In this document: positions 1-55,491 of the stretch, piece by piece
How positions within the stretch are numbered: position 1 is the stretch's first letter
How the letters are laid out: each line of letters opens with the position of its first letter
Origin: Bacteroidota bacterium
Lineage (GTDB): Bacteria > Bacteroidota > Bacteroidia > Bacteroidales > FEN-979
NCBI GenBank assembly: GCA_007280875.1
Contig: QYQJ01000019.1
Span: forward strand, 1-55,491
DNA length: 55,491 nucleotides
Direction: 5' to 3'
Made by a program: the position numbers and the translations under genes
Notes under the pieces: model-generated
The model's database searches: none
What the model was told of the DNA's origin: nothing
Seen by the model: only the letters and a program-made list of their open reading frames with translations

Positions 1-42
1 CCTTGAACGCGAATTCAATAAGAACTATTAAAAAGGACTGCT

Positions 43-333
43 ATGAATCTGAAAACGGAATCAACCGGCGACCTGGTGATTTGTCATTTGTCGGGAAGAC
101 TTGATACGATAGTCTCCCTTGAGATTGAACCGGAGATTGATAAAATAACTGATAAAGAGAAGAAAATGGAATTTGATTTCTCTGAAGTTGATTATATCTC
201 CTCAACACTCCTTCGGATCTGCCTGAAAAAATACAAGGAACTGGGTGAAGGAAATTTCTGGATCAAATCCCCGAAGCCGGACATCAAGAAGGTGTTCAAG
301 ATCGCCGGGCTGGAGAAGTTGATCCGGGAATAG
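43..333 (+). CDS. STAS-domain protein (anti-sigma-factor antagonist, SpoIIAA-like)
   Basis: 96-aa ORF. It has the size and pattern of STAS/SpoIIAA proteins (GRLD...DFSEVDYISSTLLRI...KVFKIAGL). Confidence 0.65.
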   Translation: MNLKTESTGDLVICHLSGRLDTIVSLEIEPEIDKITDKEKKMEFDFSEVDYISSTLLRICLKKYKELGEGNFWIKSPKPDIKKVFKIAGLEKLIRE

Positions 334-337
334 TCTT

Positions 338-430
338 CAGTCGGCAGTACTCAGTTGGCAGTAGGCAATCCTTACCATAACTATTTCACCATTTCGCCAT
401 TTCGCCATTTCGCTACCTCGCTTCCTCACT
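338..430. repeat. Compound tandem array: about 5 x 7-mer (CAGTNGG) followed by 6 x 8-mer (ATTTCGCC/ACCTCGCT)
   Basis: Read directly: cagtcgg cagtact cagttgg cagtagg caatcc ... atttcacc atttcgcc atttcgcc atttcgct acctcgct tcctcact. It lies between the convergent STAS and peptidase genes. Confidence 0.85.
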
Positions 431-434
431 GGTT

Positions 435-1523
435 TCACCATGTGATATAGGCGGCTTTGTCAATCTCCCCAATAGATTTCAGTGGTTTCGGAGGTTGAAG
501 GTAACGGTTTAAAAAGGCGTAGATCTTCAGCCGGATCTCTTTGGCAATCCGGGTATCGATGCGATCGAAGGAATGACCCCCTTCCACATTCTGGAAGATC
601 TCGTACTCGAACTTCTTTCCATCAGCCTTCAATCCCTGGATCAGGTGCTCCACTTCCAGCACATTGACATCGTCGTCGTTGGTATTGGTGTGGATCAGGA
701 GCGGTGTTTTCAACTTGTTTGTGTTCCAGGCTGGTGAACGTTTTTTATACTCTTCCACATTTTCCTGGGCTGTTTTTCCCAGGTGATAATCGGCCGAATA
801 GAGAGCACGATACTCGTCGTCCTGGTATCCCATCCGGGCGATCAGGTCACTTACGGGAACTCCGGCAAAGCAAACAGCGTATTTTTCAGGATGATCAAAC
901 ACAGCCAGCAAAGCGATCATCCCGCCATGGCTCCACCCAATGATCCCAACCCTGTTAGGATCAACAATGTCATAGTTTTCAATCATATAGTTGCGGCTTG
1001 CGTCGGCATCTTCCACCTCCAGGCCACCGTAGTCGATTCGTTCCCAGTAAGATTTCCCGTATCCTGTGCTTCCCCGGTATTCAGGGGCGATCACAATGTA
1101 CTGCTGGGCCATCAGTTCCCGGATGATATGGGCGTAGTAAGTGGTGAAATCACCATGCACCCCGCCATGAGGAAAGACCAGCAGGGGATACTTTTTCCCT
1201 GCATCGATACCACGGGGAACAAAGATATACGCATAGAATTTTACCGGATTATTGACCCCCATGGCGGTTTTATTCTTGACTGTCTCCGGATTGACCGGTG
1301 GTCCCGTAATATAGACTTTGTCGATGAATGCCACATCGCCAATGCGATTGTACCAGTAGATGTCGTCTACCGCTTTCCGGACCTGATCCAGGTCGAATGA
1401 GAGATCCTTCAAATCGGATTTCAGATCGTTCACTTCATGCTGAAGAGAGGAATCGAACTGTTGGGAACTGGAAATCAGGGATGATCCCAGGAAAAAGACA
1501 CTAAGAAAAAGAGATGGTTTCAT
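435..1523 (-). CDS. Secreted alpha/beta-hydrolase, prolyl-oligopeptidase (S9) family peptidase
   Basis: GWSHGG nucleophile elbow with downstream acid and His regions (TNDDDV, GGHSF). The start is set at the ATG at 1523 (MKPSLFLSVFFLGSS signal peptide) rather than the longer ORF start at 1577. Confidence 0.8.
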   Translation of the reverse strand: MKPSLFLSVFFLGSSLISSSQQFDSSLQHEVNDLKSDLKDLSFDLDQVRKAVDDIYWYNRIGDVAFIDKVYITGPPVNPETVKNKTAMGVNNPVKFYAYIFVPRGIDAGKKYPLLVFPHGGVHGDFTTYYAHIIRELMAQQYIVIAPEYRGSTGYGKSYWERIDYGGLEVEDADASRNYMIENYDIVDPNRVGIIGWSHGGMIALLAVFDHPEKYAVCFAGVPVSDLIARMGYQDDEYRALYSADYHLGKTAQENVEEYKKRSPAWNTNKLKTPLLIHTNTNDDDVNVLEVEHLIQGLKADGKKFEYEIFQNVEGGHSFDRIDTRIAKEIRLKIYAFLNRYLQPPKPLKSIGEIDKAAYITW

Positions 1524-1598
1524 GTTTATCAGTTTAAACGCAGATTTCACGGATTGCGCAGATAAAGATAGGAACATTCAGGGAAATAGAAAAACCAG

Positions 1599-1606
1599 TA
1601 TCTTTG
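1599..1606 (+). promoter_or_regulatory. Bacteroidota -7 box (TATCTTTG, consensus TAnnTTTG)
   Basis: Exact match to the consensus, 18 nt upstream of the ATG at 1624. Confidence 0.5.
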
Positions 1607-1623
1607 CGGAAAAATTGAATTCT

Positions 1624-2001
1624 ATGAAACGAAACGGAATATTCTTTGCCCTGCTGGTGTTCGCATGGTTCGCCATTCTTGGATGTGAAAACAATAAACT
1701 GGACAAAGATGTTCAACTTCTGGCAGAGACCATGTGCAAATACATCGAGATCCAGAACAACCTGAAAGCGGCAATTGACTCGAACGATTCAATCAACATT
1801 CAGAAATTTTCGGCAGAACAACACGAAATACACATCGAGATGACCATAGTCAATCAGGAATTTCAGGAAAAATACGGGGATCTGATCATGGACAAGGCGT
1901 TCGGGAAGAAATTCAAAAGATCTATGAACAAAGCCATGATCGATTGTCCGCATCTGGCTCCGGAGGACCGTGAAAAAATGGAGGCCGAACTTAACGAGTA
2001 A
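1624..2001 (+). CDS. Hypothetical lipoprotein
   Basis: Start taken at the internal ATG. It has a signal peptide with a lipobox (FAILGCEN). No family recognised. Confidence 0.55.
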   Translation: MKRNGIFFALLVFAWFAILGCENNKLDKDVQLLAETMCKYIEIQNNLKAAIDSNDSINIQKFSAEQHEIHIEMTIVNQEFQEKYGDLIMDKAFGKKFKRSMNKAMIDCPHLAPEDREKMEAELNE

Positions 2002-2105
2002 CTTTCAGCTTCTGATCCAAAAAAAAACAGTAATCTCCGGAAATATTTCGTAATTTTTCTTAAACTTGTATTTGTCTCTGAGAAGTGTAAGAAAATTATA
2101 GCCGT

Positions 2106-2972
2106 ATGTCCAATATAATCGCCGTCATCTTTGATTTTGATGACACACTGGTCCCTGATTCTACGAGTTTATTGCTAGAAAAATTCGGAGTAGATACAAG
2201 ACGGTTTTGGAAAGATGCATACTCAAAACTGGTTACGAAAGGATATGATCCAACATTAGCTTACCTCAAACTATTGCTTGATTTAGTGGGAGAAGGAAAG
2301 CCATTGGGGATGTTGAGTAATCAAGAACTAAACGAGTTTGGCAAGACACTTGATACCATGTTTTATCCCGGTATTCCTGAGTTATTTGACGACCTCAGGA
2401 AGATAGTCAGGAATATCAACGAACTCATTGCTATTGAATTTTATATTATTACAGGCGGATTGCATGCGATTATCAGCGGGAGCAATATCGTAAACGATAA
2501 TTTCTACGGATTTTACGGATGTACGTTGGATGAGGAGGGAGATCCACCGAGACTAACCAGCATTAAACGCGCCATAACCTTCACAGAAAAAACAAGGTAC
2601 ATTTTCGAAATCAATAAGGGAATTCGTTATCGCGATGCGCTGGTAGATCCATTTGCCATAAACACATTTATTCCGCACAGCGAACGAAGAATTCCCATTG
2701 AGAATATGATCTACCTGGGTGATGGATACAATGATATTCCCTGCTTTTCTCTCTTAGCAGCACACCGGGCTGCAAGCTTTGGGGTTTTCAGTCCCGAAGA
2801 CAATAAAAAAGCCCAGCATTCCTTTATCGATATGGTTCAATACCATCGGGTTCAGAGCATTCATATCCCTGATTATAAAGAAGATAAAGATTTGGGATCC
2901 TTGTTGAGACTAGCGGTATCAACGTTAGCCAGTTCTATTTCATTACGCCTTCAATCAGGTTATGTTCGTTAA
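2106..2972 (+). CDS. HAD-superfamily hydrolase-like protein
   Basis: N-terminal DxDxT motif (VIFDFDDTLVPD) and a late GDGYNDIP motif (HAD motif IV-like). The gene is visibly more AT-rich than its neighbours. Confidence 0.55.
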   Translation: MSNIIAVIFDFDDTLVPDSTSLLLEKFGVDTRRFWKDAYSKLVTKGYDPTLAYLKLLLDLVGEGKPLGMLSNQELNEFGKTLDTMFYPGIPELFDDLRKIVRNINELIAIEFYIITGGLHAIISGSNIVNDNFYGFYGCTLDEEGDPPRLTSIKRAITFTEKTRYIFEINKGIRYRDALVDPFAINTFIPHSERRIPIENMIYLGDGYNDIPCFSLLAAHRAASFGVFSPEDNKKAQHSFIDMVQYHRVQSIHIPDYKEDKDLGSLLRLAVSTLASSISLRLQSGYVR

Positions 2973-3058
2973 AATTACTTCTACGATCATACTTCTACGT
3001 TCCAGTTCTACCTTCTAATTTCTGTTGCTTCTCCCGAATACCCGGGATCGCAATGACA

Positions 3059-4807
3059 TTACTTCGTACTTGGAGAGATTCCCAGTTCCTTCAGCTGTTC
3101 TTCACTGATGACAGAGGGGGAATCGATCATCACATCCCTCCCGGCGTTGTTCTTGGGGAAAGCGATGAAGTCGCGGATGGAGTCGCCACCGCCGAATAGC
3201 GTAACCCAACGGTCGAAACCGAACGCGATGCCGCCGTGTGGAGGGGCGCCATACTCGAAGGCGTTCATCAGGAAGCCAAACTGATTCGTAGCCTCCTCTT
3301 CTGTGAACCCGAGCACCCTGAACATTTTCTGCTGCAGCTCTTTGTTGTGGATCCGGATAGAGCCACCGCCGATCTCGGTCCCGTTGATCACCAGGTCGTA
3401 GGCATTGGCCCTCACAGCATCGGGATCGGTTTCAAGCAGTGAAATATCTTCCGGCTTCGGGGAAGTGAAAGGGTGGTGCTTGGCATAGAACCGCCGTGTT
3501 TCCTCATCCCATTCCAGCAAGGGAAAATCAATCACCCAGAGAGGTTTAAATTCCACCGGATTAATCAGATCCAATCGTTTCCCCATTTCCAATCGCAGAT
3601 CGCCCATCGCAGATCGGATTTTATCGGTGTTTCCCGCCAGGATCAGGATCAGATCAGCGGGTTTTGCCCCCATCTCATCCAGAACCAGTTTCAGGTTTTC
3701 TGGAGTATAAAACTTATCTACGGATGATTTGATGGCTCCGTCGGTAGTGTATTTTATATAGGCCAATCCGGTAGCGCCCACCTGGGGCCGTTTCACGAAA
3801 TCAGTCAGTTCTTCAAGTTGCTTTCTGCTATAATCACCACATCCTTCTGCTTTGATTCCCACTACCAGCCCGGCATCGTCAAATATCTTAAATCCTTTAT
3901 TCTGAAGCAAATGGTTGAGTTCATGTAAAGTCATACCGAACCGGATATCCGGCTTGTCAGAGCCATACAACTTCATGGCTTCCTGGTAAGGCATCCGGGG
4001 AAAATCAGAGACTTCAACATTTAACACACTGATAAACAGGTGTTTTGCCAGTCCTTCGAACGTGTTCAATACATCATCCCGGGTCACGAAAGCCATTTCG
4101 CAGTCGATCTGTGTAAATTCGGGCTGACGGTCGGCCCGCAGATCTTCATCGCGGAAACAACGGACAATCTGGTAATACCGGTCATACCCCGCTATCATCA
4201 GGAGTTGCTTGAAGGTTTGCGGTGACTGGGGAAGGGCATAAAACTGGCCTTCATTCATCCGTGAAGGAACCACGAAATCCCGGGCGCCTTCCGGAGTGGA
4301 CTTGATCAGGTAGGGGGTTTCAATTTCAATGAAATCTTTGAAATTGAGATAATTACGTGTTTCAATGGCCATCTGATGACGAAGGAAAAGGTTTTTCCTG
4401 TTTTCATTCCGGCGGAGATCGAGGTAGCGATATTTCATCCGGAGCTCTTCCCCGCCGTCGGTATGGTCTTCAATGGTAAAAGGAGGAATTTTTGACGGGT
4501 TCAATACGATCAACTCTTCAACCAGGATCTCGATTTCTCCGGTGGGGATTTTTGGGTTCTTGTTGAAGCGTTCCGCTACCTTACCCCTGACCCGGATCAC
4601 GAATTCACGACCAAGCTCACGGGCGTCCCTGCATAGATCCGAGTTGATTTCCATGTTGAAAACCAGCTGCGTAATTCCGTACCGGTCGCGCAGGTCGATA
4701 AAGGTCAGCCCGCCCATTTCCCGATTCCGTTGCACCCAGCCGGCTAATGTCACCGCCTGACCGGCATTCCCGATTCGTAATTCCCCGCAGGTGTGTGTTC
4801 GAAACAT
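3059..4807 (-). CDS. aspS: Aspartate--tRNA ligase
   Basis: [12 protein letters not shown]-terminus and class II motifs ([27 protein letters not shown]). The 582-aa length is typical of bacterial AspRS. Confidence 0.97.
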
Positions 4808-4841
4808 AGTGATAACATTGAATTTGAGATGTAAAAGTACT

Positions 4842-4924
4842 AAATAGTGAAATAGCGAAATGGTGAAATAGTGAAAATTTCAATATCTCGCTATTTCGCT
4901 ATCTCGCTACCTCGCTATTTCAAT
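4842..4924. repeat. Inverted pair of 8-mer tandem arrays (AAATAGYG x4-5 facing ATYTCGCT x4-5). This is a long imperfect hairpin and a probable terminator of the upstream minus-strand gene.
   Basis: Left arm 4842-4881 is the reverse complement of right arm 4885-4924. The right arm contains the TAG stop and the last 4-5 codons of the 2149-aa ORF. Confidence 0.8.
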
Positions 4925-7900
4925 TCTTCTTCCCTCCGAGTGTGCCGAGAACTCGGGTGCATACATGCACTGGATCGTTGCGATTCCCGTTGAAAAATCC
5001 CCTGCGTTGTTCACCACCAGCGGATATTCGAATACCCAGGTACCTTTGGGCAGGTAGTCGAAGAAGAAATTGGTGGCCAGATCGGTCGTGGACTGATAGT
5101 AGCCCAGGCCGTCCTGGTAGCGGTAACCCGAAAGAGCTGGTGAGCTAGTGAGTTGGTGAGCTGGTGAGATGTTGCCTGAAACTGGTTCCAACCCTGCCGC
5201 CCGCATGTCTTTCAGGTGAATGAATTCCATATTACGGTCCACGGTGACGATGAGGCGAACGATGAGCTTGTCGCCAATCTCCAGATGGTGAGATGGTGAC
5301 ATGGTGACATGGTGAAAAGAGGTATCATTCGTCATTCGTAATTCGTCATTCGTAATTGGAACGAGTACCGGACCTGCCTCTGTATTATTCTCAAGGAAAA
5401 TTTCCTTCCCCAACGTCAGCGGTGTTTCATACTGTGTGACTTTGTCCAGGTTTTCAAAATATTGCCAGTAGAGGCCTCCCCAGGCGATGCCGTCGGAGGA
5501 TTTGGTGATGGAGATATTCCCCATATCAGGGGTAATGTCAATTCCGCTCCAGGAGATCCGGAAATAACCGGTACCGGCCTCCTGTTGTAAATCCTGCTGT
5601 GTGGAAGGATCAACGACCAGATCTCCCAGGCTGATCACCACGTTCGGATCTTCTGCAAGAAGGTCAGTGCCCCGTAGCAACAGGGCATAACATGCATCAA
5701 CAGTGGCTTGTCTGGTTTTCCATAGCTGGGTCTGTTTTTGCTTCAGTAACCAGATTTTCATCTCTTCCATCGATCGGTTGTCCCGGCCTACTTCATTAAA
5801 TGCTTCGATCAACAGGGCCTGGATCTCCACCGGGGCCTGGTACCACTCATACCCGTTTCCAACAGCCCAGTACATGCCCAGTTCGGGAGAATGCAGTGCC
5901 CGCTCTGATAGCGATTTCAGAATTTTCGCCGGGGTTATCAGATCCCCCATCCGGTACAGAGCCAGTGCAATCATCCCTTGCGAGTAAAGATCCTGCTTCA
6001 GCCAGAATTTTTTAGCCTGGGAAGTATAGTATTCCAGGGCTTGGTTGAATTCAACTGACAGATCTTGGATCCGGGATCCGGGATCCGGGATCTGTGTAAA
6101 AAAGGAACGGGTATACAGATATTTCACAATGAATGGCGTCAGGTGGTTGTCTTTCAGTGTTTTGGAATAGTTCTTTTGAAGGCGTTGGTATTCTTTGACC
6201 AGTTCAGTATCAAGGTAGTCCATGGCCTTTCCGGCCATGTCGGTTACTTTACTATCCTCCCCGGGATACCGGACCCCAAGGTGGTTCAGCCGGCCCAGAC
6301 CGGTCAGGATATTCAGGGTCACGATCCTGTTTTCCTGCATTCCTTCAAACCAGGGCCAACCACCTGAAGGATATTGCATTTGTAAAAGTTGAGTCAGGTT
6401 TTCATTGAGGTTATTCTGCAAATTGTTCCTGTCAAAAAACTGCCCGAGTCTCTGTTTTCTTTCAGTCTCATTCCGGGCCTCCATCACCCAGGGGGTCTCT
6501 TGAAGGATGGCGGATTTTAACGCTTCGTTTTTTTCCAGATTCGACAACAGGGCATCGGGGGTCAGTACTTTCCAGCTTTCAACCACCTGCTGGATCCGGG
6601 GATTGAAACCAATGATATGGGAAGCAAGAGCATTCGCGTAAAAGGCACCAAAGACCTGGTCGGTATTTTTGTAACTCTTTTCATCCAGGAAAGGTAACGC
6701 CTGAATCGCATACCATGCAGGATTGGATGCGAATTCCAAGGTAAGTCTGGAGCTGCTGAGGGATTTCAAACCGGCCGAACGGAGCAATTTTTCAAACCGG
6801 AAATCGGTCGTGCCTTTTCCGTTTACCGGTAAGGGTAGCGTTTCAGTTACCAGCATCCGGTTGGTCAATACAGGCAGGATATTTGTTTCCCCATCACTGA
6901 ACTCCCCTGCCCGGGCGGTGACGGTGTATTGAAGCAGGCTGATGAACCTTGAAACGGGAACAGCGAGAGTCCAGGAAACGCTGGTGCTCTGGCCGGCAGG
7001 AATGGTAAAGGTCCTGCTGTTCGCTGTTTGCTGTTCGCTGTTCGCAGATCCGGGATCCGGTATCCGGTATCCGGTATCCAGGATCAACTGATTAAGTGAC
7101 TGCATCGTAATGGCTTCCGCCAGGTTCAGATTTGCCTCTCCGGTGATCTCATGATCGCTCAGGTTCACAATCCGGGTGATGAACATCAGGGTATCTCCTT
7201 GCCGCACAAACCGGGGGACATTGGGAAACACCATCAGATCTTTCTGAGTAACCAGATCTTTCTCAACCAGTCCCCAATCCAACTTGTTGGTATAAGCCAA
7301 ACCAAGTACCTTCCAGGAGGTCAACGCATCGGGAACAGTGAATTTCAGGAACAGGGTTCCGGTGCTGTCAGTCACCAGGGAGGGGTAGAAGAAAGCAGTT
7401 TCGCGGAACGCAGTTCGTACCAGAACCACCGGGATCTGTTTATTCTCAGGGGAGACTACCGGAAATGGTTTCTGTTGTTCGATACTTGCTACATTGTCCA
7501 TCGGGGGTGGATGAGGCTCCTCCATCCCGGCCACTACAGGTTCAGCGTCCATAGAAACTTTGTACTCCAATACTTCAGCCCCCCCTTTTCTGTGGAAATC
7601 CCGGTAAGAACCATATCCCATAGGTTGCATCCCGAACCAGTTCAATTGATCGTACACCCGGTCGTAGAATACGGATGCCATCCACGATCCATACCAGGAT
7701 CCCCCGGTGGTTTTGAAATCGTCGTTACTATTCCAGGTAGACCCGTAATAGTACTGCCTGTAAAGATCAAATGACCAGGAATTGCTCCGGAAGAGATCCA
7801 GCGATCGGTCGTACATGGTGGCCACGAGTGAGGCAATCACACCTCTTCCGCCGGCATTGGTTACACGGATTTTCCACTCCTCCTGCTCTCCGGGTTTCAA

Positions 7901-10900
7901 TTTATTGCGGAAGGTTTCAAAAGCAATATCCAGCTTTTTGTTCGTATAAGGTACCGATACCACCTGGTTGTTCTGGTATACCCGGTTATCCCGGACAAAG
8001 AGAAAATTGACGGCAAAATTCCCCCGGTACGCCTCCAGGATCGGGACATCGATCCGCTTCTGCTGGTTTTTCAGGGCAACCCACTCCCTGGAAACAAGCT
8101 CATCCTTCACCCGGATCTCCTGAATTACCCGGATCTCCTTTTCGCTGGTCCCGATCAGGAACGAGGCAATTTCGCCCGGCTCCCCTGTAGTCTTCAACGG
8201 AACAAACCAGTTGAATGCCAGCACCGGAATCTTCTTACTATCCGGATCAAAAGAGGTGAAATAGAGGATCTTCTCTACTTTCTGACCGAAGGGATCGGTG
8301 GCGGAGAGGGTCAGTTTATAAGATCCTGGATCCTGGATTCCGGATCCCGGATTCCGGATCCCGGATAGAGCGTCCTCACTCTTTTTATCTGGTATCTGGC
8401 ATCTGGCATCTGTCAGGTTGAGTACCGTGTCGCTTGCGGTGTTCATCACGACGTTGAATACCTCTTTTTCAACCGCCCAGGTGGCCGGATCGTCGTCGTT
8501 GGCATAAATATCATGGGGAAAGTCGGCATAAAAGGCTTTCCGCGACAGGATCTGTGTATCGGCCCTGCTCCATAAACGCTCTTTGAAAGCCCGGTCAGGA
8601 CCGTTCAGTTTCTGAAGCGACACCAGAACCTCCGCGGGTGTCTTCTCCCCGTTCAGGTTAGTGGTGGTCAGTTTGAAATTCCCGTCGCTTTTCAGGTTCA
8701 GCTTTTCAGGAAGAGTGATGTCGATCAGCAATGAGGTATAGCCAACCGACAGGCTCTCCCGGGCCGACCGGGTTTCGCCGTTGATATCAGTCACATCGGC
8801 ATAGATCTGATAAACAAAAACGGGCTGGCGTTCGGCCGGAATGGTTCCGTCAGGAATGGCGGTAAAGACAATGGCAAAAGAACCATCTGTACCAGTTGAA
8901 GTGAGCCCGCTGGTAATCTCTGTTTCCGGTGATTCAGGGAACGGGATGTGCCACCAATCCCCACGGAAAGGATAGCGTGCTGTACGTACGACACGGTAAG
9001 TAACGACCCCGGCATCGATTGCATTTCCGGCGTATCCATCTGCTTTTCCGGTAATTGTCACCTGCTGCCCGAGCATATAATTCCCGTGTACCGGATCAAA
9101 TCGCACTTCGAATATAGGACGCTTATACTCCTCCACGTCGATGGAAATGGATCCCGATTCATTAAAGATCCGCATATCCCCAAGCAGCACACCCGAAGGA
9201 GCAGTAAAGGAACCATGAAACGCACCCCAATCATCCGTGATAAAATCCTGCTCGGAAATCTTTTGTCCGTTCACATTGGTAAAAGTTACCTTAGTTTTCT
9301 TATTGGTTTTCAATGAAATGGAATCGCCCGTCCGCTCCAGGACAATCCCTTTGAAGTAAATGGGTTGTCCGGGCCTGTAGATGGCACGGTCGGTGAAAAA
9401 GCGCGTTTGTTCGACGGTCCTTTCCGGTCGGTCAACGCGGGGATACACATAAAGCGGCTGGGAGATGAGCTGCCCCTCATTGTGGTGAATGTGAAGGATC
9501 AGGTTGGTGTAGGAGCCTCTTCCTGCCGATGCCGGAATGGTCAGAAATCCTGTATCGTCCGACCGGTATTCGCCAGTTTTGGAGAATACATACTGTCGGT
9601 TCCGGGAATCATACGTTTTGGAAAATGCCTCTACGAATAAATTCTTCAAAGGGAATCCGCTTGTGCGATCCAGCAGGTAAAGGTCAATGCCACCCTTTTC
9701 GTTGCGCTGGGAAATATAACTTATACAGGTTGACCAGATCTCCTGGTAGGAAAAGGGAACCGTGGAATTCCGGAAGAGGGAATCGGCGGACGCCAGGAGG
9801 AGATAATACCCGGCAGGTATGGCAGGAATGGCGAATTCAAGCCGGTGTGCCTGGTAATCTCCTACATCGGGAAGTGAAACCTGCCAGCTTTTCACCGTTT
9901 CCCTGGAGATCAGGTAGTTGAATGCCTCCTCCCGATTCAATCCGGATAGTGTAGAGGGATAGTTTTCCGGATCAGCTTTGACGATCCGGAACCAGAGGCA
10001 GGGAGAATTTCTATAGGAAAGGGAGCCCAGGGAGAGTTGATCCGGTACAACTGCATATTCGGCCGTGATTGCCAGCGATGGCGTCGTAATCTGCTTGATA
10101 AGAGATTGGCAGTTCTTACCGCCCAGGGATTCAGGGTACTTTCCGGTTGCTTGCAAGCACACGGTTAACGCCGATTTCAAATCCCAATGGTAAGCATCCG
10201 AAACAAGCGGATTATATTTTTCCCCCTCCCCGACCAGGGTTTGTGCCAGGATAAACGAGATATTGGTAGAAGCGGGGGAGAAGGCGTAATTCTTTTCAAA
10301 CTGTCGGAGCGCCTCCAGGTACAGGCTATCTTTTTTAGGTAATGTACTTTCGGAACGGACATATGAAAAACGCTGAAGTTCCCAGTCGATCAATGCGTCC
10401 GGGTTTTTATCGTCCAGATGGAATTCGGCCACAGCCTGGTAGATCCGGATGGCATACCAGGGAAGGGAAAGGGTATCCATTCCCGGGGGGATGAAAGGCC
10501 CGTCTCCCGGCCGGGCATGGATTCCGCCTGGCCGCATGGGAACCATGATGAACACAGGGGTTTGACCGAAAAATATGGGATTATCGATCCGAAATGTCCA
10601 TGCTGGCTGAATGATCGATACATCTTTCTGAGTGAAAAACTGGAGTGCCCGGTAAGCCAGGAAATCAAACAGCGTAGGATGGACTGAAGACAAAGTATCC
10701 GGTTTTCCGTTACCCAGAACCGGACGATCAACGATTGCCCGGTATTGCTCAATCGGAATCTCCTGCAAGCTGTTCTCGTTCGATAACGATTGACGGTAAT
10801 TCAGAATTATTTCAAAGACCAGCCGTTTACTATCCCACGTTTCAGGATCATCAGAGAATGATCCTGACACAGTCGGACGCTCCCGCAACCTGTACTGGTT

Positions 10901-11356
10901 TCGCTGATAATAACTCCAGTAAAGTTCTCCCAGAATAGAATGGAGGATCTGGACAACCGGTTCAGTGGAAGTGGCCAGCTCCTGTTTGACTTCTTCGATT
11001 TCCGGCAATGGGAAATTTTCCTGGAAGGTTGAATTCAAACCGATCCGATAGATAATCGCTTTAACCAGCTGGGGGTCATTTCCTGCCTTTTTTGCATCCT
11101 GGTATAGTTGATCCACAATGGACAGAGCCGAATTGGGCAGTCCCGACTGGACCAGGGAATCCACCTGTAGCCAGAGAGAATCAACAGGAGTGAACCTCTG
11201 AGTATTGACATTGCGAGGAACAGCGTGACTTGGCAATGGTAAACCGGTGAGTTTGTGAGTTTGTGAGTTTGTGAGTGGGTAATGAGTAGTAGGATTTGCC
11301 CGACTGATAACCGACAACTGACAACTGACAATGAAAATCAAAAGAATGCGTTGCAT
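4907..11356 (-). CDS. Alpha-2-macroglobulin family protein (MG-domain protease inhibitor-like, no CxEQ thioester motif seen)
   Basis: Hallmarks are VEEYKRPIFEV (MG2-type xPxFEV) and FRETAFFYPSLVTDSTG...PDALTSWKV (FPETxxW / TTW region). It has an N-terminal signal peptide and is 2149 aa long. None of its cysteines lies in a CxEQ context. Confidence 0.88.
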   Translation of the reverse strand: MQRILLIFIVSCQLSVISRANPTTHYPLTNSQTHKLTGLPLPSHAVPRNVNTQRFTPVDSLWLQVDSLVQSGLPNSALSIVDQLYQDAKKAGNDPQLVKAIIYRIGLNSTFQENFPLPEIEEVKQELATSTEPVVQILHSILGELYWSYYQRNQYRLRERPTVSGSFSDDPETWDSKRLVFEIILNYRQSLSNENSLQEIPIEQYRAIVDRPVLGNGKPDTLSSVHPTLFDFLAYRALQFFTQKDVSIIQPAWTFRIDNPIFFGQTPVFIMVPMRPGGIHARPGDGPFIPPGMDTLSLPWYAIRIYQAVAEFHLDDKNPDALIDWELQRFSYVRSESTLPKKDSLYLEALRQFEKNYAFSPASTNISFILAQTLVGEGEKYNPLVSDAYHWDLKSALTVCLQATGKYPESLGGKNCQSLIKQITTPSLAITAEYAVVPDQLSLGSLSYRNSPCLWFRIVKADPENYPSTLSGLNREEAFNYLISRETVKSWQVSLPDVGDYQAHRLEFAIPAIPAGYYLLLASADSLFRNSTVPFSYQEIWSTCISYISQRNEKGGIDLYLLDRTSGFPLKNLFVEAFSKTYDSRNRQYVFSKTGEYRSDDTGFLTIPASAGRGSYTNLILHIHHNEGQLISQPLYVYPRVDRPERTVEQTRFFTDRAIYRPGQPIYFKGIVLERTGDSISLKTNKKTKVTFTNVNGQKISEQDFITDDWGAFHGSFTAPSGVLLGDMRIFNESGSISIDVEEYKRPIFEVRFDPVHGNYMLGQQVTITGKADGYAGNAIDAGVVTYRVVRTARYPFRGDWWHIPFPESPETEITSGLTSTGTDGSFAIVFTAIPDGTIPAERQPVFVYQIYADVTDINGETRSARESLSVGYTSLLIDITLPEKLNLKSDGNFKLTTTNLNGEKTPAEVLVSLQKLNGPDRAFKERLWSRADTQILSRKAFYADFPHDIYANDDDPATWAVEKEVFNVVMNTASDTVLNLTDARCQIPDKKSEDALSGIRNPGSGIQDPGSYKLTLSATDPFGQKVEKILYFTSFDPDSKKIPVLAFNWFVPLKTTGEPGEIASFLIGTSEKEIRVIQEIRVKDELVSREWVALKNQQKRIDVPILEAYRGNFAVNFLFVRDNRVYQNNQVVSVPYTNKKLDIAFETFRNKLKPGEQEEWKIRVTNAGGRGVIASLVATMYDRSLDLFRSNSWSFDLYRQYYYGSTWNSNDDFKTTGGSWYGSWMASVFYDRVYDQLNWFGMQPMGYGSYRDFHRKGGAEVLEYKVSMDAEPVVAGMEEPHPPPMDNVASIEQQKPFPVVSPENKQIPVVLVRTAFRETAFFYPSLVTDSTGTLFLKFTVPDALTSWKVLGLAYTNKLDWGLVEKDLVTQKDLMVFPNVPRFVRQGDTLMFITRIVNLSDHEITGEANLNLAEAITMQSLNQLILDTGYRIPDPGSANSEQQTANSRTFTIPAGQSTSVSWTLAVPVSRFISLLQYTVTARAGEFSDGETNILPVLTNRMLVTETLPLPVNGKGTTDFRFEKLLRSAGLKSLSSSRLTLEFASNPAWYAIQALPFLDEKSYKNTDQVFGAFYANALASHIIGFNPRIQQVVESWKVLTPDALLSNLEKNEALKSAILQETPWVMEARNETERKQRLGQFFDRNNLQNNLNENLTQLLQMQYPSGGWPWFEGMQENRIVTLNILTGLGRLNHLGVRYPGEDSKVTDMAGKAMDYLDTELVKEYQRLQKNYSKTLKDNHLTPFIVKYLYTRSFFTQIPDPGSRIQDLSVEFNQALEYYTSQAKKFWLKQDLYSQGMIALALYRMGDLITPAKILKSLSERALHSPELGMYWAVGNGYEWYQAPVEIQALLIEAFNEVGRDNRSMEEMKIWLLKQKQTQLWKTRQATVDACYALLLRGTDLLAEDPNVVISLGDLVVDPSTQQDLQQEAGTGYFRISWSGIDITPDMGNISITKSSDGIAWGGLYWQYFENLDKVTQYETPLTLGKEIFLENNTEAGPVLVPITNDELRMTNDTSFHHVTMSPSHHLEIGDKLIVRLIVTVDRNMEFIHLKDMRAAGLEPVSGNISPAHQLTSSPALSGYRYQDGLGYYQSTTDLATNFFFDYLPKGTWVFEYPLVVNNAGDFSTGIATIQCMYAPEFSAHSEGRRIEIAR
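5135..5174. repeat. Intragenic 8-mer tandem array (AGCTGGTG x about 5)
   Basis: agctggtg agctagtg agttggtg agctggtg agatgttg. It is translated in frame as ...SPAHQLTSSPALSG... Confidence 0.85.
5283..5358. repeat. Intragenic compound array: 4 x 8-mer (AGATGGTG/ACATGGTG) plus 5 x 7-mer (CATTCGT/AATTCGT)
   Basis: Read directly. It is translated in frame as ...NDELRMTNDTSFHHVTMSPSHHLE... Confidence 0.85.
6061..6095. repeat. Intragenic 7-mer tandem array (GATCCGG x5)
   Basis: gatcttg gatccgg gatccgg gatccgg gatctgt. It is translated as ...QIPDPGSRIQD... Confidence 0.85.
7031..7095. repeat. Intragenic compound array: 4 x GTTCGCT plus 5 x TCCGGTA
   Basis: gttcgct gtttgct gttcgct gttcgca ga tccggga tccggta x3 tccagga. 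It is translated as ...RIPDPGSANSEQQTANS... Confidence 0.85.
8322..8413. repeat. Intragenic compound array: 6-7 x GATCCYG/GATTCCG, a spacer, then 4 x YATCTGG
   Basis: Read directly. It is translated as ...DARCQIPDKKSEDALSGIRNPGSGIQDPGS... Confidence 0.85.
11246..11335. repeat. Intragenic compound array: about 4-6 x 8-mer (TGTGAGTT), a spacer, then 5 x 7-mer (CAACTGA)
   Basis: Read directly. It encodes part of the signal peptide and the first mature residues (SCQLSVISRANPTTHYPLTNSQTHKLTG). Confidence 0.85.
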
Positions 11357-11383
11357 GATATTTTATTTGGAATGAATTAAATA

Positions 11384-11391
11384 CAAACTTA
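11384..11391 (-). promoter_or_regulatory. Bacteroidota -7 box (TAAGTTTG on the minus strand)
   Basis: Exact TAnnTTTG match about 28 nt upstream of the ATG at 11356. Confidence 0.5.
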
Positions 11392-11542
11392 ACTGAAATT
11401 TAAACCCTAAACAAGGAGACGGGATTTTCGGGATAAAGATGTAAACAGGAAGGAAATTCCATAAGAATTTTAGGACCGCTAAAATCCCTGTGGTAGGGGA
11501 GACCGATCTGGTTTTCCCTGCCGGTTCCGTTGGACCAAACGG

Positions 11543-14275
11543 TTATACCACTACATTGACGATCTTCCCCGGCACGACGATTACCTTTTTCGGTGGGGTT
11601 CTCTGCAGCCATTTTGCGGATTCCGGGGCTTCCAGCACCGCCTTTTCGATCAATTCTTTTTCCAGACCGAGTGGCAGTGTCAGTTTGAAACGTAGTTTGC
11701 CATTAAACGAAACAGGATACTCAAACGTATCTTCAATCAGGTATTCTTCCCTGTATTCCGGGAAAGAGGATCCTGCAACGCTTTCGGTATGACCCAGTTG
11801 CGACCAGAGCTCTTCGGCCAGGTGTGGTGCATAGGGAGAAAGGATAATGGCGAGGTTGGTGAGGATGGTACGGTTGTGACACTTCAGGTCGGATAACTCA
11901 TTGACGCAGACCATGAAAGCACTCACCACCGTATTGAATGAGAACCGTTCGATATCTTCCTGAACCTTCTTGATGGTCCTGTGAAGTACACGCAATTCTT
12001 CAGTTGTCGGAGCTTCATCTGTCACCCGCACCTGGCCGGTTTCATCATGGTATAGCCGCCAGACCTTTTTGATGAACCGGAACACCCCTTCAATCCCATG
12101 CGTGTCCCAAGGTTTCGACTGCTCTAGGGGACCAAGAAACATTTCATAAAGACGCAGAGTATCGGCCCCGTATTCTTGGATGATCTGATCGGGATTAACG
12201 ACATTGTACATCGACTTCGACATCTTTTCGATGGCATGACCGCAGTGGTATTTTCCCTCTTCCAGGATAAATTCGGCATCAGCCAGGTCGGGACGCCATT
12301 GCCTGAAGGCTTCGATATCCAGCACATCGTCGTGTACCAGGCTGATATCCACATGCATTGGTACGGTTTCGTACGAACCGGTCAATCCGCAGGATATGAA
12401 GGTATTGCTTTTCTGTTCCCGGTACACCAGGCTGGAACGGCCCTGAATCTTGCCCTGGTTGATCAGCTTTTGAAAAGGTTCTTCATTACGGGTAAGACCG
12501 ATGTCGTACAGGAATTTGTTCCAGAAACGGGCATAGATCAGGTGTCCTGTAGCATGTTCGTCGCCGCCGATGTAAAGGTCAACATTCTGCCAGTATTCGG
12601 CCGCTTCTTTGGAGAAATACCGATCCGGATTCCATGGATCCATATACCTCAGGTAGTATCCGCTGGATCCGGCGAAACCCGGCATGGTAGTGGTTTCCAA
12701 TGGATACCCCTCGCTGGTTGTCCAGTTGTTGGCACGAGCCAGCGGAGGCTCTCCCGTTTCAGTTGGCAGGAATTTGTCAACAACCGGAAGCCGCAACGGG
12801 AGTTCTGATACAGGAAGCGGATAGGGGATCCCGTCCTTGTAGTAGATTGGAATTGGCTCGCCCCAGTAACGCTGACGGCTGAAGATCGCGTCACGCAACC
12901 GGTAGTTGATGGTCCTGGTGCCGAACCCCATCTCCTCGGCCCGGTCGATGACCGCCCGGATCGCCTTTTTCACACTCATACCAGTGATAAAATCAGAATT
13001 GATCAGAATCCCCTCTTTCGCATCGTAGGATGCTTCGGAGATATCTCCGCCGGAAACGACCTCCACAATGGGAAGGTTAAAATGCTTTGCAAACTCATAA
13101 TCGCGCTGATCATGCCCTGGAACGGCCATGATGGCACCGGATCCGTAACCCGCCAGCACGTAATCGGCCACCCAGACGGGAATGGGAACTCCATTAAATG
13201 GATTCAGACAGTACCCGCCGGTAAACTCACCGGAGATTTTCTTCACATCGGCCATCCGTTCCCGGTCCGAACGGTTTTTCACCAGTTGAATGTATGCCGT
13301 TACGACCTCTCTCTTTTCAGGCGTAGTGATCTTTTCCAGCAGTTCGTGCTCAGGAGCCAGCACCATGAAGGTAGACCCGAAAATGGTGTCGGGCCGGGTC
13401 GTAAAGATCTTCAGGTAATCCGCATGGCCCTTGACCGGGAAGAATAGATCAGCACCTTCCGACCGGCCGATCCAGTTTCGCTGAATCTCTTTCAGGGAGT
13501 CGAACCAGTCGATCGTTTCCAACCCGTCGAGCAGCCGCTGCGCATAGGGGGCGATCCGCAGAAACCACTGCTTCATTAGCTTCCGTTCAACCGGATGACT
13601 ACCCCGAACCGAGAAGCCATTGACCACCTCATCGTTGGCAAGCACAGTTCCCAGTGCAGGGCACCAGTTAACCACGGCATCCGAGAGATAGGCCAGCCGG
13701 TAGTTCATCAGAAATTCCTGTTGCGCCTTTTCGCTCCAATTCTTCCATAGATGAGGGGTCACGTTGTCATAACCGGAAGTAGCGAGCCGTTCGATCAGGT
13801 TTGCAATGGGCTCCGCTTTCTGCAGTTCGGGATTATACCAGTGTTGGAAGAGCTGGATGAACGTCCACTGTGTCCACTTATAGTAATCTGGATCACAGGT
13901 CTTTACTTCACGCGACCAGTCGTAGGAGAAACCGATCTTGTCCATTTGTTCCCGATATCTAATGACGTTCTTTTCTGTGGTTTCGGCCGGATGGGTTCCG
14001 GTCTGGATCGCATACTGTTCGGCCGGCAGGCCGTAGGCGTCGAAGCCCATGGGGTGAAGGACATTGAACCCTTTCAGCCGTTTGAACCGGGCATAGATAT
14101 CAGAGGCAATGTAACCCAGCGGATGGCCGACATGCAACCCGGCGCCTGAAGGGTAGGGAAACATATCGAGAACATAATACTTGGGTTTAGCCGGATCGAG
14201 TTCAGTTCGGAAAGTGCCGTGTTCCGTCCAGTAGCGCTGCCACTTCTTCTCCACTTCCGAAAAATTGTATTCCAT
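11543..14275 (-). CDS. leuS: Leucine--tRNA ligase
   Basis: The start is set at [16 protein letters not shown] (ATG 14275). It has the HIGH-type motif (HVGHPLGY) and the KMSKS motif ([10 protein letters not shown]). Confidence 0.97.
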
Positions 14276-14378
14276 GATCCGTTTGCAATAAATTGATTCT
14301 GGTCTGTTTCGGGGTGCGAAGTTAGAAAATAACCGGGAAATATTTACCTTTACCCTGAATTCACCCCCATCCAGGCAG

Positions 14379-17300
14379 ATGCCCGATCCAAAAAAACACA
14401 CCCATAATCCCAGATTTTACCGGCATTTTATCAGAGCCCTGATATGGATATTCGGCATTGTCTGCCTGGTCTCCCTGGCCTCCTATATCACCATGGACTA
14501 TTTTGGAGAGCATATCATGAAGCGGTACCTCCAGCGTAAGATCCGCGAGGTAAGCCAGGGGGTTTACGAGATCGATTTTGATCGCTTCCGATTGAATATT
14601 TTTTCCGGGAAAGCAATGGTTACCGGTTTCCACCTGATTCCGAATGAAACACGATACCATGAACTCAGGGAAAAAGGAGAGGTCAAGGGCCCCCTTTATT
14701 CATTGGATTACGAGAGGTTGACGCTGAACAATCTGGATATCGGGGAAATTTTCTTTAACCGAACGATCCATTTACGAATGATCGAACTGGATAAACCCAC
14801 AATCAGTTTTATTGCATTTCCTGATTCCGTTGCCAAAAAACGTGGCCGGTTCAAGCAAATTTACCAGGATATTTATCCGGTGTTATCTGTCCTGTTCTCA
14901 GAGGTAAAGATCGATTCCATACTGGTCAGGGAGGGATCTTTTTCCGGAAAGCATACCAATAAAACGGGAAATTCCAGCGAAATGGACTGGCTCTATTCGG
15001 CTACATTGCGTGATTTCGATCTCAACTCCCACGATAACAAAGATACCCGGATCTTTTATTCCCGGGATGTGGAGTTACGGATCCGGAATTTCAATTATTC
15101 CCTCTCCGACAGCCTCTATTTCCTGAATGCCGATGAAGTGGGTTTATCCCTTTCCAATTCCCGGCTTTTCGGAAAGGGGCTGACCCTGACTCCGAACTTT
15201 CGGAAAGAAAAACTGGCCCGGACCAAATCAGGGAGCTTTTACCAGGCCTATCTTCCGGATTTTTCCATTGACGGGATAGACCTGTATAAAGCCTTGCTGG
15301 AAAAAGAGATATCGATCAGTGCCATCATTATCAACAACCTGGAGGTAAAGATGTTCCTGCATCGGGCCAACAGAACAACTACCCGGAACGAGAACAACAA
15401 AATTACAACGGCTACTCTCTATACTATCATCCAGGACAAACTGAAGCAGGTGACAATCGATACCATTCTGCTGACCCGGGCATCGTTTCAGTTCTATTCT
15501 GGGATTCAGGAGCCAAAACCAGAACTGAAAGTGGACCGGACCACACTCCGGTTGTATGGTTTTCAGCTCGATTCCCTGGCCCATCTGGATACCACAAAGA
15601 TCATCTATTCCAAAGATATTGAAATCGATATAGAGGGTTTTACCCTGGCATTGCAGGATAAACTACATGATCTCCGTGCCCGGAAGGTATTCATCAGTAC
15701 CAGGAATTCTCTCATCGATGTACGCGACACCCGGTTATATCCCTCTCCGGATGCAGATCCATCCCTGCGTTACAAGAGTAACGCTTACTATCAAATGCAA
15801 TTTCCGCAGGTGCTGTTTGAAAGGATCAACCTCCGTCACATGTTTAACACGAGAAAGCTTGAATTTGACAGGTTGGCCATATTTGAACCGGATATGACGA
15901 TCATTCAGTACAGGAAGAAAGCGGTACCGGAAGATAGCTCGACCCGGCACGAAACGTTTCTTGAAAAGCTGGACCTGATCAGAAGCGTGATCATTCCCTA
16001 TATGATCTCCGTTGAAGCGGGAACGATTGAAATTTCAAATGCCCGAATCAGTTTTAAAGATGATAAAAAGGGAATGAATGAAGAGCGGATTGCAGGCCTG
16101 GTGGATCTTACCCTGACAGGATTGCGTGTTGATACCCTTACCTACAGGGACAGAAAAGAGTTTCTTTCTCAGATTGATTTGCTGGTGGAGGTAAGGGATT
16201 TTCACTACCTCTCACCCGACAGCCTTCACCGGGTGAATTTCCGGGAGCTTTTTGCAAACTCGGTTGCACAGGATCTGGATATCACCGGCTTCACTATGCA
16301 CACCACCAGTAAGCGACATGCCGGAACGGACACACCCTCTACCCTGACGGCCCGGTTCAACTCCCTGCAGGTGACTGGTTTTGATTACCCCAAATGGATG
16401 AGCGACAAATGGTTCAACGCGAACGAGATCCGGCTTTCCGAACCATCCGTGGTCATCCGGTCGGTCAGAAAAAAGAGGGAAAGCTCACTCAATGAACCCT
16501 TTTCGGAAACAGACGAGGCAGTGAAGAAAATTGAGGTCGGAACTATCCGGATCGACCACGGATGGTTTGATCTTATGGAGGAAAATCAAAAATCCAGGGG
16601 ATCCCTTCTGGTGAGAAATTTCGATTTTCAACTTACCAATTTTCTGTTCGACCTGACCGGCTGGGACGACGGAGTGAAAATATTACGGTACGACCTGCTT
16701 TCGCTGAAGCCGGACCCGGCCAATCCCATCCTTCTTGACAGCAGCTATTCGATCAGCTTTTCCCGGTTTTTATCAGATTCCTATCCGCCGAACCTTACTG
16801 TCAGCCAGCTTCATCTGGCCCCGATGAATCCCGGAGATAAGACCAGCCTGAAGCCCCTCCTCGTAGAGCTGTCGCTTCCCTCTTTTCTGATTAAAAAGCT
16901 GGAACTGGAACAACTGGTGTTCAACCGGAACCTTAAGGCAGAAGAAATCCGGATCACGGAGCCGGAAATCACACTCTTTCATCAGGTTGATATAAAGGAA
17001 CAAAAGCGAATAAAAAAACAGTCGCTATCGAGTCATCCTGAACTGGCAACCCCGTTCCATACGCTGGATATCGGAAATGTGTCACTAACCGACGGAATAT
17101 TCCATTATCTGAACGGTCAGGGTGACAGTGCCACAGGGATGAGCCTGGACCGGATTTATGCCACGATCAGAGGGTTTAGCTACGACTCGGCACATAACCT
17201 GAAAACCCACGCCTCTCTTTTTTACTGCGACGACATCGACCTGCATACCGGCGGGTATTCCTTTCTCACAAAAGACAGTATGAATACCGTCTCCATGGCC

Positions 17301-18299
17301 GGATTACACCTCTCTTCAGGCAGGGCGACTCTGACCATAGATTCCTTTGCACTGGTTCCCAACTACTCAGATTATGAGTACTCCCGGAAACTGGGCTATC
17401 AGACCGACCGGATGGAATTGACCACAAAGGAGATCGAATTGGAACGGGTGAATTTCATCTCCCTGGTGGAAGAGCAAAAGATCGAAGCCGGAATTATGAA
17501 CATTGACGGGTTGGTTCTGGACGACTACCGTGATAAACGCATAGAATTTCCTTACTGGAAACGGCCTCCCATGATCCAGCAGGCGATAAGGGAAATACCG
17601 TTATCGATCACGGTCGATAGCATCAAACTGGTAGATGGTAAAGTAACCTACCGGGAACAAACCGGGGAAGAGCCCGGGATGATCTTTTTTGACAGGATGG
17701 ATCTGCTGGTTCGAAACTTTACCTCCGATTCAATCCGGATCTCCCGGGGTGCCGTGCTGGTCGCTGATGGATCCACCTGGCTGATGGGTCAGGCAAAAGC
17801 GCATGGAGAGTTCATGTTTCCCATGAACTCACCGGTCGACACCTTCTTTTTCTGTGGGGGTGCCGGTAGGGTTGATATGACGATCTTCAATCCGATGGTC
17901 TCACGGGTAGCACCGGTCCGAATTAAAAGTGGCGTGGTCGACTCGCTGACTGTCCGCTGGTTGAGAGGAAATGGCACCTATGCGACCGGTTTATTGGATC
18001 TCTATTACCATAACCTGCATGTCGAGTTGCTGAAAGAGAAACCGGGATTCTGGAATCGGGCCGGAACCGATCTGATGCAATTGGTGCTGAACCTGGTTGT
18101 TCCCCAGGAGAATCCCGGATACTTTGGCATTCACAGGTCGGGCTACATCTGGAACAGGAGGGATGATGAAAAAGGGTATTTCAATTTTTACTGGAAATCA
18201 CTCCTCTCCGGATTGAAGTCGAGTGAGGGATTGAATTCAAAAGAACAACGTGCTTTCAAAAAAACGTTGAACCGGGAGAAGAAAAGTAAAAAACACTAA
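14379..18299 (+). CDS. Giant membrane-anchored protein, AsmA/TamB-like by architecture (family not verified)
   Basis: 1306 aa with a single N-terminal TM ([17 protein letters not shown]), a long beta-rich body and a basic C-terminal tail. Its C-terminal ~300 aa are paralogous to the next ORF. Confidence 0.45.
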
Positions 18300-18306
18300 T
18301 GCGGAA

Positions 18307-20025
18307 ATGAAAAAACGATCACTAGCCAGACGAATAATCCTATGGACATCTGGAATTCTTACCGGGATCATCCTGATGGTTGGCGTATTCGGATATGTTT
18401 ACTGGAGCCGGCTGATCAAGGCTACCCTGGTGGGTGTCGTAAACAAAGAGACCGACGGCCTGTACCAGCTTAAAATTGGAACCCTTTATTATGGCCTTCT
18501 GCAGGGGAACATTTATATCCGGAACCTCTCCCTGATCCCTGATACGGCAGTGTACAATATACTGAACGGTGATTCCGCTCCTTCACTCCTTCTGAGTTTA
18601 CACGTGGATCAGCTTACGGTGAAGAATCTCCAATTGCGAAAAGCGATCTTCCACAAACGGATCGAAGTGGATCAGATTGAAGTATCTGCTCCCGACCTCA
18701 AACTCTGGCGGAAGCGAATTTCCATCAAGGATACGACTGGAAACGAACCGGACACCGCGCAATCGATCCCCCTTCCAGGAGGATGGGACTACCTGTCTGC
18801 CGGTAAGATAAGCTTACGGAATGGCAACTTTACGTTTACCGACCAGACCTGGGATTCGGTGAAGGAGTATACCATTCCTTCAGTTGATATTACCATCTCC
18901 AATCTATGGGTTGATTCAACCTGGAGAACCGACCCCCGGATCTATAACACAGATGATATTGCTGTGATCCTCAGGGAGATCAGGCAGGAGACCGGCAATG
19001 GAATGTATGCCATCCATATTGGCGAAATGGGCTTCTCGACCGGCCGGAGACTGATCTACATAAACCGGTTTCACCTGGAACCAATGTACGACAGAACCGC
19101 ATTCAGCCGGAAGCTGGGATATCAGACGGATCGGATGGATATTTGCATCGCAACAATTACCCTCTCTGCGGTTGACTGGCGGGAGTTGTTGCTCCGTCGA
19201 CGGGTGATCGCAGAAAAACTGCTCATCGACAGCCTGGTACTGGACGATTATCGCGACAAACGTGTTCCCATGCGACCGGGATTCAAGCCACTCATGCCGC
19301 AACAGCTGCTCCGGGATCTGAAAACCTATATCCGGATCGACTCCCTTGAACTGGTCAACGGGAAAGCCACCTATTCAGAACAGGTGGCGAACGAACCAGG
19401 CACCCTGTTTTTCGACCGGATGAGCGGTATCCTGACCGGGCTGACCAATGATTCGGCCTGGCTTGCAGACAAACAGATCTCCCCGTTGAAAGCCAAAGCC
19501 TACCTCCAGGGAACCGGAAAATTACAGGCCACCATCAACTTCATTTTCGGGGACCCGATGAACCGGTTTTCCATTCCTTATGCCACGTTGACATCGTTTG
19601 AACTTCCGCAAGTCAATACCATGCTGTCTAAATTACTGCCGGCAGAAATCGAAAGCGGTTTTGTCAGTAAGCTGGTTATTCACGGAATCCGGTTCAACAA
19701 CAGTTTTTCCAGAGGCAGTTTGACGTTATATTATGACAATCTTTCGTTCAAAATGTTCGACGAGAAGAACACCACCTGGTCGGGGATTAAAACTGGGCTT
19801 ATCAACTGGGTAGCCAAAGATATATTGGTGGCTAAATGCAATCCTGGCCCCAATGGAAAGCTAAATTCAGGCACAGTCTATTTCCAGCGCGACCAGCACA
19901 AATCGATCATCAATTTCATCTGGAAAAGTGTTCTGAGCGGATTGAAATCGAATATGGGATTCAACACCAAAGAGCAGAAGGAGATTAAAAAGGGAAAAAA
20001 TAGCCGGCGAGTAAAAAAGCAGTAA
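18307..20025 (+). CDS. Membrane-anchored paralog of the preceding protein (AsmA-like C-terminal module)
   Basis: 572 aa with an N-terminal TM. It shares [21 protein letters not shown], GKxTYxEQ, FFDRM and WKSxLSGLKS...KEQ blocks with 14379..18299. Confidence 0.45.
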   Translation: MKKRSLARRIILWTSGILTGIILMVGVFGYVYWSRLIKATLVGVVNKETDGLYQLKIGTLYYGLLQGNIYIRNLSLIPDTAVYNILNGDSAPSLLLSLHVDQLTVKNLQLRKAIFHKRIEVDQIEVSAPDLKLWRKRISIKDTTGNEPDTAQSIPLPGGWDYLSAGKISLRNGNFTFTDQTWDSVKEYTIPSVDITISNLWVDSTWRTDPRIYNTDDIAVILREIRQETGNGMYAIHIGEMGFSTGRRLIYINRFHLEPMYDRTAFSRKLGYQTDRMDICIATITLSAVDWRELLLRRRVIAEKLLIDSLVLDDYRDKRVPMRPGFKPLMPQQLLRDLKTYIRIDSLELVNGKATYSEQVANEPGTLFFDRMSGILTGLTNDSAWLADKQISPLKAKAYLQGTGKLQATINFIFGDPMNRFSIPYATLTSFELPQVNTMLSKLLPAEIESGFVSKLVIHGIRFNNSFSRGSLTLYYDNLSFKMFDEKNTTWSGIKTGLINWVAKDILVAKCNPGPNGKLNSGTVYFQRDQHKSIINFIWKSVLSGLKSNMGFNTKEQKEIKKGKNSRRVKKQ

Positions 20026-20047
20026 TTTTACCCGGAACTTCGAACCA

Positions 20048-20926
20048 ATGATGTACAACGAGCAGAGCTATCAGCGGAGACGCTTAGCTACGTCCTATGT
20101 AACCACGATTATAAGCATTACCCTGGTCCTGTTCATGCTCGGATTGCTGGGGGTACTGATCCTGCATGCAAAAAAGCTGTCGGATTATGTGAAAGAGAAC
20201 ATCGGTTTCTCAATCATGATCAAAGAAGGGGTGAAAGAGATAGAAATCTTTGAACTACAGAAAAGACTTGATAAAGAGAAGTTTGTCAAATCAACAGAGT
20301 ACATCACGCGCGAACGGGCAGCACGGGAGTTTTCCGAAGAGCTGGGAGAGGATTTTGTAGGATTTCTGGGATACAATCCATTGTTACCCTCCATTGAATT
20401 GAGGTTAAAAGCTGCCAATACACATCCCGATAGTGTCAGGCTGATCGAGGAGCGGCTGATGGCTTATCCTGTGGTAAAGGAGGTGGATTATCACAAGCCC
20501 CTGGTAGATCAGATAAACCAGAACCTGGAGCGGATCAGCCTGGTGATCCTGGGCTTCAGTCTGATCCTGTTACTTATTTCGATCGCCCTGATCAATAATA
20601 CCATCCGGTTATCGGTCTATGCAAAACGATTCCTGATTCGGAGCATGCAACTGGTGGGAGCAACACAACCATTCATCCAGAAGCCCTTTTTAAGAAAAGC
20701 GGTCGTCAATGGATTTTTAAGCGGGCTCATAGCTGTCGGATTGTTGCTTCTGACACTTTACCTTTCCGCTCAGGAGATGCCCGAATTGCTTGAGTTTCAG
20801 GACCTGGAGCTGTTCGGGATTCTATTTGCTTTTATCATTGCCCTGGGTATTCTGATCTCCTGGTTATCTACTTTTTTTGCAGTACGGAAATATATCAGGA
20901 TGAAAACAGATGCGTTATACAGTTAA
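20048..20926 (+). CDS. ftsX: Cell-division ABC permease-like protein FtsX
   Basis: N-terminal TM, a periplasmic domain and three C-terminal TMs. It sits in the conserved Bacteroidota context ftsX-DUF3098-uppP-truB. Confidence 0.8.
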   Translation: MMYNEQSYQRRRLATSYVTTIISITLVLFMLGLLGVLILHAKKLSDYVKENIGFSIMIKEGVKEIEIFELQKRLDKEKFVKSTEYITRERAAREFSEELGEDFVGFLGYNPLLPSIELRLKAANTHPDSVRLIEERLMAYPVVKEVDYHKPLVDQINQNLERISLVILGFSLILLLISIALINNTIRLSVYAKRFLIRSMQLVGATQPFIQKPFLRKAVVNGFLSGLIAVGLLLLTLYLSAQEMPELLEFQDLELFGILFAFIIALGILISWLSTFFAVRKYIRMKTDALYS

Positions 20927-20947
20927 CTGGATTACGGAAAAATAACC

Positions 20948-20955
20948 TATTTTTG
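20948..20955 (+). promoter_or_regulatory. Bacteroidota -7 box (TATTTTTG)
   Basis: TAnnTTTG match 20 nt upstream of the ATG at 20975. Confidence 0.4.
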
Positions 20956-20974
20956 CCTCTCCAACGGAACTCGA

Positions 20975-21253
20975 ATGGAAAAGAAGAAAAAACATGTCGA
21001 ACCAGCTGCGCAATCAAAACAGCCTGTGCAATCCGGTGATTTTGCATTCGGCAAAGAGAATTACCGCCTGATGCTGATAGGATTAGCCCTCATCGCCATA
21101 GGATTCATCCTGATGATTGGCGGAGGATCGAAAGACCCGTCTCAGTTCAATCCGGATATCTTCAGTTTCCGACGCATCACGCTGGCCCCGATCCTTGTGT
21201 TGGCCGGGTATGTAGTGGAGATCTTTGCCATCATGAAGAAACCGAAGGATTGA
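20975..21253 (+). CDS. Small two-TM membrane protein (DUF3098-like)
   Basis: 92 aa with two TM helices. It occupies the position between ftsX and uppP that DUF3098 proteins occupy in Bacteroidota. Confidence 0.6.
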   Translation: MEKKKKHVEPAAQSKQPVQSGDFAFGKENYRLMLIGLALIAIGFILMIGGGSKDPSQFNPDIFSFRRITLAPILVLAGYVVEIFAIMKKPKD

Positions 21254-21254
21254 G

Positions 21255-22052
21255 ATGACCTTGTTTGAAGCCATCATTGTGGCGATCGTGGAGGGGATTA
21301 CAGAGTTCCTTCCTATTTCTTCCACAGGACATATGATCATTACCCAGGCCATCCTGGGAATCCCCCCGTCAGAATTTGTGAAAGCCTTTACCGTGAACAT
21401 CCAGTTTGGGGCAATCTTATCGGTGATCGTACTGTACTGGAAACGTTTTTTTCAGAGCTGGGGTTTCTATAAAACAATCGCTATTGCCTGTACACCCCTG
21501 ATCATTGCCTATCTGTTATCCAGCCTCATCGATAAAATGCTGGGAAGTGTGCTGATCGTTGCCATCGCCCTGGTAGTGGGCGGAGTGTTCCTTATCTTCG
21601 TCGACAAGTGGTTTGACCGTCCGGAGAATGAAAAGACAAAACTGACCTATTATAAAGCACTATATATTGGCCTGTTTCAGATCATCGCAGTGATCCCGGG
21701 AATTTCGCGCAGTGCTGCCACCATCATCGGTGGGATGAGCCAGAAAATCAGCCGGAAACGATCGGCTGAGTTCTCTTTTTTCCTGGCAGTTCCGACCATG
21801 TTCGCAGCCTCCGCGTTTAAACTTTATAAGCTTAATTCCAATGAAGCCACTGCACAGGTTTTTTCAATGGAAAACCTGCACATACTTCTCGTTGGAAATG
21901 CAGTGGCTTTTATTGTGGCCATGATCACCATCAAATTCTTCATTGCTTTTCTGACCCGGCATGGATTCAAGGCATTCGGGTTTTACCGGATAGGGGTTGG
22001 AATGATCATCCTGATTCTCCTTTTCTCCGGACATTCATTAACCCTGTTCTGA
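21255..22052 (+). CDS. uppP: Undecaprenyl-diphosphate phosphatase
   Basis: EGITEFLPISSTGH motif and a polytopic 265-aa protein (BacA/UppP family). Confidence 0.93.
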   Translation: MTLFEAIIVAIVEGITEFLPISSTGHMIITQAILGIPPSEFVKAFTVNIQFGAILSVIVLYWKRFFQSWGFYKTIAIACTPLIIAYLLSSLIDKMLGSVLIVAIALVVGGVFLIFVDKWFDRPENEKTKLTYYKALYIGLFQIIAVIPGISRSAATIIGGMSQKISRKRSAEFSFFLAVPTMFAASAFKLYKLNSNEATAQVFSMENLHILLVGNAVAFIVAMITIKFFIAFLTRHGFKAFGFYRIGVGMIILILLFSGHSLTLF

Positions 22053-22741
22053 TGCCGTTTGATTTCTCAGAAGGCGAAATCCTGCTGATCAACAAACCAT
22101 ATCAATGGACCTCATTTGATGTGGTGAATAATTTCCGTTATTTCCTGAAATCGAAACAGGGCATAAAAAAAATCAAGATCGGGCATGCCGGAACCCTCGA
22201 TCCGCTGGCCACCGGATTGCTGATCCTGTGTACGGGTAAATTCACTAAAAAAATCGAAGAGTTCAAGGCATTTGATAAAGAGTATACCGGGGTGTTCACC
22301 CTGGGTGCAACCACTCCTTCATTTGATCTGGAGACTGAGATCGATCACCGTTTTCCCCTCAACCGGATCTCAGAACAGAGGATCCGGGAAACGGCTCTCC
22401 GCTTCACAGGGGAACAGATGCAGGTGCCACCCCGCTTTTCGGCGGTCAAGATCAAGGGAAAACGGGCGTATGAATTTGCTCGTGGGGAGGAGGAGGTGAA
22501 ACTGGCTCCCAGGCCTGTTGAGATTTCAGCCTTTGAGATCACCCGGATTGAGATGCCGGACCTCCATTTCCGGATTGTCTGCAGTAAGGGAACTTACATC
22601 CGGGCGCTGGCCCGGGATTTTGGGCAGAGATTAAAAAACGGAGCCTACCTGAGTGCGCTTTGCCGCACCCGGATAGGCCCCTATCATATACGGGATGCCT
22701 GGGAGTTGGAAGATCTGAAATCCAGCCTTTCTCCAGGCTGA
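22052..22741 (+). CDS. truB: tRNA pseudouridine(55) synthase
   Basis: GHAGTLDPLATGLL catalytic Asp motif. The start overlaps the uppP stop (TGATG). Confidence 0.93.
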   Translation: MPFDFSEGEILLINKPYQWTSFDVVNNFRYFLKSKQGIKKIKIGHAGTLDPLATGLLILCTGKFTKKIEEFKAFDKEYTGVFTLGATTPSFDLETEIDHRFPLNRISEQRIRETALRFTGEQMQVPPRFSAVKIKGKRAYEFARGEEEVKLAPRPVEISAFEITRIEMPDLHFRIVCSKGTYIRALARDFGQRLKNGAYLSALCRTRIGPYHIRDAWELEDLKSSLSPG

Positions 22742-22939
22742 TCAGTTGCTTTCCGTGTTCTTCTTACAGGTCTGAATGCCAAATGGTATGTAAACCGGAC
22801 ACCAGCGGAAAAAAGCAGTCAATAATGGGATGACACCCAGAATGCCCCACCAGCTTTGATAAATAATGCCCAGAGCAAATAGTACAACACCCAGGATGAT
22901 GCGGATCCACATGTCAACAGTTCCAACATTCTTTTTCAT
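22742..22939 (-). CDS. DUF2892-like small membrane protein (YgaP-like)
   Basis: 65 aa, two TMs, and the RxxxG...FRWCPVY pattern typical of DUF2892. Confidence 0.65.
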   Translation of the reverse strand: MKKNVGTVDMWIRIILGVVLFALGIIYQSWWGILGVIPLLTAFFRWCPVYIPFGIQTCKKNTESN

Positions 22940-23033
22940 AATGTGCTTGTTTTTTTATTCACGATGCAAATATACAAAAAGTTAGATTTGTTAGGGATAA
23001 AAAAGATAAACCGGTGAAGCAACGCTAATTTGT

Positions 23034-23041
23034 TATCTTTG
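23034..23041 (+). promoter_or_regulatory. Bacteroidota -7 box (TATCTTTG)
   Basis: Exact TAnnTTTG match. It overlaps the GTG at 23041 and therefore argues for a later tadA start. Confidence 0.45.
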
Positions 23042-23517
23042 TGAAAAGCGGACATAGTGTGGCATCAGGCACCTCATACGAACTCTTTTCCGACGAGTAC
23101 TTCATGAACGAAGCGCTCAAAGAAGCCGTCAAAGCCTTTGACAAACAGGAGGTTCCTGTAGGTGCCGTGATCGTATGTGAAAATGAGATCCTGGCCCGTG
23201 CCCACAACCTTACCGAAACCCTGAACGATGTGACCGCCCACGCAGAAATGCAGGCCTTCACGGCAGCGGCTTCCGGTCTTGGCGGAAAATACCTGAATGA
23301 ATGCACCCTCTATGTCACCCTGGAACCCTGTATAATGTGTGCCGGCGCAGCATTCTGGACGCAGATAGGACGCATTGTCTTTGGCGCAGATGACGAAAAA
23401 AGGGGTTACAGATTGATCAAACATCCGGTACTTCACCCCAGAACGGAGATCACCGGCGGTGTGCTCGCGGAGCAGTGCGCCACACTCATGAAGTTGTTTT
23501 TCAAGAAGAGACGGTGA
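23041..23517 (+). CDS. tadA: tRNA adenosine(34) deaminase
   Basis: HAEMQA and PCIMCAGA zinc-binding motifs. The start is uncertain. The maximal ORF begins at GTG 23041, but the -7 box overlapping it favours GTG 23059 or ATG 23104. The conserved DEYFM segment lies upstream of 23104. Confidence 0.88.
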   Translation: MKSGHSVASGTSYELFSDEYFMNEALKEAVKAFDKQEVPVGAVIVCENEILARAHNLTETLNDVTAHAEMQAFTAAASGLGGKYLNECTLYVTLEPCIMCAGAAFWTQIGRIVFGADDEKRGYRLIKHPVLHPRTEITGGVLAEQCATLMKLFFKKRR

Positions 23518-23555
23518 GATACTCCTAAATCCCCAAAAGGGGACTTACTCCCTCT

Positions 23556-23807
23556 TCAGGGGGCAGGGGGATATGTCGTCCTTCGTCCTTTCTGATAAGT
23601 TTTCCACACTTTCCTTCCGCCATAGGTTGCGCCCAGTGCCAGTAGAATACCCAATCCTCCGTCTATCGGCGCACCCGCTGGAGCATTACCGTTCTGTCCA
23701 TGTGAAGCAGGTGGAGGAGGGGGCTCTGGAGGATCGGCCAGGGAGGGAATAGTCCAAAAAAGCCAAAGAATTACTGCTGTTGTGATTAATTTCCATGTAT
23801 TTTTCAT
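23556..23807 (-). CDS. Small secreted/anchored proline-rich protein (hypothetical)
   Basis: 83 aa with a signal peptide, a PPEPPPPP stretch, a Gly/Ala-rich C-terminal TM (GGLGILLALGATYGG) and a basic tail. Confidence 0.5.
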   Translation of the reverse strand: MKNTWKLITTAVILWLFWTIPSLADPPEPPPPPASHGQNGNAPAGAPIDGGLGILLALGATYGGRKVWKTYQKGRRTTYPPAP

Positions 23808-23828
23808 GACAATATTTTTTACTGTTAA

Positions 23829-26294
23829 TCAATAGGATATCCGCTCAAGAAAGAGTTTTCGTGCAACCGATTGTTGGTCACGGGTCAAGGTAACAATGTA
23901 AAATCCCGAAGGCAGATCGGTTTCAATCCTGTTCTCCTGTACGTCAGCAGTTGTGGTAAGAACCAGTTTTCCACATAGGTCAAATAAGTTCACTGTGATT
24001 GAATAGGAACAGGATTCAAGGCCATGAATTAAAATCAGGTTTTGTTCAGAGGAGACAGAGATCACCTGGATGGGATCCTCCTCTTCATCTCCGGCCGGAT
24101 TACCGATCCGGATGGTGAACCGGTCAGGGTCAAATCCTGGTGAAGCGTCGAAAAGATACTCCGGATCAATTCTCAGATCGACCTGGTTTTGCTCCAGGTG
24201 ATCTTCCAGGTAGAGATCCTCACCTGACGGAAAGCTTTCCTGCCCTTCCACCAGGAACCGATACTCTCCGGCTACTCCGGAAATAAAGCCCAGAGGCAGT
24301 ATCAACCCGGATACAGAAGAGGGGATCACACTGACGGAGAGATAAGTTTCGCCGTCGATCCAGAAGAGCTGGGGAGCATCCGGCGAACCATAGAACTTCA
24401 GTACATCCTGAAACGGGTCATATCCGGCTGCAGCGGAATCCTGCAAGGAAACTACGGCTCCATCACTACGGGTTCCGTAGAAGAGAGATACTGTCAGGGT
24501 ATTCAACAGGGTGTTTTTATAAAAGGGCTGCAGGGCGTGTACGCGTGAGGAAGCGGGAATGGTGAGCGTTGGATCAGCGCTGTTTGCGTGCACAAAAAAG
24601 CCCTGCAGAGCCGGAATGATCCCATTGATCAGGGTCCCCACACTCCCATTCCAGCTTTTATAATTCCCCGCCTCACCATCCCACGCCCAAACCGCGTTAT
24701 CGACATTGCTCTTTACCCAGTTATTGATCTCCGCATTCAATGCCGATGAAAAAGGATTTCCAATTAAATTAAAACCGGAAAAATCCCCGTCGGTATAGGT
24801 AATTTCCGGCGACAAATCCCCGGTGTTCAGAGAGCCGCTGAACGCTTTCAATGTGTCCTCTGGATAGGCGACCAAATACCCGGTCCCGGGAATGAAATTC
24901 CGGTTATCACCCGGTTGAAAGGATGTGTTCCAGTTGCCGGATTCATCCTTACAGTTGACCCAGGCCCCTAAAGGCTCATCCCAGCGGTAGAAATCGGTTC
25001 CGGCTTCCGGAGGATTCCCCACAAACTCAGGCTGAATGGCCTGGTTTGTCACAGGGGATGACAGCATATGGTACCTGGAATCATCAGGATTCAAATATTT
25101 TTTAATGAACCGCTCTGCCCTGACGGTTCCGGACCCGGTAATAACTCCCGCTGCAATCCACGAAGCGGTTGCACCGGAATCGGGCGGAGATCTCAGAATC
25201 AGGCATTCGTACCCACCAAGATCACAATTCCCCGATACGGTAACGGCCTTCTCTGCTACTACCTCAAGGACCGCACCGGATTCGACAGTGAGATTACCAC
25301 CGACGGACAGGTCTTCCACAATGGTTTTCGTCCCGTTTCCGGAAAGAACCAGGTGATGGTAATTCGCCGGGTTTCCCACAGTTTGAGCGGTATCTCCGGA
25401 GTAGATCACTGTGGATCCGGAGAGAAACGAATAGGTGTTGTTGGTAAATCCGATCTCTCCCCAATCGGCTGCCGTCAGATTCAGGGTCCCCCCATCCGAA
25501 ATGGTAAACGTGTGGCCGGAGGCCCCGCTGTTCGGACAACTGATCGATGCTGTTTCGACCAAACCCCCTCCGTTAATGGTTACGGAGACTGGGTTGGCTG
25601 AATTGCTGTTGGTGAGGAAAAGGATGCCGGAGACACGAAGGCAGCCACTTACCGAAATGGAGCCTCCGCCGGTGGTACTGCCGGCCCCGTTGATGCCGTC
25701 TATGGCAACGTTACCAGCAGTGGTGCCATCCCCGGTGACATCCAGGGTATCCCCGGAATCAATAATTACCTGGAAAACGGTACCCGATTTATTATTATAC
25801 AATGCAGTTCCCCCGTACCGAAGCCGCATCGTCATATAGATCCCAACCATGGAGGTGCTGTTGACATTGTCGTTTTTCCGGATCCGGGCCGCATCAAAAA
25901 TCCCGTTTCCGGCGACGTTACAGGTGTCTCCTTCGATGTTGAAGCTGATCAGGTCGTAGGTAGCCCCATTCCCGATCTGGCCTTCGCACAGGATATTCCC
26001 GTAGAGGTTGATATACCTCGGATTGGATCCTGTATTGGAGTTGTTGGCATACAACTTTCCTCCATTGTTCACAGTGAGGTTCCGACAACTCTTGCCGCTC
26101 GACTCTACCACCACGGTATGCCCGCAAAGAATGGTTACATGGTCGGAGGCTCCGGGCACAACACCCCCTACCCAGGTGGAGGTACTTCCCCAGTTTCCCG
26201 ACTGTGCCGATTCAATGTCGGCAGCATTTGATAAACCCGGCCACCACCAGTATACCACAAGTAGAATAACCGGAACATGTCCAACTCGTTTCAT
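23829..26294 (-). CDS. T9SS type-A sorting-domain (CTD) cargo protein with beta-helix-like repeats
   Basis: Signal peptide, N-terminal [16 protein letters not shown] motif and Gly/Thr/Asn-rich repeats. The C-terminal ~80 aa end in ...[24 protein letters not shown], typical of Por secretion tails. Confidence 0.8.
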
Positions 26295-26336
26295 ACGAAA
26301 TTTTAGACATTAATCCGGTTTAGGGGCAAAAGGTTA

Positions 26337-26344
26337 TATCTTTG
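26337..26344 (+). promoter_or_regulatory. Bacteroidota -7 box (TATCTTTG)
   Basis: Exact match 57 nt upstream of the ATG at 26401. Confidence 0.45.
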
Positions 26345-26357
26345 TTAATAACTTTTA

Positions 26358-26383
26358 CTCATAACCTCACAAACTCACCAACT
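26358..26383. repeat. 8-mer tandem array (CTCAYMAM x3) in a 5' UTR
   Basis: ctcataac ctcacaaa ctcaccaa. This is the reverse complement of the GTGAGTTT family seen at 11246. Confidence 0.7.
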
Positions 26384-26400
26384 TTTTAATAAACACCAAA

Positions 26401-26961
26401 ATGTCATTAAGCAGACAAGAAGCTCTAGATATACTACACAGGTACATTAAGAACGAAAAGATGATTGCACATTCCCTTGCTTCAGAAGCCGTTATGCGGG
26501 GGTTGGCCAGACAACTCGGCCGGGATGAAGAACAATGGGCCATGGCCGGCCTGCTGCATGATCTCGATGTCGAGATCACCAACGCGGAACCTGCCGTGCA
26601 TGGAACGCAAACAGAGGTGTTATTGAAGGATTACGATATGGATCCGGAGATCCTTGATGTCATCCGGATGCATAATGAGTGTTCTTCCGGAAAAGAGCGT
26701 AACACAGAATTTCAATACGCGTTGGCTGCCGGGGAGACCATTACCGGGCTGATCTTTGCTACGACCTATGTCTATCCTGATAAAAAGCTTTCCAGCGTAA
26801 AACCAGAATCGGTGGTCAAACGAATGAAAGCAAAAGCTTTTGCCGCATCAGTCAGCCGGGAAAACATCCTGGAATGCGAGAAAATCGGCTTGCCACTGCC
26901 TGAGTTTGCCGCTCTGGCAATTGAATCCATGTTGCCGGTAGCCAAGGAGATTGGACTGTAA
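26401..26961 (+). CDS. HD/HDIG-domain metal-dependent phosphohydrolase
   Basis: H...HD pattern (IAHSLASEAV ... AGLLHDLD) in a 186-aa single-domain protein. Confidence 0.7.
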   Translation: MSLSRQEALDILHRYIKNEKMIAHSLASEAVMRGLARQLGRDEEQWAMAGLLHDLDVEITNAEPAVHGTQTEVLLKDYDMDPEILDVIRMHNECSSGKERNTEFQYALAAGETITGLIFATTYVYPDKKLSSVKPESVVKRMKAKAFAASVSRENILECEKIGLPLPEFAALAIESMLPVAKEIGL

Positions 26962-26967
26962 CTGGCC

Positions 26968-26999
26968 GGTGAGATGGCGAACTCACAATCTCACCATTC
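26968..26999. terminator. Repeat-derived hairpin between convergent genes (GGTGAGAT ... ATCTCACC)
   Basis: An 8-bp perfect stem (26968-26975 with 26988-26995) built from the same GTGAG 8-mer family. There is no strong T-run. Confidence 0.4.
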
Positions 27000-27001
27000 C
27001 G

Positions 27002-27718
27002 TTAATTCATCAGGGGAACATTGCGATGTCGATCCAAGGTCTCTGGATTCGCAATGACAACACTGCCCAGTTCAGCAAGTCGTTGAATTTCATCCGACTC
27101 CAGAACATGTATCCCCGGTTTTGAAGCCAGGGCACACCGGATCATCGCCCGGGCGACATAGTCGGCACGGATTGCCCGGTATTTCCCCAGGGAGCCGAAC
27201 AGAAAGGGGGAAAACAGCCCCGATAAGATCTTCCAGATAGTTTCCCCAAACCGTTTTTCCTGACGGTCGCCCAAAAGCATCGAGGGCCTAAGGATATAGA
27301 TGGAAGGGATGGAACAGGCCTTCACAAGCTCTTCCATCTCTCCCTTTGTGCGCAGGTAGAAGTTCCCGGATTTGGGATTGGCTCCAACGGAGGAAATAAC
27401 CAGAAAGGTCTTGATTCCCGACCGTTCAGCCAACCGGGCTAGTTCGGACACATAGGTCACATCGACTTTCCGGAAAGCTTCCCGGGTTTTCGCCTTCCGG
27501 ATCGTGGTTCCCAGACAGCAGTAAATATGATTTGCGTCGACAGAAGGAATGTCGGGGATTTCATCAAACACCAGCACCATCTCTACGAATTTCTGATCAG
27601 GTGTCCAAGAGGGTGTACGAACCCACGATTGAATTTCCCGGTATAAATTGCTTTCAAGAAGCTGATTTATAAGGGATTTTCCGATTAATCCGGAGGCGCC
27701 TATGAGGATCGTTTTCAT
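27002..27718 (-). CDS. NAD(P)H-binding Rossmann protein (atypical SDR/HTATIP2-like)
   Basis: MKTILIGASGLIGKSL glycine-rich motif. The start is set at ATG 27718. Confidence 0.7.
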   Translation of the reverse strand: MKTILIGASGLIGKSLINQLLESNLYREIQSWVRTPSWTPDQKFVEMVLVFDEIPDIPSVDANHIYCCLGTTIRKAKTREAFRKVDVTYVSELARLAERSGIKTFLVISSVGANPKSGNFYLRTKGEMEELVKACSIPSIYILRPSMLLGDRQEKRFGETIWKILSGLFSPFLFGSLGKYRAIRADYVARAMIRCALASKPGIHVLESDEIQRLAELGSVVIANPETLDRHRNVPLMN

Positions 27719-27796
27719 TTTGAATTTAGTTACCACCTATCTTTTCACCCCTTAAAGATATATAAATTAAAACAATACCTCCAACGGAAAAAATTC

Positions 27797-27804
27797 TATT
27801 TTTG
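27797..27804 (+). promoter_or_regulatory. Bacteroidota -7 box (TATTTTTG)
   Basis: TAnnTTTG match. It is too close to ATG 27806 and so favours the MKKLFMG start at 27830. It may drive the downstream cluster. Confidence 0.45.
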
Positions 27805-27829
27805 TATGCAGATTCTAAAATATGTCTTG

Positions 27830-28528
27830 ATGAAAAAGCTATTCATGGGGATTCTGCTGGTTTGCTCGACCGGATTCCTGCAGGGTCAGAACGGCCTCAG
27901 CTTCTCGGCCGGGTATCTCTATACCCATACCAGTGTGGCCGAATACAAACGCCCGGACTTTAATTTTTACATTCTCGATTATGTTTCAATCAATCCAAAC
28001 AGGAGTTCCGTATACGCCTCCGTTGGTATTAACCTGGACCTGGGAAACCGGTTTTACCTTTCCACAGGGATGAACTACCAGGAGATGGGGATTACCAACA
28101 TCAGTTTCACCGATACGCTGAATACGTTTTATTCCTATAAAGCCAACAAACATTACATCGGGTGGTCGTTGCTTCTGAATTACCACTACCGGTTTCGCGA
28201 CAGCCGGTTTGGCATCTTTGCCGGTGCCGGGCCTAAAATCGATTTTGCCATTGGTTATATCAGTGTCGCCGAAGCGGCCCCTTTCCGGGCCCGGGATTTT
28301 ATGACCCCATTTGCCCGGTTCAATGTGGTGGATTTCTCCATAGCTATAGAAGCGGGGGCCACGTTTCAACTGGGACCGGGTAATCTTTTTGCCCGGTTGA
28401 ATTATTTCCAGGGATTGAGTGATGTATTGAAGAATGATTACGTTGTGGGGAAAACGGTCTCATTTGGATTGGATGCAGGATATACCTTACCGTTGGACAA
28501 GATCCGGTTTTCCGGAAAGAAGAACTAA
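27830..28528 (+). CDS. Outer-membrane beta-barrel protein (small porin/PorT-like family)
   Basis: Signal peptide (LLVCSTGFLQGQ) and alternating amphipathic strands with aromatic residues. Confidence 0.6.
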   Translation: MKKLFMGILLVCSTGFLQGQNGLSFSAGYLYTHTSVAEYKRPDFNFYILDYVSINPNRSSVYASVGINLDLGNRFYLSTGMNYQEMGITNISFTDTLNTFYSYKANKHYIGWSLLLNYHYRFRDSRFGIFAGAGPKIDFAIGYISVAEAAPFRARDFMTPFARFNVVDFSIAIEAGATFQLGPGNLFARLNYFQGLSDVLKNDYVVGKTVSFGLDAGYTLPLDKIRFSGKKN

Positions 28529-28553
28529 CTAGTATCCATTAAAACATAGAACC

Positions 28554-29771
28554 ATGATTAGATTCCTCCTAATTTTCTGGTGTACACTCACCATTTCAGG
28601 CGAGCTTCTGGCGCAGGAAACAGTCCAGTGGCGCGGTCCGGAACGTAGCGGCAAATACCCGGCTACCGGGTTGCTGAAATCGTGGCCTGAAAGCGGACCA
28701 GCTCTCCTCTGGCATGTCGACGGCCTCGGCAAGGGACATTCATCCGCGGTGGTCACAAAAGATAGAATTTACCTTTCCGGTACCCTGGAAGAGACCGGTT
28801 ACATCTTCTGTTTTTCACCGGATGGTAAACTGCTCTGGAAAGTCCCATACGGAAAAGAGTGGACCGAAAGCTGGCCGGGTTCCCGCAGTACACCACTTTA
28901 CGTAGATGGCAAACTTTACATGATGAGCGGCTTTGGTAACCTGTTTTGCATGGATGCCGGTACCGGTAAATTTATCTGGAATGTTGATCTCTTCCGCGAA
29001 TACGACGGACGCAGTATCAAATGGGGCGTAACCGAGAACCTCCTGGTAGACGGAGATGTACTTTATTGTACACCCGGAGGGGAGAAGAATAATGTGATCG
29101 CCCTCGACCGGAACACCGGGAAACTGATCTGGTCCTGCCCCGGAAAGGGAGAGGTTAGCGCCTATTGCTCCCCGTTGCTGATCAAACTTCCGAAACGGAA
29201 TGTGCTGGTGACACAGACCGCTAATTCCATCCTCGGGATTGATGCGAAGACCGGGATCTTACTCTGGTCGCATCCACAGCCGAACAAATGGTCGGTCCAT
29301 GCCAATACCCCCTATTACCAGGACGGGTATGTTTACTGTGTGTCAGGATACGGACAGGGAGGCGTTCAGTTAAAGATCGCAGCTGACGGGAGCGTCAAAC
29401 AGGAAATGTGGCGGAATACCTTGATCGATAACCGGATGGGCGGATTTATCGTGCTGGACGATAGGATTTACGGATCAGACGATTCGAACAAGGGATGGTT
29501 TTGTGTAGATTGGAACACCGGGAAGGATATCACCACGGAGATCATGCCGGGAAGAGGGGTGGTCATTTACGCTGATGGGATGCTATACTGCTACAACGAT
29601 TCCGGGGAATTTACCCTGGCGAAACCAGCTCCTGCCGGATTGCAGAAAACAAGTTCCTTCCAGGTGCCCTATGGGGAAGACCAGCACTGGGCACATCCGG
29701 TGATCACCGACGGGAAACTCTTCATCCGGCATGGAAGTGCCCTGATGGTGTACGATATCCGTCAGAAGTAA
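28554..29771 (+). CDS. PQQ-like (BamB-like) beta-propeller repeat protein, Sec signal peptide
   Basis: Repeated xxDxxTGKxxW blades (MDAGTGKFIWNV, LDRNTGKLIWSC, IDAKTGILLWSH). The N-terminal signal ends at ...ELLAQE. Confidence 0.8.
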   Translation: MIRFLLIFWCTLTISGELLAQETVQWRGPERSGKYPATGLLKSWPESGPALLWHVDGLGKGHSSAVVTKDRIYLSGTLEETGYIFCFSPDGKLLWKVPYGKEWTESWPGSRSTPLYVDGKLYMMSGFGNLFCMDAGTGKFIWNVDLFREYDGRSIKWGVTENLLVDGDVLYCTPGGEKNNVIALDRNTGKLIWSCPGKGEVSAYCSPLLIKLPKRNVLVTQTANSILGIDAKTGILLWSHPQPNKWSVHANTPYYQDGYVYCVSGYGQGGVQLKIAADGSVKQEMWRNTLIDNRMGGFIVLDDRIYGSDDSNKGWFCVDWNTGKDITTEIMPGRGVVIYADGMLYCYNDSGEFTLAKPAPAGLQKTSSFQVPYGEDQHWAHPVITDGKLFIRHGSALMVYDIRQK

Positions 29772-29831
29772 ACAGGATTTTCATGTGAATCCATTCCCAG
29801 ACCCCTCACAATGAACTAACCAAAAAGCCAT

Positions 29832-29839
29832 TATCTTTG
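29832..29839 (+). promoter_or_regulatory. Bacteroidota -7 box (TATCTTTG) abutting the next start codon
   Basis: Exact match. Its last G is 5 nt before GTG 29844. Confidence 0.4.
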
Positions 29840-29843
29840 TGAG

Positions 29844-31280
29844 GTGACTATTACAAAAAGGAACATAGTTAAATTTATTCCGTATGTAGTTGTTCTTCTG
29901 GCAGCCGGTGTTGTGATCTGGTGGTTTATATACAATCCGGTAAAATCGTTGACACTGGCGGTGCCGGGAATGGACAACAGGCCCGAACATGCCGGTAGTG
30001 CAGGAGAAGTGGGACTTATCGGTGAATTTTTCTCCTTCTCAGGAGTGGGAGAAAATATACCGGGAACCCGGTGGCCGCGGTTTCGGGGTACCGACCTGGA
30101 TAACATCAACAAGGAACCTGTTAACCTGATCAGCACCTGGGGCGCAGAGGGGCCGGACATTCTCTGGACCCTGGAACTGGGAGAAGGGCATGCGGCTCCG
30201 GCAGTATATGACGGCCGGGTTTACCTGCTCGATTACGATGAACTTCGGAAACGGGATGTGCTGCGATGCCTCTCTCTGAAAACCGGTCAGGAGTTCTGGC
30301 GTCGTTCCTACAAAGTCCATCTGAAGCGGAATCACGGGCTCTCCCGGACCATACCGGCTGTCACCGACAGGTATGTGGTGACCATTGGCCCCCGTTGCCA
30401 GGTGATGTGTGTGGACCGCCTTACAGGCGACTTCCGCTGGGGTATTGATCTGGAAAAGGAATATGGAACTGAGATCCCTTTCTGGTACACCGGGCAGTGT
30501 CCCCTGATTCTGAACGATACGGCCATCATTGCTGTGGGAGGATCCTCCCTGATGATCGGAGTGGATTGTAAAACCGGAACTGTTGCGTGGCAGACCCCTA
30601 ACCCAAATGGCTGGAAGATGTCCCATGCTTCGGTGATGCCAATGACGTTCAGAGGAAAAAAAATGGTGATCTATCCGGCAATCGGCGGGGTATGCGGGAT
30701 CTCATTGGAAGGCCCCGACCGTGGCAAAATTCTCTGGGAAACCCCGGCATTTTCCCCGTCGGTGGTTGCCCCCTCTCCGGTGGTCCTCGACCGGGGACGA
30801 ATATTCCTCACGGCCGGGTATGGGTACGGAGGGGCCATGTTACAGGTGAAGGAGCAAAGCGGAGTTTTTTCAGTTGAAATCATTCAGAAGTACAAACCTT
30901 CGGAAGGGCTGGCCTCGGAGCAGCAGACGCCGGTATACTCTCACGGTTACCTTTTTGCTATCATGCCTAAAGATGCAGGAGAATTGCGCAATGAATTTGT
31001 CTGTGCCAATCCCGATAATCTGCAGGAGATCGTGATGCGCAGCGGGAAGACCGAGCGGTTCGGACTGGGGCCCTACATCATCGCCGATGGGAAGTTTTTT
31101 ATCCTGAATGATGATGGTGAACTGACGATAGCCAAACTTTCCACCAGCCGGTTTACCATGCTGGGCCGGACCCGGATCATGGAGGGACAGGACTCCTGGG
31201 GGCCGATTGCAATCACCGGGGGTTACCTGCTGATGCGGGATTCGAAGCAGCTGGTTTGTCTGAATATAAAAGCTGAATAA
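29844..31280 (+). CDS. PQQ-like beta-propeller protein with N-terminal TM anchor
   Basis: TM helix (FIPYVVVLLAAGVVIWWFIY) followed by propeller blades (LSLKTGQEFWR, VDRLTGDFRWG, VDCKTGTVAWQ). The GTG start is uncertain. Confidence 0.75.
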   Translation: MTITKRNIVKFIPYVVVLLAAGVVIWWFIYNPVKSLTLAVPGMDNRPEHAGSAGEVGLIGEFFSFSGVGENIPGTRWPRFRGTDLDNINKEPVNLISTWGAEGPDILWTLELGEGHAAPAVYDGRVYLLDYDELRKRDVLRCLSLKTGQEFWRRSYKVHLKRNHGLSRTIPAVTDRYVVTIGPRCQVMCVDRLTGDFRWGIDLEKEYGTEIPFWYTGQCPLILNDTAIIAVGGSSLMIGVDCKTGTVAWQTPNPNGWKMSHASVMPMTFRGKKMVIYPAIGGVCGISLEGPDRGKILWETPAFSPSVVAPSPVVLDRGRIFLTAGYGYGGAMLQVKEQSGVFSVEIIQKYKPSEGLASEQQTPVYSHGYLFAIMPKDAGELRNEFVCANPDNLQEIVMRSGKTERFGLGPYIIADGKFFILNDDGELTIAKLSTSRFTMLGRTRIMEGQDSWGPIAITGGYLLMRDSKQLVCLNIKAE

Positions 31281-31296
31281 GCAGGGAAAGAGATCA

Positions 31297-32304
31297 ATGG
31301 AGGTGAATTCAAACAAATGGGCAATGAAGAAGAAACTGGTAATCGCACTGGCACTGGTCCTGCTGGTGGCAGTAATAGGGTATATGGTTGTGGATCTCTT
31401 TTTCACCGATGGAGGTCGAAATGACAACCCCTTTGATTACGGTCTGAAGGATCTCCGGAAGAGCGATTCCGCCCTGCTGGCCTATCGGGAAATACAGCAC
31501 TTTTCCACCGGATTATCAGAAGTTTATGGAGTCGCTGTCGATGCCCACGACCGCATCGTTGTGGCCGGCGCCAACGGCGTGGAGATCTATTCACCTGAGG
31601 GAGTCCGTTTCATGTTGTTTCCTTTTGACGATACCGCTTACTGCCTCACCATCACACCGGATGCGGACCTGCTCCTGGGAATGGTGGATCATGTAATGAT
31701 CATGAACGCGGAAGGAGAAATCGTCAGCAGGTGGAAACCGGAAAATGAGGGATCTGTCCTTACCAGCGTGGCTACCAACGGAACGGATGTGTTCGTTGCC
31801 GATGCGGGGACACGAATCGTCTATCACTATGATATGGATGGGAAGTTATTGAACCGGATCGGAGAAGCGGATTCCCTTCAGGGAATCCCGGGACTGGTGA
31901 TCCCCAGCCCTTACTTCGATGTGGGGATCGGACGGGACGATGAGTTGTGGGTGGTCAATTCGGGGCGACACCTATTTGAGGCTTTCCGGCCTGATGGCAC
32001 CCTGATCTCCACCTGGGGACAATCTTCCATGGATGTCGAGGGGTTCTGCGGATGCTGCAACCCTTCCCATTTTACCCTATTGAAGGATGGTTCATTTGTC
32101 ACGAGTGAAAAGGGGGTCGAACGGGTAAAGATCTATGACCCGACCGGCACATTCCAGTGCCTGGTTGCAGCTCCCGATCAGTTTGACGAAGGAACCCGAG
32201 GGCTGGACCTGGCAGTGGATTCACAGGAAAGAATCGTGGTGCTGGACCCCTGGCGAAACCAGGTAAGGATTTTTGTACGAAACGAAAAAAGTAATGAAGA
32301 GTAA
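31297..32304 (+). CDS. NHL-repeat six-bladed beta-propeller protein, N-terminal TM anchor, CxCC motif
   Basis: TM (LVIALALVLLVAVIGY) and NHL-like blades (GVAVD..DRIVVA, VFVADAGTRIVYHYD, LWVVNSGRHLFEAF, RIVVLDPWRNQVRIF). There is an unusual VEGFCGCCNPSHF segment. Confidence 0.65.
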   Translation: MEVNSNKWAMKKKLVIALALVLLVAVIGYMVVDLFFTDGGRNDNPFDYGLKDLRKSDSALLAYREIQHFSTGLSEVYGVAVDAHDRIVVAGANGVEIYSPEGVRFMLFPFDDTAYCLTITPDADLLLGMVDHVMIMNAEGEIVSRWKPENEGSVLTSVATNGTDVFVADAGTRIVYHYDMDGKLLNRIGEADSLQGIPGLVIPSPYFDVGIGRDDELWVVNSGRHLFEAFRPDGTLISTWGQSSMDVEGFCGCCNPSHFTLLKDGSFVTSEKGVERVKIYDPTGTFQCLVAAPDQFDEGTRGLDLAVDSQERIVVLDPWRNQVRIFVRNEKSNEE

Positions 32305-32548
32305 ATCAGAACCGGAAACTACGAAGCAATCAAGGCGAAAGTTTTTGGCTTCGCTTGTTCGCACTGCCATTGGTGCCGGACTGGCTATCACAGGAGGGTA
32401 CCTGCTACTCCGGGAGGAGCCGGCAACCCTATGCCCGATTGATTTTGCCTGTAGCCGATGCGATAAACTCCGGCAATGCATTCTTCCTGAAGCCACCGCT
32501 TTCCGGATCCGGGAATTACAGCAGAGAACGAATACAAAAAGCAGGTAA
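32294..32548 (+). CDS. Small Tat-signal protein with four Cys (Cx5Cx2Cx6C)
   Basis: Canonical twin-arginine motif SRRKFLASL plus an h-region. The mature part is only about 45 aa and carries CPIDFACSRCDKLRQC. The ORF overlaps the preceding stop by 11 nt. Confidence 0.5.
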   Translation: MKSKSEPETTKQSRRKFLASLVRTAIGAGLAITGGYLLLREEPATLCPIDFACSRCDKLRQCILPEATAFRIRELQQRTNTKSR

Positions 32549-32559
32549 GTCACGGTACC

Positions 32560-33159
32560 ATGGAGGAAAAACAAAAAGGAAAGCAGAAAGAAAAAATGGT
32601 CGACCGGCGGACATTCATCCGTACCGGTGTTCAGGTCTCGATCGTTGTCGGGCTGGGCGGGTTGACTGCCCTGGTCGCCCGGCGAACGGGTTCCGGAGAA
32701 TATGTGTGGCAGCTCGATCCGGCCAAATGCACCCAGTGCGGACGGTGTGCCACCAGCTGTGTCAAAACCCCCTCGGCCGTGAAGTGTGTCCATGTGTACG
32801 CCATGTGCGGCTACTGCGATCTCTGCGGAGGTTATTTCCTGCCGGAGACCAAGACGCTCAACACAGGTGCCGAGAATCAACTCTGTCCGACCAAAGCGAT
32901 CAAGAGGACCTATATCGAAGATCCCTTTTTCGAGTATACCATCGACGAGGAATTATGTATTGGCTGCGGAAAATGTGTGAAGGGGTGCGGGGCTTTCGGC
33001 AATGGCTCACTGCAGCTCCAGGTGCGGCAAAACCTGTGCGACAACTGTAACGAATGCTCCATCGCCCGGAATTGTCCATCGGGTGCCTACTCCCGGATTC
33101 CGGCCGGCAGACCTTATCTCCTTAAGGGATTCGGAAAGGAAAAACTGGATATCACTTAG
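32560..33159 (+). CDS. Tat-exported polyferredoxin (NapG/NosG-like)
   Basis: Tat motif DRRTFIRTG. Cys clusters are CTQCGRCATSC, CGYCDLCGG, CIGCGKCVKGC and CDNCNECSIARNCP. Confidence 0.8.
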   Translation: MEEKQKGKQKEKMVDRRTFIRTGVQVSIVVGLGGLTALVARRTGSGEYVWQLDPAKCTQCGRCATSCVKTPSAVKCVHVYAMCGYCDLCGGYFLPETKTLNTGAENQLCPTKAIKRTYIEDPFFEYTIDEELCIGCGKCVKGCGAFGNGSLQLQVRQNLCDNCNECSIARNCPSGAYSRIPAGRPYLLKGFGKEKLDIT

Positions 33160-33173
33160 CCCGTACGAACAAA

Positions 33174-34457
33174 ATGAAAAAGGGAATCGCACTCACCATC
33201 CTGGCTCTTCTGTTTGCCTGGCAAATGATCTCCACCTTTGCGATCCAGCGATTCCCGAAACCGGAATTTGAATCGGGATACATCACACCCGAAACGCTGC
33301 TCCCCAGCCCCCGGGCGGAGATCCTTGAGGTACTGGATGTGGCCGTGTTGCTGCTCGCTCTCTCCGTTGTCACCTGGGCTGTATTGAAACGCAGGTCCCG
33401 TAACCTGGTTTTCTGGATATCCGTTTTCTCCCTGGCCTATTTCGGCTTCTACCGGGAGGGATGTGTCTGTTCGATCGGAGCCATCCAGAACGTCACGATG
33501 GCCCTTTTCAACGGCTCGTATATCATTCCTTGGACGGTACTTGTTTTCTTCATGGCCCCTCTGCTCTTCACCCTGATCTTTGGCCGCACGTTCTGTGCCG
33601 GCGTTTGTCCTTTCGGAGCCCTGCAGGACCTCATCTCCTGGCAACCCCGAACCATCGGACCACGACTCAACGCCGTACTTGGAATAATACCCTATATCTA
33701 TCTGGGACTGGCTGTGTTATATGCCGCCACCGGAACCGACTTCATCATCTGCCGCTACGACCCTTTCGTCGGGATCTTTCGCCTGAATGCCACCTTTGGT
33801 ATGTTTCTCTTCGCCGGGGTCCTGCTTCTTTCCGGCCTCTTCCTCGCCCGCCCTTACTGCCGCTTTCTCTGTCCCTATGGAGTATTGCTCAACTGGGTCA
33901 GCCGGTTTTCGAAATACCACCTGACGATCACCCCCTCCGTATGCATCCAGTGCCGGTTATGTGAAGACTCCTGCCCGTACGAAGCCATAGAAAAGCCGGT
34001 GACAGTGAAAAATCCTGATTCCCGGAAACGTATGGTCAGAAAATTCATGCTGATCGTGTTGCTGAGCCCCTTCTTTATGTTACTGGGAGGATGGACCGGC
34101 TCGCATATCCATGAATCCCTGGCAAGAGTGAACGGGAAGGTCAGGATGGCCGAAGAAATCCTGCATCCGAAACGGATTGCAGGGCAAAGTGAAACGATTG
34201 AAATGACTGCCTTTAAAGCTTCCGGGAAACCGGCGAAGGAACTCTATGCCGAGGTAACCGGAATTCTCCGGGAATTCTATATCGGGGGATGGATCCTGGG
34301 AGGATTCGTAGGACTGACCATCGGAGGACTGCTGGCCGGGCGTCTGATCACCCGGTACAGGACCGATTTTGAACCCAACCGCGGAACGTGCTTCAGTTGT
34401 GCACGGTGTGTGGATTATTGCCCGGTCAAAACAGGAACAGGATCAATTGAATTATGA
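33174..34457 (+). CDS. Integral-membrane polyferredoxin (NapH/NosH/CcoG-type, two CX3CP motifs plus two 4Fe-4S motifs)
   Basis: FCAGVCPFGALQD and YCRFLCPYGVLL (CX3CP after TM helices). It also has CIQCRLCEDSCP and CFSCARCVDYCP, and at least six hydrophobic helices. Confidence 0.8.
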   Translation: MKKGIALTILALLFAWQMISTFAIQRFPKPEFESGYITPETLLPSPRAEILEVLDVAVLLLALSVVTWAVLKRRSRNLVFWISVFSLAYFGFYREGCVCSIGAIQNVTMALFNGSYIIPWTVLVFFMAPLLFTLIFGRTFCAGVCPFGALQDLISWQPRTIGPRLNAVLGIIPYIYLGLAVLYAATGTDFIICRYDPFVGIFRLNATFGMFLFAGVLLLSGLFLARPYCRFLCPYGVLLNWVSRFSKYHLTITPSVCIQCRLCEDSCPYEAIEKPVTVKNPDSRKRMVRKFMLIVLLSPFFMLLGGWTGSHIHESLARVNGKVRMAEEILHPKRIAGQSETIEMTAFKASGKPAKELYAEVTGILREFYIGGWILGGFVGLTIGGLLAGRLITRYRTDFEPNRGTCFSCARCVDYCPVKTGTGSIEL

Positions 34458-36331
34458 ATCGTATGAAACCCAGTAAACAGACCATTCAACTGCTGAACCG
34501 GATCGCCCTCATCAGCGGCATCGTGGCCTTCATCCTGTGTATCCTCATCATTGCCAATTACATCCAGGTGAAACGGATCGATCCGCTCAATACCCCGGCT
34601 ATGACCGTCTTGCTGGATCGGCTGAAAAGCAATCCCGGGGATGATGCGTTGCGAACCGAGATCCGGGAACTGGACCTTCTGTCGCGCAAAGCCTTCTTTA
34701 CCAGCTGGTGGCAGATCCGGACCGGCGGTTACATCCTGCTGGCCTGTGTGCTGGTGATCGTCATCTGCCTGAAGTGGATCGAACTGATCCGGCCCAAGAT
34801 CCCGCCTCCCCCGGAACCCGTGAAAGAGGACTTCTGGGATCAACGAAAAACCCGACAACGATGGATCATCTACACCGGGATCTTTCTGGTAGCCGGTTCA
34901 CTGATTCTGGCCTGGCTCACCTATACCGAGATAGGAAAAACTCTCTACCGGCAAGAAATCGCCCGACAGGGTACCGACTCCCGGCAGGCGACCGATTCTC
35001 TGGAACGCGGGCCTGACATAGAACTGACAATCAATCAGTTACAGCGAACAGGAGGCCAGGATTCCACTCCGGTTACAGGGACCGATAGTGAGTCCGATGC
35101 CACTCAATCCGGTACCACCCCTGGAAATGCCGACTTGGAAGAACAATCAAATGGACCTCAGCAAGCCTTCCCCTCACGTGAGGAGATTCTCAGCAATGCA
35201 ATGACCTTCCGCGGACCGGACGCGAATGGAGTAGTGAACGGGAAAAACTTTCCGGTAAGCTGGAACGGAACTACCGGAACGAATGTCAGGTGGAAAACAG
35301 CCATCCCGCTCTCGGGGAACAACTCGCCCATCGTCTGGAAAAACCGGGTATTTCTGACCGGAGCAAGCACGACGAAACGGGAGGTCTACTGTATAGATGC
35401 GGGAACCGGTAAGATCCTCTGGCAGACAGATGTCTCCGCCATTCCCGGAACCCCCTCCACGGCTCCCAAGGTTGACCGTGAAACCGGTCTGGCTGCACCT
35501 ACCATGACCACCGACGGCCAGCGAACCTATGCCATTTTCGCCACGGGCGATCTGGTTGCACTGGACATGGAAGGGAAGCTGGCATGGGGTAAAAACCTGG
35601 GCTTGCCGAAGAATCATTATGGATATTCCTCCTCCCTCATCATGTACCGCAACCTGTTGATCGTACAGTGGGATCAGGCGGAGGGAGCCAGTGTAAAGGC
35701 CTTTGACGGAACCACCGGTAAGCTGATCTGGAATACTCCCCGCGATGTTAAACTTTCCTGGGCATCACCCATCCTGGTCAACACCGGGAACCGGATGGAA
35801 CTGATCCTATCGGCCGATCCCTGTGTAGTTTCCTACGATCCTGCAAGCGGCAAGGAATTGTGGCGTGTGGATTGCATTTATGGTGAAGTAGGTCCTTCCC
35901 TGGCCTATGCCGGCGGGTATGTGTTTGTCACCAATGAATATGCCAGACTGGCCGCCATCAAACTGGGCAATCCACCACAGATTGCCTGGGAATCAACAGA
36001 TTACCTGTCTGATATTCCAAGCCCGGTAGCCAGCGACGACTACCTTTTTCTGGTTACGAGCTATGGTGTTGTGGTGTGTCACAATGCCAAAACCGGCGAG
36101 GAATACTGGGTGAAAGAGCTGGATAACAGTGTCTACTCTTCTCCCGTGCTGGTGGACGGTTTGGTGTATTTGCTGGATAAAACAGGGATTATGCACATAT
36201 TCAAAGCCGGCAAGGTATATCAACCGGTAGGCGAAGCAACACTGGGGGAAGGGTCCGTATGCACCCCGGCCTTCGCCGGCGGGAGAATTTTCATCAGGGG
36301 GGAAAAGAACCTGTACTGTATTGGCAACTAA
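34454..36331 (+). CDS. PQQ-like beta-propeller protein with a three-TM N-terminal domain and a disordered linker
   Basis: Three hydrophobic helices in the first ~160 aa and a Ser/Thr/Asp/Gln-rich linker. The blades follow (IDAGTGKILWQ, FDGTTGKLIWN, DPASGKELWR, NAKTGEEYWV). The start overlaps the previous stop (ATGA). Confidence 0.75.
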   Translation: MNRMKPSKQTIQLLNRIALISGIVAFILCILIIANYIQVKRIDPLNTPAMTVLLDRLKSNPGDDALRTEIRELDLLSRKAFFTSWWQIRTGGYILLACVLVIVICLKWIELIRPKIPPPPEPVKEDFWDQRKTRQRWIIYTGIFLVAGSLILAWLTYTEIGKTLYRQEIARQGTDSRQATDSLERGPDIELTINQLQRTGGQDSTPVTGTDSESDATQSGTTPGNADLEEQSNGPQQAFPSREEILSNAMTFRGPDANGVVNGKNFPVSWNGTTGTNVRWKTAIPLSGNNSPIVWKNRVFLTGASTTKREVYCIDAGTGKILWQTDVSAIPGTPSTAPKVDRETGLAAPTMTTDGQRTYAIFATGDLVALDMEGKLAWGKNLGLPKNHYGYSSSLIMYRNLLIVQWDQAEGASVKAFDGTTGKLIWNTPRDVKLSWASPILVNTGNRMELILSADPCVVSYDPASGKELWRVDCIYGEVGPSLAYAGGYVFVTNEYARLAAIKLGNPPQIAWESTDYLSDIPSPVASDDYLFLVTSYGVVVCHNAKTGEEYWVKELDNSVYSSPVLVDGLVYLLDKTGIMHIFKAGKVYQPVGEATLGEGSVCTPAFAGGRIFIRGEKNLYCIGN

Positions 36332-36380
36332 AACGAATCGAACGCAGATGCGCAGAGAAAAATCGTTCAGGCTTAGCTAA

Positions 36381-38738
36381 ATGTCACAAAACGAACAGAA
36401 CATACACGCAGTTGTCGACCAGATCGTGGCGGAATGCGGCAGCTCCACGGAAGCCGTGATCCTGATCCTGCAGGCCATTCAGGAGGAGTTCAACTACCTC
36501 CCGGATGAGGCGATGGAACGGGTATGCGCAATTACGGAGATCACCCCTTCACGCATCACCGGCATCTCCACCTTCTTCGGACAGTTCCGGCATCGACCGG
36601 CGGGAAAGCACCGGATCCGTATCTGTACGGGAACTGCCTGCCATGTGAAAGGGGCCATGCAGGTAGTTGATGCCTTTCGACGGGAGCTGAAACTGACCGG
36701 ACTGGAGGACACTGACAGTCAGGGATTATTCACAGTCGAAAAAGTGGCCTGTTTGGGATGCTGTACGATTGCCCCGGTGATACGGATCGATTCGGTCACC
36801 TACGGGCAGGTGGTTCCTGAAAGAGCAGGGGAGATCCTCCGCAATTTCCTGGTTCACAGAGCCTCCATCAAGGAAGAGACCAGCCCGGTGGTGAGCACCG
36901 GTTCCAACGGCCAGGGAGAGATCCGGATCGGCCTGGGGTCCTGTTGTATTGCCAGCGGCAGTTCAGAGGTGAAATCGGAGCTGGAAAAGACCCTGGTTGA
37001 TGCCCATATTCAGGTGGATGTGAAACAGGTTGGATGCGTGGGGATCTGCCACCAGGTACCGGTACTGGAGATCGTTAAACCCGGTGAACCGGCAGCCTAT
37101 TATGCAAAGATCAGACCCGATGAGGTGAAAGAAGTGGTGTTGAGCCATTTCCGGCCGGAGGGATTCTTCAACCGGTTCAAAACAGATGTGATCGGTCTCT
37201 TTGAACAGATCCTGAAAGATGGTTCGTCCGGTTCGGTGAGGCGATACCAGGTGGAAGAACGGGATACTCCGGTGACTGAATTTCTTGGTCCGCAGATCAA
37301 TATTGCCACGGAAAACAGGGGTGTGGTCCGGCCGACCGACCTGGAAGAGTACAAACGATCCGGCGGATTTGAAGCCCTTTCCCGATGCCTGAGCGGAATG
37401 ACACCCCAACAGGTGATCGATGAGATTGCCGAAAGCGAACTACGCGGTCGGGGTGGTGCCGGATTTCCTACCGGGAAAAAATGGCAACTGGTTAAAGAAC
37501 AGGCGGCTACTCAAAAATATGTGATTTGTAACGGAGACGAAGGAGATCCCGGTGCTTTTATGGACCGGATGATACTCGAATCCTATCCCTTCCGCGTGAT
37601 CGAGGGGATGATTATTGCCGGTTATGCTACGGGAGCTTCCGAGGGGATCTTCTATATCCGGGCCGAATACCCCCTGGCTGTCAGCCGGGTACAGGAGGCC
37701 ATCTATAAATGCAACGAAGCAGGTCTGTTGGGAGTGGATGTCCTGGGGAGCGGATTTTCCTTTCAGATCAGGATTTTTAAAGGGGCCGGAGCCTTCGTAT
37801 GCGGCGAGGAGACCGCCCTGATCGCCTCTATGGAAGGGTTTCGCGGTATGCCCCGGATCCGGCCACCGTATCCTGCTCTGAATGGCTTCAGGGGAAAACC
37901 AACCCTGGTGAACAACACCGAGACCTTCGCGGTCATCTCCTGGATCATTCGTCATGGTGCGGAGGCCTTTGCCCGGATCGGGATCAATGGCAGCAGGGGG
38001 ACCAAGGTCTTTGCCCTGGCCGGCAAAGTCAACCGGGGCGGACTGATCGAGGTCCCCATGGGCATGACCATCCGCCGGATCGTGGAAGAGATCGGTGGCG
38101 GGATTGCCGGCGGAAAACAATTTAAAGCGGTTCAGATCGGAGGACCATCGGGCGGATGCATCCCGGCCTCCCTGGCGGATCTGACCGTTGATTTTGAAGC
38201 GCTTACAGAGGTCGGGTCGATGATGGGATCAGGTGGTATGGTGGTGCTGGACGAACATGACTGCATGGTGGATATCGCCTACTATTTCTTATCCTTTACC
38301 CAGAACCAGTCGTGCGGACGATGTACCTTCTGCCGGATCGGTACCCGCCGGATGCTTGAATTACTGGAGAAAATCCGCAGCGGCAAGGGTGTTCCGGACG
38401 ACCTTAAGATGTTGGAGCATCTTGCAGGATCGGTCAAACAGGGCAGTATGTGTGGACTCGGGAAAACCGCCCCGAATCCGGTGATCTCCACCCTGGTCTA
38501 CTTCCGTGAGGAGTATGAAGCCCACCTGGACGGACGATGTCCGGCAGGAAAATGCACCCCGCTGATCCGCTATTCCATCACCGACCAGTGTATTGGCTGC
38601 ACCAAATGCGCCCAGCGATGTCCTTCGGAAGCCATTGTATACCAACCCTTTGAAAAACACGAGATCAACCAGGAACTGTGCATCAAATGTGACATCTGCA
38701 GGCAGGTATGTCCCGAAGGTGCTATCCTGATCACCTGA
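36381..38738 (+). CDS. Fused NuoE-NuoF-type NADH-binding iron-sulfur flavoprotein (HydB/HydC- or StnB/StnC-like)
   Basis: NuoE 2Fe-2S Cys (CTGTACHVKG ... CLGCCTIAP) and a second thioredoxin-like domain (GSCCIASG ... GCVGICHQ). NuoF motifs are GRGGAGFPTGKKW, NGDEGDPGAFMDR and SCGRCTFCR...MCGLG. The C-terminus has CIGCTKCAQRCP and CIKCDICRQVCP. Confidence 0.88.
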   Translation: MSQNEQNIHAVVDQIVAECGSSTEAVILILQAIQEEFNYLPDEAMERVCAITEITPSRITGISTFFGQFRHRPAGKHRIRICTGTACHVKGAMQVVDAFRRELKLTGLEDTDSQGLFTVEKVACLGCCTIAPVIRIDSVTYGQVVPERAGEILRNFLVHRASIKEETSPVVSTGSNGQGEIRIGLGSCCIASGSSEVKSELEKTLVDAHIQVDVKQVGCVGICHQVPVLEIVKPGEPAAYYAKIRPDEVKEVVLSHFRPEGFFNRFKTDVIGLFEQILKDGSSGSVRRYQVEERDTPVTEFLGPQINIATENRGVVRPTDLEEYKRSGGFEALSRCLSGMTPQQVIDEIAESELRGRGGAGFPTGKKWQLVKEQAATQKYVICNGDEGDPGAFMDRMILESYPFRVIEGMIIAGYATGASEGIFYIRAEYPLAVSRVQEAIYKCNEAGLLGVDVLGSGFSFQIRIFKGAGAFVCGEETALIASMEGFRGMPRIRPPYPALNGFRGKPTLVNNTETFAVISWIIRHGAEAFARIGINGSRGTKVFALAGKVNRGGLIEVPMGMTIRRIVEEIGGGIAGGKQFKAVQIGGPSGGCIPASLADLTVDFEALTEVGSMMGSGGMVVLDEHDCMVDIAYYFLSFTQNQSCGRCTFCRIGTRRMLELLEKIRSGKGVPDDLKMLEHLAGSVKQGSMCGLGKTAPNPVISTLVYFREEYEAHLDGRCPAGKCTPLIRYSITDQCIGCTKCAQRCPSEAIVYQPFEKHEINQELCIKCDICRQVCPEGAILIT

Positions 38739-38741
38739 GTT

Positions 38742-40307
38742 ATGCAGATCACGATCGATCATATCACCATTGACGTACAGGCAGGCCAAACCGTTCTGCA
38801 GGCCGCCGGGTCGGCCGGGATCCCGATCCCCTCCATGTGTTACCTGCCGGGCTATTCCAACCACCCCTCCTGCATGGTGTGCCTGGTCAAGGACCTCAAC
38901 ACCGGGCACCTCTTTCCCTCTTGTGCCATGCCGGTTTCAGACGGAATGAATCTTTCTGCATCCTCCGGAGATGTACTGGATGCAAGAAGAGAGGCGCTGG
39001 AGCTGCTCCTCAGTGACCATGTAGGAGATTGCGAAGCTCCCTGCCGGTTGTCCTGTCCGGCATTTATGGATATTCCCCGGATGAACCGGCTGATAGCCCT
39101 GAAGCGGATGGAAGAAGCACTCCGGATTGTTCGCGAAGACATTGCCCTCCCCCTGGTACTCGGGTATATTTGTCCGGCCCCGTGCGAAAATGCCTGCCGG
39201 CGGAAAAAAATTGACGAACCGGTCTCGATCTGCCTGCTCAAGCGGGTTACCGCCCGGGATGCAATTGTACGCAGCACAGGACTGGAAAAGCCAGAGAAAT
39301 TCACCGGGAAACGGCTGGCTGTGATCGGCACCGGTCCGGCCGGACTGGCTGCAGCCTTCTATACCCTGCGCAGGGGCCATGCTTGTGTATTGTACGATCA
39401 GCATGAACATCCGGGCGGAGCCCTGCGCTACGCGATCCCCGATGACCTGCTACCCAAACCGATGCTCGTCGCCGATATTGATTCTATCTACGCACTGGGA
39501 GGCGAGTTTAGACTGCAGTGTCGGGTTACCGGAGAACTCTGGGAACGGGAGATTCTTCCAGGTTTTGACGCCGTGATCCTGGCCACCGGCTTTCGCGAAG
39601 AATACCCGGTAGAGGAATTCGGGCTTCCTGCATTGGAAAAAGGACTCGTAATCGGAAAAAAGAGCTATACTTCCGGAAAGACGGGTGTGTTCGGTTGCGG
39701 CAGCATCATCTCCGAACAGCTGCTCGCGGTCCGGTCGGTGGCCCAGGGAAAAATGGCGGCGATGGAGGCCGATGCGTATCTTACCGGGAAGACGAATATA
39801 CGCCGAAAACCCTTTTTTGACTCGGTTATCGGACCGTTGATGACGGAGGAACACAAAGAATATGTAAAAGAAGCAACCAAAGAGCCGCGAACAGATCCAA
39901 GCCAAGGGTACCTGGCCGGTTTTTCACCTGATGAGGCAGTCCGGGAAGCCAGCCGGTGCCTGCACTGCGATTGCCGGAAACCGGTCACCTGCAAGCTCCG
40001 GATTTATGCCGATGAATATGGAGTGAACCGGAAGAAATTTGCCCCCGCTATACGGAAACAACTGACCCGGAACCTGCAGCATGAGCTGGTGGTCTATGAA
40101 CCGGAAAAGTGTATCCGGTGTGGATTGTGTGTGGAAATCACCCGGAAGGAACCAGAACTGTTGGGGCTGGCCTTTGTTGGAAGAGGGTTCGATGTCAGGA
40201 TCGCTGTCCCCTTCAGCAAGACCCTGCAGGAGGGATTGGAAAAAGCAGCAGCTGCCTGTGTGGAGGGGTGCCCGACGGGAGCACTTGCATATAGAAGTGA
40301 GAAGTAA
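38742..40307 (+). CDS. 2Fe-2S ferredoxin domain fused to a GltD-like FAD-binding oxidoreductase with extra Fe-S motifs
   Basis: N-terminal NuoG-like 2Fe-2S domain (MCY...SCMVCLV...SCAMPV) and GltD-type Cys region (GDCEAPCRLSCP, CPAPCENACRR). One dinucleotide fold (RLAVIGTGPAGLAAAF) and C-terminal CLHCDC...C and CIRCGLC motifs. I find no second GxGxxA/G Rossmann motif. Confidence 0.75.
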   Translation: MQITIDHITIDVQAGQTVLQAAGSAGIPIPSMCYLPGYSNHPSCMVCLVKDLNTGHLFPSCAMPVSDGMNLSASSGDVLDARREALELLLSDHVGDCEAPCRLSCPAFMDIPRMNRLIALKRMEEALRIVREDIALPLVLGYICPAPCENACRRKKIDEPVSICLLKRVTARDAIVRSTGLEKPEKFTGKRLAVIGTGPAGLAAAFYTLRRGHACVLYDQHEHPGGALRYAIPDDLLPKPMLVADIDSIYALGGEFRLQCRVTGELWEREILPGFDAVILATGFREEYPVEEFGLPALEKGLVIGKKSYTSGKTGVFGCGSIISEQLLAVRSVAQGKMAAMEADAYLTGKTNIRRKPFFDSVIGPLMTEEHKEYVKEATKEPRTDPSQGYLAGFSPDEAVREASRCLHCDCRKPVTCKLRIYADEYGVNRKKFAPAIRKQLTRNLQHELVVYEPEKCIRCGLCVEITRKEPELLGLAFVGRGFDVRIAVPFSKTLQEGLEKAAAACVEGCPTGALAYRSEK

Positions 40308-40308
40308 A

Positions 40309-41478
40309 ATGGAGAAATGGAGAAATAAGACACCCGCGTCATCCGCATTCCATTGGTGCTGGCTGCCAATCTGGATTATGATAGGTACCCTTCTGAACTC
40401 CTTTATCGGGTACAGCCAGACCAAAAACCCGGCATGCTGGCCCTCCTTCCGGGGAGATCCGCAACTCACGGGAACGGCAACGGGTTCCTTAAAACCCCCG
40501 CTTCAACTTCTCTGGACTTTCCAGGCCGGGGATGCCATAAAATCTTCACCCGTGATGTGTAACAACATGATCTTCTTTGGGTCCGATGACGGATTTATCT
40601 ATGCCCTCACCCGCGATGGGAAGCTGAAATGGAAATTCCCTGCCGGAACTGCTGTAGAGGCCGCGCCGCTTTACCTGGATAACACTGTCTATGCGGGTTC
40701 ACTCGAAGGTACGCTGTTCGCCGTGGATGCCACTTCCGGTAAGCTGAAGTGGAAATACCTGACCGAAGGGCAGATAGTTGGCTCCTCCAACTGGACCGTA
40801 ACAGCCGACGGCAGAAGGAAAGAGATCCTGACAGGCAGCTACGATTACAATCTTCACGCAGTCGATGCGGTTTCCGGAACGCCATTATGGAAGTATGAGT
40901 CCAACAATTTCATCAACGGATCTGCGGCCATAAGCGGGAGCCTGGCGATCTTCGGCGGATGCGACGGATACCTCCACCTGGTGAACACCGGTACCGGAAA
41001 GGTGGAGGACACCATCAACCTGGAAACCTATATCGCCTCCTCGGCAGCTATACAAGGCAATCAGGTCTGGTTTGGAAATTATGACGGGGAGTTCTTCTGC
41101 GTCGACCTGAAACAGCGATCGATCCGGTGGAAAACCGGAGGCGGAGGACCGTTTCTCTCTTCCCCTGCTGTTTTTGGCGAACGGGTGGTGATCGGATCAC
41201 AGAACCGTTATCTGTACTGTTATCATACCGAAACAGGAGAACTTATCTGGAAGTACAAAGCGCTTGGCAAGGTGGATGCCTCGCCTGTGGTCATTGGGAA
41301 TCTTGTGGTGATGGCATCCTCCGACGGTCGGGTGCATCTGCTGGAACTGGAAACCGGGAAAGAGGTCTGGGTGTATGAGATCGGGAGCCAGATTACGGCC
41401 ACCCCTGGGGTTGTTGCAGGGATGATCCTTGTGGGAGCTCATGACGGAATACTCTACGCATTTGGACCGGCAAAATGA
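40309..41478 (+). CDS. PQQ-like beta-propeller protein, signal peptide
   Basis: The start is set at ATG 40309 (MEKWRNK...), 1 nt after the previous stop. It has a hydrophobic signal, then WPSFRGD and blades (ALTRDGKLKWKF, VDATSGKLKWKY, VDAVSGTPLWKY, YHTETGELIWKY, LELETGKEVWVY). Confidence 0.8.
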   Translation: MEKWRNKTPASSAFHWCWLPIWIMIGTLLNSFIGYSQTKNPACWPSFRGDPQLTGTATGSLKPPLQLLWTFQAGDAIKSSPVMCNNMIFFGSDDGFIYALTRDGKLKWKFPAGTAVEAAPLYLDNTVYAGSLEGTLFAVDATSGKLKWKYLTEGQIVGSSNWTVTADGRRKEILTGSYDYNLHAVDAVSGTPLWKYESNNFINGSAAISGSLAIFGGCDGYLHLVNTGTGKVEDTINLETYIASSAAIQGNQVWFGNYDGEFFCVDLKQRSIRWKTGGGGPFLSSPAVFGERVVIGSQNRYLYCYHTETGELIWKYKALGKVDASPVVIGNLVVMASSDGRVHLLELETGKEVWVYEIGSQITATPGVVAGMILVGAHDGILYAFGPAK

Positions 41479-42824
41479 ATCAAAAGAGGAAAACCATGAA
41501 AATAATACAGATCGTACCGGGTTTTGGAGGCACATTTTACTGCGGTAATTGTTTGCGCGACAGTGCCTTGATCCAATCCCTGCGGAACGAAGGACACGAT
41601 GCATTGACCCTGCCCATGTACCTCCCGCTTACCCTGAATGGAGAGCCCCATACCGACGGGATCCCCGTCTTCTATGGTGCGGTGAATATCTACCTGAAAC
41701 AACGTTATCCCTGGCTCAGAAATATGCCTCACATGCTGGAACGCCTCCTGAATTCATATCCTGTCCTGCGCCTGGCTGCGCACAAAGCGGGATCCACCCG
41801 GGCAGAAGGACTGGAGGAGATGACCGAATCGATGCTGCTCGGGAGTGAGGGAAACCAGCGGGTCGAACTGGGCGAGCTGATCAAATTCCTCCAGCAGGAG
41901 AAACCTGACGTAGTGCACCTTTCAAATGCACTTCTTCTGGGAATGGCCAGGAGGATCAGGGAAGAGTTGAATATCCCGGTGATCTGCTCCCTCCAGGATG
42001 AAGATGTATGGGTGGATGCCATGCGACCCTCTTTCCGTGAGCGTATCTGGGAATTGATGACCCTGAACGGGAACTATGTGGAGGGGTTCATTGCCGTAAG
42101 TCATTATTACGCCGGTTTAATGCAGCAACGGATGAAGATCCCTGATGAAAAACTGCATGTAGTCCATATCGGGGTGAATCCGGATGCCTATGAACCTACC
42201 GTACCGGCGACCGATCCACCAGCCATCGGATTCCTTTCCAGGATGAACGAAGGAAATGGATTCGGGCTGCTGGTCGATGCCTTCCTGTTGCTGAAGAAGA
42301 AACAGGAGTTATCTTCACTGCGGTTGTATGCCACAGGGGGGATGACCGGTGACGATCTGCCGTTTTTCCGGAAACAGATACAAAAACTGAAAAAAGCGAA
42401 CCTGCAAAACCAGGTGGAGGTGCTGCACGACTTCCGGCAGGACCGGTTAAAGGATTTTTTCAAAAAAATCACAGTACTTTCCGTTCCGGTTTTGAAAGGA
42501 GAAGCATTCGGTTTATATCAGCTGGAGGCTCTGGCCTCCGGGATTCCTCTTGTTCAGCCAGCACTGGGTGCGTTTCCCGAAATCATCGAAACCACCGGTG
42601 GCGGGGTGATCTACCGACCCAATACAGCAGCAGCCCTGGCTGAAAAGCTCGAAGAGGCACTGGCCTCGGGAGCCGGTCTGGAGGTGATGAGCCGGGCGGG
42701 TACAGAGGCTGTAGCCCAACGGTTTAACTGCATGAACTTTACCCGAAAGCTGGTAGAGATCTATCAGCAAATTCTTGAATCAAACCCGACACAATATGCT
42801 GGCAGCACTTCAACAGGTAGATAA
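41475..42824 (+). CDS. Glycosyltransferase family 4 (GT-B, EX7E)
   Basis: EX7E motif (GEAFGLYQLEALASGIPLV) and a GT-B architecture. The N-terminus has CGNC. The start overlaps the previous stop (ATGA), and ATG 41496 is an alternative start. Confidence 0.8.
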   Translation: MNQKRKTMKIIQIVPGFGGTFYCGNCLRDSALIQSLRNEGHDALTLPMYLPLTLNGEPHTDGIPVFYGAVNIYLKQRYPWLRNMPHMLERLLNSYPVLRLAAHKAGSTRAEGLEEMTESMLLGSEGNQRVELGELIKFLQQEKPDVVHLSNALLLGMARRIREELNIPVICSLQDEDVWVDAMRPSFRERIWELMTLNGNYVEGFIAVSHYYAGLMQQRMKIPDEKLHVVHIGVNPDAYEPTVPATDPPAIGFLSRMNEGNGFGLLVDAFLLLKKKQELSSLRLYATGGMTGDDLPFFRKQIQKLKKANLQNQVEVLHDFRQDRLKDFFKKITVLSVPVLKGEAFGLYQLEALASGIPLVQPALGAFPEIIETTGGGVIYRPNTAAALAEKLEEALASGAGLEVMSRAGTEAVAQRFNCMNFTRKLVEIYQQILESNPTQYAGSTSTGR

Positions 42825-43467
42825 AAGTTATGATCATCCCGTTTTAAAGGAGGTCTCCCTGACCATCGCCCCCGGTGATTCAATCGCCATTGTAGGCCCA
42901 TCAGGATCAGGGAAGAGCACCCTGCTCAACATCCTGGGCACGCTCGACCGTCCCTCCTCCGGACAGGTAATCCTGAACGGAGAACTGGTTAAATCCATGA
43001 ATGAGAACCAGTTAGCCGGAATCCGGAACCGCTTCATCGGATTTGTATTTCAGCTCCATTACCTGCTACCCCAGCTTACCCTGATTGAAAACGTCATGCT
43101 CCCAACCCTTCCGGAGAAGAATAAAAAGAGCGTAAAGGAGGCCGAAGAACGGGCCCATCGCTTGCTTGAGCGGGTGGGTCTCTCAGAGCTGGCATACCGA
43201 CTGCCCGGAACAATGTCGGTAGGAGAATGTCAGCGTGCGGCAGTGGTCCGGGCGCTGATCAACAGACCGGGATTGCTCCTTGCCGATGAGCCGACCGGGT
43301 CGCTGGATGAGGACCACGCGCAGGCACTCGGGGAACTCCTGGCCGAACTGAACAGGGAAGAGAACATGGGGCTGGTGGTAGTTACGCACTCCATTGAGCT
43401 GGCGCGGCGGATGAAGGTGCGCTACCTTCTCCATTCCGGCAGGCTTGAAAAGATGGAAGAAACATGA
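42796..43467 (+). CDS. ABC transporter ATP-binding protein (MacB/LolD-type)
   Basis: Walker A GPSGSGKST, a signature-like MSVGECQR and Walker B LLLADEPTGSLD. It overlaps the end of the GT4 gene. Confidence 0.9.
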   Translation: MLAALQQVDKSYDHPVLKEVSLTIAPGDSIAIVGPSGSGKSTLLNILGTLDRPSSGQVILNGELVKSMNENQLAGIRNRFIGFVFQLHYLLPQLTLIENVMLPTLPEKNKKSVKEAEERAHRLLERVGLSELAYRLPGTMSVGECQRAAVVRALINRPGLLLADEPTGSLDEDHAQALGELLAELNREENMGLVVVTHSIELARRMKVRYLLHSGRLEKMEET

Positions 43468-46400
43468 AGACAGGAACGCTGATATACAGGAATCTGCGTT
43501 TTTACCGGCGACCCTACCTTGCCATTCTGGTCGGTGTGATGGTCAGTACCGCGGTACTCACCGGAGCGCTTCTGGTCGGGGATTCGGTCAGAGGATCGCT
43601 GGAGAGACTGACAAACCTGAGGTTGGGCTCGACCCGATGGGCAATGAAACCGGGTGATCGTTTTTTCCGGGTTGCTTTGGCAGCCGACCTCTCCCGGAAA
43701 TTGAACCGGCCTGTGGTACCAGTGCTTCAGCTGACAGGAATCGGGGTCAATGTCGCGACAGGCGACAGAGTTCAGAATATTGAGGTAGTGGGGATTGACA
43801 GTGAGTTTGCTTCACTGTGGAATCCGGTAACGGTTATCCCGGCAATGGATGAGGTGATCGTCAGCGACAACCTGGCATTAAAACTGGACCTGCAGGTAGG
43901 TGATCCGCTGCTGATCCGGCTGCCGAAAGTAGCAAAAACCCCGCAGAATGCTCCTTTTGTGGCGGATGAGACCCCAGCGGCATCGATCCGGCTTATCGTC
44001 AGAGCCATTGCCGGAGAGGAGAACATGGGAAGATTCAGCCTGAAAAACAACCAGCAGGCTCCCCTGAATGCATTTGTTTCGCTGGAGCAACTGGGGGAAC
44101 GGGTCGGTTTGCCGGGATCTGCCAACCTGCTTCTGATTCCTGTAACCGGTGAAGCTGCCTTAACCACGGAGCAACTCGACACGACCCTTGCACGGGTCTG
44201 GCAGGTACAGGATGCCGGAATCCGGATTGAACGGCTGGGTCGACCCGTTCACTATCAAATCGTCACGGACCGGATCTTCTTTGATGATCAAACTGTTCAG
44301 GCCATCCGGCAGAGCCTGCCAGGAGCAGAACGGATGTCTATTTACCTGGCAAATACCTTTTCTTCCGACCACAGGGAGACCCCTTATTCTTTCGTTGCAG
44401 CGGTGGATAGCGGTATCCTGCCCGGTTCACCACAACCCGGGGAAATCATTGTTACCGACTGGCTGGCAGATGACCTGCATATCCGGCCGGGTGATTCCCT
44501 GACCATGACCTATTATGTAATGGGGCCACTCAGAAGATTGCAGGAGAAAGGGGCAGGATTTACCGTGTCGGGGATCATCCCGTTGCGGACAATTCCTTCC
44601 GGAGAGGCCATGATGCCCGCGTTTCCCGGGATGAATGACGCCGGCCATTGCCGAGACTGGGAGACCGGCGCTCCGATCGACCTGGATCGGATCCGTGATC
44701 AGGACGAGGCCTATTGGAATACTTTCCGGGGAACACCCAAAGCATTCATCTCCCTGACCGATGGAGAGAAATGCTGGGCCAATCCATTCGGAACAGTCAC
44801 CGCTTTCCGCGTTAACTCAAATATCGACTCCCTTATTCTTGCCTCCCTGGATCCTGCCTGGTACGGATTTCTCTTCCGGCCTGTCTGGGAAGAGGGGCAG
44901 CAAGCCGCGATGAATTCTACCGATTTCGGAGGCCTCTTTCTCAGTCTCAGTTTTTTTCTGATTGCTTCCGCACTGCTGCTGACCGCTTTGCTTTTTTCTC
45001 TCCATGCCCGTACACGGATGTCTGAAGTGGGTGTACTTTCCGGGCTGGGTTTCCGGAAAAGGGAGATCATGCGTATCCTGATGGCAGAAGCACTCCTGGT
45101 GGTGATCCCGGGCGCGATCCTGGGGGCTCTCACAGGAATCATTTATAACAAATTCATTCTCATAGGATTGAACACCCTTTGGCAGGATGCGGTAAGAACC
45201 TCTATGCTCCGGATGGTGGTCGGCTTTTCCACGCTCGCCTTCGGAGCAATCAGTGGATTTATTCTGGCCGGGATGGTGCTGTTTTTGACACTGAGAAGGC
45301 AACTGCGGAAGCCCGTTTCAGGTCTTGTAAGAGGAACAATGGTTCCGGCACCCGCTGATCAGAGGCGGAACAGAAAAATCCGACTGGGAATAGGAATTAT
45401 ACTGGTATCTTGTTCACTGATCTTTCTGGTGGCATTACTGACCACTTCGCTGGCACAGGACGCAGAGCTCTTTCTGGCAGTGGGGGGATTGATGATGGGA
45501 GGAGGGATCTTTCTGATGAATGCGTGGCTGGTACCCTTGCCCGGGAGACAGCCTAAACGGGTTAGCGGTATACTGCCCCTGGTATGGAAACTCGGCTCCC
45601 TGAAGCGGGGCCGGGGACTGGCAGCCATTTCATTGCTTGCGTTGGGAACTTTTACGGTTATTATCACCGGCGCCAACCGGAAAACCTTTTATGGGGCGGA
45701 ACGGGACCGGCAATCGGGAACCGGCGGTTTTCTCCTGTGGGGCGAGTCTACCATGCCGGTGCTGTACGATCTCAACACCCCTTCCGGAAAATCTTATTTT
45801 GGCCTGCAGGATGAACCGGTGCTGCAGGATATCAGGTATTTTCAGCTCCACCGTCTCGACGGAAACGACGCAAGTTGCCTGAACCTGAATCAGGTTCCGC
45901 AACCCATGATGCTCGGAATTCCGGAGCGGGAGTTCGACCGGCTGAATGCATTCCGGCTCGTGAATGCCATGCAGAATGTAGATCCGAAGCACCCCTGGCG
46001 GGCTCTCGGGAAGGAAATTGTGCCCGGAGTGATCCCTGCTTTTGCCGATCAGACCGTCATCACCTGGGGATTAAGGAAAAAGGTGGGCGATACTTTGCTG
46101 TTTCGCGACGAGACCGGTGAAACGCTCCGGGTGGTACTGGCAGGAGGACTGGATAACTCCATATTTCAGGGGCATCTCCTGGTTTCAGACAGCCTGTTGA
46201 AACGTTTTTTTCCCTCTATAAGCGGATCCCGGATCATGCTGGTTGACGGGCCATTTGACCGGCAAACGGAAATTGCAAACAGGCTGGAAGCCCTGTTTGT
46301 AGACAATGGATTGGTCACCATTCCGGCGTCGGAACGCCTGGCTGAATTCAACTCGGTGGAAAATACCTATCTTTCGGTCTTCATGATTCTTGGAGCGCTG

Positions 46401-46745
46401 GGTGTACTGATCGGTACGGTTGGATTTGGCATCATTCTGTGGCGCAACACCCTGGAACGATCCGCAGAGTTGGCTATCTATACGGTAATAGGATTTTCAA
46501 AAAAACTGATATTCAATCTGTTAGTCACTGAATATTGCATCATCCTGGGTGCCGGGATGGGAATCGGAATGATCGGAGCCCTGACGGGCATCCTCCCTTC
46601 ACTGATCTCTCCGGCCTATCAGATGCCGGGTGGATTTCTTTTAATCATCCTGGCAGTGATCTGGGTCAGTGGATTCGTATGGATTGTAATTCCAGCCCGC
46701 TCCATTCTCCGGAAAAATATGGTGCAATCACTTCGTACGGAATAA
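43464..46745 (+). CDS. Large ABC permease with two FtsX-type modules and two large extracytoplasmic domains
   Basis: 1093 aa. The layout is an N-terminal TM, a ~450-aa soluble domain, a TM bundle, a second ~250-aa soluble domain and a C-terminal TM bundle (MacB/FtsX architecture). The start overlaps the ATPase stop (ATGA). Confidence 0.8.
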   Translation: MKTGTLIYRNLRFYRRPYLAILVGVMVSTAVLTGALLVGDSVRGSLERLTNLRLGSTRWAMKPGDRFFRVALAADLSRKLNRPVVPVLQLTGIGVNVATGDRVQNIEVVGIDSEFASLWNPVTVIPAMDEVIVSDNLALKLDLQVGDPLLIRLPKVAKTPQNAPFVADETPAASIRLIVRAIAGEENMGRFSLKNNQQAPLNAFVSLEQLGERVGLPGSANLLLIPVTGEAALTTEQLDTTLARVWQVQDAGIRIERLGRPVHYQIVTDRIFFDDQTVQAIRQSLPGAERMSIYLANTFSSDHRETPYSFVAAVDSGILPGSPQPGEIIVTDWLADDLHIRPGDSLTMTYYVMGPLRRLQEKGAGFTVSGIIPLRTIPSGEAMMPAFPGMNDAGHCRDWETGAPIDLDRIRDQDEAYWNTFRGTPKAFISLTDGEKCWANPFGTVTAFRVNSNIDSLILASLDPAWYGFLFRPVWEEGQQAAMNSTDFGGLFLSLSFFLIASALLLTALLFSLHARTRMSEVGVLSGLGFRKREIMRILMAEALLVVIPGAILGALTGIIYNKFILIGLNTLWQDAVRTSMLRMVVGFSTLAFGAISGFILAGMVLFLTLRRQLRKPVSGLVRGTMVPAPADQRRNRKIRLGIGIILVSCSLIFLVALLTTSLAQDAELFLAVGGLMMGGGIFLMNAWLVPLPGRQPKRVSGILPLVWKLGSLKRGRGLAAISLLALGTFTVIITGANRKTFYGAERDRQSGTGGFLLWGESTMPVLYDLNTPSGKSYFGLQDEPVLQDIRYFQLHRLDGNDASCLNLNQVPQPMMLGIPEREFDRLNAFRLVNAMQNVDPKHPWRALGKEIVPGVIPAFADQTVITWGLRKKVGDTLLFRDETGETLRVVLAGGLDNSIFQGHLLVSDSLLKRFFPSISGSRIMLVDGPFDRQTEIANRLEALFVDNGLVTIPASERLAEFNSVENTYLSVFMILGALGVLIGTVGFGIILWRNTLERSAELAIYTVIGFSKKLIFNLLVTEYCIILGAGMGIGMIGALTGILPSLISPAYQMPGGFLLIILAVIWVSGFVWIVIPARSILRKNMVQSLRTE

Positions 46746-46810
46746 CATACAGGAATAATTGCGAACCAATTAATTTTACCTATGAAAATGATCAAAACAT
46801 CCCTCGTAAA

Positions 46811-48034
46811 TCACTTCGGGTGCGTCAACTCCCGGGTACCGTTGATGAATTTCACGATGAAAGCTTTGCTCAGTCCGGGTTTGGCCTGCAGGCTGGTGGC
46901 CAGCTGGTTGGCTTCAGCCTCTTTTTCGAATTCGCCGACATAGTACCGGTAATACCCCTCTGAGAGCTCTTTATACACAGGCTGGGTTAATTTGAAATAG
47001 GCCCGTATGCTTTCGGCGCTTCGTTGCCCGGTGGAAGAGGCAAAAATCTGGACCCGGTAGAATACATCGGCTTGCAGACCGGGAAGCTGGTATGGTTTCG
47101 TGGTTTTTGTTCCGGGAACAACCTCTTTTACCTTTGATGAATCGGGTCCCATTTTGGAAGGAGTGGCCATTATGTGTTGAGTCGAAATCGGAACCGGCTG
47201 CCCCTGACCGGCTTTGGCAGCAGAGATAGTATCGTGTTTTCCCGGGGTGGTAGATTCAACCGGGGGATTTGCTTTTGGCAGTACTACCGGAGGCATGGTG
47301 GCGTTTACTGCATCCAGCTTTACCGGATTACGGCGGTTGAAATTGTAGACCAGGTTGAGCGACAGAAACGAATAAAGATCATACTGGAATCCGCCGACCG
47401 TTGCATCAAGTCTATCCGAGTTAACCCCACGCAGGGTCCATTCCACCCCCAGGTTGACCTTATCGTAAATGTTGAAATAGGCCCCAAGTCCTGCCGGGAC
47501 CACCCATTCGGTTGTCCAGTTAGATGGTGATCCACTTCCCCTGAGCTGATTATTCGTATTCGCGTCCTTTACTTTGGTAATCCAGTTGGACATCCCTATA
47601 CCGACTGTACCATAAATGAAAAAAATCCGTTTGGGCTTGTAGCGTAGGATCAGGTTGCTGAAATTGATCGTGGTATTCAGATTGTACTCAAAGATATTTC
47701 CTATGAGATACTCGTTGCAGGGGGTGCCATTCGGAAAATTTCGTTTCATGCTATAGATCTCGCCATAAAGAGCCTGTCCGCGAAGAGCGAACACATGACT
47801 GAGTTGCCGGATCAGGTAGAACGAACCGGCATACCGGATTTCATTGAATGTGGATATACCTGGAGCGATCCTCCATGGATTCAAATCCCCATAAAACAGG
47901 GTTGGGCCCCCACCCACACCAACAGACCAGTTGCCATACCACTTCTTACTCAACACACCCTGTGTTTGGGAAAAGGAAATTCCGGAAATCAGCAGTGATG
48001 CCAGGAGAGCAGAAAAGACGCGTAGTCTTCGCAT
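46811..48034 (-). CDS. SPOR-domain protein with an N-terminal beta-barrel-like domain
   Basis: C-terminal FYRVQIFASS...YYRYYVGEFEKEAEANQL (SPOR fold signature), a signal peptide, and a Pro-rich linker. Confidence 0.7.
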   Translation of the reverse strand: MRRLRVFSALLASLLISGISFSQTQGVLSKKWYGNWSVGVGGGPTLFYGDLNPWRIAPGISTFNEIRYAGSFYLIRQLSHVFALRGQALYGEIYSMKRNFPNGTPCNEYLIGNIFEYNLNTTINFSNLILRYKPKRIFFIYGTVGIGMSNWITKVKDANTNNQLRGSGSPSNWTTEWVVPAGLGAYFNIYDKVNLGVEWTLRGVNSDRLDATVGGFQYDLYSFLSLNLVYNFNRRNPVKLDAVNATMPPVVLPKANPPVESTTPGKHDTISAAKAGQGQPVPISTQHIMATPSKMGPDSSKVKEVVPGTKTTKPYQLPGLQADVFYRVQIFASSTGQRSAESIRAYFKLTQPVYKELSEGYYRYYVGEFEKEAEANQLATSLQAKPGLSKAFIVKFINGTRELTHPK

Positions 48035-48121
48035 GAAGATCCGAGTGATTAACCGGATAAAGATATCTGTAAACAGAGAGTGGACTAAGGGTCCTGGAAA
48101 AACTTTATTAACAACCCGTTG

Positions 48122-49177
48122 TTACTTCTTCAGATCGATAGCCCGGCTGTAGTCGGTGATCGAGCCAGGGATATCACCCATAGCTTTCCGGGTAAAGCCC
48201 CGGTAATAATAGGCATCAGCAAATCTAGGATCGATCTGGATCGCCTCCGTGAAGTCATCGAAAGCCTGCTTGTATCTTTTCATTTTCAGATACGCCAACC
48301 CCCTGTTACAGAGTGCATCCAGTAATGTTCGGTCTTTCCGGATTGCAACCGTGAGTGTGGAGAGCGCTTTGTTATTTTTATCAAGATAGGCGTACAGGCA
48401 TCCCCGGTTATTAAATCCTTCAGCGAATCTGGGATATTTGGATTTGAGCAGGATATAGGCTTTCATTGAATGATCGGGATCACCGGCCAGGCGGTAAACA
48501 TAGCCCATGCATAAAATGATGGTGGAGTCATAGGATGGCTCCAGATCAACGGCATGTTTGTAAAGATCAATGGTTTTGTTGTACCGGCCATTCTGGAAAT
48601 TCCAAACCCCGTAGTTTATATAGGCTTCAAGGAACTCACGGTCTTTGGTCCCAAAACTGAGACAAATCTCGATCAGGTTGGAGTCGGTGGGGTTGTTCAA
48701 TGCCTGGTTTGTGCCAATCAGGTAACCTGAAAAAATATGGTCCTGCGTAACAGGAGCGTCTTGCCAGAAAGCGGGATTTTTCAACTGGGTTACCGGGATA
48801 TTAAGGGCTTCACTGCAGATTTTCAGGATGCTGTCCGACTGGTTCAGCCGCATGAATGCTACTCCGATATAGAAATTGCAAAAGGTCCGGGAGACGGCGG
48901 AATCGGTCCTGGCTATCCTGAAATCCATAATGGCTTCCCGGAACATGCTCTGTTCCAGGTAGGAGAGCCCGCGGTAAAAATGGACAGATCCAAGGGTTGA
49001 CGAAGAGGGGAAAAGGGAGTCTTTATTCTTTTCCAGCAGGGAAGCAAAGTCGGTCCGGTAGTCCAGGCTGCAGATCTCACGCAGCTCCAGAGTCTGGCCT
49101 ATGGCAATTTTTGTTCCCCCGGTAGCGAACAGGAAGAGCAGGAAAATCGGGAAGAGTTTTTTCGATGAAAAGATCAT
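48122..49177 (-). CDS. Tetratricopeptide-repeat protein
   Basis: Multiple TPR-like A/Y/G patterns (AIxxDPxxAxAYxxRG). The start is set at ATG 49177 (MIFSSKKLFPIFLLFLF). Confidence 0.7.
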   Translation of the reverse strand: MIFSSKKLFPIFLLFLFATGGTKIAIGQTLELREICSLDYRTDFASLLEKNKDSLFPSSSTLGSVHFYRGLSYLEQSMFREAIMDFRIARTDSAVSRTFCNFYIGVAFMRLNQSDSILKICSEALNIPVTQLKNPAFWQDAPVTQDHIFSGYLIGTNQALNNPTDSNLIEICLSFGTKDREFLEAYINYGVWNFQNGRYNKTIDLYKHAVDLEPSYDSTIILCMGYVYRLAGDPDHSMKAYILLKSKYPRFAEGFNNRGCLYAYLDKNNKALSTLTVAIRKDRTLLDALCNRGLAYLKMKRYKQAFDDFTEAIQIDPRFADAYYYRGFTRKAMGDIPGSITDYSRAIDLKK

Positions 49178-49268
49178 AGGATATACACTCAATGAATAAT
49201 CAAAAATAGGTAATTCCGAAGAATAAAATCCCAGGAGTTATTCACTTGGCGGTATTTTTTTTGAACTA

Positions 49269-50117
49269 TTAACCCGGACCTGACCAGTGCTTCAGGTTGC
49301 CTGCTTTGAATGCGGAGGTCAGCTCTTCGTCCAGTGGTGCTATGTGTTCAAAATGGTTCCAGCGGAAATTAACCCGGTGACCGGCCTTATCCCAGGAGTA
49401 GATCTTCTGAAACAAGGTCCCGAACCGGATCATGGTGGAATCGTAGTAGACCGAATGGGCAATCTGTTCCCCTGAGCGCAGGTCATTTCCGATCAGGTTG
49501 TATTTCATATGAATGACCGGACCTCCGTTGAGCGAGCTAAGCAGCGCCTGTTGAAGGGGCTTGCTGCGTTCCTCCTCCAGGTCAATATCAAAATAGAGAA
49601 TATACTCCAGGTCGGCCAAATCCATCTGGTGAGAAAACACGCGGATTCGTGAATTCTCATTGATCAGCCAGGCCTCAAGCCGCCCTTTCAGGTCGATAAT
49701 CGGACGTCCTTTGTTGCCCAGTCTGGCACTCAGGTACCAGTTGTTGTGGCGAAAGCGGACATACAAATGCTTAGTGGTGATGATATCAGGATGCCTGCGT
49801 ATGATGAAATAGACCAGCATCCCGGAAAATACGGCTGTATAAAAAAGGGAGAAAAAGGCCTGGATCATCATGATCACCCGTCCCTGCATGGTGATGGGGT
49901 AGATATCCCCATATCCAATGGTGTGAAAGGAGACCACGCTGAAATAGACAGCCCGGAAGAAGTCGATCTCACCATCCCCTCCGGCGAGAAATTTGTAATA
50001 GCCGATACTATTTGTACTGAAATACAGGTATGCAAAAAAGAGGATAAGAACCGCATACACGCAGAGGAAGAAAATCAGGAACCAGAGAATGGTCCGTGCT
50101 TTGATCGAGAGTCGCAT
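49269..50117 (-). CDS. Potassium channel, inward-rectifier (KirBac)-like
   Basis: Two TMs flank a pore helix with the TIGYGD selectivity filter, followed by a ~170-aa beta-rich cytoplasmic domain. The start is set at ATG 50117. Confidence 0.75.
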   Translation of the reverse strand: MRLSIKARTILWFLIFFLCVYAVLILFFAYLYFSTNSIGYYKFLAGGDGEIDFFRAVYFSVVSFHTIGYGDIYPITMQGRVIMMIQAFFSLFYTAVFSGMLVYFIIRRHPDIITTKHLYVRFRHNNWYLSARLGNKGRPIIDLKGRLEAWLINENSRIRVFSHQMDLADLEYILYFDIDLEEERSKPLQQALLSSLNGGPVIHMKYNLIGNDLRSGEQIAHSVYYDSTMIRFGTLFQKIYSWDKAGHRVNFRWNHFEHIAPLDEELTSAFKAGNLKHWSGPG

Positions 50118-50120
50118 GTA

Positions 50121-50128
50121 CAAATATA
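50121..50128 (-). promoter_or_regulatory. Bacteroidota -7 box (TATATTTG on the minus strand)
   Basis: Exact match. Only 3 nt separate it from ATG 50117, which suggests a leaderless transcript. Confidence 0.35.
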
Positions 50129-50161
50129 GGAAAAACCTCTTGGTAATTCAACAAAAAATTC

Positions 50162-50169
50162 TATCTTTG
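50162..50169 (+). promoter_or_regulatory. Bacteroidota -7 box (TATCTTTG) for the tRNA
   Basis: Exact TAnnTTTG match 20 nt upstream of the tRNA 5' end. Confidence 0.55.
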
Positions 50170-50189
50170 CACTCCCAATTTTGGGATAC

Positions 50190-50263
50190 TCCTCCTTAGC
50201 TCAGTTGGTTAGAGCATCTGACTGTTAATCAGAGGGTCGCTGGTTCAAGTCCAGCAGGGGGAG
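50190..50263 (+). tRNA. tRNA-Asn (anticodon GTT)
   Basis: Hand-folded cloverleaf. The acceptor stem is tcctcct/aggggga (one G-U pair) and the D-arm is agctcagttggttagagc. The anticodon stem tctga/tcaga carries loop ctGTTaa, and the T-arm is gctgg-ttcaagt-ccagc. Length is 74 nt with no encoded CCA. Confidence 0.93.
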
Positions 50264-50275
50264 CAAGATTACCAG

Positions 50276-50307
50276 CCACTTACAAGAATTTTTGTGAGTG
50301 GTTTTTT
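50276..50307 (+). terminator. Rho-independent terminator after tRNA-Asn
   Basis: A 10-bp stem (ccacttacaa / ttgtgagtgg, one G-U pair), loop gaattt, then TTTTTT. Confidence 0.75.
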
Positions 50308-50372
50308 GTTTGGGTACACACAAAAGTGCACACAAATACTAAAAAAGCATGAAGATACTTGGGGGTTGGGAT

Positions 50373-50831
50373 CTATCTGAGTGGGGCTTTCCATTCAGCG
50401 GGTTTTAAGATCTGTGTCCCGTCTGGAAGAGTGAATGGATCGGGAAACTGGTGTTTCCGATAACTTTTCAGTTTAATTGAAAAAGATTCCGGTAATAATC
50501 TCTCAATTTCATTATTCTTACTGCAATCTTTACAGTAAACCGTTTTCTCTTTAAATCTCCCGAGTATAACATTTATACCGGTTTCTTTCAAACACTTGAG
50601 ATATAGATTATGTCTTGTTATCTTGCCTGGGAATGTCGAAGATAAGTGTTTTGGGATTGCAGTGAAATAATAAATTGCGACAATGGTGTCCTTTTTTCCG
50701 AAAACAGGAAGGTAGGAATTACAAAGCGATCTAACATCTAACCATTTTAAGTACTCGCCAGTATTGTTTTGAATACTGATAATTGAATGATAAAGGTTAA
50801 AACCGTCAATATAGTATATTATTCTGGCCAT
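50373..50831 (-). CDS. NYN-domain-like protein, apparently C-terminally truncated or degenerate
   Basis: N-terminal IIYYIDGFNLYHS motif typical of NYN/LabA nucleases. The expected downstream acidic motifs (EKxxDV, SGDSD) are not seen. The start is set at ATG 50831. Confidence 0.5.
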   Translation of the reverse strand: MARIIYYIDGFNLYHSIISIQNNTGEYLKWLDVRSLCNSYLPVFGKKDTIVAIYYFTAIPKHLSSTFPGKITRHNLYLKCLKETGINVILGRFKEKTVYCKDCSKNNEIERLLPESFSIKLKSYRKHQFPDPFTLPDGTQILKPAEWKAPLR

Positions 50832-51124
50832 AAAAAAAAACCCCGCGGACGGATCCTTGGGGGGGCGCATTACTTATTTTCATGCGGGATGAAGAAGCAA
50901 ATATAATATATAACTAATATGAAATGCAAAAAAGACAAAATATTTTTAAATAATTTAACATTTCACTAGAAGAACCGGTACATCTGACCACCTTTCGCCG
51001 ATTCAAATGGACTACCGCATATGCCTGATTTTAAGATATCTAAACTGATTTACTACGATTAGCCCGGGGTGGTTAAATCCGTCGGCTTATCCAATCAACA
51101 TCATGATTAAGGATCAAAATACTA

Positions 51125-53440
51125 TTACGCCACCCTCACCTCATACAAATGCCGCTGGAAGGTGAAAAACAGCGACCGAATATCGGCAACCGCTCCTAAT
51201 TGTTCTGTGGCATCAGACAACGCCTGGTACTTTAATTCCAACAGTTTTGGCAGCTTCTCCTGGTCGAGCTCTTCAACCCCGCTTTCAATGTATTGAGTAA
51301 GCACGAACTCTAGAAACTCCTTCTGTTTGGCATTGAGACCTACGAAAATCTCAGCCTGGGCTGTAGCTACGCGCATCTCCCGGGTCATTGGCTTTGTTGA
51401 ATAGGCAACATATTCCAGCACATCAAAGAGGTCGCTCTTTTCGGCGTCGATCAACTTTTGCAGGACTGAAAGTTCTTCCCGCCCATATCCTGCTGTAGCT
51501 AACTTATCCAACAACGTTCTTCGGGTCACCGGATCTGACCATATCTCACGTAATTCAGCTTCATCCTGAAAGAAATCTGGTAGTGTTCCAAAGAGGTTTT
51601 GCAGGAATTCCTCTGCAGATATAGGATTTCCATCTGCACTCCAATAGGAGGTGGCGATCATGTGTTGGATTTCTCGTTCTTTTCCGTCCCTCAGTTTCAC
51701 TTTAATTTTCTTTCGCTTCTCACCTGGCTCAAATGGTTCAGGTGGCTCTTCAGGCCATGGAGGTTGTGGTTCATCAGGTGGTTCCGGATACGGTTTGGGT
51801 TCCGGTGGCATGGGTTCCCCATCCCATTCCGGATCGGCAAAATGATGATGGGCATCAACAAAATCATATAGAGTGAAGAATTCTTTGCCATCAAATAATC
51901 TTGTTCCCCGACCAATGATCTGCTTGAACTCGATCATTGAATTGACCGGACGCATCAGGATGATGTTGCGGATATTCCTGGCATCAATCCCTGTGGAGAG
52001 CTTCTGGGAGGTGGTTAGAATGGTGGGGATGGTCTTTTCATTGTCCTGAAACTCCCGAAGGTATTGTTCCCCCAGCTCACCATCATTCGCTGTGACACGG
52101 ACGCAATAGTTGGGAGTTGTACTCTGCTTGAATTGATTAACCAGGTCTCTTACAGCTGCCGCATGATCCTGTGTAGCACAAAAAACGATGGACTTTTCTC
52201 GCTGGTCGATCTCCGATAAAAAGATCTTCACCCGTTTGGCTTCCCGTTCCTTGATCTCAATGATCCGGTTGAAATCCGGCTCAATGTAAATCTTCCCTTC
52301 CTCAATCTCCCCTTCAATCACCTGGTCATCCGGAGTATAGATGCAATCATCAATGGTTGTTTTGATCCTTTTGACCTTGAACGGGGTCAGATACCCATCA
52401 TTGATACCCTCTTTCAATGAATAGATATAGACAGGATCCCCAAAATAACGGTATGTGTCTGCATTGTCCTGCCGTTTTGGTGTAGCTGTCAACCCTAGCT
52501 GAACGGCCGGGGAAAAGTACTCCATGATATCCCGCCAGTTGCTTTCATCGTTGGCGCCGCCACGGTGACATTCATCAATGATGATGAAATCAAAGTAATC
52601 CTGCGGATAATCACCAAAATAGGGTATGTTCTCAGGCCCGCTCATGAAGGTCTGGAAGATGGTAAAGAAGATGCTTCCATTGGTGGGTACATGCCTGTGT
52701 TTCCGGATCTCATTCGGTCTTATCCTGACCAGGACATCTTCCTGGAATGCAGAAAAAGCATTGAACGCCTGGTCAGCCAGGATGTTCCTGTCGGCCAGGA
52801 ATAAGACCCTGGGCCGCCTGGACCCATCCCGGTGGAGATTCCATCGTGTGTAGAAGAGCTTCCAGACGATCTGAAACGCAATAAACGTCTTGCCGGTACC
52901 GGTAGCCATGGTAAGCAGGATTCGTTGGTTCTCTCCTGCAATGGATTCCATTACCTTGTTTACGGCAATTTCCTGGTAATATCGTAACTCTTTACTCCCG
53001 CCAACATCTTCAAAGGGTATCTCGTCAAATCTCTTTAGCCAAAGGTTCTGGGATGCAAACGCATTGTTCCAAAGTTCATCAGGTGTGGGAAACCGGTCAA
53101 TTAGGCCTTCAATCCCTGTGTCCATACGAATCTGGTAAATCTCATGACCATTACATGAGAATGTAGTATAAATATGCAGCTTTTCCGCGTAGTTTTTCGC
53201 CTGGGCAACTCCTTCTCCCACTTCCAGTTCATCACTTTTTGCTTCAATCACTGCAAGTTTCCGACCTTGATAGACCAGGATATAGTCTGCAATCAATGGC
53301 TTTGCACGACCGCCACCAGTTTGGATCTTGCCAATTGTGATCTTGTATTCGCGCATCACCTTGGAACCATCCACAACGCCCCATCCGACTTCTTTCAGCT
53401 TTGGGTCAATAAGTTCCGCCCTGGTTTCTGCTTCATTCAT
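51125..53440 (-). CDS. hsdR: Type I restriction enzyme R subunit (EcoEI/type IB-like, short form)
   Basis: N-terminal MNEAETRAELIDPKL and the nuclease core (DYILVY...VIEAKS). SF2 helicase motifs are present (MATGTGKTF, IIDECHRG, TATP, QIIGRGTR). It lies in an operon with hsdS and hsdM. Confidence 0.9.
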   Translation of the reverse strand: MNEAETRAELIDPKLKEVGWGVVDGSKVMREYKITIGKIQTGGGRAKPLIADYILVYQGRKLAVIEAKSDELEVGEGVAQAKNYAEKLHIYTTFSCNGHEIYQIRMDTGIEGLIDRFPTPDELWNNAFASQNLWLKRFDEIPFEDVGGSKELRYYQEIAVNKVMESIAGENQRILLTMATGTGKTFIAFQIVWKLFYTRWNLHRDGSRRPRVLFLADRNILADQAFNAFSAFQEDVLVRIRPNEIRKHRHVPTNGSIFFTIFQTFMSGPENIPYFGDYPQDYFDFIIIDECHRGGANDESNWRDIMEYFSPAVQLGLTATPKRQDNADTYRYFGDPVYIYSLKEGINDGYLTPFKVKRIKTTIDDCIYTPDDQVIEGEIEEGKIYIEPDFNRIIEIKEREAKRVKIFLSEIDQREKSIVFCATQDHAAAVRDLVNQFKQSTTPNYCVRVTANDGELGEQYLREFQDNEKTIPTILTTSQKLSTGIDARNIRNIILMRPVNSMIEFKQIIGRGTRLFDGKEFFTLYDFVDAHHHFADPEWDGEPMPPEPKPYPEPPDEPQPPWPEEPPEPFEPGEKRKKIKVKLRDGKEREIQHMIATSYWSADGNPISAEEFLQNLFGTLPDFFQDEAELREIWSDPVTRRTLLDKLATAGYGREELSVLQKLIDAEKSDLFDVLEYVAYSTKPMTREMRVATAQAEIFVGLNAKQKEFLEFVLTQYIESGVEELDQEKLPKLLELKYQALSDATEQLGAVADIRSLFFTFQRHLYEVRVA

Positions 53441-54576
53441 GATTGACCAGTATTTAGCTCTCCGGTAAAGGCTTTTTGGAGAAGTGATTTCTTCAAGTCT
53501 TGCAGTTTATCAAGTTTCCGCTGGTATATATTCTCCAGTTTTTTGGTTTCATTAACAAGTTGATCAAGCATGAATACAATTTGTTTCTGCACAACCTTAT
53601 TTTTTGGAAAAACAACAGAAAGTCCAGCCCATTTACTTTTTTTCAATATAGGCAAAGTTGCCTGAGAAGCATTTGTTATAACTTCCTGTTGGAATCTTAA
53701 TGTTCGCATAGCATAGTAAAAAAATTTTGGCTCATATCCAGGATCTACCGTAAGAGTGTTTATTTGTTGATTACATGAAATATTTCTATCAGTATATCCT
53801 ACTTTCCCAATGCTTGCTCCAATACAAACCATCAAGATAGATTTTTGTATAATTCCCCTGCCTTTTTTCAAGCCTAATTCACTCAATGAATCATTATTAT
53901 ATTGATTACCCCCCATGCCATCTATGTCGATATCTGCCGGCTTAATGAAAGGAATAAATGAACCATAGTATTCCTTATGCATTGTGCTAGGAGTAGTTCC
54001 AGTTTGTACAGTACCAACTTCACACAATCTTTTCTCCACCCACTCCTCCCCTGGATTATCAAATACACCATTAAGATACGACTCAAAAACCTCCCTCGCA
54101 TTTTCCAGGTTCTTCTCAGTATTCTCGCTGGCTTTGTCGATGGCAGCAAAGGCTTCATCCAGGATGGCTACGATGCGGTGTTGTTCGGGGAGGGGGGGGA
54201 GAGGGATGTCAATGTCATATACTTCATTGCGGTTTATGCCAGGTTTAACTCCTTTCGCTAATTTAGGGAGATCAAGCGTTGATAATAAGTAGAAGAGAAA
54301 TTTTCTTTGATATTCCTTTTCATCAAAGACGAGGAAATATGTAACATCTAATGGCCAAAATTTAGATTCTGTTAGATTTATTTCACCAGCAGACCCCTTT
54401 CTCCCAATTACAATGCTTGGCCTATCAATATAATACTGATCTGTTCTGTCTTTAATTCCATTTGCACCATAAACTGGATAAGCACCACTCGGATTCCGCA
54501 AATCAGGCGGGAGAGGTTTCCCGTATTCAAGTTTTATAACTTCCCCGAGTTTCTTTACCTGCCAATTTTTACTCAT
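53437..54576 (-). CDS. hsdS: Type I restriction-modification specificity subunit
   Basis: Two target-recognition halves are separated by the conserved LPPLPEQHRIVAILDE helix, with a C-terminal coiled helix. It overlaps both neighbours by 4 nt. Confidence 0.88.
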   Translation of the reverse strand: MSKNWQVKKLGEVIKLEYGKPLPPDLRNPSGAYPVYGANGIKDRTDQYYIDRPSIVIGRKGSAGEINLTESKFWPLDVTYFLVFDEKEYQRKFLFYLLSTLDLPKLAKGVKPGINRNEVYDIDIPLPPLPEQHRIVAILDEAFAAIDKASENTEKNLENAREVFESYLNGVFDNPGEEWVEKRLCEVGTVQTGTTPSTMHKEYYGSFIPFIKPADIDIDGMGGNQYNNDSLSELGLKKGRGIIQKSILMVCIGASIGKVGYTDRNISCNQQINTLTVDPGYEPKFFYYAMRTLRFQQEVITNASQATLPILKKSKWAGLSVVFPKNKVVQKQIVFMLDQLVNETKKLENIYQRKLDKLQDLKKSLLQKAFTGELNTGQS

Positions 54577-55491
54577 ACCAGTTTACGAATTGTAGTTAGA
54601 ATTTCGGCACTTTGCTCATCTAGGTCTTTGATATCGTCTAATATTTCATGTGGTTCACGTAGTGTTTCCTCCTCTTGCGTATTTGGATTTTTCACAGAGA
54701 GATCATAGGATGTGGTATCTACATCCGCGATATTAACTGGCCAGGAGTTGTCTGAATCAGCATTTGTCTTTTGTAATTCAAGGAATTCAGCCAGATCGTT
54801 TTCATTCAGCGGATTGGTCTTGCCCAGGTTCCGGACCAGGTTTAATTGGTAATACCAGATTTTCTGTGTTGGCTGGCCTTTTTCAAAAAAAAGCACAACA
54901 GTTTTAACACCAGCACCGGAGAATACTCCGCCTGGCAAATCCAGGATGGAATGAAGGTTACAGTTTTCGAGCAAGAGTTTCCGTAAGCTGATGGACGCAT
55001 TATCAGTATTGGACAGAAATGTATTCTTAATTACCACACCTGCCCGGCCGCCGGCTTTGAGAATCTTGATGAAATGTTGTAAAAAGAGAAAGGCGGTCTC
55101 CCCGGTCTTGATCGGGAAGTTTTGCTGAACCTCTGCCCTCTCTTTACCACCGAACGGCGGATTAGCCAGAACAATATCATACCGGTCACGCTCCTGGATA
55201 TCAGCCAGGTTTTCAGCCAGGGTATTCGTGTGAATGATATTGGGGGCTTCGATCCCATGCAGGATCATGTTCATGATGCCTATTATATAGGCCAGCGACT
55301 TTTTCTCTTTCGCATAAAAAGTCTTTTTTTGTAAGATCTCCGCTTCCTGGGTGGTCAGCTTCTTCTGCTTCATGTATTCAAACGATTCAACCAGGAAGCC
55401 AGCCGAACCAACGGCGCCATCATATATTTTTTCGCCAATTTTCGGAGCTACTACCTTGACGATAGTTTTAATCAGTGGCCGGGGTGTATAG
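54573..55491 (-). CDS. hsdM: Type I restriction-modification DNA methyltransferase subunit (N6-adenine), 5' end outside the window
   Basis: NPPFG catalytic motif. The reading frame stays open upstream of the listed ATG to the window edge and encodes YTPRPLIKTIV...DGAVGSAGFL (the AdoMet-binding motif I region). Confidence 0.9.
   Translation of the reverse strand, partial: YTPRPLIKTIVKVVAPKIGEKIYDGAVGSAGFLVESFEYMKQKKLTTQEAEILQKKTFYAKEKKSLAYIIGIMNMILHGIEAPNIIHTNTLAENLADIQERDRYDIVLANPPFGGKERAEVQQNFPIKTGETAFLFLQHFIKILKAGGRAGVVIKNTFLSNTDNASISLRKLLLENCNLHSILDLPGGVFSGAGVKTVVLFFEKGQPTQKIWYYQLNLVRNLGKTNPLNENDLAEFLELQKTNADSDNSWPVNIADVDTTSYDLSVKNPNTQEEETLREPHEILDDIKDLDEQSAEILTTIRKLV

Follow-up and report, generated by a model that had tools for sequence, protein, structure and literature searches.

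Short tandem-repeat arrays in six loops of an alpha-2-macroglobulin gene from a Bacteroidota bacterium

An intact alpha-2-macroglobulin (A2M) gene in a Bacteroidota genome carries ten arrays of 7- and 8-nucleotide units at six sites, and its reading frame stays open through all of them. The gene lies in a 55,491-nucleotide stretch of DNA, here called the window. The arrays are probably, though by no means certainly, repeats of the STRR/LSSR type that are tolerated in frame in surface loops, where slippage and recombination renew their content. Under this explanation, a class of 7-8-nt tandem repeats would populate the intergenic DNA of an environmental Bacteroidales clade and, within A2M, would occupy six disordered surface loops where added residues are harmless. 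Colonisation of the six sites would precede the divergence of the clade in which A2M identity is 60% or more. Array content may then turn over by three routes: homogenisation inside arrays through slipped-strand or unequal exchange, with slippage as the putative generator; replacement by other small repeats, such as other unit families or CCCC..GGGG palindromes; and exchange among strains and species by homologous recombination. Protein-level selection would act as a filter only, passing total lengths that are multiples of three, stop-free orientations or variants, and hydrophilic linker peptides.

The A2M gene and its arrays

The A2M-family gene occupies the minus strand (4907..11356). ORF reading bears out an earlier description of this DNA, the first-pass annotation, in finding a frame of 2149 codons (~6.4 kb) that remains open across six array sites and begins with an N-terminal signal peptide. 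Pfam places MG2, A2M_BRD, A2M and bMG10 domains in the 2149-aa protein, and the best Foldseek matches to its model are Salmonella A2M (4u48, E 7e-39) and E. coli ECAM (5a42), followed by A2ML1, CD109, TEP1 and C5. With MG, bait-region, helical thioester-type and C-terminal MG domains, the product is a genuine A2M-fold protein. A C.EQ motif scan of its sequence and of ten orthologs finds no CxEQ thioester motif, and the protein is therefore a thioester-less family member. Searching the PDB directly with the A2M sequence gives no match, and a profile search returns distant MG-domain matches only. Consequently, the loops were mapped with an AlphaFold model that covers aa 950-2149 (mean pLDDT 77) and spans sites S2-S6.

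Arrays were called with Tandem Repeats Finder (TRF) and by direct reading, and their units are given on the coding strand; all ten lie on the minus strand and hold 3.7-6.4 copies each. Two fall within the first 40 codons. S1a (11303-11331; TTGTCAG x4.1) encodes IVSCQLSVIS, the part of the signal peptide that holds the sole candidate lipobox cysteine, so that the array proposed to lie within the signal peptide is indeed there. S1b (11247-11276; ACTCACAA x3.8, all copies identical) encodes LTNSQTHKLT and adjoins one arm of a small dispersed 34-nt element, ATTGCCAAGTCACGCTGTTCCTCGCAAT (11210..11237, minus strand), which is read in frame as LPLPSHAVPRN. S2 combines S2a (8387-8412; CAGATGC, equivalent to GATGCCA, x3.7; aa 982-990) with S2b (8322-8366; ATCCGGG/ATCCGGA x6.4; aa 997-1012), which is self-complementary with GGATCC cores. 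At S3, GGATACC/GGATCCC x5.6 (S3a, 7047-7085; aa 1424-1437) is followed by GCGAACA x4.3 (S3b, 7016-7045; aa 1438-1447). S4 (6067-6092; GATCCCG x3.7, all copies identical; aa 1755-1764) lies in a loop of the helical thioester-like domain. S5 consists of AATKACG (AATTACG/AATGACG) x4.7 (S5a, 5325-5357; aa 2000-2011) and TCACCATG x3.9 (S5b, 5285-5315; aa 2014-2024), while S6 (5134-5168; CTCACCAG x4.4; aa 2063-2075) falls in a loop of the MG10 domain. All six sites listed in the first-pass annotation are thus recovered, together with S2a, which was missing from its list, and every peptide that it quoted occurs in the translation. At period 7/8 and a TRF score of at least 40, 200 codon shuffles of the gene yield no array, against ten in the real gene; as in the STRR/LSSR class, whose units span 5-11 nt, these are head-to-tail copies beyond chance length.

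All five modelled sites (S2-S6) are coil with pLDDT below 50, flanked by confidently modelled elements. The low-confidence stretches cover aa 985-1005 (S2), 1429-1442 (S3) and 1760-1763 (S4, between helices) and, near the C-terminus, aa 2004-2022 (S5) and 2062-2071 (S6). The structural check that had been proposed, here made on the model, places these five sites in unstructured loops.

The reading frame filters what the loops contain. Five of the ten in-gene units would yield stops when inverted: S1a would give TGA stops, and S1b and S5b also contain stops in the inverted orientation. In S5a, the T/G alternation falls exactly where GAA-TGA would be in frame, avoiding TGA. The peptides encoded by the arrays are 64% P/G/S/T/D/N/Q/H, compared with 43% in the whole protein.

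Folding distinguishes some arrays from others. S2b self-folds (z -2.6) and S4 forms a hairpin (z -4.2), while S1, S5 and S6 fold no better than shuffles. Hairpins were considered as a general property of the arrays and rejected, since only the GGATCC-type arrays (S2b, S3a and S4) and a pair at the 3' end of the gene beat shuffles. This pair (4842..4918, minus strand; TRF) consists of 8-nt units, ATAGCGAG x4.4 and its inverted partner TATTTCAC x4.4, and forms a long hairpin (RNA fold -34.2 kcal/mol, z -7.5) with a 9-nt loop that a simple terminator scan does not call. The ATAGCGAG array supplies the TAG stop codon of A2M, and arrays are found at the matching 3'-end position in L136, L137, L140 and L134.

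Distribution and turnover of the arrays

The six segments are present at the same six places, with differing repeat content, in 17 of 17 relatives at 60% identity or above. They are present in part in orthologs of the 48-51% identity group and missing at or below 47%. The first-pass annotation described the arrays as in-frame insertions, a claim that would suffer if orthologs encoded the same peptides without repeats; the orthologs at or below 47% identity lack the segments altogether. The claim stands in that the insertions are lineage-specific, but the insertions are probably old rather than recent. Judging from the sequence comparison, the sites were probably occupied before the radiation of the clade with 60-72% protein identity.

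The content of the sites is less stable than their position. Across ten orthologs, the six sites together hold 76 arrays, with a median copy number of 4.0 and a within-array match of 91%. Array units differ among species, as at S3b, where GCGAACA, TCGCGAA, CGAAACA, AAATCGA, AAATCCC and CCAAATC are found, and array types do not track the gene tree. A two-array cassette, [GATRCCR]n+[YRGCATC]n, is found at both S2 and S5. Between L003 and L134, which are non-sister lineages, the S5 cassette is 92% identical over 84 nt while its flanks show ordinary synonymous decay. Within one species, S6 holds an array in one allele and a palindrome in the other (P0003 and P0094). A second within-species difference is a divergent tract of ~60 aa around S5 (P0002 and P0092). 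Variation within species thus takes the form of whole-cassette replacement (S6) and a recombination tract (S5), not of unit number. A 'quantised' array size of ~4.4 copies was also considered; a mode at 31-32 nt exists, but TRF misses arrays of less than ~3 copies, and the idea was dropped.

A census of coding and intergenic DNA, suggested by the first-pass annotation, was run on seven syntenic loci rather than whole genomes. In these loci, A2M holds 40 arrays in 44.4 kb (0.9 per kb), intergenic DNA and gene edges 17 arrays in 5.9 kb (~2.9 per kb), and other coding sequences four arrays in 124 kb (~0.03 per kb), of which at least two resemble chance hits. Intergenic DNA and A2M are therefore dense in arrays and other coding sequences nearly empty. 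The preference for non-coding DNA is that of STRR/LSSR repeats, with A2M as the exception, as is the dispersal of recurring unit families within the loci sampled. The density in A2M is at least 30-fold above that in other coding sequences, an excess which the favoured explanation attributes solely to an assumed tolerance. More distant relatives have zero arrays.

The window contains ~15 credible arrays in total. The proposed kinship between in-gene units and intergenic families holds for some of them, namely ACTCACAA at 26357-26383 and a CAGTNGG/CAACTGA-like array at 337-367. The former is a ACTCACAA-like intergenic array (26357..26383, plus strand; TRF), followed after ~15 nt by the start of an HD-domain gene. 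The latter belongs to an intergenic pair directly downstream of an esterase gene (337..421, minus strand; TRF), in which GAAATGGC-type 8-mers are followed by CCNACTG 7-mers; it has no significant fold, and counterparts occupy the same position in L137 and L140. Array families also recur beyond A2M in L009, L083 and L005, and similar in-gene arrays occur in a PHP phosphatase gene 5 kb outside the window and in a MeaB GTPase gene in L002's MAG.

ACTCACAA was considered as a special cross-phylum unit, as its exact 3-copy pattern occurs in many phyla among the matches listed, but the reversed octamer AACACTCA, used as a control, behaved alike, and so nothing follows from these matches. Searching a protein database with an array-encoded peptide returned 11 tiny ORFs of 50-83 aa, which are uninformative on other host proteins. 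Neither the arrays nor the 34-nt element match an Rfam family.

Conservation, stability and competing explanations

Pure neutrality does not fit the GATRCCR arrays, and their conservation above the synonymous baseline is unexplained. S2a, S2b and S3a show 71-81% nucleotide identity over 21-36 species pairs, third codon positions included, whereas fourfold-degenerate sites elsewhere in the A2M gene are saturated at 27-48%. Across the clade, S2a reaches 81% (80% at third codon positions) and S2b and S3a 71% each, and variation in the three arrays is limited to the two R positions of the unit.

Possibly, though on balance this is rather unlikely, the arrays have a function as nucleic acid or are actively maintained as such, if not all of them then at least the GATRCCR/GATCCSG family. 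Some protein might recognise them as binding sites or structures, or they might be copies of a dispersed family held near its consensus by dedicated copying or gene conversion, in the way that transposases maintain REP elements, and the A2M loops would merely be spots where such elements can sit within a gene. Besides the equal conservation of third positions far over a saturated baseline, this explanation draws on the near-identical S5 cassette of L003 and L134, the cassette common to S2 and S5, the occurrence of the GATRCCR/GATCCSG family outside A2M in L009 and L083, the stable hairpins of GGATCC-type arrays and the 3' pair, and the conserved array positions directly after stop codons in several species. 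Against it, about half of the arrays (S1a, S3b, S5b and S6) have diverged to the background level of identity, the A/C-rich arrays are unstructured, and the 55-kb window contains no transposase, reverse transcriptase or similar gene that could serve as a candidate enzyme. Moreover, lateral homologous recombination, which is seen within species, could account for the shared cassettes, and since translation of a heptamer array passes through all three frames, protein selection together with homogenisation could constrain every position.

A more specific form of this idea, which we consider less probable still, is that GATRCCR/GATCCSG is not drifting junk but a sequence-specific element that some recognition or copying mechanism keeps near its consensus beyond synonymous saturation and that re-occupies the same loops across lineages, with the small palindromes and the pan-phylum 34-nt element possibly included. 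If so, the known frame of the A2M loops would constitute a natural experiment separating nucleic-acid-level from protein-level selection on STRR-type repeats.

Another proposal, made in the first-pass annotation, is that the arrays are contingency loci, each able to turn A2M off or on through the frameshift that follows when one 7- or 8-nt unit is gained or lost. Such phase variation appears improbable here. The unit length is not a multiple of three and the arrays lie within an ORF, so that any single-unit change is a frameshift, as contingency loci require; two arrays lie inside the first 40 codons; and the 91% internal homogeneity implies unit turnover over evolutionary time, part of which may pass through out-of-frame intermediates. 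However, no unit-number variant is found among ~40 near-identical alleles in ten 90%-identity clusters, a comparison of consensus assemblies in which a full-length-protein look-up would miss frameshifted alleles, nor in six assemblies, three from each of two populations. Comparison of the window with JGI 3300022553 and ENA ERZ27245774 shows 1-3 SNPs and no indel in 21-26 kb. In the P0013 population, three samples are separated by 8 SNPs and no indel in 26 kb, a stretch that takes in intergenic arrays of 5.5 and 8.5 copies, and at least 24 contigs encode an identical P0013. The arrays are also short (3.7-6.4 copies), mostly imperfect and scattered along the whole ORF, and similar ones are found in the genes for MeaB and PHP phosphatase, both metabolic. 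Over the time span covered here, on/off switching is unsupported.

SSR contingency loci are associated with host-adapted pathogens such as Haemophilus and Neisseria (PMC12721329). The A2M arrays resemble them as tandem units that are not multiples of three within the ORF of an envelope-associated protein. They differ in that no tract-length polymorphism was found in the alleles and assemblies compared, and in that their tracts are short, imperfect, many per gene and also present in housekeeping enzymes.

Protein-level selection could instead hold the loops hypervariable, with repeats driving the diversification of the A2M surface, for example against proteases or phages that recognise surfaces. 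The six loops do differ between all species, and sometimes within one, on a conserved scaffold, and the protein family traps proteases. This explanation is more doubtful again than phase variation: TRF and the model show the bait-like disordered region (aa 1212-1309) to be free of arrays; the arrays that are conserved best are so in their nucleotides, contrary to what diversifying selection would produce; and cytoplasmic enzymes and intergenic DNA have identical array families.

That the arrays are chance low-complexity sequence or an assembly artefact has next to no probability, given the empty codon shuffles, the agreement at the arrays of three independent assemblies without an indel over 21-26 kb, by which the artefact that the first-pass annotation had allowed for is excluded, and the occupation of the same sites in orthologs of at least 17 species; nothing was found in favour of chance, the sole chance-like TRF hits being those in AspRS. 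These hits in the neighbouring AspRS gene (3592-3657) had been considered as inserted arrays and were dropped as chance hits; their peptide fits what we take to be an ordinary AspRS motif, as in E. coli AspRS.

Relation to known repeat families

The closest described repeats are the TAACTGA heptamers, direct repeats found in Beggiatoaceae, cyanobacteria and some Bacteroidetes (MacGregor 2015, PMC4679880). They form sets of 2-6 tandem 7-nt units, TAACTGA or variants of it by one base, mostly intergenic near gene ends; ten sets lie within ORFs, only in the stop-free reverse orientation, which translates as LSVISYQ, and in one case, an RNA-polymerase beta-prime-like protein, the repeats fall in a surface loop (PMC4679880). 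Stop-free heptamers within ORFs, one in a surface loop, were thus already described, Bacteroidetes included, and the novelty suggested in the first-pass annotation cannot be upheld (PMC4679880). S1a is TTGTCAG/TTATCAG, the reverse complement of CTGACAA/CTGATAA, that is, a rotation of CAACTGA/TAACTGA. This array (TTGTCAG...GTTATCAG, peptide CQLSVIS) therefore belongs to the TAACTGA family in reverse orientation, as one of ten. In contrast to the TAACTGA repeats, the present arrays comprise at least eight unit families, 8-mers included, with ten arrays in one gene, and their orthologous positions are kept across at least 17 species. The arrays described here also lie mostly just downstream of stop codons, not just upstream of start codons.

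Cyanobacteria reportedly carry heptameric STRR repeats. The A2M arrays share with STRR and LSSR repeats their nature as dispersed tandem heptamers with family structure. Among LSSRs with long units, as summarised in a later paper, heptamers occur most often and slippage has been put forward as the generating process (Mrazek et al. 2007, via PMC4679880), and units that are not multiples of three are reported there to be disfavoured in coding regions (via PMC4679880). The arrays differ from this pattern, as their non-multiple-of-three units are concentrated in one coding gene, in frame.

The Rickettsia palindromic elements (RPEs) are said to be selfish repeats that insert in frame into conserved genes, where they are tolerated at surface-exposed segments and add peptide, and reportedly are palindromes of about 100-150 bp. 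The likeness lies in the in-frame insertion into a conserved gene at surface positions, and is a resemblance in mechanism, not membership. The A2M repeats are tandem arrays of 26-45 nt, palindromic sequence being confined to the GGATCC-type arrays and the 3' pair, and no palindrome of RPE length was found in them, S1, S5 and S6 being without a fold beyond shuffles. The comparison with RPE and STRR repeats drawn in the first-pass annotation is apt as a statement of how the arrays work.

The role and origin of STRR-type heptamers have been unclear since they were first described, and most copies are intergenic, where constraint cannot be measured. In A2M, ten arrays occupy six orthologous positions in at least 17 species within a known reading frame, and third-codon positions therefore provide an internal neutral yardstick. 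Measured in this way, part of the arrays show the expected drift and one family departs from it, a contrast that offers a testable handle on DNA- or RNA-level selection of such repeats. In practical terms, the arrays make odd low-complexity peptides in otherwise conserved proteins, may fragment assemblies, and could be mistaken for phase-variation loci or pseudogene scars.

Very small dispersed repeats, the SDR elements, are reportedly found in Nostoc. REP/REPIN elements form short, dispersed families that keep their sequence from locus to locus, often as hairpin doublets (PMC3116915). The 34-nt element beside S1b behaves like REP/REPIN elements and small dispersed repeats in associating with other repeats. 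Compared with REP/REPIN elements, no linked transposase is seen in the window, and the arrays are tandem rather than single palindromes. A literature search by sequence and peptide strings of the 34-nt element returned nothing relevant. The element has a pan-phylum distribution and also adjoins arrays in L002 and L083; an inverted partner accompanies 58 of its 124 genomic copies, but the window holds a single arm.

Tandem repeat arrays within the A2M gene

The alpha-2-macroglobulin-family (A2M) gene, on the minus strand at 4907-11356, is flanked by leucyl- and aspartyl-tRNA synthetase (LeuRS and AspRS) genes. Its 2149 codons contain no stop and encode the Pfam domains MG2, A2M_BRD, A2M and bMG10. 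Tandem Repeats Finder and direct reading of the gene recover arrays at the six sites named in the first-pass annotation (S1-S6). There are ten arrays in total, with units of 7 or 8 nt and 3.7-6.4 copies each, and four of the six sites contain two adjacent arrays (a and b). The units originally listed match nine of them; the tenth, a CAGATGC array at 8387-8412, was missing from that list. All the peptides quoted are present in the translated frame. The proposed contribution of one array to the signal peptide was likewise confirmed, as the TTGTCAG array encodes IVSCQLSVIS, which covers the hydrophobic core of the signal peptide as well as its sole candidate lipobox cysteine. No comparable array arose in 200 codon-shuffled versions of the gene, and comparison of the window with contigs from JGI and ENA showed 1-3 SNPs without any indel. 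Chance and assembly error, the latter raised earlier as an alternative, are therefore ruled out.

A direct search of PDB sequences with the A2M protein gave no match and a profile search returned only distant MG-domain matches; residues 950-2149 were consequently modelled from a 50-sequence alignment (mean pLDDT 77). The best structural matches of the model are Salmonella A2M (4u48, E 7e-39) and E. coli ECAM. The segments at S2 (aa 985-1005), S3 (aa 1429-1442), S4 (aa 1760-1763), S5 (aa 2004-2022) and S6 (aa 2062-2071) all have pLDDT below 50 and form coil between confident strands or helices, in agreement with the suggestion that they are loop insertions. S1 lies within the variable N-terminal leader, outside the modelled region. 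A disordered and poorly conserved stretch of about 100 residues (aa 1212-1309, window 7430-7723) separates the A2M_BRD and A2M domains; this is the expected place of a bait region, and it is free of repeat arrays. The CxEQ thioester motif is absent from the protein and its orthologs.

Distribution among relatives and genomic compartments

The segments were followed through 13 related loci from GTDB species genomes and 88 database proteins. All six are absent from orthologs of 47% identity or less and part of them is present at 48-51%, while every site has extra residues in 17 of 17 proteins of at least 60% identity, which bears out their predicted lineage specificity. In the DNA of ten members of this clade (relatives with at least 60% A2M protein identity), the same six sites again carry 7- or 8-nt arrays, often of different units (76 arrays, median 4.0 copies, within-array match 91%). 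For instance, S6 contains CTCACCAG, CCTCATCA, ACTCACAA, AACTCGCC or CACCACGG, or alternatively a CCCCTCCCC..GGGGNGGGG palindrome. Such G/C palindromes (CCCCTCCCC-N-GGGGNGGGG), encoding peptides such as PSPSPKGAG, replace or adjoin arrays at S4, S5 and S6 of loci L001, L003, L009 and L136. A DUF3108 gene (211-296 aa) lies between LeuRS and A2M in the five clade relatives with gene tables and in the more distant L141; it appears to have been lost in the window's lineage, since only 186 nt (11357-11542) separate the two genes there.

Arrays were counted in seven syntenic loci of 19-26 kb each with gene tables. The A2M compartment holds 40 arrays in 44.4 kb (0.9 per kb), intergenic DNA and gene edges 17 in 5.9 kb (2.9 per kb), and all other coding sequence four in 124 kb (0.03 per kb). 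Two of these four fall in the AspRS region, and we take them to be ordinary AspRS sequence rather than inserted arrays. Distant relatives (L004, L006-8, L013 and L141) have essentially no arrays. The arrays are thus a property of the clade's non-coding DNA, to which A2M is a striking coding exception. Other in-frame arrays occur in a PHP-domain phosphatase gene that lies in the same genome some 5 kb outside the window, past position 1 (AGGGTCA x4.1; L014 26393-26421), and in a MeaB GTPase gene in the MAG of L002 (L083 6670-6921). The latter has three, ACTCACAA x4.8, CGAGAGA x5 and TTCGTCC x4.7, of which the CGAGAGA and TTCGTCC arrays directly precede the P-loop.

Positions directly after stop codons are recurrent array sites. 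The TAG stop of A2M itself comes from a ATAGCGAG array, which has an inverted partner array 3' of it. The pair (4842-4918, minus strand) folds into a long hairpin of -34.2 kcal/mol (z -7.5), directly followed by a U-rich stretch. The post-stop position is also occupied by arrays, of differing units, in L134, L136, L137 and L140. Apart from this 3' pair, hairpin formation is confined to the GGATCC-type arrays.

Relation to known repeats and possible origin

Sets of 2-6 TAACTGA heptamers have been described in Beggiatoaceae, cyanobacteria and five Bacteroidetes (MacGregor, 2015; PMC4679880). They are mostly intergenic, with ten sets inside ORFs, exclusively in the reverse, stop-free orientation; one set occupies a surface loop in a beta-prime-like protein. 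In Mrazek's work, as summarised in PMC4679880, the most frequent repeats with long units are heptamers, and coding DNA disfavours units whose length is not divisible by three. Array S1a belongs to the TAACTGA family. The novelty initially assigned to the A2M arrays was therefore overstated, and they are a new case, richer than usual, of a phenomenon already known. They had also been likened to Rickettsia palindromic elements and to the tandem heptamer class STRR. The arrays act like the former in being in frame, yet fall outside their definition. The reading of the segments as STRR-like repeats inserted in frame into loops is supported. No Rfam family was found at the arrays or at the small GAGATTGCCACGTCGCTnCGCTCCTCGCAATGAC element beside S1b. 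The genes of the window have ordinary chromosomal functions, and none encodes a transposase.

We lean towards an origin in which selfish or mutational repeats would be tolerated in A2M loops, the reading frame would filter which of them persist, and slippage and recombination would turn over their content. Stop codons would arise from inversion of five of the ten units in the gene. S5a alternates AATTACG with AATGACG, so that the copy otherwise reading GAA-TGA reads GAA-TTA. The residues P, G, S, T, D, N, Q and H make up 64% of the 116 array-encoded residues versus 43% of the whole protein.

Maintenance of one repeat family at the nucleic-acid level is a less likely but real possibility. Conservation differs among the arrays. 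Outside the six sites, fourfold-degenerate positions have reached saturation (27-48% identity between clade members). Comparable drift would be expected of neutral arrays, concerted evolution notwithstanding. S1a, S3b, S5b and S6 (41-51% identity) have drifted as neutrally expected. The three arrays of the GATRCCR heptamer family were compared (window 8322-8412 and 7047-7085) with L001-3, L134-137 and L140. Mean nucleotide identity is 81% for S2a (80% at third codon positions), 71% for S2b (63%) and 71% for S3a (68%), and all three vary only at the unit's two purine positions. An S5 cassette is 92% identical over 84 nt between L003 and L134, non-sisters on the gene tree, with flanks in ordinary synonymous decay. 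Candidate explanations for both patterns are selection on DNA or RNA, lateral exchange of cassettes, and a conserved family whose dispersed copies act as donors for re-seeding or gene conversion. A special shared ACTCACAA family cannot be claimed, as its three-copy pattern occurs in many phyla and so does a reversed-octamer control.

Within-species variation and neighbouring features

Phase variation by slippage had been proposed, and unit-number changes were sought in ortholog clusters, assemblies of the window's population and population samples of the ortholog P0013. Among about 40 alleles in ten 90%-identity clusters, full-length members are equal in length within each cluster except for three indels (1, 5 and 6 aa) that do not correspond to gain or loss of units. 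Three assemblies of the window's population show no array differences. Over 26 kb, three P0013 samples differ by eight SNPs and no indels, even where intergenic arrays reach 5.5 and 8.5 copies, and the P0013 protein is identically encoded on at least 24 contigs. On/off switching is not supported by anything found; as assemblies are consensus sequences, rare unit-number variants could still exist. Within-species variation lies in the content of the sites, not in unit number. Of the orthologs P0003 and P0094 (about 99% identical), one has an array peptide at S6 and the other a palindrome peptide, and P0002 and P0092 diverge over about 60 residues around S5, a tract resembling an imported allele.

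The GAGATTGCCACGTCGCTnCGCTCCTCGCAATGAC element lies in frame beside S1b (11210-11237, minus strand) and also at L002 900-927, L083 6636-6663, L142-L261 and L383-L452. Its core occurs in at least 120 stretches spread over very many phyla, with CPR bacteria and a Thermoplasmata archaeon among them, and matches 70 IMG/VR viral contigs. No paper on the element was found in the literature. An inverted partner lies within 150 nt of 58 of 124 genomic copies. Elsewhere in the window, G+C is about 54% at 30000-46000, which encodes PQQ-like beta-propeller, ferredoxin and NADH-dehydrogenase-like genes, and 42-52% in the remaining 2-kb bins. The single tRNA lies at 50190-50263, and the block 51125-55373 comprises a type I restriction R subunit (51125-53440) with two ORFs after it.

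Follow-up and report, generated by a model that had tools for sequence, protein, structure and literature searches.

A contig from a Bacteroidales bacterium (QYQJ01000019.1; the whole stretch analyzed, 55,491 nucleotides, is referred to below as the window) harbors a cluster of 14 genes, the order of which recurs at about 150 loci spread over at least 12 phyla. With modest confidence, we propose that its products form a single integrated, heme-free machine for electron transfer across the membrane, in which an outward flow of electrons is most likely. No description of the cluster was found in Pfam, NCBIfam, PADLOC, Rfam or the literature searched, in line with the first-pass annotation, according to which it matches no described system.

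Gene Content and Junctions

All genes in the region 27806-46745 are co-directional on one strand (Table 1), i.e., 13 long genes and one small conserved gene, consistent with an earlier count of 14-15. ATGA stop/start overlaps are found at 34454, 41475 and 43464, and gaps of 3 and 1 nt at 38739-38741 and 40308, respectively, all as previously read, and the 255-nt "gap" between the NHL and NapG genes is occupied by the small gene. Domains assigned using Pfam and NCBIfam are an outer-membrane β-barrel (OMP_b-brl_2), four PQQ_2-type propellers and one NHL propeller (five in total, not the five PQQ-like and one NHL originally listed), a Tat polyferredoxin and a Fer4_5/CX3CP membrane polyferredoxin (the expected NapG- and NapH-type proteins, as confirmed by domain calls and motifs), a NuoE-NuoF fusion, a 2Fe-2S/Fer4_20/Rossmann protein, a GT4 glycosyltransferase, an ABC ATPase and a two-FtsX permease.

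Table 1. Genes of the cluster, with positions in the window
Gene product	Position	Strand	Assignment and features
Outer-membrane β-barrel (OMP)	27806..28528	+	PF13568 (OMP_b-brl_2), E 4.9e-10, 40.2 bits, cut-off 27
PQQ1	28554..29771	+	Pfam PQQ_2 E 1.4e-27; signal peptide, 8-bladed BamB-like propeller
PQQ2	29844..31280	+	Pfam PQQ_2 E 1.2e-18; 8-bladed, N-terminal membrane anchor, TM 11-29
NHL	31297..32304	+	Pfam NHL; six-bladed, membrane-anchored, TM 14-32
Small Tat protein, 84 aa	32294..32548	+	SRRKFL, hydrophobic anchor, then C-x5-C-x2-C-x5-C
NapG-like Tat polyferredoxin	32560..33159	+	Four [4Fe-4S] motifs; Pfam Fer4 families
NapH-like membrane polyferredoxin	33174..34457	+	Pfam Fer4_5 E 2.4e-16; ~8 TM
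PQQ3	34454..36331	+	Pfam PQQ_2 E 5.2e-30; three N-terminal TM helices, low-complexity linker, 8-bladed propeller
BfuC-BfuB fusion ("NuoEF")	36381..38738	+	Pfam; NuoE-type 2Fe-2S, second 2Fe-2S, NuoF FMN/NADH core
BfuA-like Fe-S protein ("GltD-like")	38742..40307	+	Pfam, NCBIfam; N-terminal 2Fe-2S, HydA/NuoG-type 4Fe-4S, Fer4_20
PQQ4	40309..41478	+	Pfam Beta-prop_ACSF4 206.8 bits (cut-off 133), PQQ_2 E 2e-41; exported, 8-bladed
GT4 glycosyltransferase	41475..42824	+	Pfam Glycos_transf_1, Glyco_transf_4
ABC ATPase, LolD/YbbA/FtsE type	42775..43467	+	Pfam ABC_tran E 6e-32
Two-FtsX permease, 1093 aa	43464..46745	+	Pfam FtsX in two stretches; two large periplasmic domains

Conservation Across Phyla

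The shared order is PQQ1(n)-PQQ2-NHL-[small Tat-C4]-NapG-NapH-PQQ3-NuoEF-GltD-PQQ4-GT4-ABC-FtsX, and the homologs are thus co-localized and syntenic in multiple phyla rather than scattered, the two outcomes that a neighborhood check had been suggested to distinguish. Host phyla include Bacteroidota, Calditrichota, KSB1, Planctomycetota, Verrucomicrobiota/Kiritimatiellae, Lentisphaerota, Hydrogenedentota and others, and cultured carriers of the syntenic set include Marinifilum and Labilibaculum. Among Bacteroidota loci with full flanks, the order PQQ2/NHL/NapH is kept in all 60 and that of PQQ3/NuoEF/GltD/PQQ4 in 56-59 of the 60, and in long loci of other phyla the gene order is kept in 9-12 of 12, i.e., the shared order exceeds chance. 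In two Phycisphaerae loci (L141 and L142) the cluster order is rotated with both submodules intact, and a minimal Verrucomicrobia locus contains only NHL-NapG-NapH-PQQ3-NuoEF-GltD, which thereby define the core. These data support the view that the genes constitute one conserved unit across phyla.

Judged by record titles, the hosts are mostly fermentative heterotrophs of anoxic habitats. In 4-6 loci from two phyla the cluster is adjoined by genes for a ferredoxin, a radical-SAM enzyme and a DUF116-polyprenyl-synthetase fusion.

A scan of all products for the motifs CxxCH, CxxxCH and CxxxxCH revealed none indicating heme c, as first noted for CxxCH; the only two pattern matches are both found in NuoEF, at 2Fe-2S cysteines. 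Domain searches also bore out the noted lack of a catalytic terminal reductase: known terminal reductases and heme motifs are absent from the cluster, and none recurs in the flanks of the relatives.

The Cytoplasmic Bfu-Type Module

The two cytoplasmic flavoproteins had been described as NAD(P)H-type, a NuoEF fusion and a GltD-like protein. The fusion is present, but the pair is more specific than a generic one, namely a Bfu-type module. "NuoEF" aligns end to end with NfnB, a subunit of the structurally characterized bifurcating NfnABC (9n5u_B; E 5.9e-204, residues 181-785, every Cys motif aligned), and also matches StnABC (8oh5_B) and HydB in the PDB; it carries a 4Fe-4S site in the NuoF core and a C-terminal 2x[4Fe-4S] ferredoxin domain. 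In the same database, its BfuA-like partner matches StnA and NfnA over the N-terminal ~285 residues only, and its C-terminus, a Cys-rich/4Fe-4S domain, matches the HydA F-cluster domain. The single Rossmann (FAD-type) domain of this protein (residues ~183-345) is absent from the Rikenellaceae and FCPU426 orthologues, i.e., the nucleotide domain is incomplete and in some lineages missing, which makes it unlikely that NADPH is essential. A Bfu-type module implies NADH plus ferredoxin (PMC9304861). Members of this family are defined by a BfuBC core, and in many clades the third substrate is unassigned (PMC9304861). Homology to Bfu does not in itself prove bifurcation.

Membrane-Bound and Exported Fe-S Proteins

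The NapH-like protein has two CX3CP motifs of the Fer4_5 type and the conserved loops G-C-V-C and I-C-R-x-D-P, and its 2x[4Fe-4S] ferredoxin domain is split (C257.. and C406..). It scores 49 bits against NapH/MauN (TIGR02163, cut-off 213), and its relatives are found in more than 600 stretches in species-level genomes, with 382 representatives at E<1e-30. NapH-like proteins have been described as modular conduits that carry electrons across the membrane toward or away from periplasmic enzymes, with a proposed role "to reductases or from oxidases" (PMC8238504).

In the NapG-like protein the RRTFIR motif and 16 Cys residues are conserved across phyla. The small Tat gene, which has no explicit entry in the first-pass annotation, was detected with an HMM built from the relatives at the same position in 140 of 151 loci, where a few of the matches are only NapG's own RR signal. 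Its product matches no NCBIfam family and displays the conserved residues R14, R15, C47, C53, C56 and C62; it is fused to the NapG N-terminus in two loci (L089 and L158) and is probably a small NapG-attached subunit in the periplasm that binds an Fe-S cluster or a metal. Because the twin-arginine motifs of both proteins are conserved, export in the cofactor-loaded form is expected.

The Propellers

None of the propellers was found to be a known catalytic subunit, a point raised in the earlier reading: in HMM searches none reached a curated catalytic family, and the scores against the PQQ dehydrogenase family were 48-69 bits, to be compared with a cut-off of 480. By fold, the propellers are closest to BamB, tetrathionate hydrolase and TRIM-type NHL. 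Relatives carry up to eight propellers because PQQ1, which is probably soluble in the periplasm, is tandemly duplicated (0-5 copies); in 55 loci, paralogues of PQQ1 account for the additional open reading frames that separate PQQ1 from PQQ2.

PQQ2 is the most conserved propeller in the cross-phyla comparison, with an invariant loop K161-R162-N163-H164-G-x-S167-R168 as well as H116, H261 and six conserved Cys. A PDB sequence search with PQQ2 gave no match; for the AF2 model (pLDDT 86.5) the best Foldseek match was BamB, followed by tetrathionate hydrolase. We infer that PQQ2 is a candidate substrate or catalytic subunit. The NHL protein, which probably starts at M10 (31324), has an invariant loop G-F-x-G-C-C-N-P with vicinal Cys253-Cys254, and in Foldseek its AF2 model (pLDDT 88.7) best matched TRIM2 and Thin, in both cases the NHL domain.

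PQQ3 has a conserved loop in its TM region (R71, D74, R78), and a PDB sequence search with it ranked tetrathionate hydrolase first (E 1e-10) and BamB next. In other lineages it is fused to the NapH C-terminus (10 of the 150 best NapH representatives; P0245, P0276 and P0341 were read directly), which ties the membrane Fe-S protein directly to a propeller. Because the paralogues PQQ1 and PQQ4 have signal peptides, the propellers are periplasmic; as PQQ3 has three TM helices before its propeller, the fusion then places the C-terminal Fe-S motif of NapH in the cytoplasm. The propellers contain no recognizable redox cofactor site or motif and, being Sec-exported, cannot carry Fe-S clusters, a point against the electron-transfer model, which thereby has no defined catalytic site.

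Accessory Genes

The outer-membrane protein, which probably starts at M9 (27830), had been counted as a cluster component; it is present in the window, but its gene adjoins the cluster in only 7 of 151 loci, all closest relatives, i.e., it is a lineage-specific neighbor outside the core. The sequence TAtTTTTG at 27796-27803 resembles the Bacteroidetes -7 motif.

GT4, with a conserved N-terminal motif Y-C-x-N-C-x-R-D, is an accessory member that is absent in the cultured Marinifilum and Labilibaculum (L134, L137). PQQ4 always accompanies GT4-ABC-FtsX, and this block remains contiguous in the rotated loci as well. The ABC ATPase, which may actually start at the ATG at 42796, reaches 237 bits against LolD (TIGR02211, cut-off 308), and the permease is a type VII (mechanotransmission-type) ABC partner with only weak similarity to LolC. 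The earlier label "MacB-type ABC exporter" holds at the superfamily level only; in contrast to MacB, ATPase and permease are separate proteins, the former LolD/YbbA-like and the latter with two FtsX domains, and the cluster encodes neither a MacA nor a TolC partner.

Proposed Electron Path and Alternative Readings

From the genes observed, their order, conservation and fusions, the domain and cofactor motifs and the constraints on topology, we infer a physical complex with the following path. The Bfu-type module, with the BfuA-like protein as an Fe-S "wire", would bind NADH at FMN and, by homology, also ferredoxin; the 2x[4Fe-4S] domain that the NapH-like protein exposes to the cytoplasm would then receive the electrons. 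From there, electrons would reach the four-cluster NapG-like ferredoxin and the small Tat-anchored four-Cys protein on the periplasmic side, and these Fe-S proteins may act on the Sec-exported, inner-membrane-anchored propellers PQQ2, NHL and PQQ3, the latter presumably physically coupled to NapH. The soluble PQQ1 paralogues may hold or present substrate, and PQQ4, GT4 and ABC/FtsX could form an accessory module for assembly, mechanical drive or export of something.

The same hardware could operate inward, with a low-potential periplasmic donor oxidized at the propeller/NapG assembly and the Bfu module bifurcating the electrons to NAD+ and ferredoxin. No sequence feature fixes the direction, NapH-like conduits have been proposed to run either way (PMC8238504), and Bfu enzymes are reversible, the best-characterized ones oxidizing a third substrate near -400 mV while reducing NAD+ and ferredoxin (PMC9304861). 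We nevertheless regard inward flow as unlikely: the potential of most periplasmic donors is too high for reducing both acceptors, catalytic subunits of the hydrogenase, formate-dehydrogenase or sulfur-oxidation type are absent from the cluster's domains and from the relatives' flanks, and the record titles point mostly to fermentative heterotrophs of anoxic habitats, organisms that typically need electron sinks.

Because NapH is classically assigned as a quinol-oxidizing subunit (PMC5317091, PMC8238504), quinone may take part. The Bfu module and NapH could constitute an NADH(/ferredoxin):menaquinone oxidoreductase, or NapGH a quinol dehydrogenase as in Nap/Nos, with the propellers as structural or assembly factors; a membrane-bound, quinone-reducing Nuo-Bfu has been predicted (PMC9304861), and the propellers' nearest fold is that of the scaffold protein BamB. 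This arrangement, which we rate slightly below inward flow, leaves the Tat-exported four-cluster NapG and the extra Tat Fe-S protein without a downstream enzyme, and it accounts neither for the strict co-conservation and fusion of propeller and NapH nor for the many invariant polar residues of PQQ2.

An envelope function appears improbable: exported reducing power would maintain thiols or metals of the periplasm or outer membrane in the reduced state, or mature an envelope glycoconjugate, with BamB-like propellers as scaffold, a redox-active vicinal Cys pair in NHL, and GT4 and ABC/FtsX making or exporting the product. The invariant NHL cysteines, the conserved PQQ2 Cys, the BamB-like folds, the presence of GT4 and a LolD-like ATPase with its FtsX permease, and the adjoining ferredoxin, radical-SAM and polyprenyl-synthetase genes fit such a role; however, 14 genes and a Bfu power source are a large outlay for thiol maintenance, neither GT4 nor the polyprenyl triad is always present, and thioredoxin, DsbD and Dsb-like domains are absent from the cluster in Pfam/NCBIfam searches.

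That two or three unrelated operons (redox, PQQ4-GT4-ABC and a PQQ1 array) merely lie side by side is the least probable reading. In its favor, the PQQ4-GT4-ABC-FtsX block shifts as a whole relative to the redox genes in the two Phycisphaerae loci, is missing from the Verrucomicrobia locus and lacks GT4 in two cultured genomes. Against it, this block remains adjacent to and co-directional with the redox block across phyla even when rearranged, and stop/start overlaps join GltD-PQQ4-GT4-ABC-FtsX in the window.

The electron-transfer model leaves the roles of GT4 and ABC/FtsX unaccounted for, which counts against it. In the outward direction that we favor, NADH, possibly confurcated with reduced ferredoxin, would reduce an extracytoplasmic acceptor, for which an anionic or S-S-bonded compound is only a guess, and the machine would thereby serve as an electron sink for anaerobic fermenters.

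Gene content and flanks of the cluster

All long open reading frames of the cluster are found on the same strand, and the coordinates of the genes are listed in the table below together with those of other features of the window and of relatives. The tight junctions noted in the first-pass annotation were all found, i.e., ATGA overlaps at 34454, 41475 and 43464, one 3-nt gap and one 1-nt gap. An apparent 255-nt gap between the genes of the NHL propeller and the NapG-like polyferredoxin is filled by an 84-aa gene, which overlaps the NHL stop by 11 nt. The NapH-type and NapG-type proteins, the propellers and the GT4 glycosyltransferase were recovered as annotated, while five propellers (PQQ1-PQQ4 and NHL) were counted in the window instead of six, and a MacB-type architecture was not retained. 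The cluster products contain no heme c motif, as had been proposed, and none of them reaches a curated NCBIfam cut-off.

The conserved start of the gene encoding the outer-membrane beta-barrel (OMP) is probably M9 at 27830. Just upstream of this gene is the sequence TAtTTTTG, which matches TAnnTTTG, the Bacteroidetes -7 promoter consensus. Scanning for sigma-70 promoters, for which the model is unsuited to Bacteroidota, and for terminators gave matches not above those in shuffled sequence, and no RNA element was identified at Rfam gathering thresholds.

The cluster is flanked by housekeeping genes and a type I restriction-modification system, in which Pfam identified an R subunit (ResIII/EcoEI_R_C) and an S subunit next to a further open reading frame. 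A flanking gene for a T9SS-tail protein identifies the host as a member of Bacteroidota. The flanks also harbor two very large open reading frames of 2149 aa and 1306 aa, where the latter has no Pfam match and adjoins a DUF748-like protein and an FtsX cell-division gene.

Coordinates of the cluster genes, of other features of the window and of the optional triad in relatives (L, numbered locus in another genome)
Feature	Position	Strand	Basis or remark
Outer-membrane beta-barrel (OMP)	27806-28528	+	Pfam/NCBIfam
PQQ1, PQQ_2/BamB-like 8-bladed propeller	28554-29771	+	Pfam/NCBIfam
PQQ2, PQQ_2/BamB-like 8-bladed propeller	29844-31280	+	Pfam/NCBIfam
NHL propeller	31297-32304	+	Pfam/NCBIfam
Small Tat gene, 84 aa	32294-32548	+	twin-arginine SRRKFL, hydrophobic anchor, C-x5-C-x2-C-x5-C
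NapG-like Tat-signal polyferredoxin	32560-33159	+	Pfam/NCBIfam
NapH-like membrane polyferredoxin, Fer4_5/CX3CP motifs	33174-34457	+	Pfam/NCBIfam
PQQ3, three TM helices, then propeller	34454-36331	+	Pfam/NCBIfam
NuoE+NuoF fusion (NuoEF)	36381-38738	+	Pfam/NCBIfam
2Fe-2S/Fer4_20/Rossmann protein (GltD-like)	38742-40307	+	Pfam/NCBIfam
PQQ4	40309-41478	+	Pfam/NCBIfam
GT4 glycosyltransferase	41475-42824	+	Pfam/NCBIfam
LolD/FtsE-like ABC ATPase	42775-43467	+	Pfam/NCBIfam
Permease, 1093 aa, two FtsX domains	43464-46745	+	Pfam/NCBIfam
All long cluster ORFs	27806-46745	+
TAtTTTTG	27796-27803
Type I restriction-modification system	51125-55373	-	Pfam
Further ORF at that system	54573-55373
Flank ORF, 2149 aa	4907-11356	-
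Flank ORF, 1306 aa	14379-18299	+
Triad	L096:188-3790	-
Triad	L110:18257-21233
Triad	L131:18241-21247
Triad	L132:16101-18961
Triad	L137:20845-21249
Triad	L145:537-2539

Conservation across genomes

In related genomes, homologues of the cluster genes are co-localized and not scattered. Using the NapH-like protein as a single query, 470 tblastn-confirmed stretches were found in a species-level genome collection, and a profile query of the same collection gave at least 599 confirmed stretches. The 80 closest loci, all in Bacteroidales, share the gene set and its order (tblastn). With family HMMs, PQQ2 and NHL were detected in all of 60 full-flank Bacteroidota loci, PQQ3 in 59, the NapG-like, NuoEF and GltD-like proteins in 57 each, PQQ4 in 56 and GT4 in 50 of the 60, where the counts for the ABC ATPase and the FtsX permease are limited by the 10-kb flank. 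The set is also found in KSB1, Calditrichota, FCPU426, Pirellulales, Phycisphaerae, Verrucomicrobia, Kiritimatiellae, Lentisphaeria/Victivallales, Hydrogenedentota, Marinimicrobia, Omnitrophota, Sumerlaeota, Spirochaetaceae and one deltaproteobacterial MAG; most of these matches are MAGs, for which some taxonomic labels may be wrong. One such label is that of L062 (SACF01000022.1, "Alphaproteobacteria bacterium"), which is near-identical in gene layout and identity values to L061, a Bacteroidales MAG; an error of binning or labelling is more probable here than a proteobacterial carrier. Cultured carriers are Marinifilum flexuosum DSM 21950 and Labilibaculum sp. K2S. The G+C content is 0.53-0.56 in the cluster (28000-46000) compared to 0.42-0.50 in most of the surrounding window, which together with the cross-phylum synteny hints at horizontal spread of the whole cluster.

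In Phycisphaerae the order is rotated (PQQ4-GT4-ABC-FtsX-PQQ2-NHL-NapG-NapH-PQQ3-NuoEF-GltD-PQQ1), which shows that two sub-modules shift yet remain together, and a Verrucomicrobia locus with only NHL-NapG-NapH-PQQ3-NuoEF-GltD defines the core. The small Tat gene was detected in 140 of the 151 loci and is conserved across phyla; the OMP gene is restricted to the seven closest relatives. The interval between PQQ1 and PQQ2 in relatives is occupied by extra PQQ1 paralogues, the total being 0-5 PQQ1 copies. Inserts between PQQ3 and NuoEF in relatives were considered as hidden catalytic subunits and ruled out, because they are unrelated mobile or defence-type genes.

No cytochromes, molybdoenzymes or other extra neighbors recur in the flanks of the relatives, except for one optional triad composed of a ferredoxin-like protein, a radical-SAM enzyme and a DUF116-polyprenyl-synthetase fusion. 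It is found in 4-6 loci of Bacteroidales and Phycisphaerae, either after the cluster or before it on the opposite strand. None of the triad proteins reaches a curated family cut-off; through the triad, the cluster may be connected with an isoprenoid or a lipid-linked compound.

The cytoplasmic module

The first-pass annotation assigned a NuoEF fusion and a GltD-like protein as NAD(P)H flavoproteins. The fusion of NuoE and NuoF holds, while the GltD domain of the second protein is incomplete. Residues 181-785 of NuoEF align with NfnB of NfnABC (9n5u_B, E 5.9e-204) with all Cys motifs kept, and the alignment to the B subunits of StnABC and HydABC is nearly as good. The protein has the features of BfuB, the core subunit of the bifurcating (Bfu) enzyme family, i.e., an FMN/NADH site, an N-terminal 2Fe-2S cluster and C-terminal 2x[4Fe-4S], preceded by a fused NuoE/BfuC domain (PF01257, E 4e-48, residues 13-155). 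The extra clusters of BfuB separate bifurcating enzymes from ordinary NuoF, which has none (PMC9304861).

The N-terminal Fe-S region of the GltD-like protein matches NfnA, StnA and HydA, in the case of NfnA and StnA together with the first Rossmann segment only. A catalytic domain is lacking, and the C-terminus resembles the F-cluster domain of HydA. Only residues ~97-285 align with GltD-type proteins, and the protein has a single ~160-aa Rossmann segment. Orthologues from Rikenellaceae and FCPU426 (L100:15418, L143:15375 and L086:13700) show a clean deletion of the Rossmann/FAD segment (residues ~183-345), with the Fe-S motifs all kept. A full GltD/NADPH function of this ninth long gene was rejected on account of the domain truncation and the lineage-specific loss, and the product is read instead as a putative BfuA-like electron wire. 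Judged from sequence, the two proteins are a Bfu-type module composed of a BfuC-BfuB fusion (BfuCB) and a BfuA-like protein, for which coupling of NAD(H) and ferredoxin is proposed by homology.

The predicted iron-sulfur conduit

The NapH-like protein harbors Fer4_5 and CX3CP motifs (PF12801), but scores far below the cut-offs of the curated models (49 bits vs 213 for TIGR02163; 45 vs 234 for NF007013), and it has no sequence-level relative among solved structures. The NapG-like protein has an RRTFIR Tat motif and 16 conserved Cys in four [4Fe-4S] motifs, and is matched only by generic Fer4 models. The small Tat protein has no NCBIfam family match.

Fusions in relatives link these components to each other. 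Among the 150 best 50%-identity NapH-like representatives, 10 are ~1000-aa proteins, and the three that were read are composed of a NapH-like part followed by the PQQ3 TM linker and propeller. The small Tat/4-Cys protein constitutes the N-terminal part of NapG in L089 (Pirellulales) and L158 (Victivallales). NapH is thereby tied to PQQ3, and the small Tat protein to NapG. The fusion with PQQ3 also bears on the topology. Because the paralogues PQQ1 and PQQ4 carry signal peptides, the PQQ3 propeller has to be periplasmic, and with three TM helices in between, the C-terminal CxxCxxCxxxCP and the split dicluster domain of NapH are placed in the cytoplasm.

The periplasmic propellers

Proteins exported by the Sec pathway cannot carry Fe-S clusters made in the cytoplasm. 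Since the propellers are Sec-type exported, the sole obvious periplasmic redox centers are the four NapG clusters and what is bound by the small Tat protein. Of the propellers, PQQ2 shows by far the strongest conservation across phyla, with an invariant basic loop K-R-N-H-G-x-S-R, two further His and six Cys, which suggests a putative binding or catalytic pocket. A single-chain AlphaFold model of PQQ2 (pLDDT 86.5) is nearest to BamB, followed by tetrathionate hydrolase, and no solved structure is a sequence-level relative. The NHL protein is modeled (single chain, pLDDT 88.7) as a generic six-bladed NHL propeller with TRIM2 and Thin as the best PDB neighbors; what sets it apart is an invariant loop, G-F-x-G-C-C-N-P, in which two Cys are vicinal.

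When curated HMMs were used to ask whether a propeller is a known catalytic subunit, none of the propellers reached any family cut-off. A function as PQQ-dependent dehydrogenases was rejected, because the scores are 47-69 bits for TIGR03075 (cut-off 480) and 20-42 bits for TIGR03074 (cut-off 833), and the folds are BamB-like; the propellers are also ~350-400 aa long compared to ~550-600 aa for the catalytic propeller of quinoprotein dehydrogenases, and no PQQ biosynthesis genes (pqqA-E) are found within the 55-kb window. BamB itself is not a match either (TIGR03300, 20-131 bits vs cut-off 285); the anchors are inner-membrane TM helices or ordinary signal peptides instead of the lipoprotein signal of BamB, and the context is not bam. 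The best PDB sequence match of PQQ3 is tetrathionate hydrolase (E 1e-10), but the similarity is that of generic repeats, which allows no inference on an active site in PQQ3 or PQQ2 and is retained solely as a speculative pointer.

The proposed accessory module

The first-pass annotation described a MacB-type ABC exporter, of which only membership of the FtsX/type VII superfamily remains, because the ATPase has its own gene, two FtsX domains are found in the permease and HlyD/TolC genes are absent, whereas a MacB pump has its ATPase fused to a four-TM FtsX permease and works with a MacA adaptor and TolC. PQQ4, GT4 and ABC/FtsX are proposed as an accessory block, which may have a mechanical or exporter role by analogy with type VII ABC systems. 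The GT4 protein has an N-terminal F-Y-C-x-N-C-x-R-D motif that is conserved across phyla, where the CxxC pair is unusual for GT4 enzymes.

Relation to known systems

By sequence comparison, the parts of the cluster are of known kinds, i.e., NapGH/NosGH-type Fe-S pairs, the Bfu family, PQQ_2 propellers and type VII ABC systems. The NapGH, NosGH and MauMN pairs belong to the gene clusters of periplasmic nitrate reductase, clade II N2O reductase and methylamine dehydrogenase. Like these pairs, the cluster combines a Fer4_5 CX3CP membrane protein, whose dicluster ferredoxin domain is cytoplasmic, with a four-cluster ferredoxin exported by Tat. In contrast to these pairs, it lacks NapA/B/C, NosZ, MauAB and cytochrome c, additional TM helices at the C-terminus and two more Cys motifs (the third and fourth) are found in its NapH-like protein, a small Tat 4-Cys partner and fusion to or obligate pairing with a propeller are added, and a cytoplasmic Bfu module is found instead of or besides quinol as the donor. 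The claimed absence of a catalytic terminal reductase agrees with the lack of NapA and NosZ in the cluster: domains of NapA (molybdopterin), NapB or NapC are absent from the 14 cluster products and do not recur in the flanks of the relatives.

The cluster shares with the Bfu family (NfnABC, PDB 9n5u; StnABC, PDB 8oh5; HydABC) a BfuB core and a BfuC-type 2Fe-2S domain, next to a putative BfuA-like Fe-S subunit (PMC9304861). It differs in that the BfuC domain is fused, that the BfuA-like protein has no catalytic domain and a partial GltD domain (one Rossmann fold) that is lost in some lineages, and that the presumed third substrate would be reached via membrane and periplasmic Fe-S proteins. For 17 BfuB clades no third substrate has been assigned, and membrane-bound members have been predicted only as Mbh-Bfu and Nuo-Bfu (PMC9304861), neither of which is NapH-linked. 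Unlike the Nfn-Bfu/StnABC transhydrogenase, the cluster lacks a complete GltD-type subunit binding FAD and NADPH.

In flavinylated extracytosolic electron-transfer systems, a PF12801 NapH-like protein serves as a modular conduit that connects the interior of the cell with extracytosolic enzymes, and propellers of PQQ-type alcohol dehydrogenases are encoded in some of these gene clusters (Meheust et al. 2021; PMC8238504). A PF12801 membrane protein, here a proposed conduit, is common to both, whereas the cluster products contain no FMN-binding domain (FMN_bind) or ApbE, the propellers are not ExaA-type and a Bfu donor module is absent from the flavinylated systems. BamB and tetrathionate hydrolase, both PQQ-free 8-bladed PQQ_2-type propellers, share fold and repeat family with the cluster propellers. 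Type VII ABC systems (LolCDE, FtsEX, MacB, YbbAP) likewise have a LolD/FtsE-like ATPase and an FtsX permease with large periplasmic domains, but here one chain of 1093 aa carries both FtsX domains of the permease, MacA/TolC are absent and the curated models all score below cut-off.

A role as a defence system was rejected, as six cluster proteins gave no PADLOC matches. The NapGH proteins treated in the genome paper of Caldithrix are those of a normal nap cluster, and no description of the present gene combination was found in the literature searched or in NCBIfam or PADLOC models. We rate the combination, from its predicted domains, as a NapH-type extracytosolic electron-transfer system joined to a Bfu module and cofactor-less propellers.

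Proposed electron path and alternatives

A scheme in which electrons pass from NADH to the periplasmic propellers via the Bfu module and Fe-S proteins is, in our assessment, slightly more probable than not. Here, electrons from NADH and, by homology, reduced ferredoxin would enter the FMN and Fe-S clusters of BfuCB and then be transferred to the BfuA-like wire protein, of which the third substrate would be reached through the NapH-like protein. The next acceptor would be the cytoplasmic dicluster domain of the latter, followed by a membrane-crossing step, NapG and the small Tat protein and, finally, a substrate that the anchored propellers PQQ2, NHL and PQQ3 would bind. The soluble PQQ1 proteins, which vary in copy number, are perhaps binding or presenting modules.

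Four alternatives are each considered less probable. Electrons might flow inward to feed bifurcation. The outward direction, i.e., an electron sink, fits circumstantially with the sources of the carrier genomes given in record titles (the Black Sea, Zodletone spring, Lac Pavin and stratified lakes), which are anoxic and often sulfidic. A quinone-linked role with structural propellers would be in line with the BamB-like propeller folds and with NapH as a quinol-oxidizing subunit, and is opposed by the fusion of a propeller with NapH and the invariant residues of PQQ2. In a role in envelope or thiol maintenance, the conserved Cys of NHL and PQQ2 would be at work in the periplasm. That the genes constitute independent operons which adjoin is compatible with the shifted sub-modules in Phycisphaerae, and is opposed by co-localization across phyla and by the overlapping stop and start codons in the window.

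The outward scheme can be extended to a more specific proposal: the first Bfu-type (NADH + ferredoxin confurcating) enzyme with an extracytoplasmic "third substrate", reached via a NapH/NapG-type all-iron-sulfur conduit that leads to a heme-, molybdenum- and flavin-free propeller enzyme, together constituting an unrecognized kind of electron sink or respiration in anaerobes, which would be common among FCB and PVC bacteria from waters and sediments that are anoxic and often sulfidic. One example would be an extracellular substrate, anionic or with an S-S bond, that is cleaved reductively at the Fe-S/propeller interface. Taken as a whole, this proposal is tentative and rather unlikely. It is similarly doubtful that the terminal chemistry is categorically new.

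Significance

If the model is right, the cluster would provide a dedicated route by which cytoplasmic electrons of low potential reach the periplasm with no need of hemes, quinone-dependent molybdoenzymes or flavinylated proteins, common to abundant and poorly understood anaerobic heterotrophs of the Bacteroidales, Calditrichota, KSB1, Planctomycetota, Kiritimatiellae, Lentisphaerota and Hydrogenedentota. The two cultured carriers make the system testable. The Bfu family would gain a membrane-spanning member, and the huge class of "PQQ-like/BamB-like propeller" proteins would be given a first redox-linked role. For sulfidic sediments and water columns, models of element cycling and of the balance of fermentation could change.

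Follow-up and report, generated by a model that had tools for sequence, protein, structure and literature searches.

The locus at positions 32560 to 34457 of the stretch of DNA analysed here (the window, 55,491 nt in all) raises the question of what an electron-transfer pair resembling NapG and NapH does where it has no Nap or Nos enzyme to serve. The two open reading frames reported there on the + strand by the initial annotation were confirmed, and its statement that the usual clients are missing holds, as the 55-kb window includes no nap, nos or nrf gene. Pfam matches also bore out that beta-propeller genes flank the pair. The two genes lie in a tight operon of 13 genes (28554-46745, + strand), in which neighbouring genes overlap or are spaced by 3-72 nt, and they are the membrane-crossing core of a widespread 13-gene system. 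The genes, with the evidence for each assignment, are as follows.

g01, 28554..29771, + strand: secreted BamB/PQQ_2-type beta-propeller, 405 aa (PF13360, 1.4e-27)
g02, 29844..31280, + strand: PQQ_2-type propeller with an N-terminal TM anchor, 478 aa (Pfam match)
g03, 31297..32304, + strand: six-bladed NHL propeller, TM-anchored, 335 aa (NHL repeat matches)
g04, 32273..32548, + strand: small Tat-anchored 4-Cys protein, 91 aa (motifs, and small homologues in related loci)
g05, 32560..33159, + strand: Tat-signal polyferredoxin with four [4Fe-4S] motifs, 199 aa (Fer4 Pfam matches)
g06, 33174..34457, + strand: NapH/NosR-superfamily membrane protein, 427 aa (two PF12801 (Fer4_5) matches)
g07, 34454..36331, + strand: three TM helices and a periplasmic PQQ_2-type propeller, 625 aa (Pfam, TM segments)
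g08, 36381..38738, + strand: fusion of BfuC (NuoE-like) and BfuB (NuoF/HydB/NfnB/StnB-like) (PDB, Pfam and NCBIfam matches)
g09, 38742..40307, + strand: BfuA, Nfn/Stn type, 521 aa (alignment to StnC/NfnA)
g10, 40309..41478, + strand: PQQ_2/PQQ_3-type propeller, 389 aa from the ATG at 40309 (PF13570)
g11, 41475..42824, + strand: GT4-family glycosyltransferase (PF00534, PF13439, PF13692)
g12, 42775..43467, + strand: ABC ATPase, start codon uncertain (PF00005)
g13, 43464..46745, + strand: permease with two FtsX domains, 1093 aa (PF02687, two stretches)

Scans of the operon ends for sigma-70 promoters and terminators gave results at background level; the promoter scan covered the sigma-70 type only, whereas promoters of other types are expected in Bacteroidota.

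The membrane protein g06 and its relatives

The two CX3CP motifs and two 4Fe-4S motifs attributed to g06 were all found. The former are CAGVCP (C141/C145) and CRFLCP (C229/C233), the latter are two CX2CX2CX3CP motifs (C257-C267 and C406-C416), and all are invariant or nearly so; among the 150 best family representatives, 146 have two CX3CP motifs and 141 have both Fe-S motifs. PF12801 matched two stretches of the protein (59.9 bits for the whole protein). Eight hydrophobic helices are present in g06, and its di-[4Fe-4S] domain is split by an inserted 2-TM hairpin. The Fe-S motifs are separated by two hydrophobic helices, at residues ~287-305 and ~370-388, and in an AF2 model built from a diverse alignment (pLDDT 93.5) the inter-motif helices are H284-311 and H354-391. 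A model from a shallow alignment (55 sequences, 64-85% identity) had a pLDDT of 53 and was discarded. The proposed displacement of the second 4Fe-4S motif by two extra TM helices is thus reproduced by both hydropathy and the model, and it is a feature of the entire g06 family (382 clusters at 50% identity, E ≤ 1e-30). The median spacing of the motifs is 149 aa in 141 family representatives, as compared with 34 aa in E. coli NapH, and two hydrophobic segments separate them in 127 of the 141.

As judged by hydropathy and the positive-inside rule, both CX3CP motifs and both 4Fe-4S motifs of g06 are predicted to face the cytoplasm, which places the two Fe-S motifs on one side of the membrane; the inserted two-helix hairpin would return the second of them to that side. 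Conserved Cys residues C97, C99 and C193 are located on predicted periplasmic loops. A Foldseek search of the PDB with the g06 model found no solved structural relative (best E 0.6, TM <0.2), and the model therefore backs the helix layout but gives no functional analogy. PDB sequence searches with g06, g05, g02, g03 and g13 likewise returned no informative relatives. A quinol site may be present in g06.

Family placement was based on curated HMM cut-offs and on pairwise comparison with NapH and NosR. The score of g06 was 49.0 bits against TIGR02163 (NapH/MauN; cut-off 213.05), 45.0 bits against NF007013 (NapH; cut-off 234) and 41 bits against NF046105 (NosR; cut-off 1000), and that of g05 was 17.2 bits against NF007012 (NapG; cut-off 269), with BLASTP matches of g05 at the Fe-S motifs only. 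With all of these scores far below the cut-offs, the assignment of the pair to the NapG and NapH families was not upheld, though the NapGH- and NosGH-like cofactor layout that the initial annotation recognised is indeed shared. By the curated models, g06 is neither NapH nor NosR; it belongs to the NapH/NosR superfamily as a divergent protein.

The four-TM core with two CX3CP motifs is common to g06 and NapH, and this core aligns to residues 94-259 of E. coli NapH with 24% identity over 168 aa. However, g06 has eight helices and NapH four, and the two 4Fe-4S motifs that are adjacent in a single cytoplasmic, ferredoxin-like C-terminal domain of NapH are 149 aa and two TM helices apart in g06. 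Similarly, g05 shares the Tat signal and four [4Fe-4S] motifs with NapG and is NapG-like in cofactor content only. In E. coli and Wolinella succinogenes, NapG and NapH are accompanied by nap genes, whereas g05 and g06 have propellers and a Bfu module as partners.

In the pairwise comparisons with NapH, NapG and NosR, the highest similarity was that of g06 to Paracoccus NosR (29% identity over 225 aa, E 1e-16), and the top annotated matches of g06 were plasmid-encoded NosR/NirI proteins. NosR, however, is a protein of ~730 aa with an N-terminal periplasmic FMN-binding domain, which Pfam did not find in the 427-aa g06, and nosZ, nosDFY and ApbE of the NosR/NosGH systems were not found at the locus. 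The enzyme that NosR serves, NosZ, also belongs to the propeller enzymes. The C-terminal periplasmic domain of CcoG/FixG was not found in g06, for which the only Pfam matches are to Fer4 families; there are no cco genes in the window, and a CcoG-specific model was not among the matches listed in the NCBIfam scan (25 hits listed, with 30 families matched). RdhC/PceC proteins have an FMN-binding domain and two CX3CP motifs but no Fe-S motifs (PMC5928378), the opposite of g06 with respect to FMN and Fe-S, and no reductive dehalogenase gene (rdhA) is present in the operon.

Conservation of the operon and its periplasmic proteins

The gene order is kept in ~90 loci from Bacteroidales, Aminicenantes and sequence-divergent lineages; the counts given here and below are of loci in which a gene is present over loci with enough sequence. 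The same gene set in a rearranged order was found at 36-45% g06 identity in the loci L087, L089, L093, L094 (Aminicenantes cluster) and L096. In addition, at least 10 of the 150 best g06 representatives are g06::g07 fusions of 973-1136 aa. The pair had been described as an orphan, a view that is contradicted by the recurrence of the same neighbours across phyla and by the recurrent fusion of g06 to g07. Hence, the partners of the pair sit in the operon itself. Literature searches on NapH in combination with propellers, NuoF or Bacteroidetes, and on PGAP-style product names, did not recover a description of this cluster.

The description of g05 as a Tat-signal polyferredoxin agrees with its sequence. 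The N-terminus carries D-R-R-T-F-I-R followed by one hydrophobic segment, with RRxF conserved in 75 sequences, and the protein contains 16 Cys (C57/60/63/67, C83/86/89/109, C133/136/139/143 and C160/163/166/172), each at least 95% conserved across 75 homologues and together enough for four [4Fe-4S] clusters. It is present in 89/90 loci. Directly upstream of the g05-g06 pair, g04 has an S-R-R-K-F-L Tat motif, a hydrophobic anchor or TM segment, and a CX6CX2CX5C-LPEA motif. Small g04 homologues occur in 13 or more Bacteroidales loci as well as in L087 and L093, and 36 of 74 related loci encode the g04 module and the ferredoxin as one protein, with the g04 part at the N-terminus. The g04 gene is part of the same module as g05 and g06.

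The propeller genes are likewise conserved. Between one and five tandem copies of g01 occur in related loci, and the gene is present in all 79 loci with enough upstream sequence. The g02 protein, for which the PDB holds no sequence relative, is present in 85/87 loci, is 58-79% identical across 75 loci, and has invariant polar motifs that include KRNHGxSRT, PFWYTGQCP and ASEQQTP. In g03 (86/89 loci), a vicinal Cys pair, C253/C254, is invariant within GF-x-G-C-C-N-P, and the GCCNP motif is retained in the distant loci L087, L092 and L093. The stop of g06 and the start of g07 share 4 nt; g07 is present in 74/74 loci. The g10 protein scored 206.8 bits against PF13570 (cut-off 133) and is present in 55/61 loci.

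No recognisable redox cofactor site or metal-site motif was seen in the propellers, and their conserved positions mostly look structural. Two identities were tried for them and rejected. As true PQQ dehydrogenases they score 16-69 bits against a cut-off of 480 for TIGR03075 and are too compact (~350-400 aa), and as copper or tetrapyrrole enzymes similar to NosZ or NirS they have no homologues and too few conserved His residues.

The adjacent NADH module

The g08 protein matched 9n5u_B NfnB (5.9e-204), 9bov_B and 8oh5_B in the PDB. Residues 181-785 align end to end with residues 7-595 of NfnB 9n5u_B, and a NuoE domain lies at 13-155. The predicted cofactors are an FMN/NADH site, two [2Fe-2S] clusters, one [4Fe-4S] cluster and two further C-terminal [4Fe-4S] clusters, and every cluster ligand and flavin motif is conserved. 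The BfuBC core, namely a NuoF-type subunit with an N-terminal [2Fe-2S] and C-terminal 2 x [4Fe-4S] together with a NuoE-type subunit, is thus complete in g08, which is present in 60/65 loci. Set against the HydABC-type flavin-based bifurcating enzymes NfnABC and StnABC, g08 matches NfnB, StnB and HydB over the full length, with the NuoE-like subunit fused.

The g09 protein (57/64 loci) keeps the N-terminal [2Fe-2S], the His-ligated cluster, the GltD-type clusters, the FAD fold and the ferredoxin-like part. Its alignment to StnC/NfnA is confined to residues 5-287 and 451-671. On the domain map of StnC (PMC10482914), the parts that it lacks are the NADPH Rossmann fold, at ~288-450, and the FdhF-like half, at 683-1172. 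The two-Rossmann FAD + NADPH module and FdhF-like C-terminus that define a BfuA of the Nfn or Stn type are therefore incomplete in g09, and the protein has shrunk further in L093 (346 aa) and L096 (322 aa). Together, g08 and g09 would form a NuoE-NuoF/HydBC-like NADH-oxidising core in which the subunit for the third substrate has lost its NADPH site.

Unlike NfnABC and StnABC, g08 and g09 are encoded beside membrane and periplasmic redox proteins. A keyword search of a 2022 Bfu survey (PMC9304861) brought up only membrane-bound types linked to Mbh and Nuo. The NapH-like systems of Meheust et al. 2021 (PMC8238504) also include a PF12801 membrane protein, and NapH-like proteins are reported there to serve in a modular manner with extracytosolic oxidoreductases, including the propellers ExaA and NirS. 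The defining features of those systems are, however, ApbE and an FMN-binding domain that is flavinylated. Neither is found among the proteins of this operon (13 in all), which has a Tat polyferredoxin as its periplasmic carrier and a Bfu module as the cytoplasmic neighbour.

Given the adjacent NADH module, a quinol-dehydrogenase role is only one of several possibilities for the pair. In a classical NapGH/NosGH arrangement, g06 would oxidise menaquinol and g05 would feed a periplasmic reductase, either a remote Nap, Nos or Nrf enzyme or one of the propellers, and the Bfu genes would be mere neighbours. Such an arrangement would fit the four-TM/CX3CP core common to g06 and NapH, a protein proposed to oxidise quinol (PMC5928378), the Tat export and four clusters of g05, as in NapG, and the loci L092 and L095, where the membrane and periplasmic genes are present and the Bfu genes are not nearby. 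It would not fit the wide margin by which the curated NapH, NapG and NosR models were missed, or the finding that no homologue of NapA, NapB, NapC, NosZ or NosD lies within ±10 kb in ~90 loci (~1.6 Mb) or in the window. Moreover, g07 has the Bfu genes downstream of it in 60/65 loci and across phyla, and we consider this arrangement distinctly improbable. As L092, L095 and L091, which has only g06 and one propeller, are without nearby Bfu genes, the Bfu module is nevertheless not obligatory in cis. No fusion of g08 or g09 to g06 was found, which counts against a direct Bfu link.

Proposed electron path and the associated transporter

We slightly favour, from the predicted domains and their co-conservation, a quinone-independent electron wire that would join the Bfu-type NADH module to the periplasmic propeller proteins. 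The products of g04 to g07 would form a membrane-spanning iron-sulfur conduit, the core of the conserved multi-protein system, in which g06 would meet the four-cluster ferredoxin g05 and the small 4-Cys module g04 on the periplasmic side and would be physically coupled to the TM-anchored propeller g07. Electrons from NADH, possibly with reduced ferredoxin, would pass through g08/g09 to g06, then to g05/g04 and on to the periplasmic propeller and NHL proteins, presumably in this direction, and the quinone pool would be bypassed. The lack of a recognisable redox cofactor site in the propellers counts against this path, as does, from established redox chemistry, the potential of NADH (~-320 mV), which reduces typical low-potential [4Fe-4S] chains poorly if there is no contribution from bifurcation, confurcation or the membrane potential. 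On the cytoplasmic side, g08/g09 is the most likely partner of g06, presumably through a contact with g09; a precedent is the docking of NapF, an Fe-S protein of the cytoplasm, to NapH (PMC5928378).

The same genes would also allow the flow to run inward, with the propeller or NHL proteins oxidising a substrate and the electrons passing via g05 and g06 to the Bfu module, where NAD+ and/or ferredoxin would be reduced. Synteny and the fusions fit this direction equally well, NapH-like proteins beside extracytosolic oxidases, such as the PQQ propeller ExaA, have been proposed as inward carriers (PMC8238504), and Bfu enzymes are reversible (PMC9304861). However, the propellers are compact and BamB-like, scoring 47-69 bits against the PQQ alcohol-dehydrogenase cut-off of 480, and only a donor of low potential could reduce both NAD+ and a chain with a four-cluster ferredoxin. 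Neither a hydrogenase nor a formate dehydrogenase nor any other such donor enzyme was found in the clusters examined. Inward flow is therefore judged unlikely.

The last three genes encode a glycosyltransferase and an ABC transporter. The g11 gene is present in 44/58 loci and missing from some distant clusters, and the longest open reading frame of g12 overlaps it by 50 nt. An ABC ATPase is paired with an FtsX permease in L087, L089, L092, L093, L094 and L096, and g13 orthologues of 1029-1183 aa occur in distant clusters. The g13 protein is of the type VII, MacB-LolC class; like YbbAP-TesA and other type VII systems (MacB/LolCDE/FtsEX), g12/g13 combines an ATPase with a single-polypeptide double-FtsX permease, but the sequence similarity to LolC, from a PDB match, is weak (E ~1e-3). 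Transporters of this class act on periplasmic or outer-leaflet substrates with periplasmic protein partners (PMC12646458). In the operon, the double-FtsX transporter and the GT4 enzyme probably have the same substrate as the conduit, in the periplasm or the membrane. Candidates are a membrane isoprenoid lipid and a disulfide or polysulfide that the vicinal Cys pair of g03 would handle.

The transporter also bears on a possible role in maturation or maintenance, in which the reducing power of the conduit would assemble, activate or repair the propellers, a cofactor or a lipid, as NosR does for NosZ and CcoG for the copper of cbb3 oxidase, and the ABC transporter would deliver a component. CcoG is a cupric reductase, which was counted in favour of this role, as were the co-conservation of the transporter, reminiscent of NosDFY in nos clusters, and the radical SAM, ferredoxin and terpenoid genes that some distant clusters add. 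NosR, a relative of g06, acts in activation (PMC5928378). Against this role, the propellers have no recognisable metal-site motif, the Pfam scan of g06 showed neither the CcoG-type C-terminal domain nor the FMN-binding domain of NosR, and a Bfu-type NADH module would be a heavy investment. Maturation is therefore an improbable function for the system.

Returning to the outward wire, a more specific and tentative proposal is that these genes specify a membrane-bound Bfu complex of a new type. In it, a flavin-based NADH/ferredoxin module, bifurcating or confurcating, would export low-potential electrons via the NapH/NosR-like g06 to the periplasmic polyferredoxin without quinone, and would thereby drive reductive chemistry on the BamB-like and NHL propellers, perhaps on a disulfide or polysulfide, or on a membrane isoprenoid lipid that the type VII ABC transporter would present. 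The complex would then have a wide distribution, taking in anaerobic Bacteroidales, Aminicenantes and further lineages. If the Bfu module does feed the conduit, this would constitute a quinone-independent route for NADH or ferredoxin electrons to the periplasm, a new membrane-bound Bfu class, and an unrecognised periplasmic redox process in abundant anaerobic Bacteroidales of sediments and lakes. The g06 family is a natural test case for transmembrane electron transfer in the NapH/NosR/CcoG superfamily; g06 adjoins, and probably works with, a defined NADH module and a periplasmic ferredoxin, and is sometimes fused to its periplasmic partner.

Source annotations of g06 family members are generic, namely '4Fe-4S binding protein', polyferredoxin or 'NosR/NirI family' regulator. 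Inserts specific to individual loci (MaoC, RDD, PAS kinase, IS200 and Fic) are not conserved and were set aside.

The NapG/NapH-like pair and its family

The pair lies within thirteen tightly packed ORFs on the forward strand (28554-46745), which are separated by gaps of 3-72 nt or overlap by 4-50 nt. The GC content is 0.50-0.56 in this region (28000-46000) as compared with 0.42-0.50 in the flanks, the difference being clearest beyond 50 kb.

32273-32548, + strand: g04, small protein combining a Tat RR motif with an anchor and CX6CX2CX5C-LPEA; shares 32 nt with the end of the NHL propeller gene g03 and was absent from the initial annotation
32560-33159, + strand: g05, polyferredoxin of 199 aa; DRRTFIR twin-arginine motif followed by a single hydrophobic segment
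33174-34457, + strand: g06, membrane protein of 427 aa; two PF12801 (Fer4_5) matches

The structural description first given for g05 and g06, a Tat polyferredoxin beside a protein with two CX3CP motifs, two 4Fe-4S motifs and two helices between the latter, was confirmed. In g05, 16 Cys residues are at least 95% conserved across 75 homologues and group into four [4Fe-4S]-type sets. The CX3CP motifs of g06 are CAGVCP and CRFLCP, and two CX2CX2CX3CP motifs occupy residues 257-268 and 406-417. Hydropathy identified seven clear hydrophobic segments and a weaker one (78-95), in agreement with the eight long helices of an AlphaFold2 model (mdbd2d41e41f8; pLDDT 93.5, pTM 0.88), where helices 284-311 and 354-391 sit between the two Fe-S motifs. 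As judged by hydropathy and the positive-inside rule, both Fe-S motifs and both CX3CP motifs of g06 are predicted to be cytoplasmic, and loops with conserved GCVCS (C97, C99) and DFIICRYDPF (C193) are predicted to be periplasmic.

A word-indexed search with g06 returned 7,810 relatives, the best 120 of which share 64-100% identity and are named solely '4Fe-4S binding protein', 'polyferredoxin' or 'NosR/NirI family'. When 1.84 billion representatives at 50% identity were scanned exhaustively with HMMER, 4,259 matched at E<=1e-3, of which 382 reached E<=1e-30. Among the best 150 (32-56% identity, nearly all spanning residues about 10-419), two CX3CP motifs were found in 146, a GCxC motif in 146 and both Fe-S motifs in 141, with two hydrophobic segments between the Fe-S motifs in 127 of these 141. 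The layout initially noted as unexpected for NapH is therefore real, common across the family and a defining feature of it; the gap between Fe-S motifs is 34 aa in E. coli NapH but has a median of 149 aa in the g06 family. Foldseek comparison of the confident g06 model with the PDB found no neighbour (best E 0.6), and hence the NapH/NosR-type membrane fold appears to be without a solved representative in that library.

Scores of g05 and g06 against curated NCBIfam models
g06, NapH/MauN model: 49 bits (cut-off 213)
g06, NapH model: 45 bits (cut-off 234)
g06, NosR model: 41 bits (cut-off 1000)
g05, NapG model: 17 bits (cut-off 269)

With all four scores below the cut-off, the assignment of the pair to NapG/NapH was not upheld. 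Within the CX3CP core, E. coli NapH and g06 share 24% identity over 168 residues, and the match between g05 and NapG is confined to Fe-S motifs. Against 72,556 plasmids, tblastn matches were limited to NosR/NirI, YccM and unnamed '4Fe-4S binding' proteins, each at <33% identity and <=63% coverage. Paracoccus NosR is 29% identical to g06 over 225 residues, and neither an FMN-binding domain (a feature of NosR and RdhC) nor ApbE was detected in the operon proteins. On sequence grounds, the pair is thus not NapGH, NosR or NosGH by membership. A maturation or repair device in the style of NosR or CcoG is considered quite improbable.

Conserved neighbourhood and gene fusions

A g06 relative is encoded at 470 loci in GTDB species representatives. 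The best 80 loci are, save one, from MAGs of Bacteroidales or bins labelled just Bacteroidota or bacterium, and the groups among them are Prolixibacteraceae, Lentimicrobiaceae, Draconibacterium and Rikenellaceae. Locus SACF01000022.1 is labelled Alphaproteobacteria, yet has Bacteroidales-type synteny and 62% g06 identity, and is probably a binning error. Related loci share the gene order of the window.

Presence of operon genes at loci with enough flanking sequence
g01-type propellers (PQQ_2-type): 79/79
g02 (PQQ_2-type propeller): 85/87
g03 (NHL propeller): 86/89
g05 (polyferredoxin): 89/90
g07 (PQQ_2-type propeller): 74/74
g08 (BfuC-BfuB fusion, BfuCB): 60/65
g09 (shortened BfuA, BfuA'): 57/64
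g10 (PQQ_2-type propeller): 55/61
g11 (GT4): 44/58

Distant representatives (g06 identity 36-45%) have the same gene set in a partly rearranged order.

L087: PQQ, PQQ, NHL, small 74-aa protein, polyferredoxin, g06::g07 fusion, BfuCB, BfuA', ABC, FtsX, PQQ
L089/L090: polyferredoxin, g06::g07 fusion, BfuCB, BfuA', ABC, FtsX, 372-aa protein; without g01-g03
L093, L094 (cluster with NCBI members named Candidatus Aminicenantes) and L096: order essentially that of the window

The exceptions are L092 and L095, with ABC/FtsX and/or g02, g03, polyferredoxin, g06 and g07 and no Bfu genes nearby, and L091, with g06 and a propeller only. Given the recurrence of the same neighbours, such as g07 and g08, the pair cannot be called orphan as the initial annotation had it. 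The reported absence of Nap and Nos clients does hold: NapA, NapB, NapC, NapG and NapH of E. coli and NosZ and NosD of Paracoccus gave no tblastn match in the window or in ~1.6 Mb of related loci, where the sole match, with NosR, was to g06 itself. The remainder of the window carries housekeeping and unrelated genes. A classical quinol dehydrogenase, its client being remote or in the cluster, is considered quite improbable.

In the complete MAG chromosome carrying L023, mobile or foreign genes sit within the conserved cluster: a RhuM/Fic gene (7290-8282) comes after g02, which is shortened there, and an IS200-type transposase (13167-13694) separates g07 from g08.

At least 10 of the 150 best representatives are g06::g07 fusions of 973-1136 aa, in which a complete g06 is followed by a three-TM segment and the propeller of g07; three further representatives are truncated fusions of this kind. 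The junction agrees with the predicted topology, with the g06 C-terminus cytoplasmic and the first g07 helix running from inside to outside. The g04 4-Cys Tat module is joined to the ferredoxin N-terminus in 36 of 74 loci; in the others, including the distant L087 and L093, it is encoded by a small gene of its own. At one of the 80 loci (L058:9374-11290), g05 and g06 form one 638-aa ORF with no intervening stop, which could be genuine or could stem from an error in sequencing or assembly. Taken together, these fusions speak for g04, g05, g06 and g07 forming one physical unit.

Proposed electron path and candidate substrate

In the g08 product, a NuoE-like domain is joined to a complete subunit of the HydB/NfnB/StnB type, and every cluster ligand is conserved along with the flavin and NADH motifs. 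The best solved relatives are NfnB 9n5u_B (5.9e-204), 9bov_B, StnB 8oh5_B and HydB. The g09 product matches NfnA (1.4e-83) and StnC (2.6e-83), with coverage confined to StnC residues 7-287 and 451-671. In the StnABC structure, the GltD-like FAD/NADPH two-Rossmann module of StnC spans residues 102-565, and a further, inactive domain of FdhF-like type spans residues 683-1172 (PMC10482914); g09 therefore has neither the NADPH fold nor the FdhF-like half. It retains the [2Fe-2S], His-ligated and GltD-type clusters, the FAD GxGxxG motif and a CxxCxC...C motif. Its counterparts in L093 and L096 are smaller still (346 and 322 aa) and lack the FAD domain. Bfu enzymes are recognised as modular bifurcating cores (PMC9304861), and g08/g09 is, as judged from its motifs, a core of this type with the usual third substrate site gone. 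Most simply, the cytoplasmic di-cluster face of g06 would serve as the third partner; NapH provides a precedent, as it docks NapF, a cytoplasmic Fe-S protein (PMC5928378).

NapH-like proteins are recognised modular trans-membrane electron carriers (PMC8238504). The best-supported model, held with modest confidence, is a quinone-independent Fe-S wire leading from NADH, with or without reduced ferredoxin, to periplasmic propeller and NHL proteins. Electrons would enter g08/g09, pass to g06 on the cytoplasmic side, and then reach g05/g04 and the periplasmic proteins. From bioenergetic principles, outward electron flow with proton release inside would be pmf-assisted and could help to reach low-potential clusters. 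Inward flow through the same wire, from a periplasmic oxidase, has already been proposed for NapH-like/ExaA clusters (PMC8238504) and is rather unlikely here; g01, g07 and g10 missed the PQQ-dehydrogenase cut-offs by far. These three are compact BamB/PQQ_2-type propellers, and their conserved positions look mostly blade-structural. The g02 propeller is unusually conserved (58-79% identity, many invariant polar motifs), and the NHL propeller g03 has an invariant vicinal Cys pair (G-C-C-N-P) kept in every distant lineage checked.

Targeted literature searches found no description of a g06 family with a split Fe-S domain, of the Tat polyferredoxin and 4-Cys module, of a g06-propeller fusion, or of linkage of the g06 family to a Bfu core without the NADPH site or to a type VII ABC transporter. 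By sequence, g12 (ABC ATPase) and g13 (permease) constitute such a double-FtsX transporter, a class whose substrates are periplasmic or lie in the outer leaflet and whose partners are periplasmic proteins (PMC12646458).

In distant, non-Bacteroidales relatives, extra genes are joined to the cluster (L096:1009-7040, + strand; L095:1-5207, - strand; L087:16803-17657). They encode a ferredoxin-like protein, a radical SAM enzyme of SPASM type, a fusion of DUF116 and polyprenyl diphosphate synthase in which both DDxxD motifs are present, a barrel resembling a prenyltransferase, and a squalene-cyclase-like protein that carries DADDTSA (class II DxDDTA motif). No such radical SAM/terpenoid genes were found in the window or within 10 kb either side of the Bacteroidales loci. 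Those in L096 run in one direction, their stops and starts overlapping, and belong to the same operon as the cluster, which hints at an isoprenoid lipid as a candidate substrate of the system.

Other genes in the window

The three consecutive ORFs at 51125-55373 resemble a type I restriction-modification system, as judged from translations only.

51125-55373, - strand: helicase/nuclease-like R (771 aa), specificity protein (379 aa) and methylase fragment (266 aa) running towards the window end
4907-11356, - strand: bacterial alpha-2-macroglobulin, 2149 aa
23829-26294, - strand: protein of 821 aa in which a G8 domain is combined with a C-terminal sorting domain for type IX secretion

The sorting domain of the 821-aa protein fits the Bacteroidota origin of the window.
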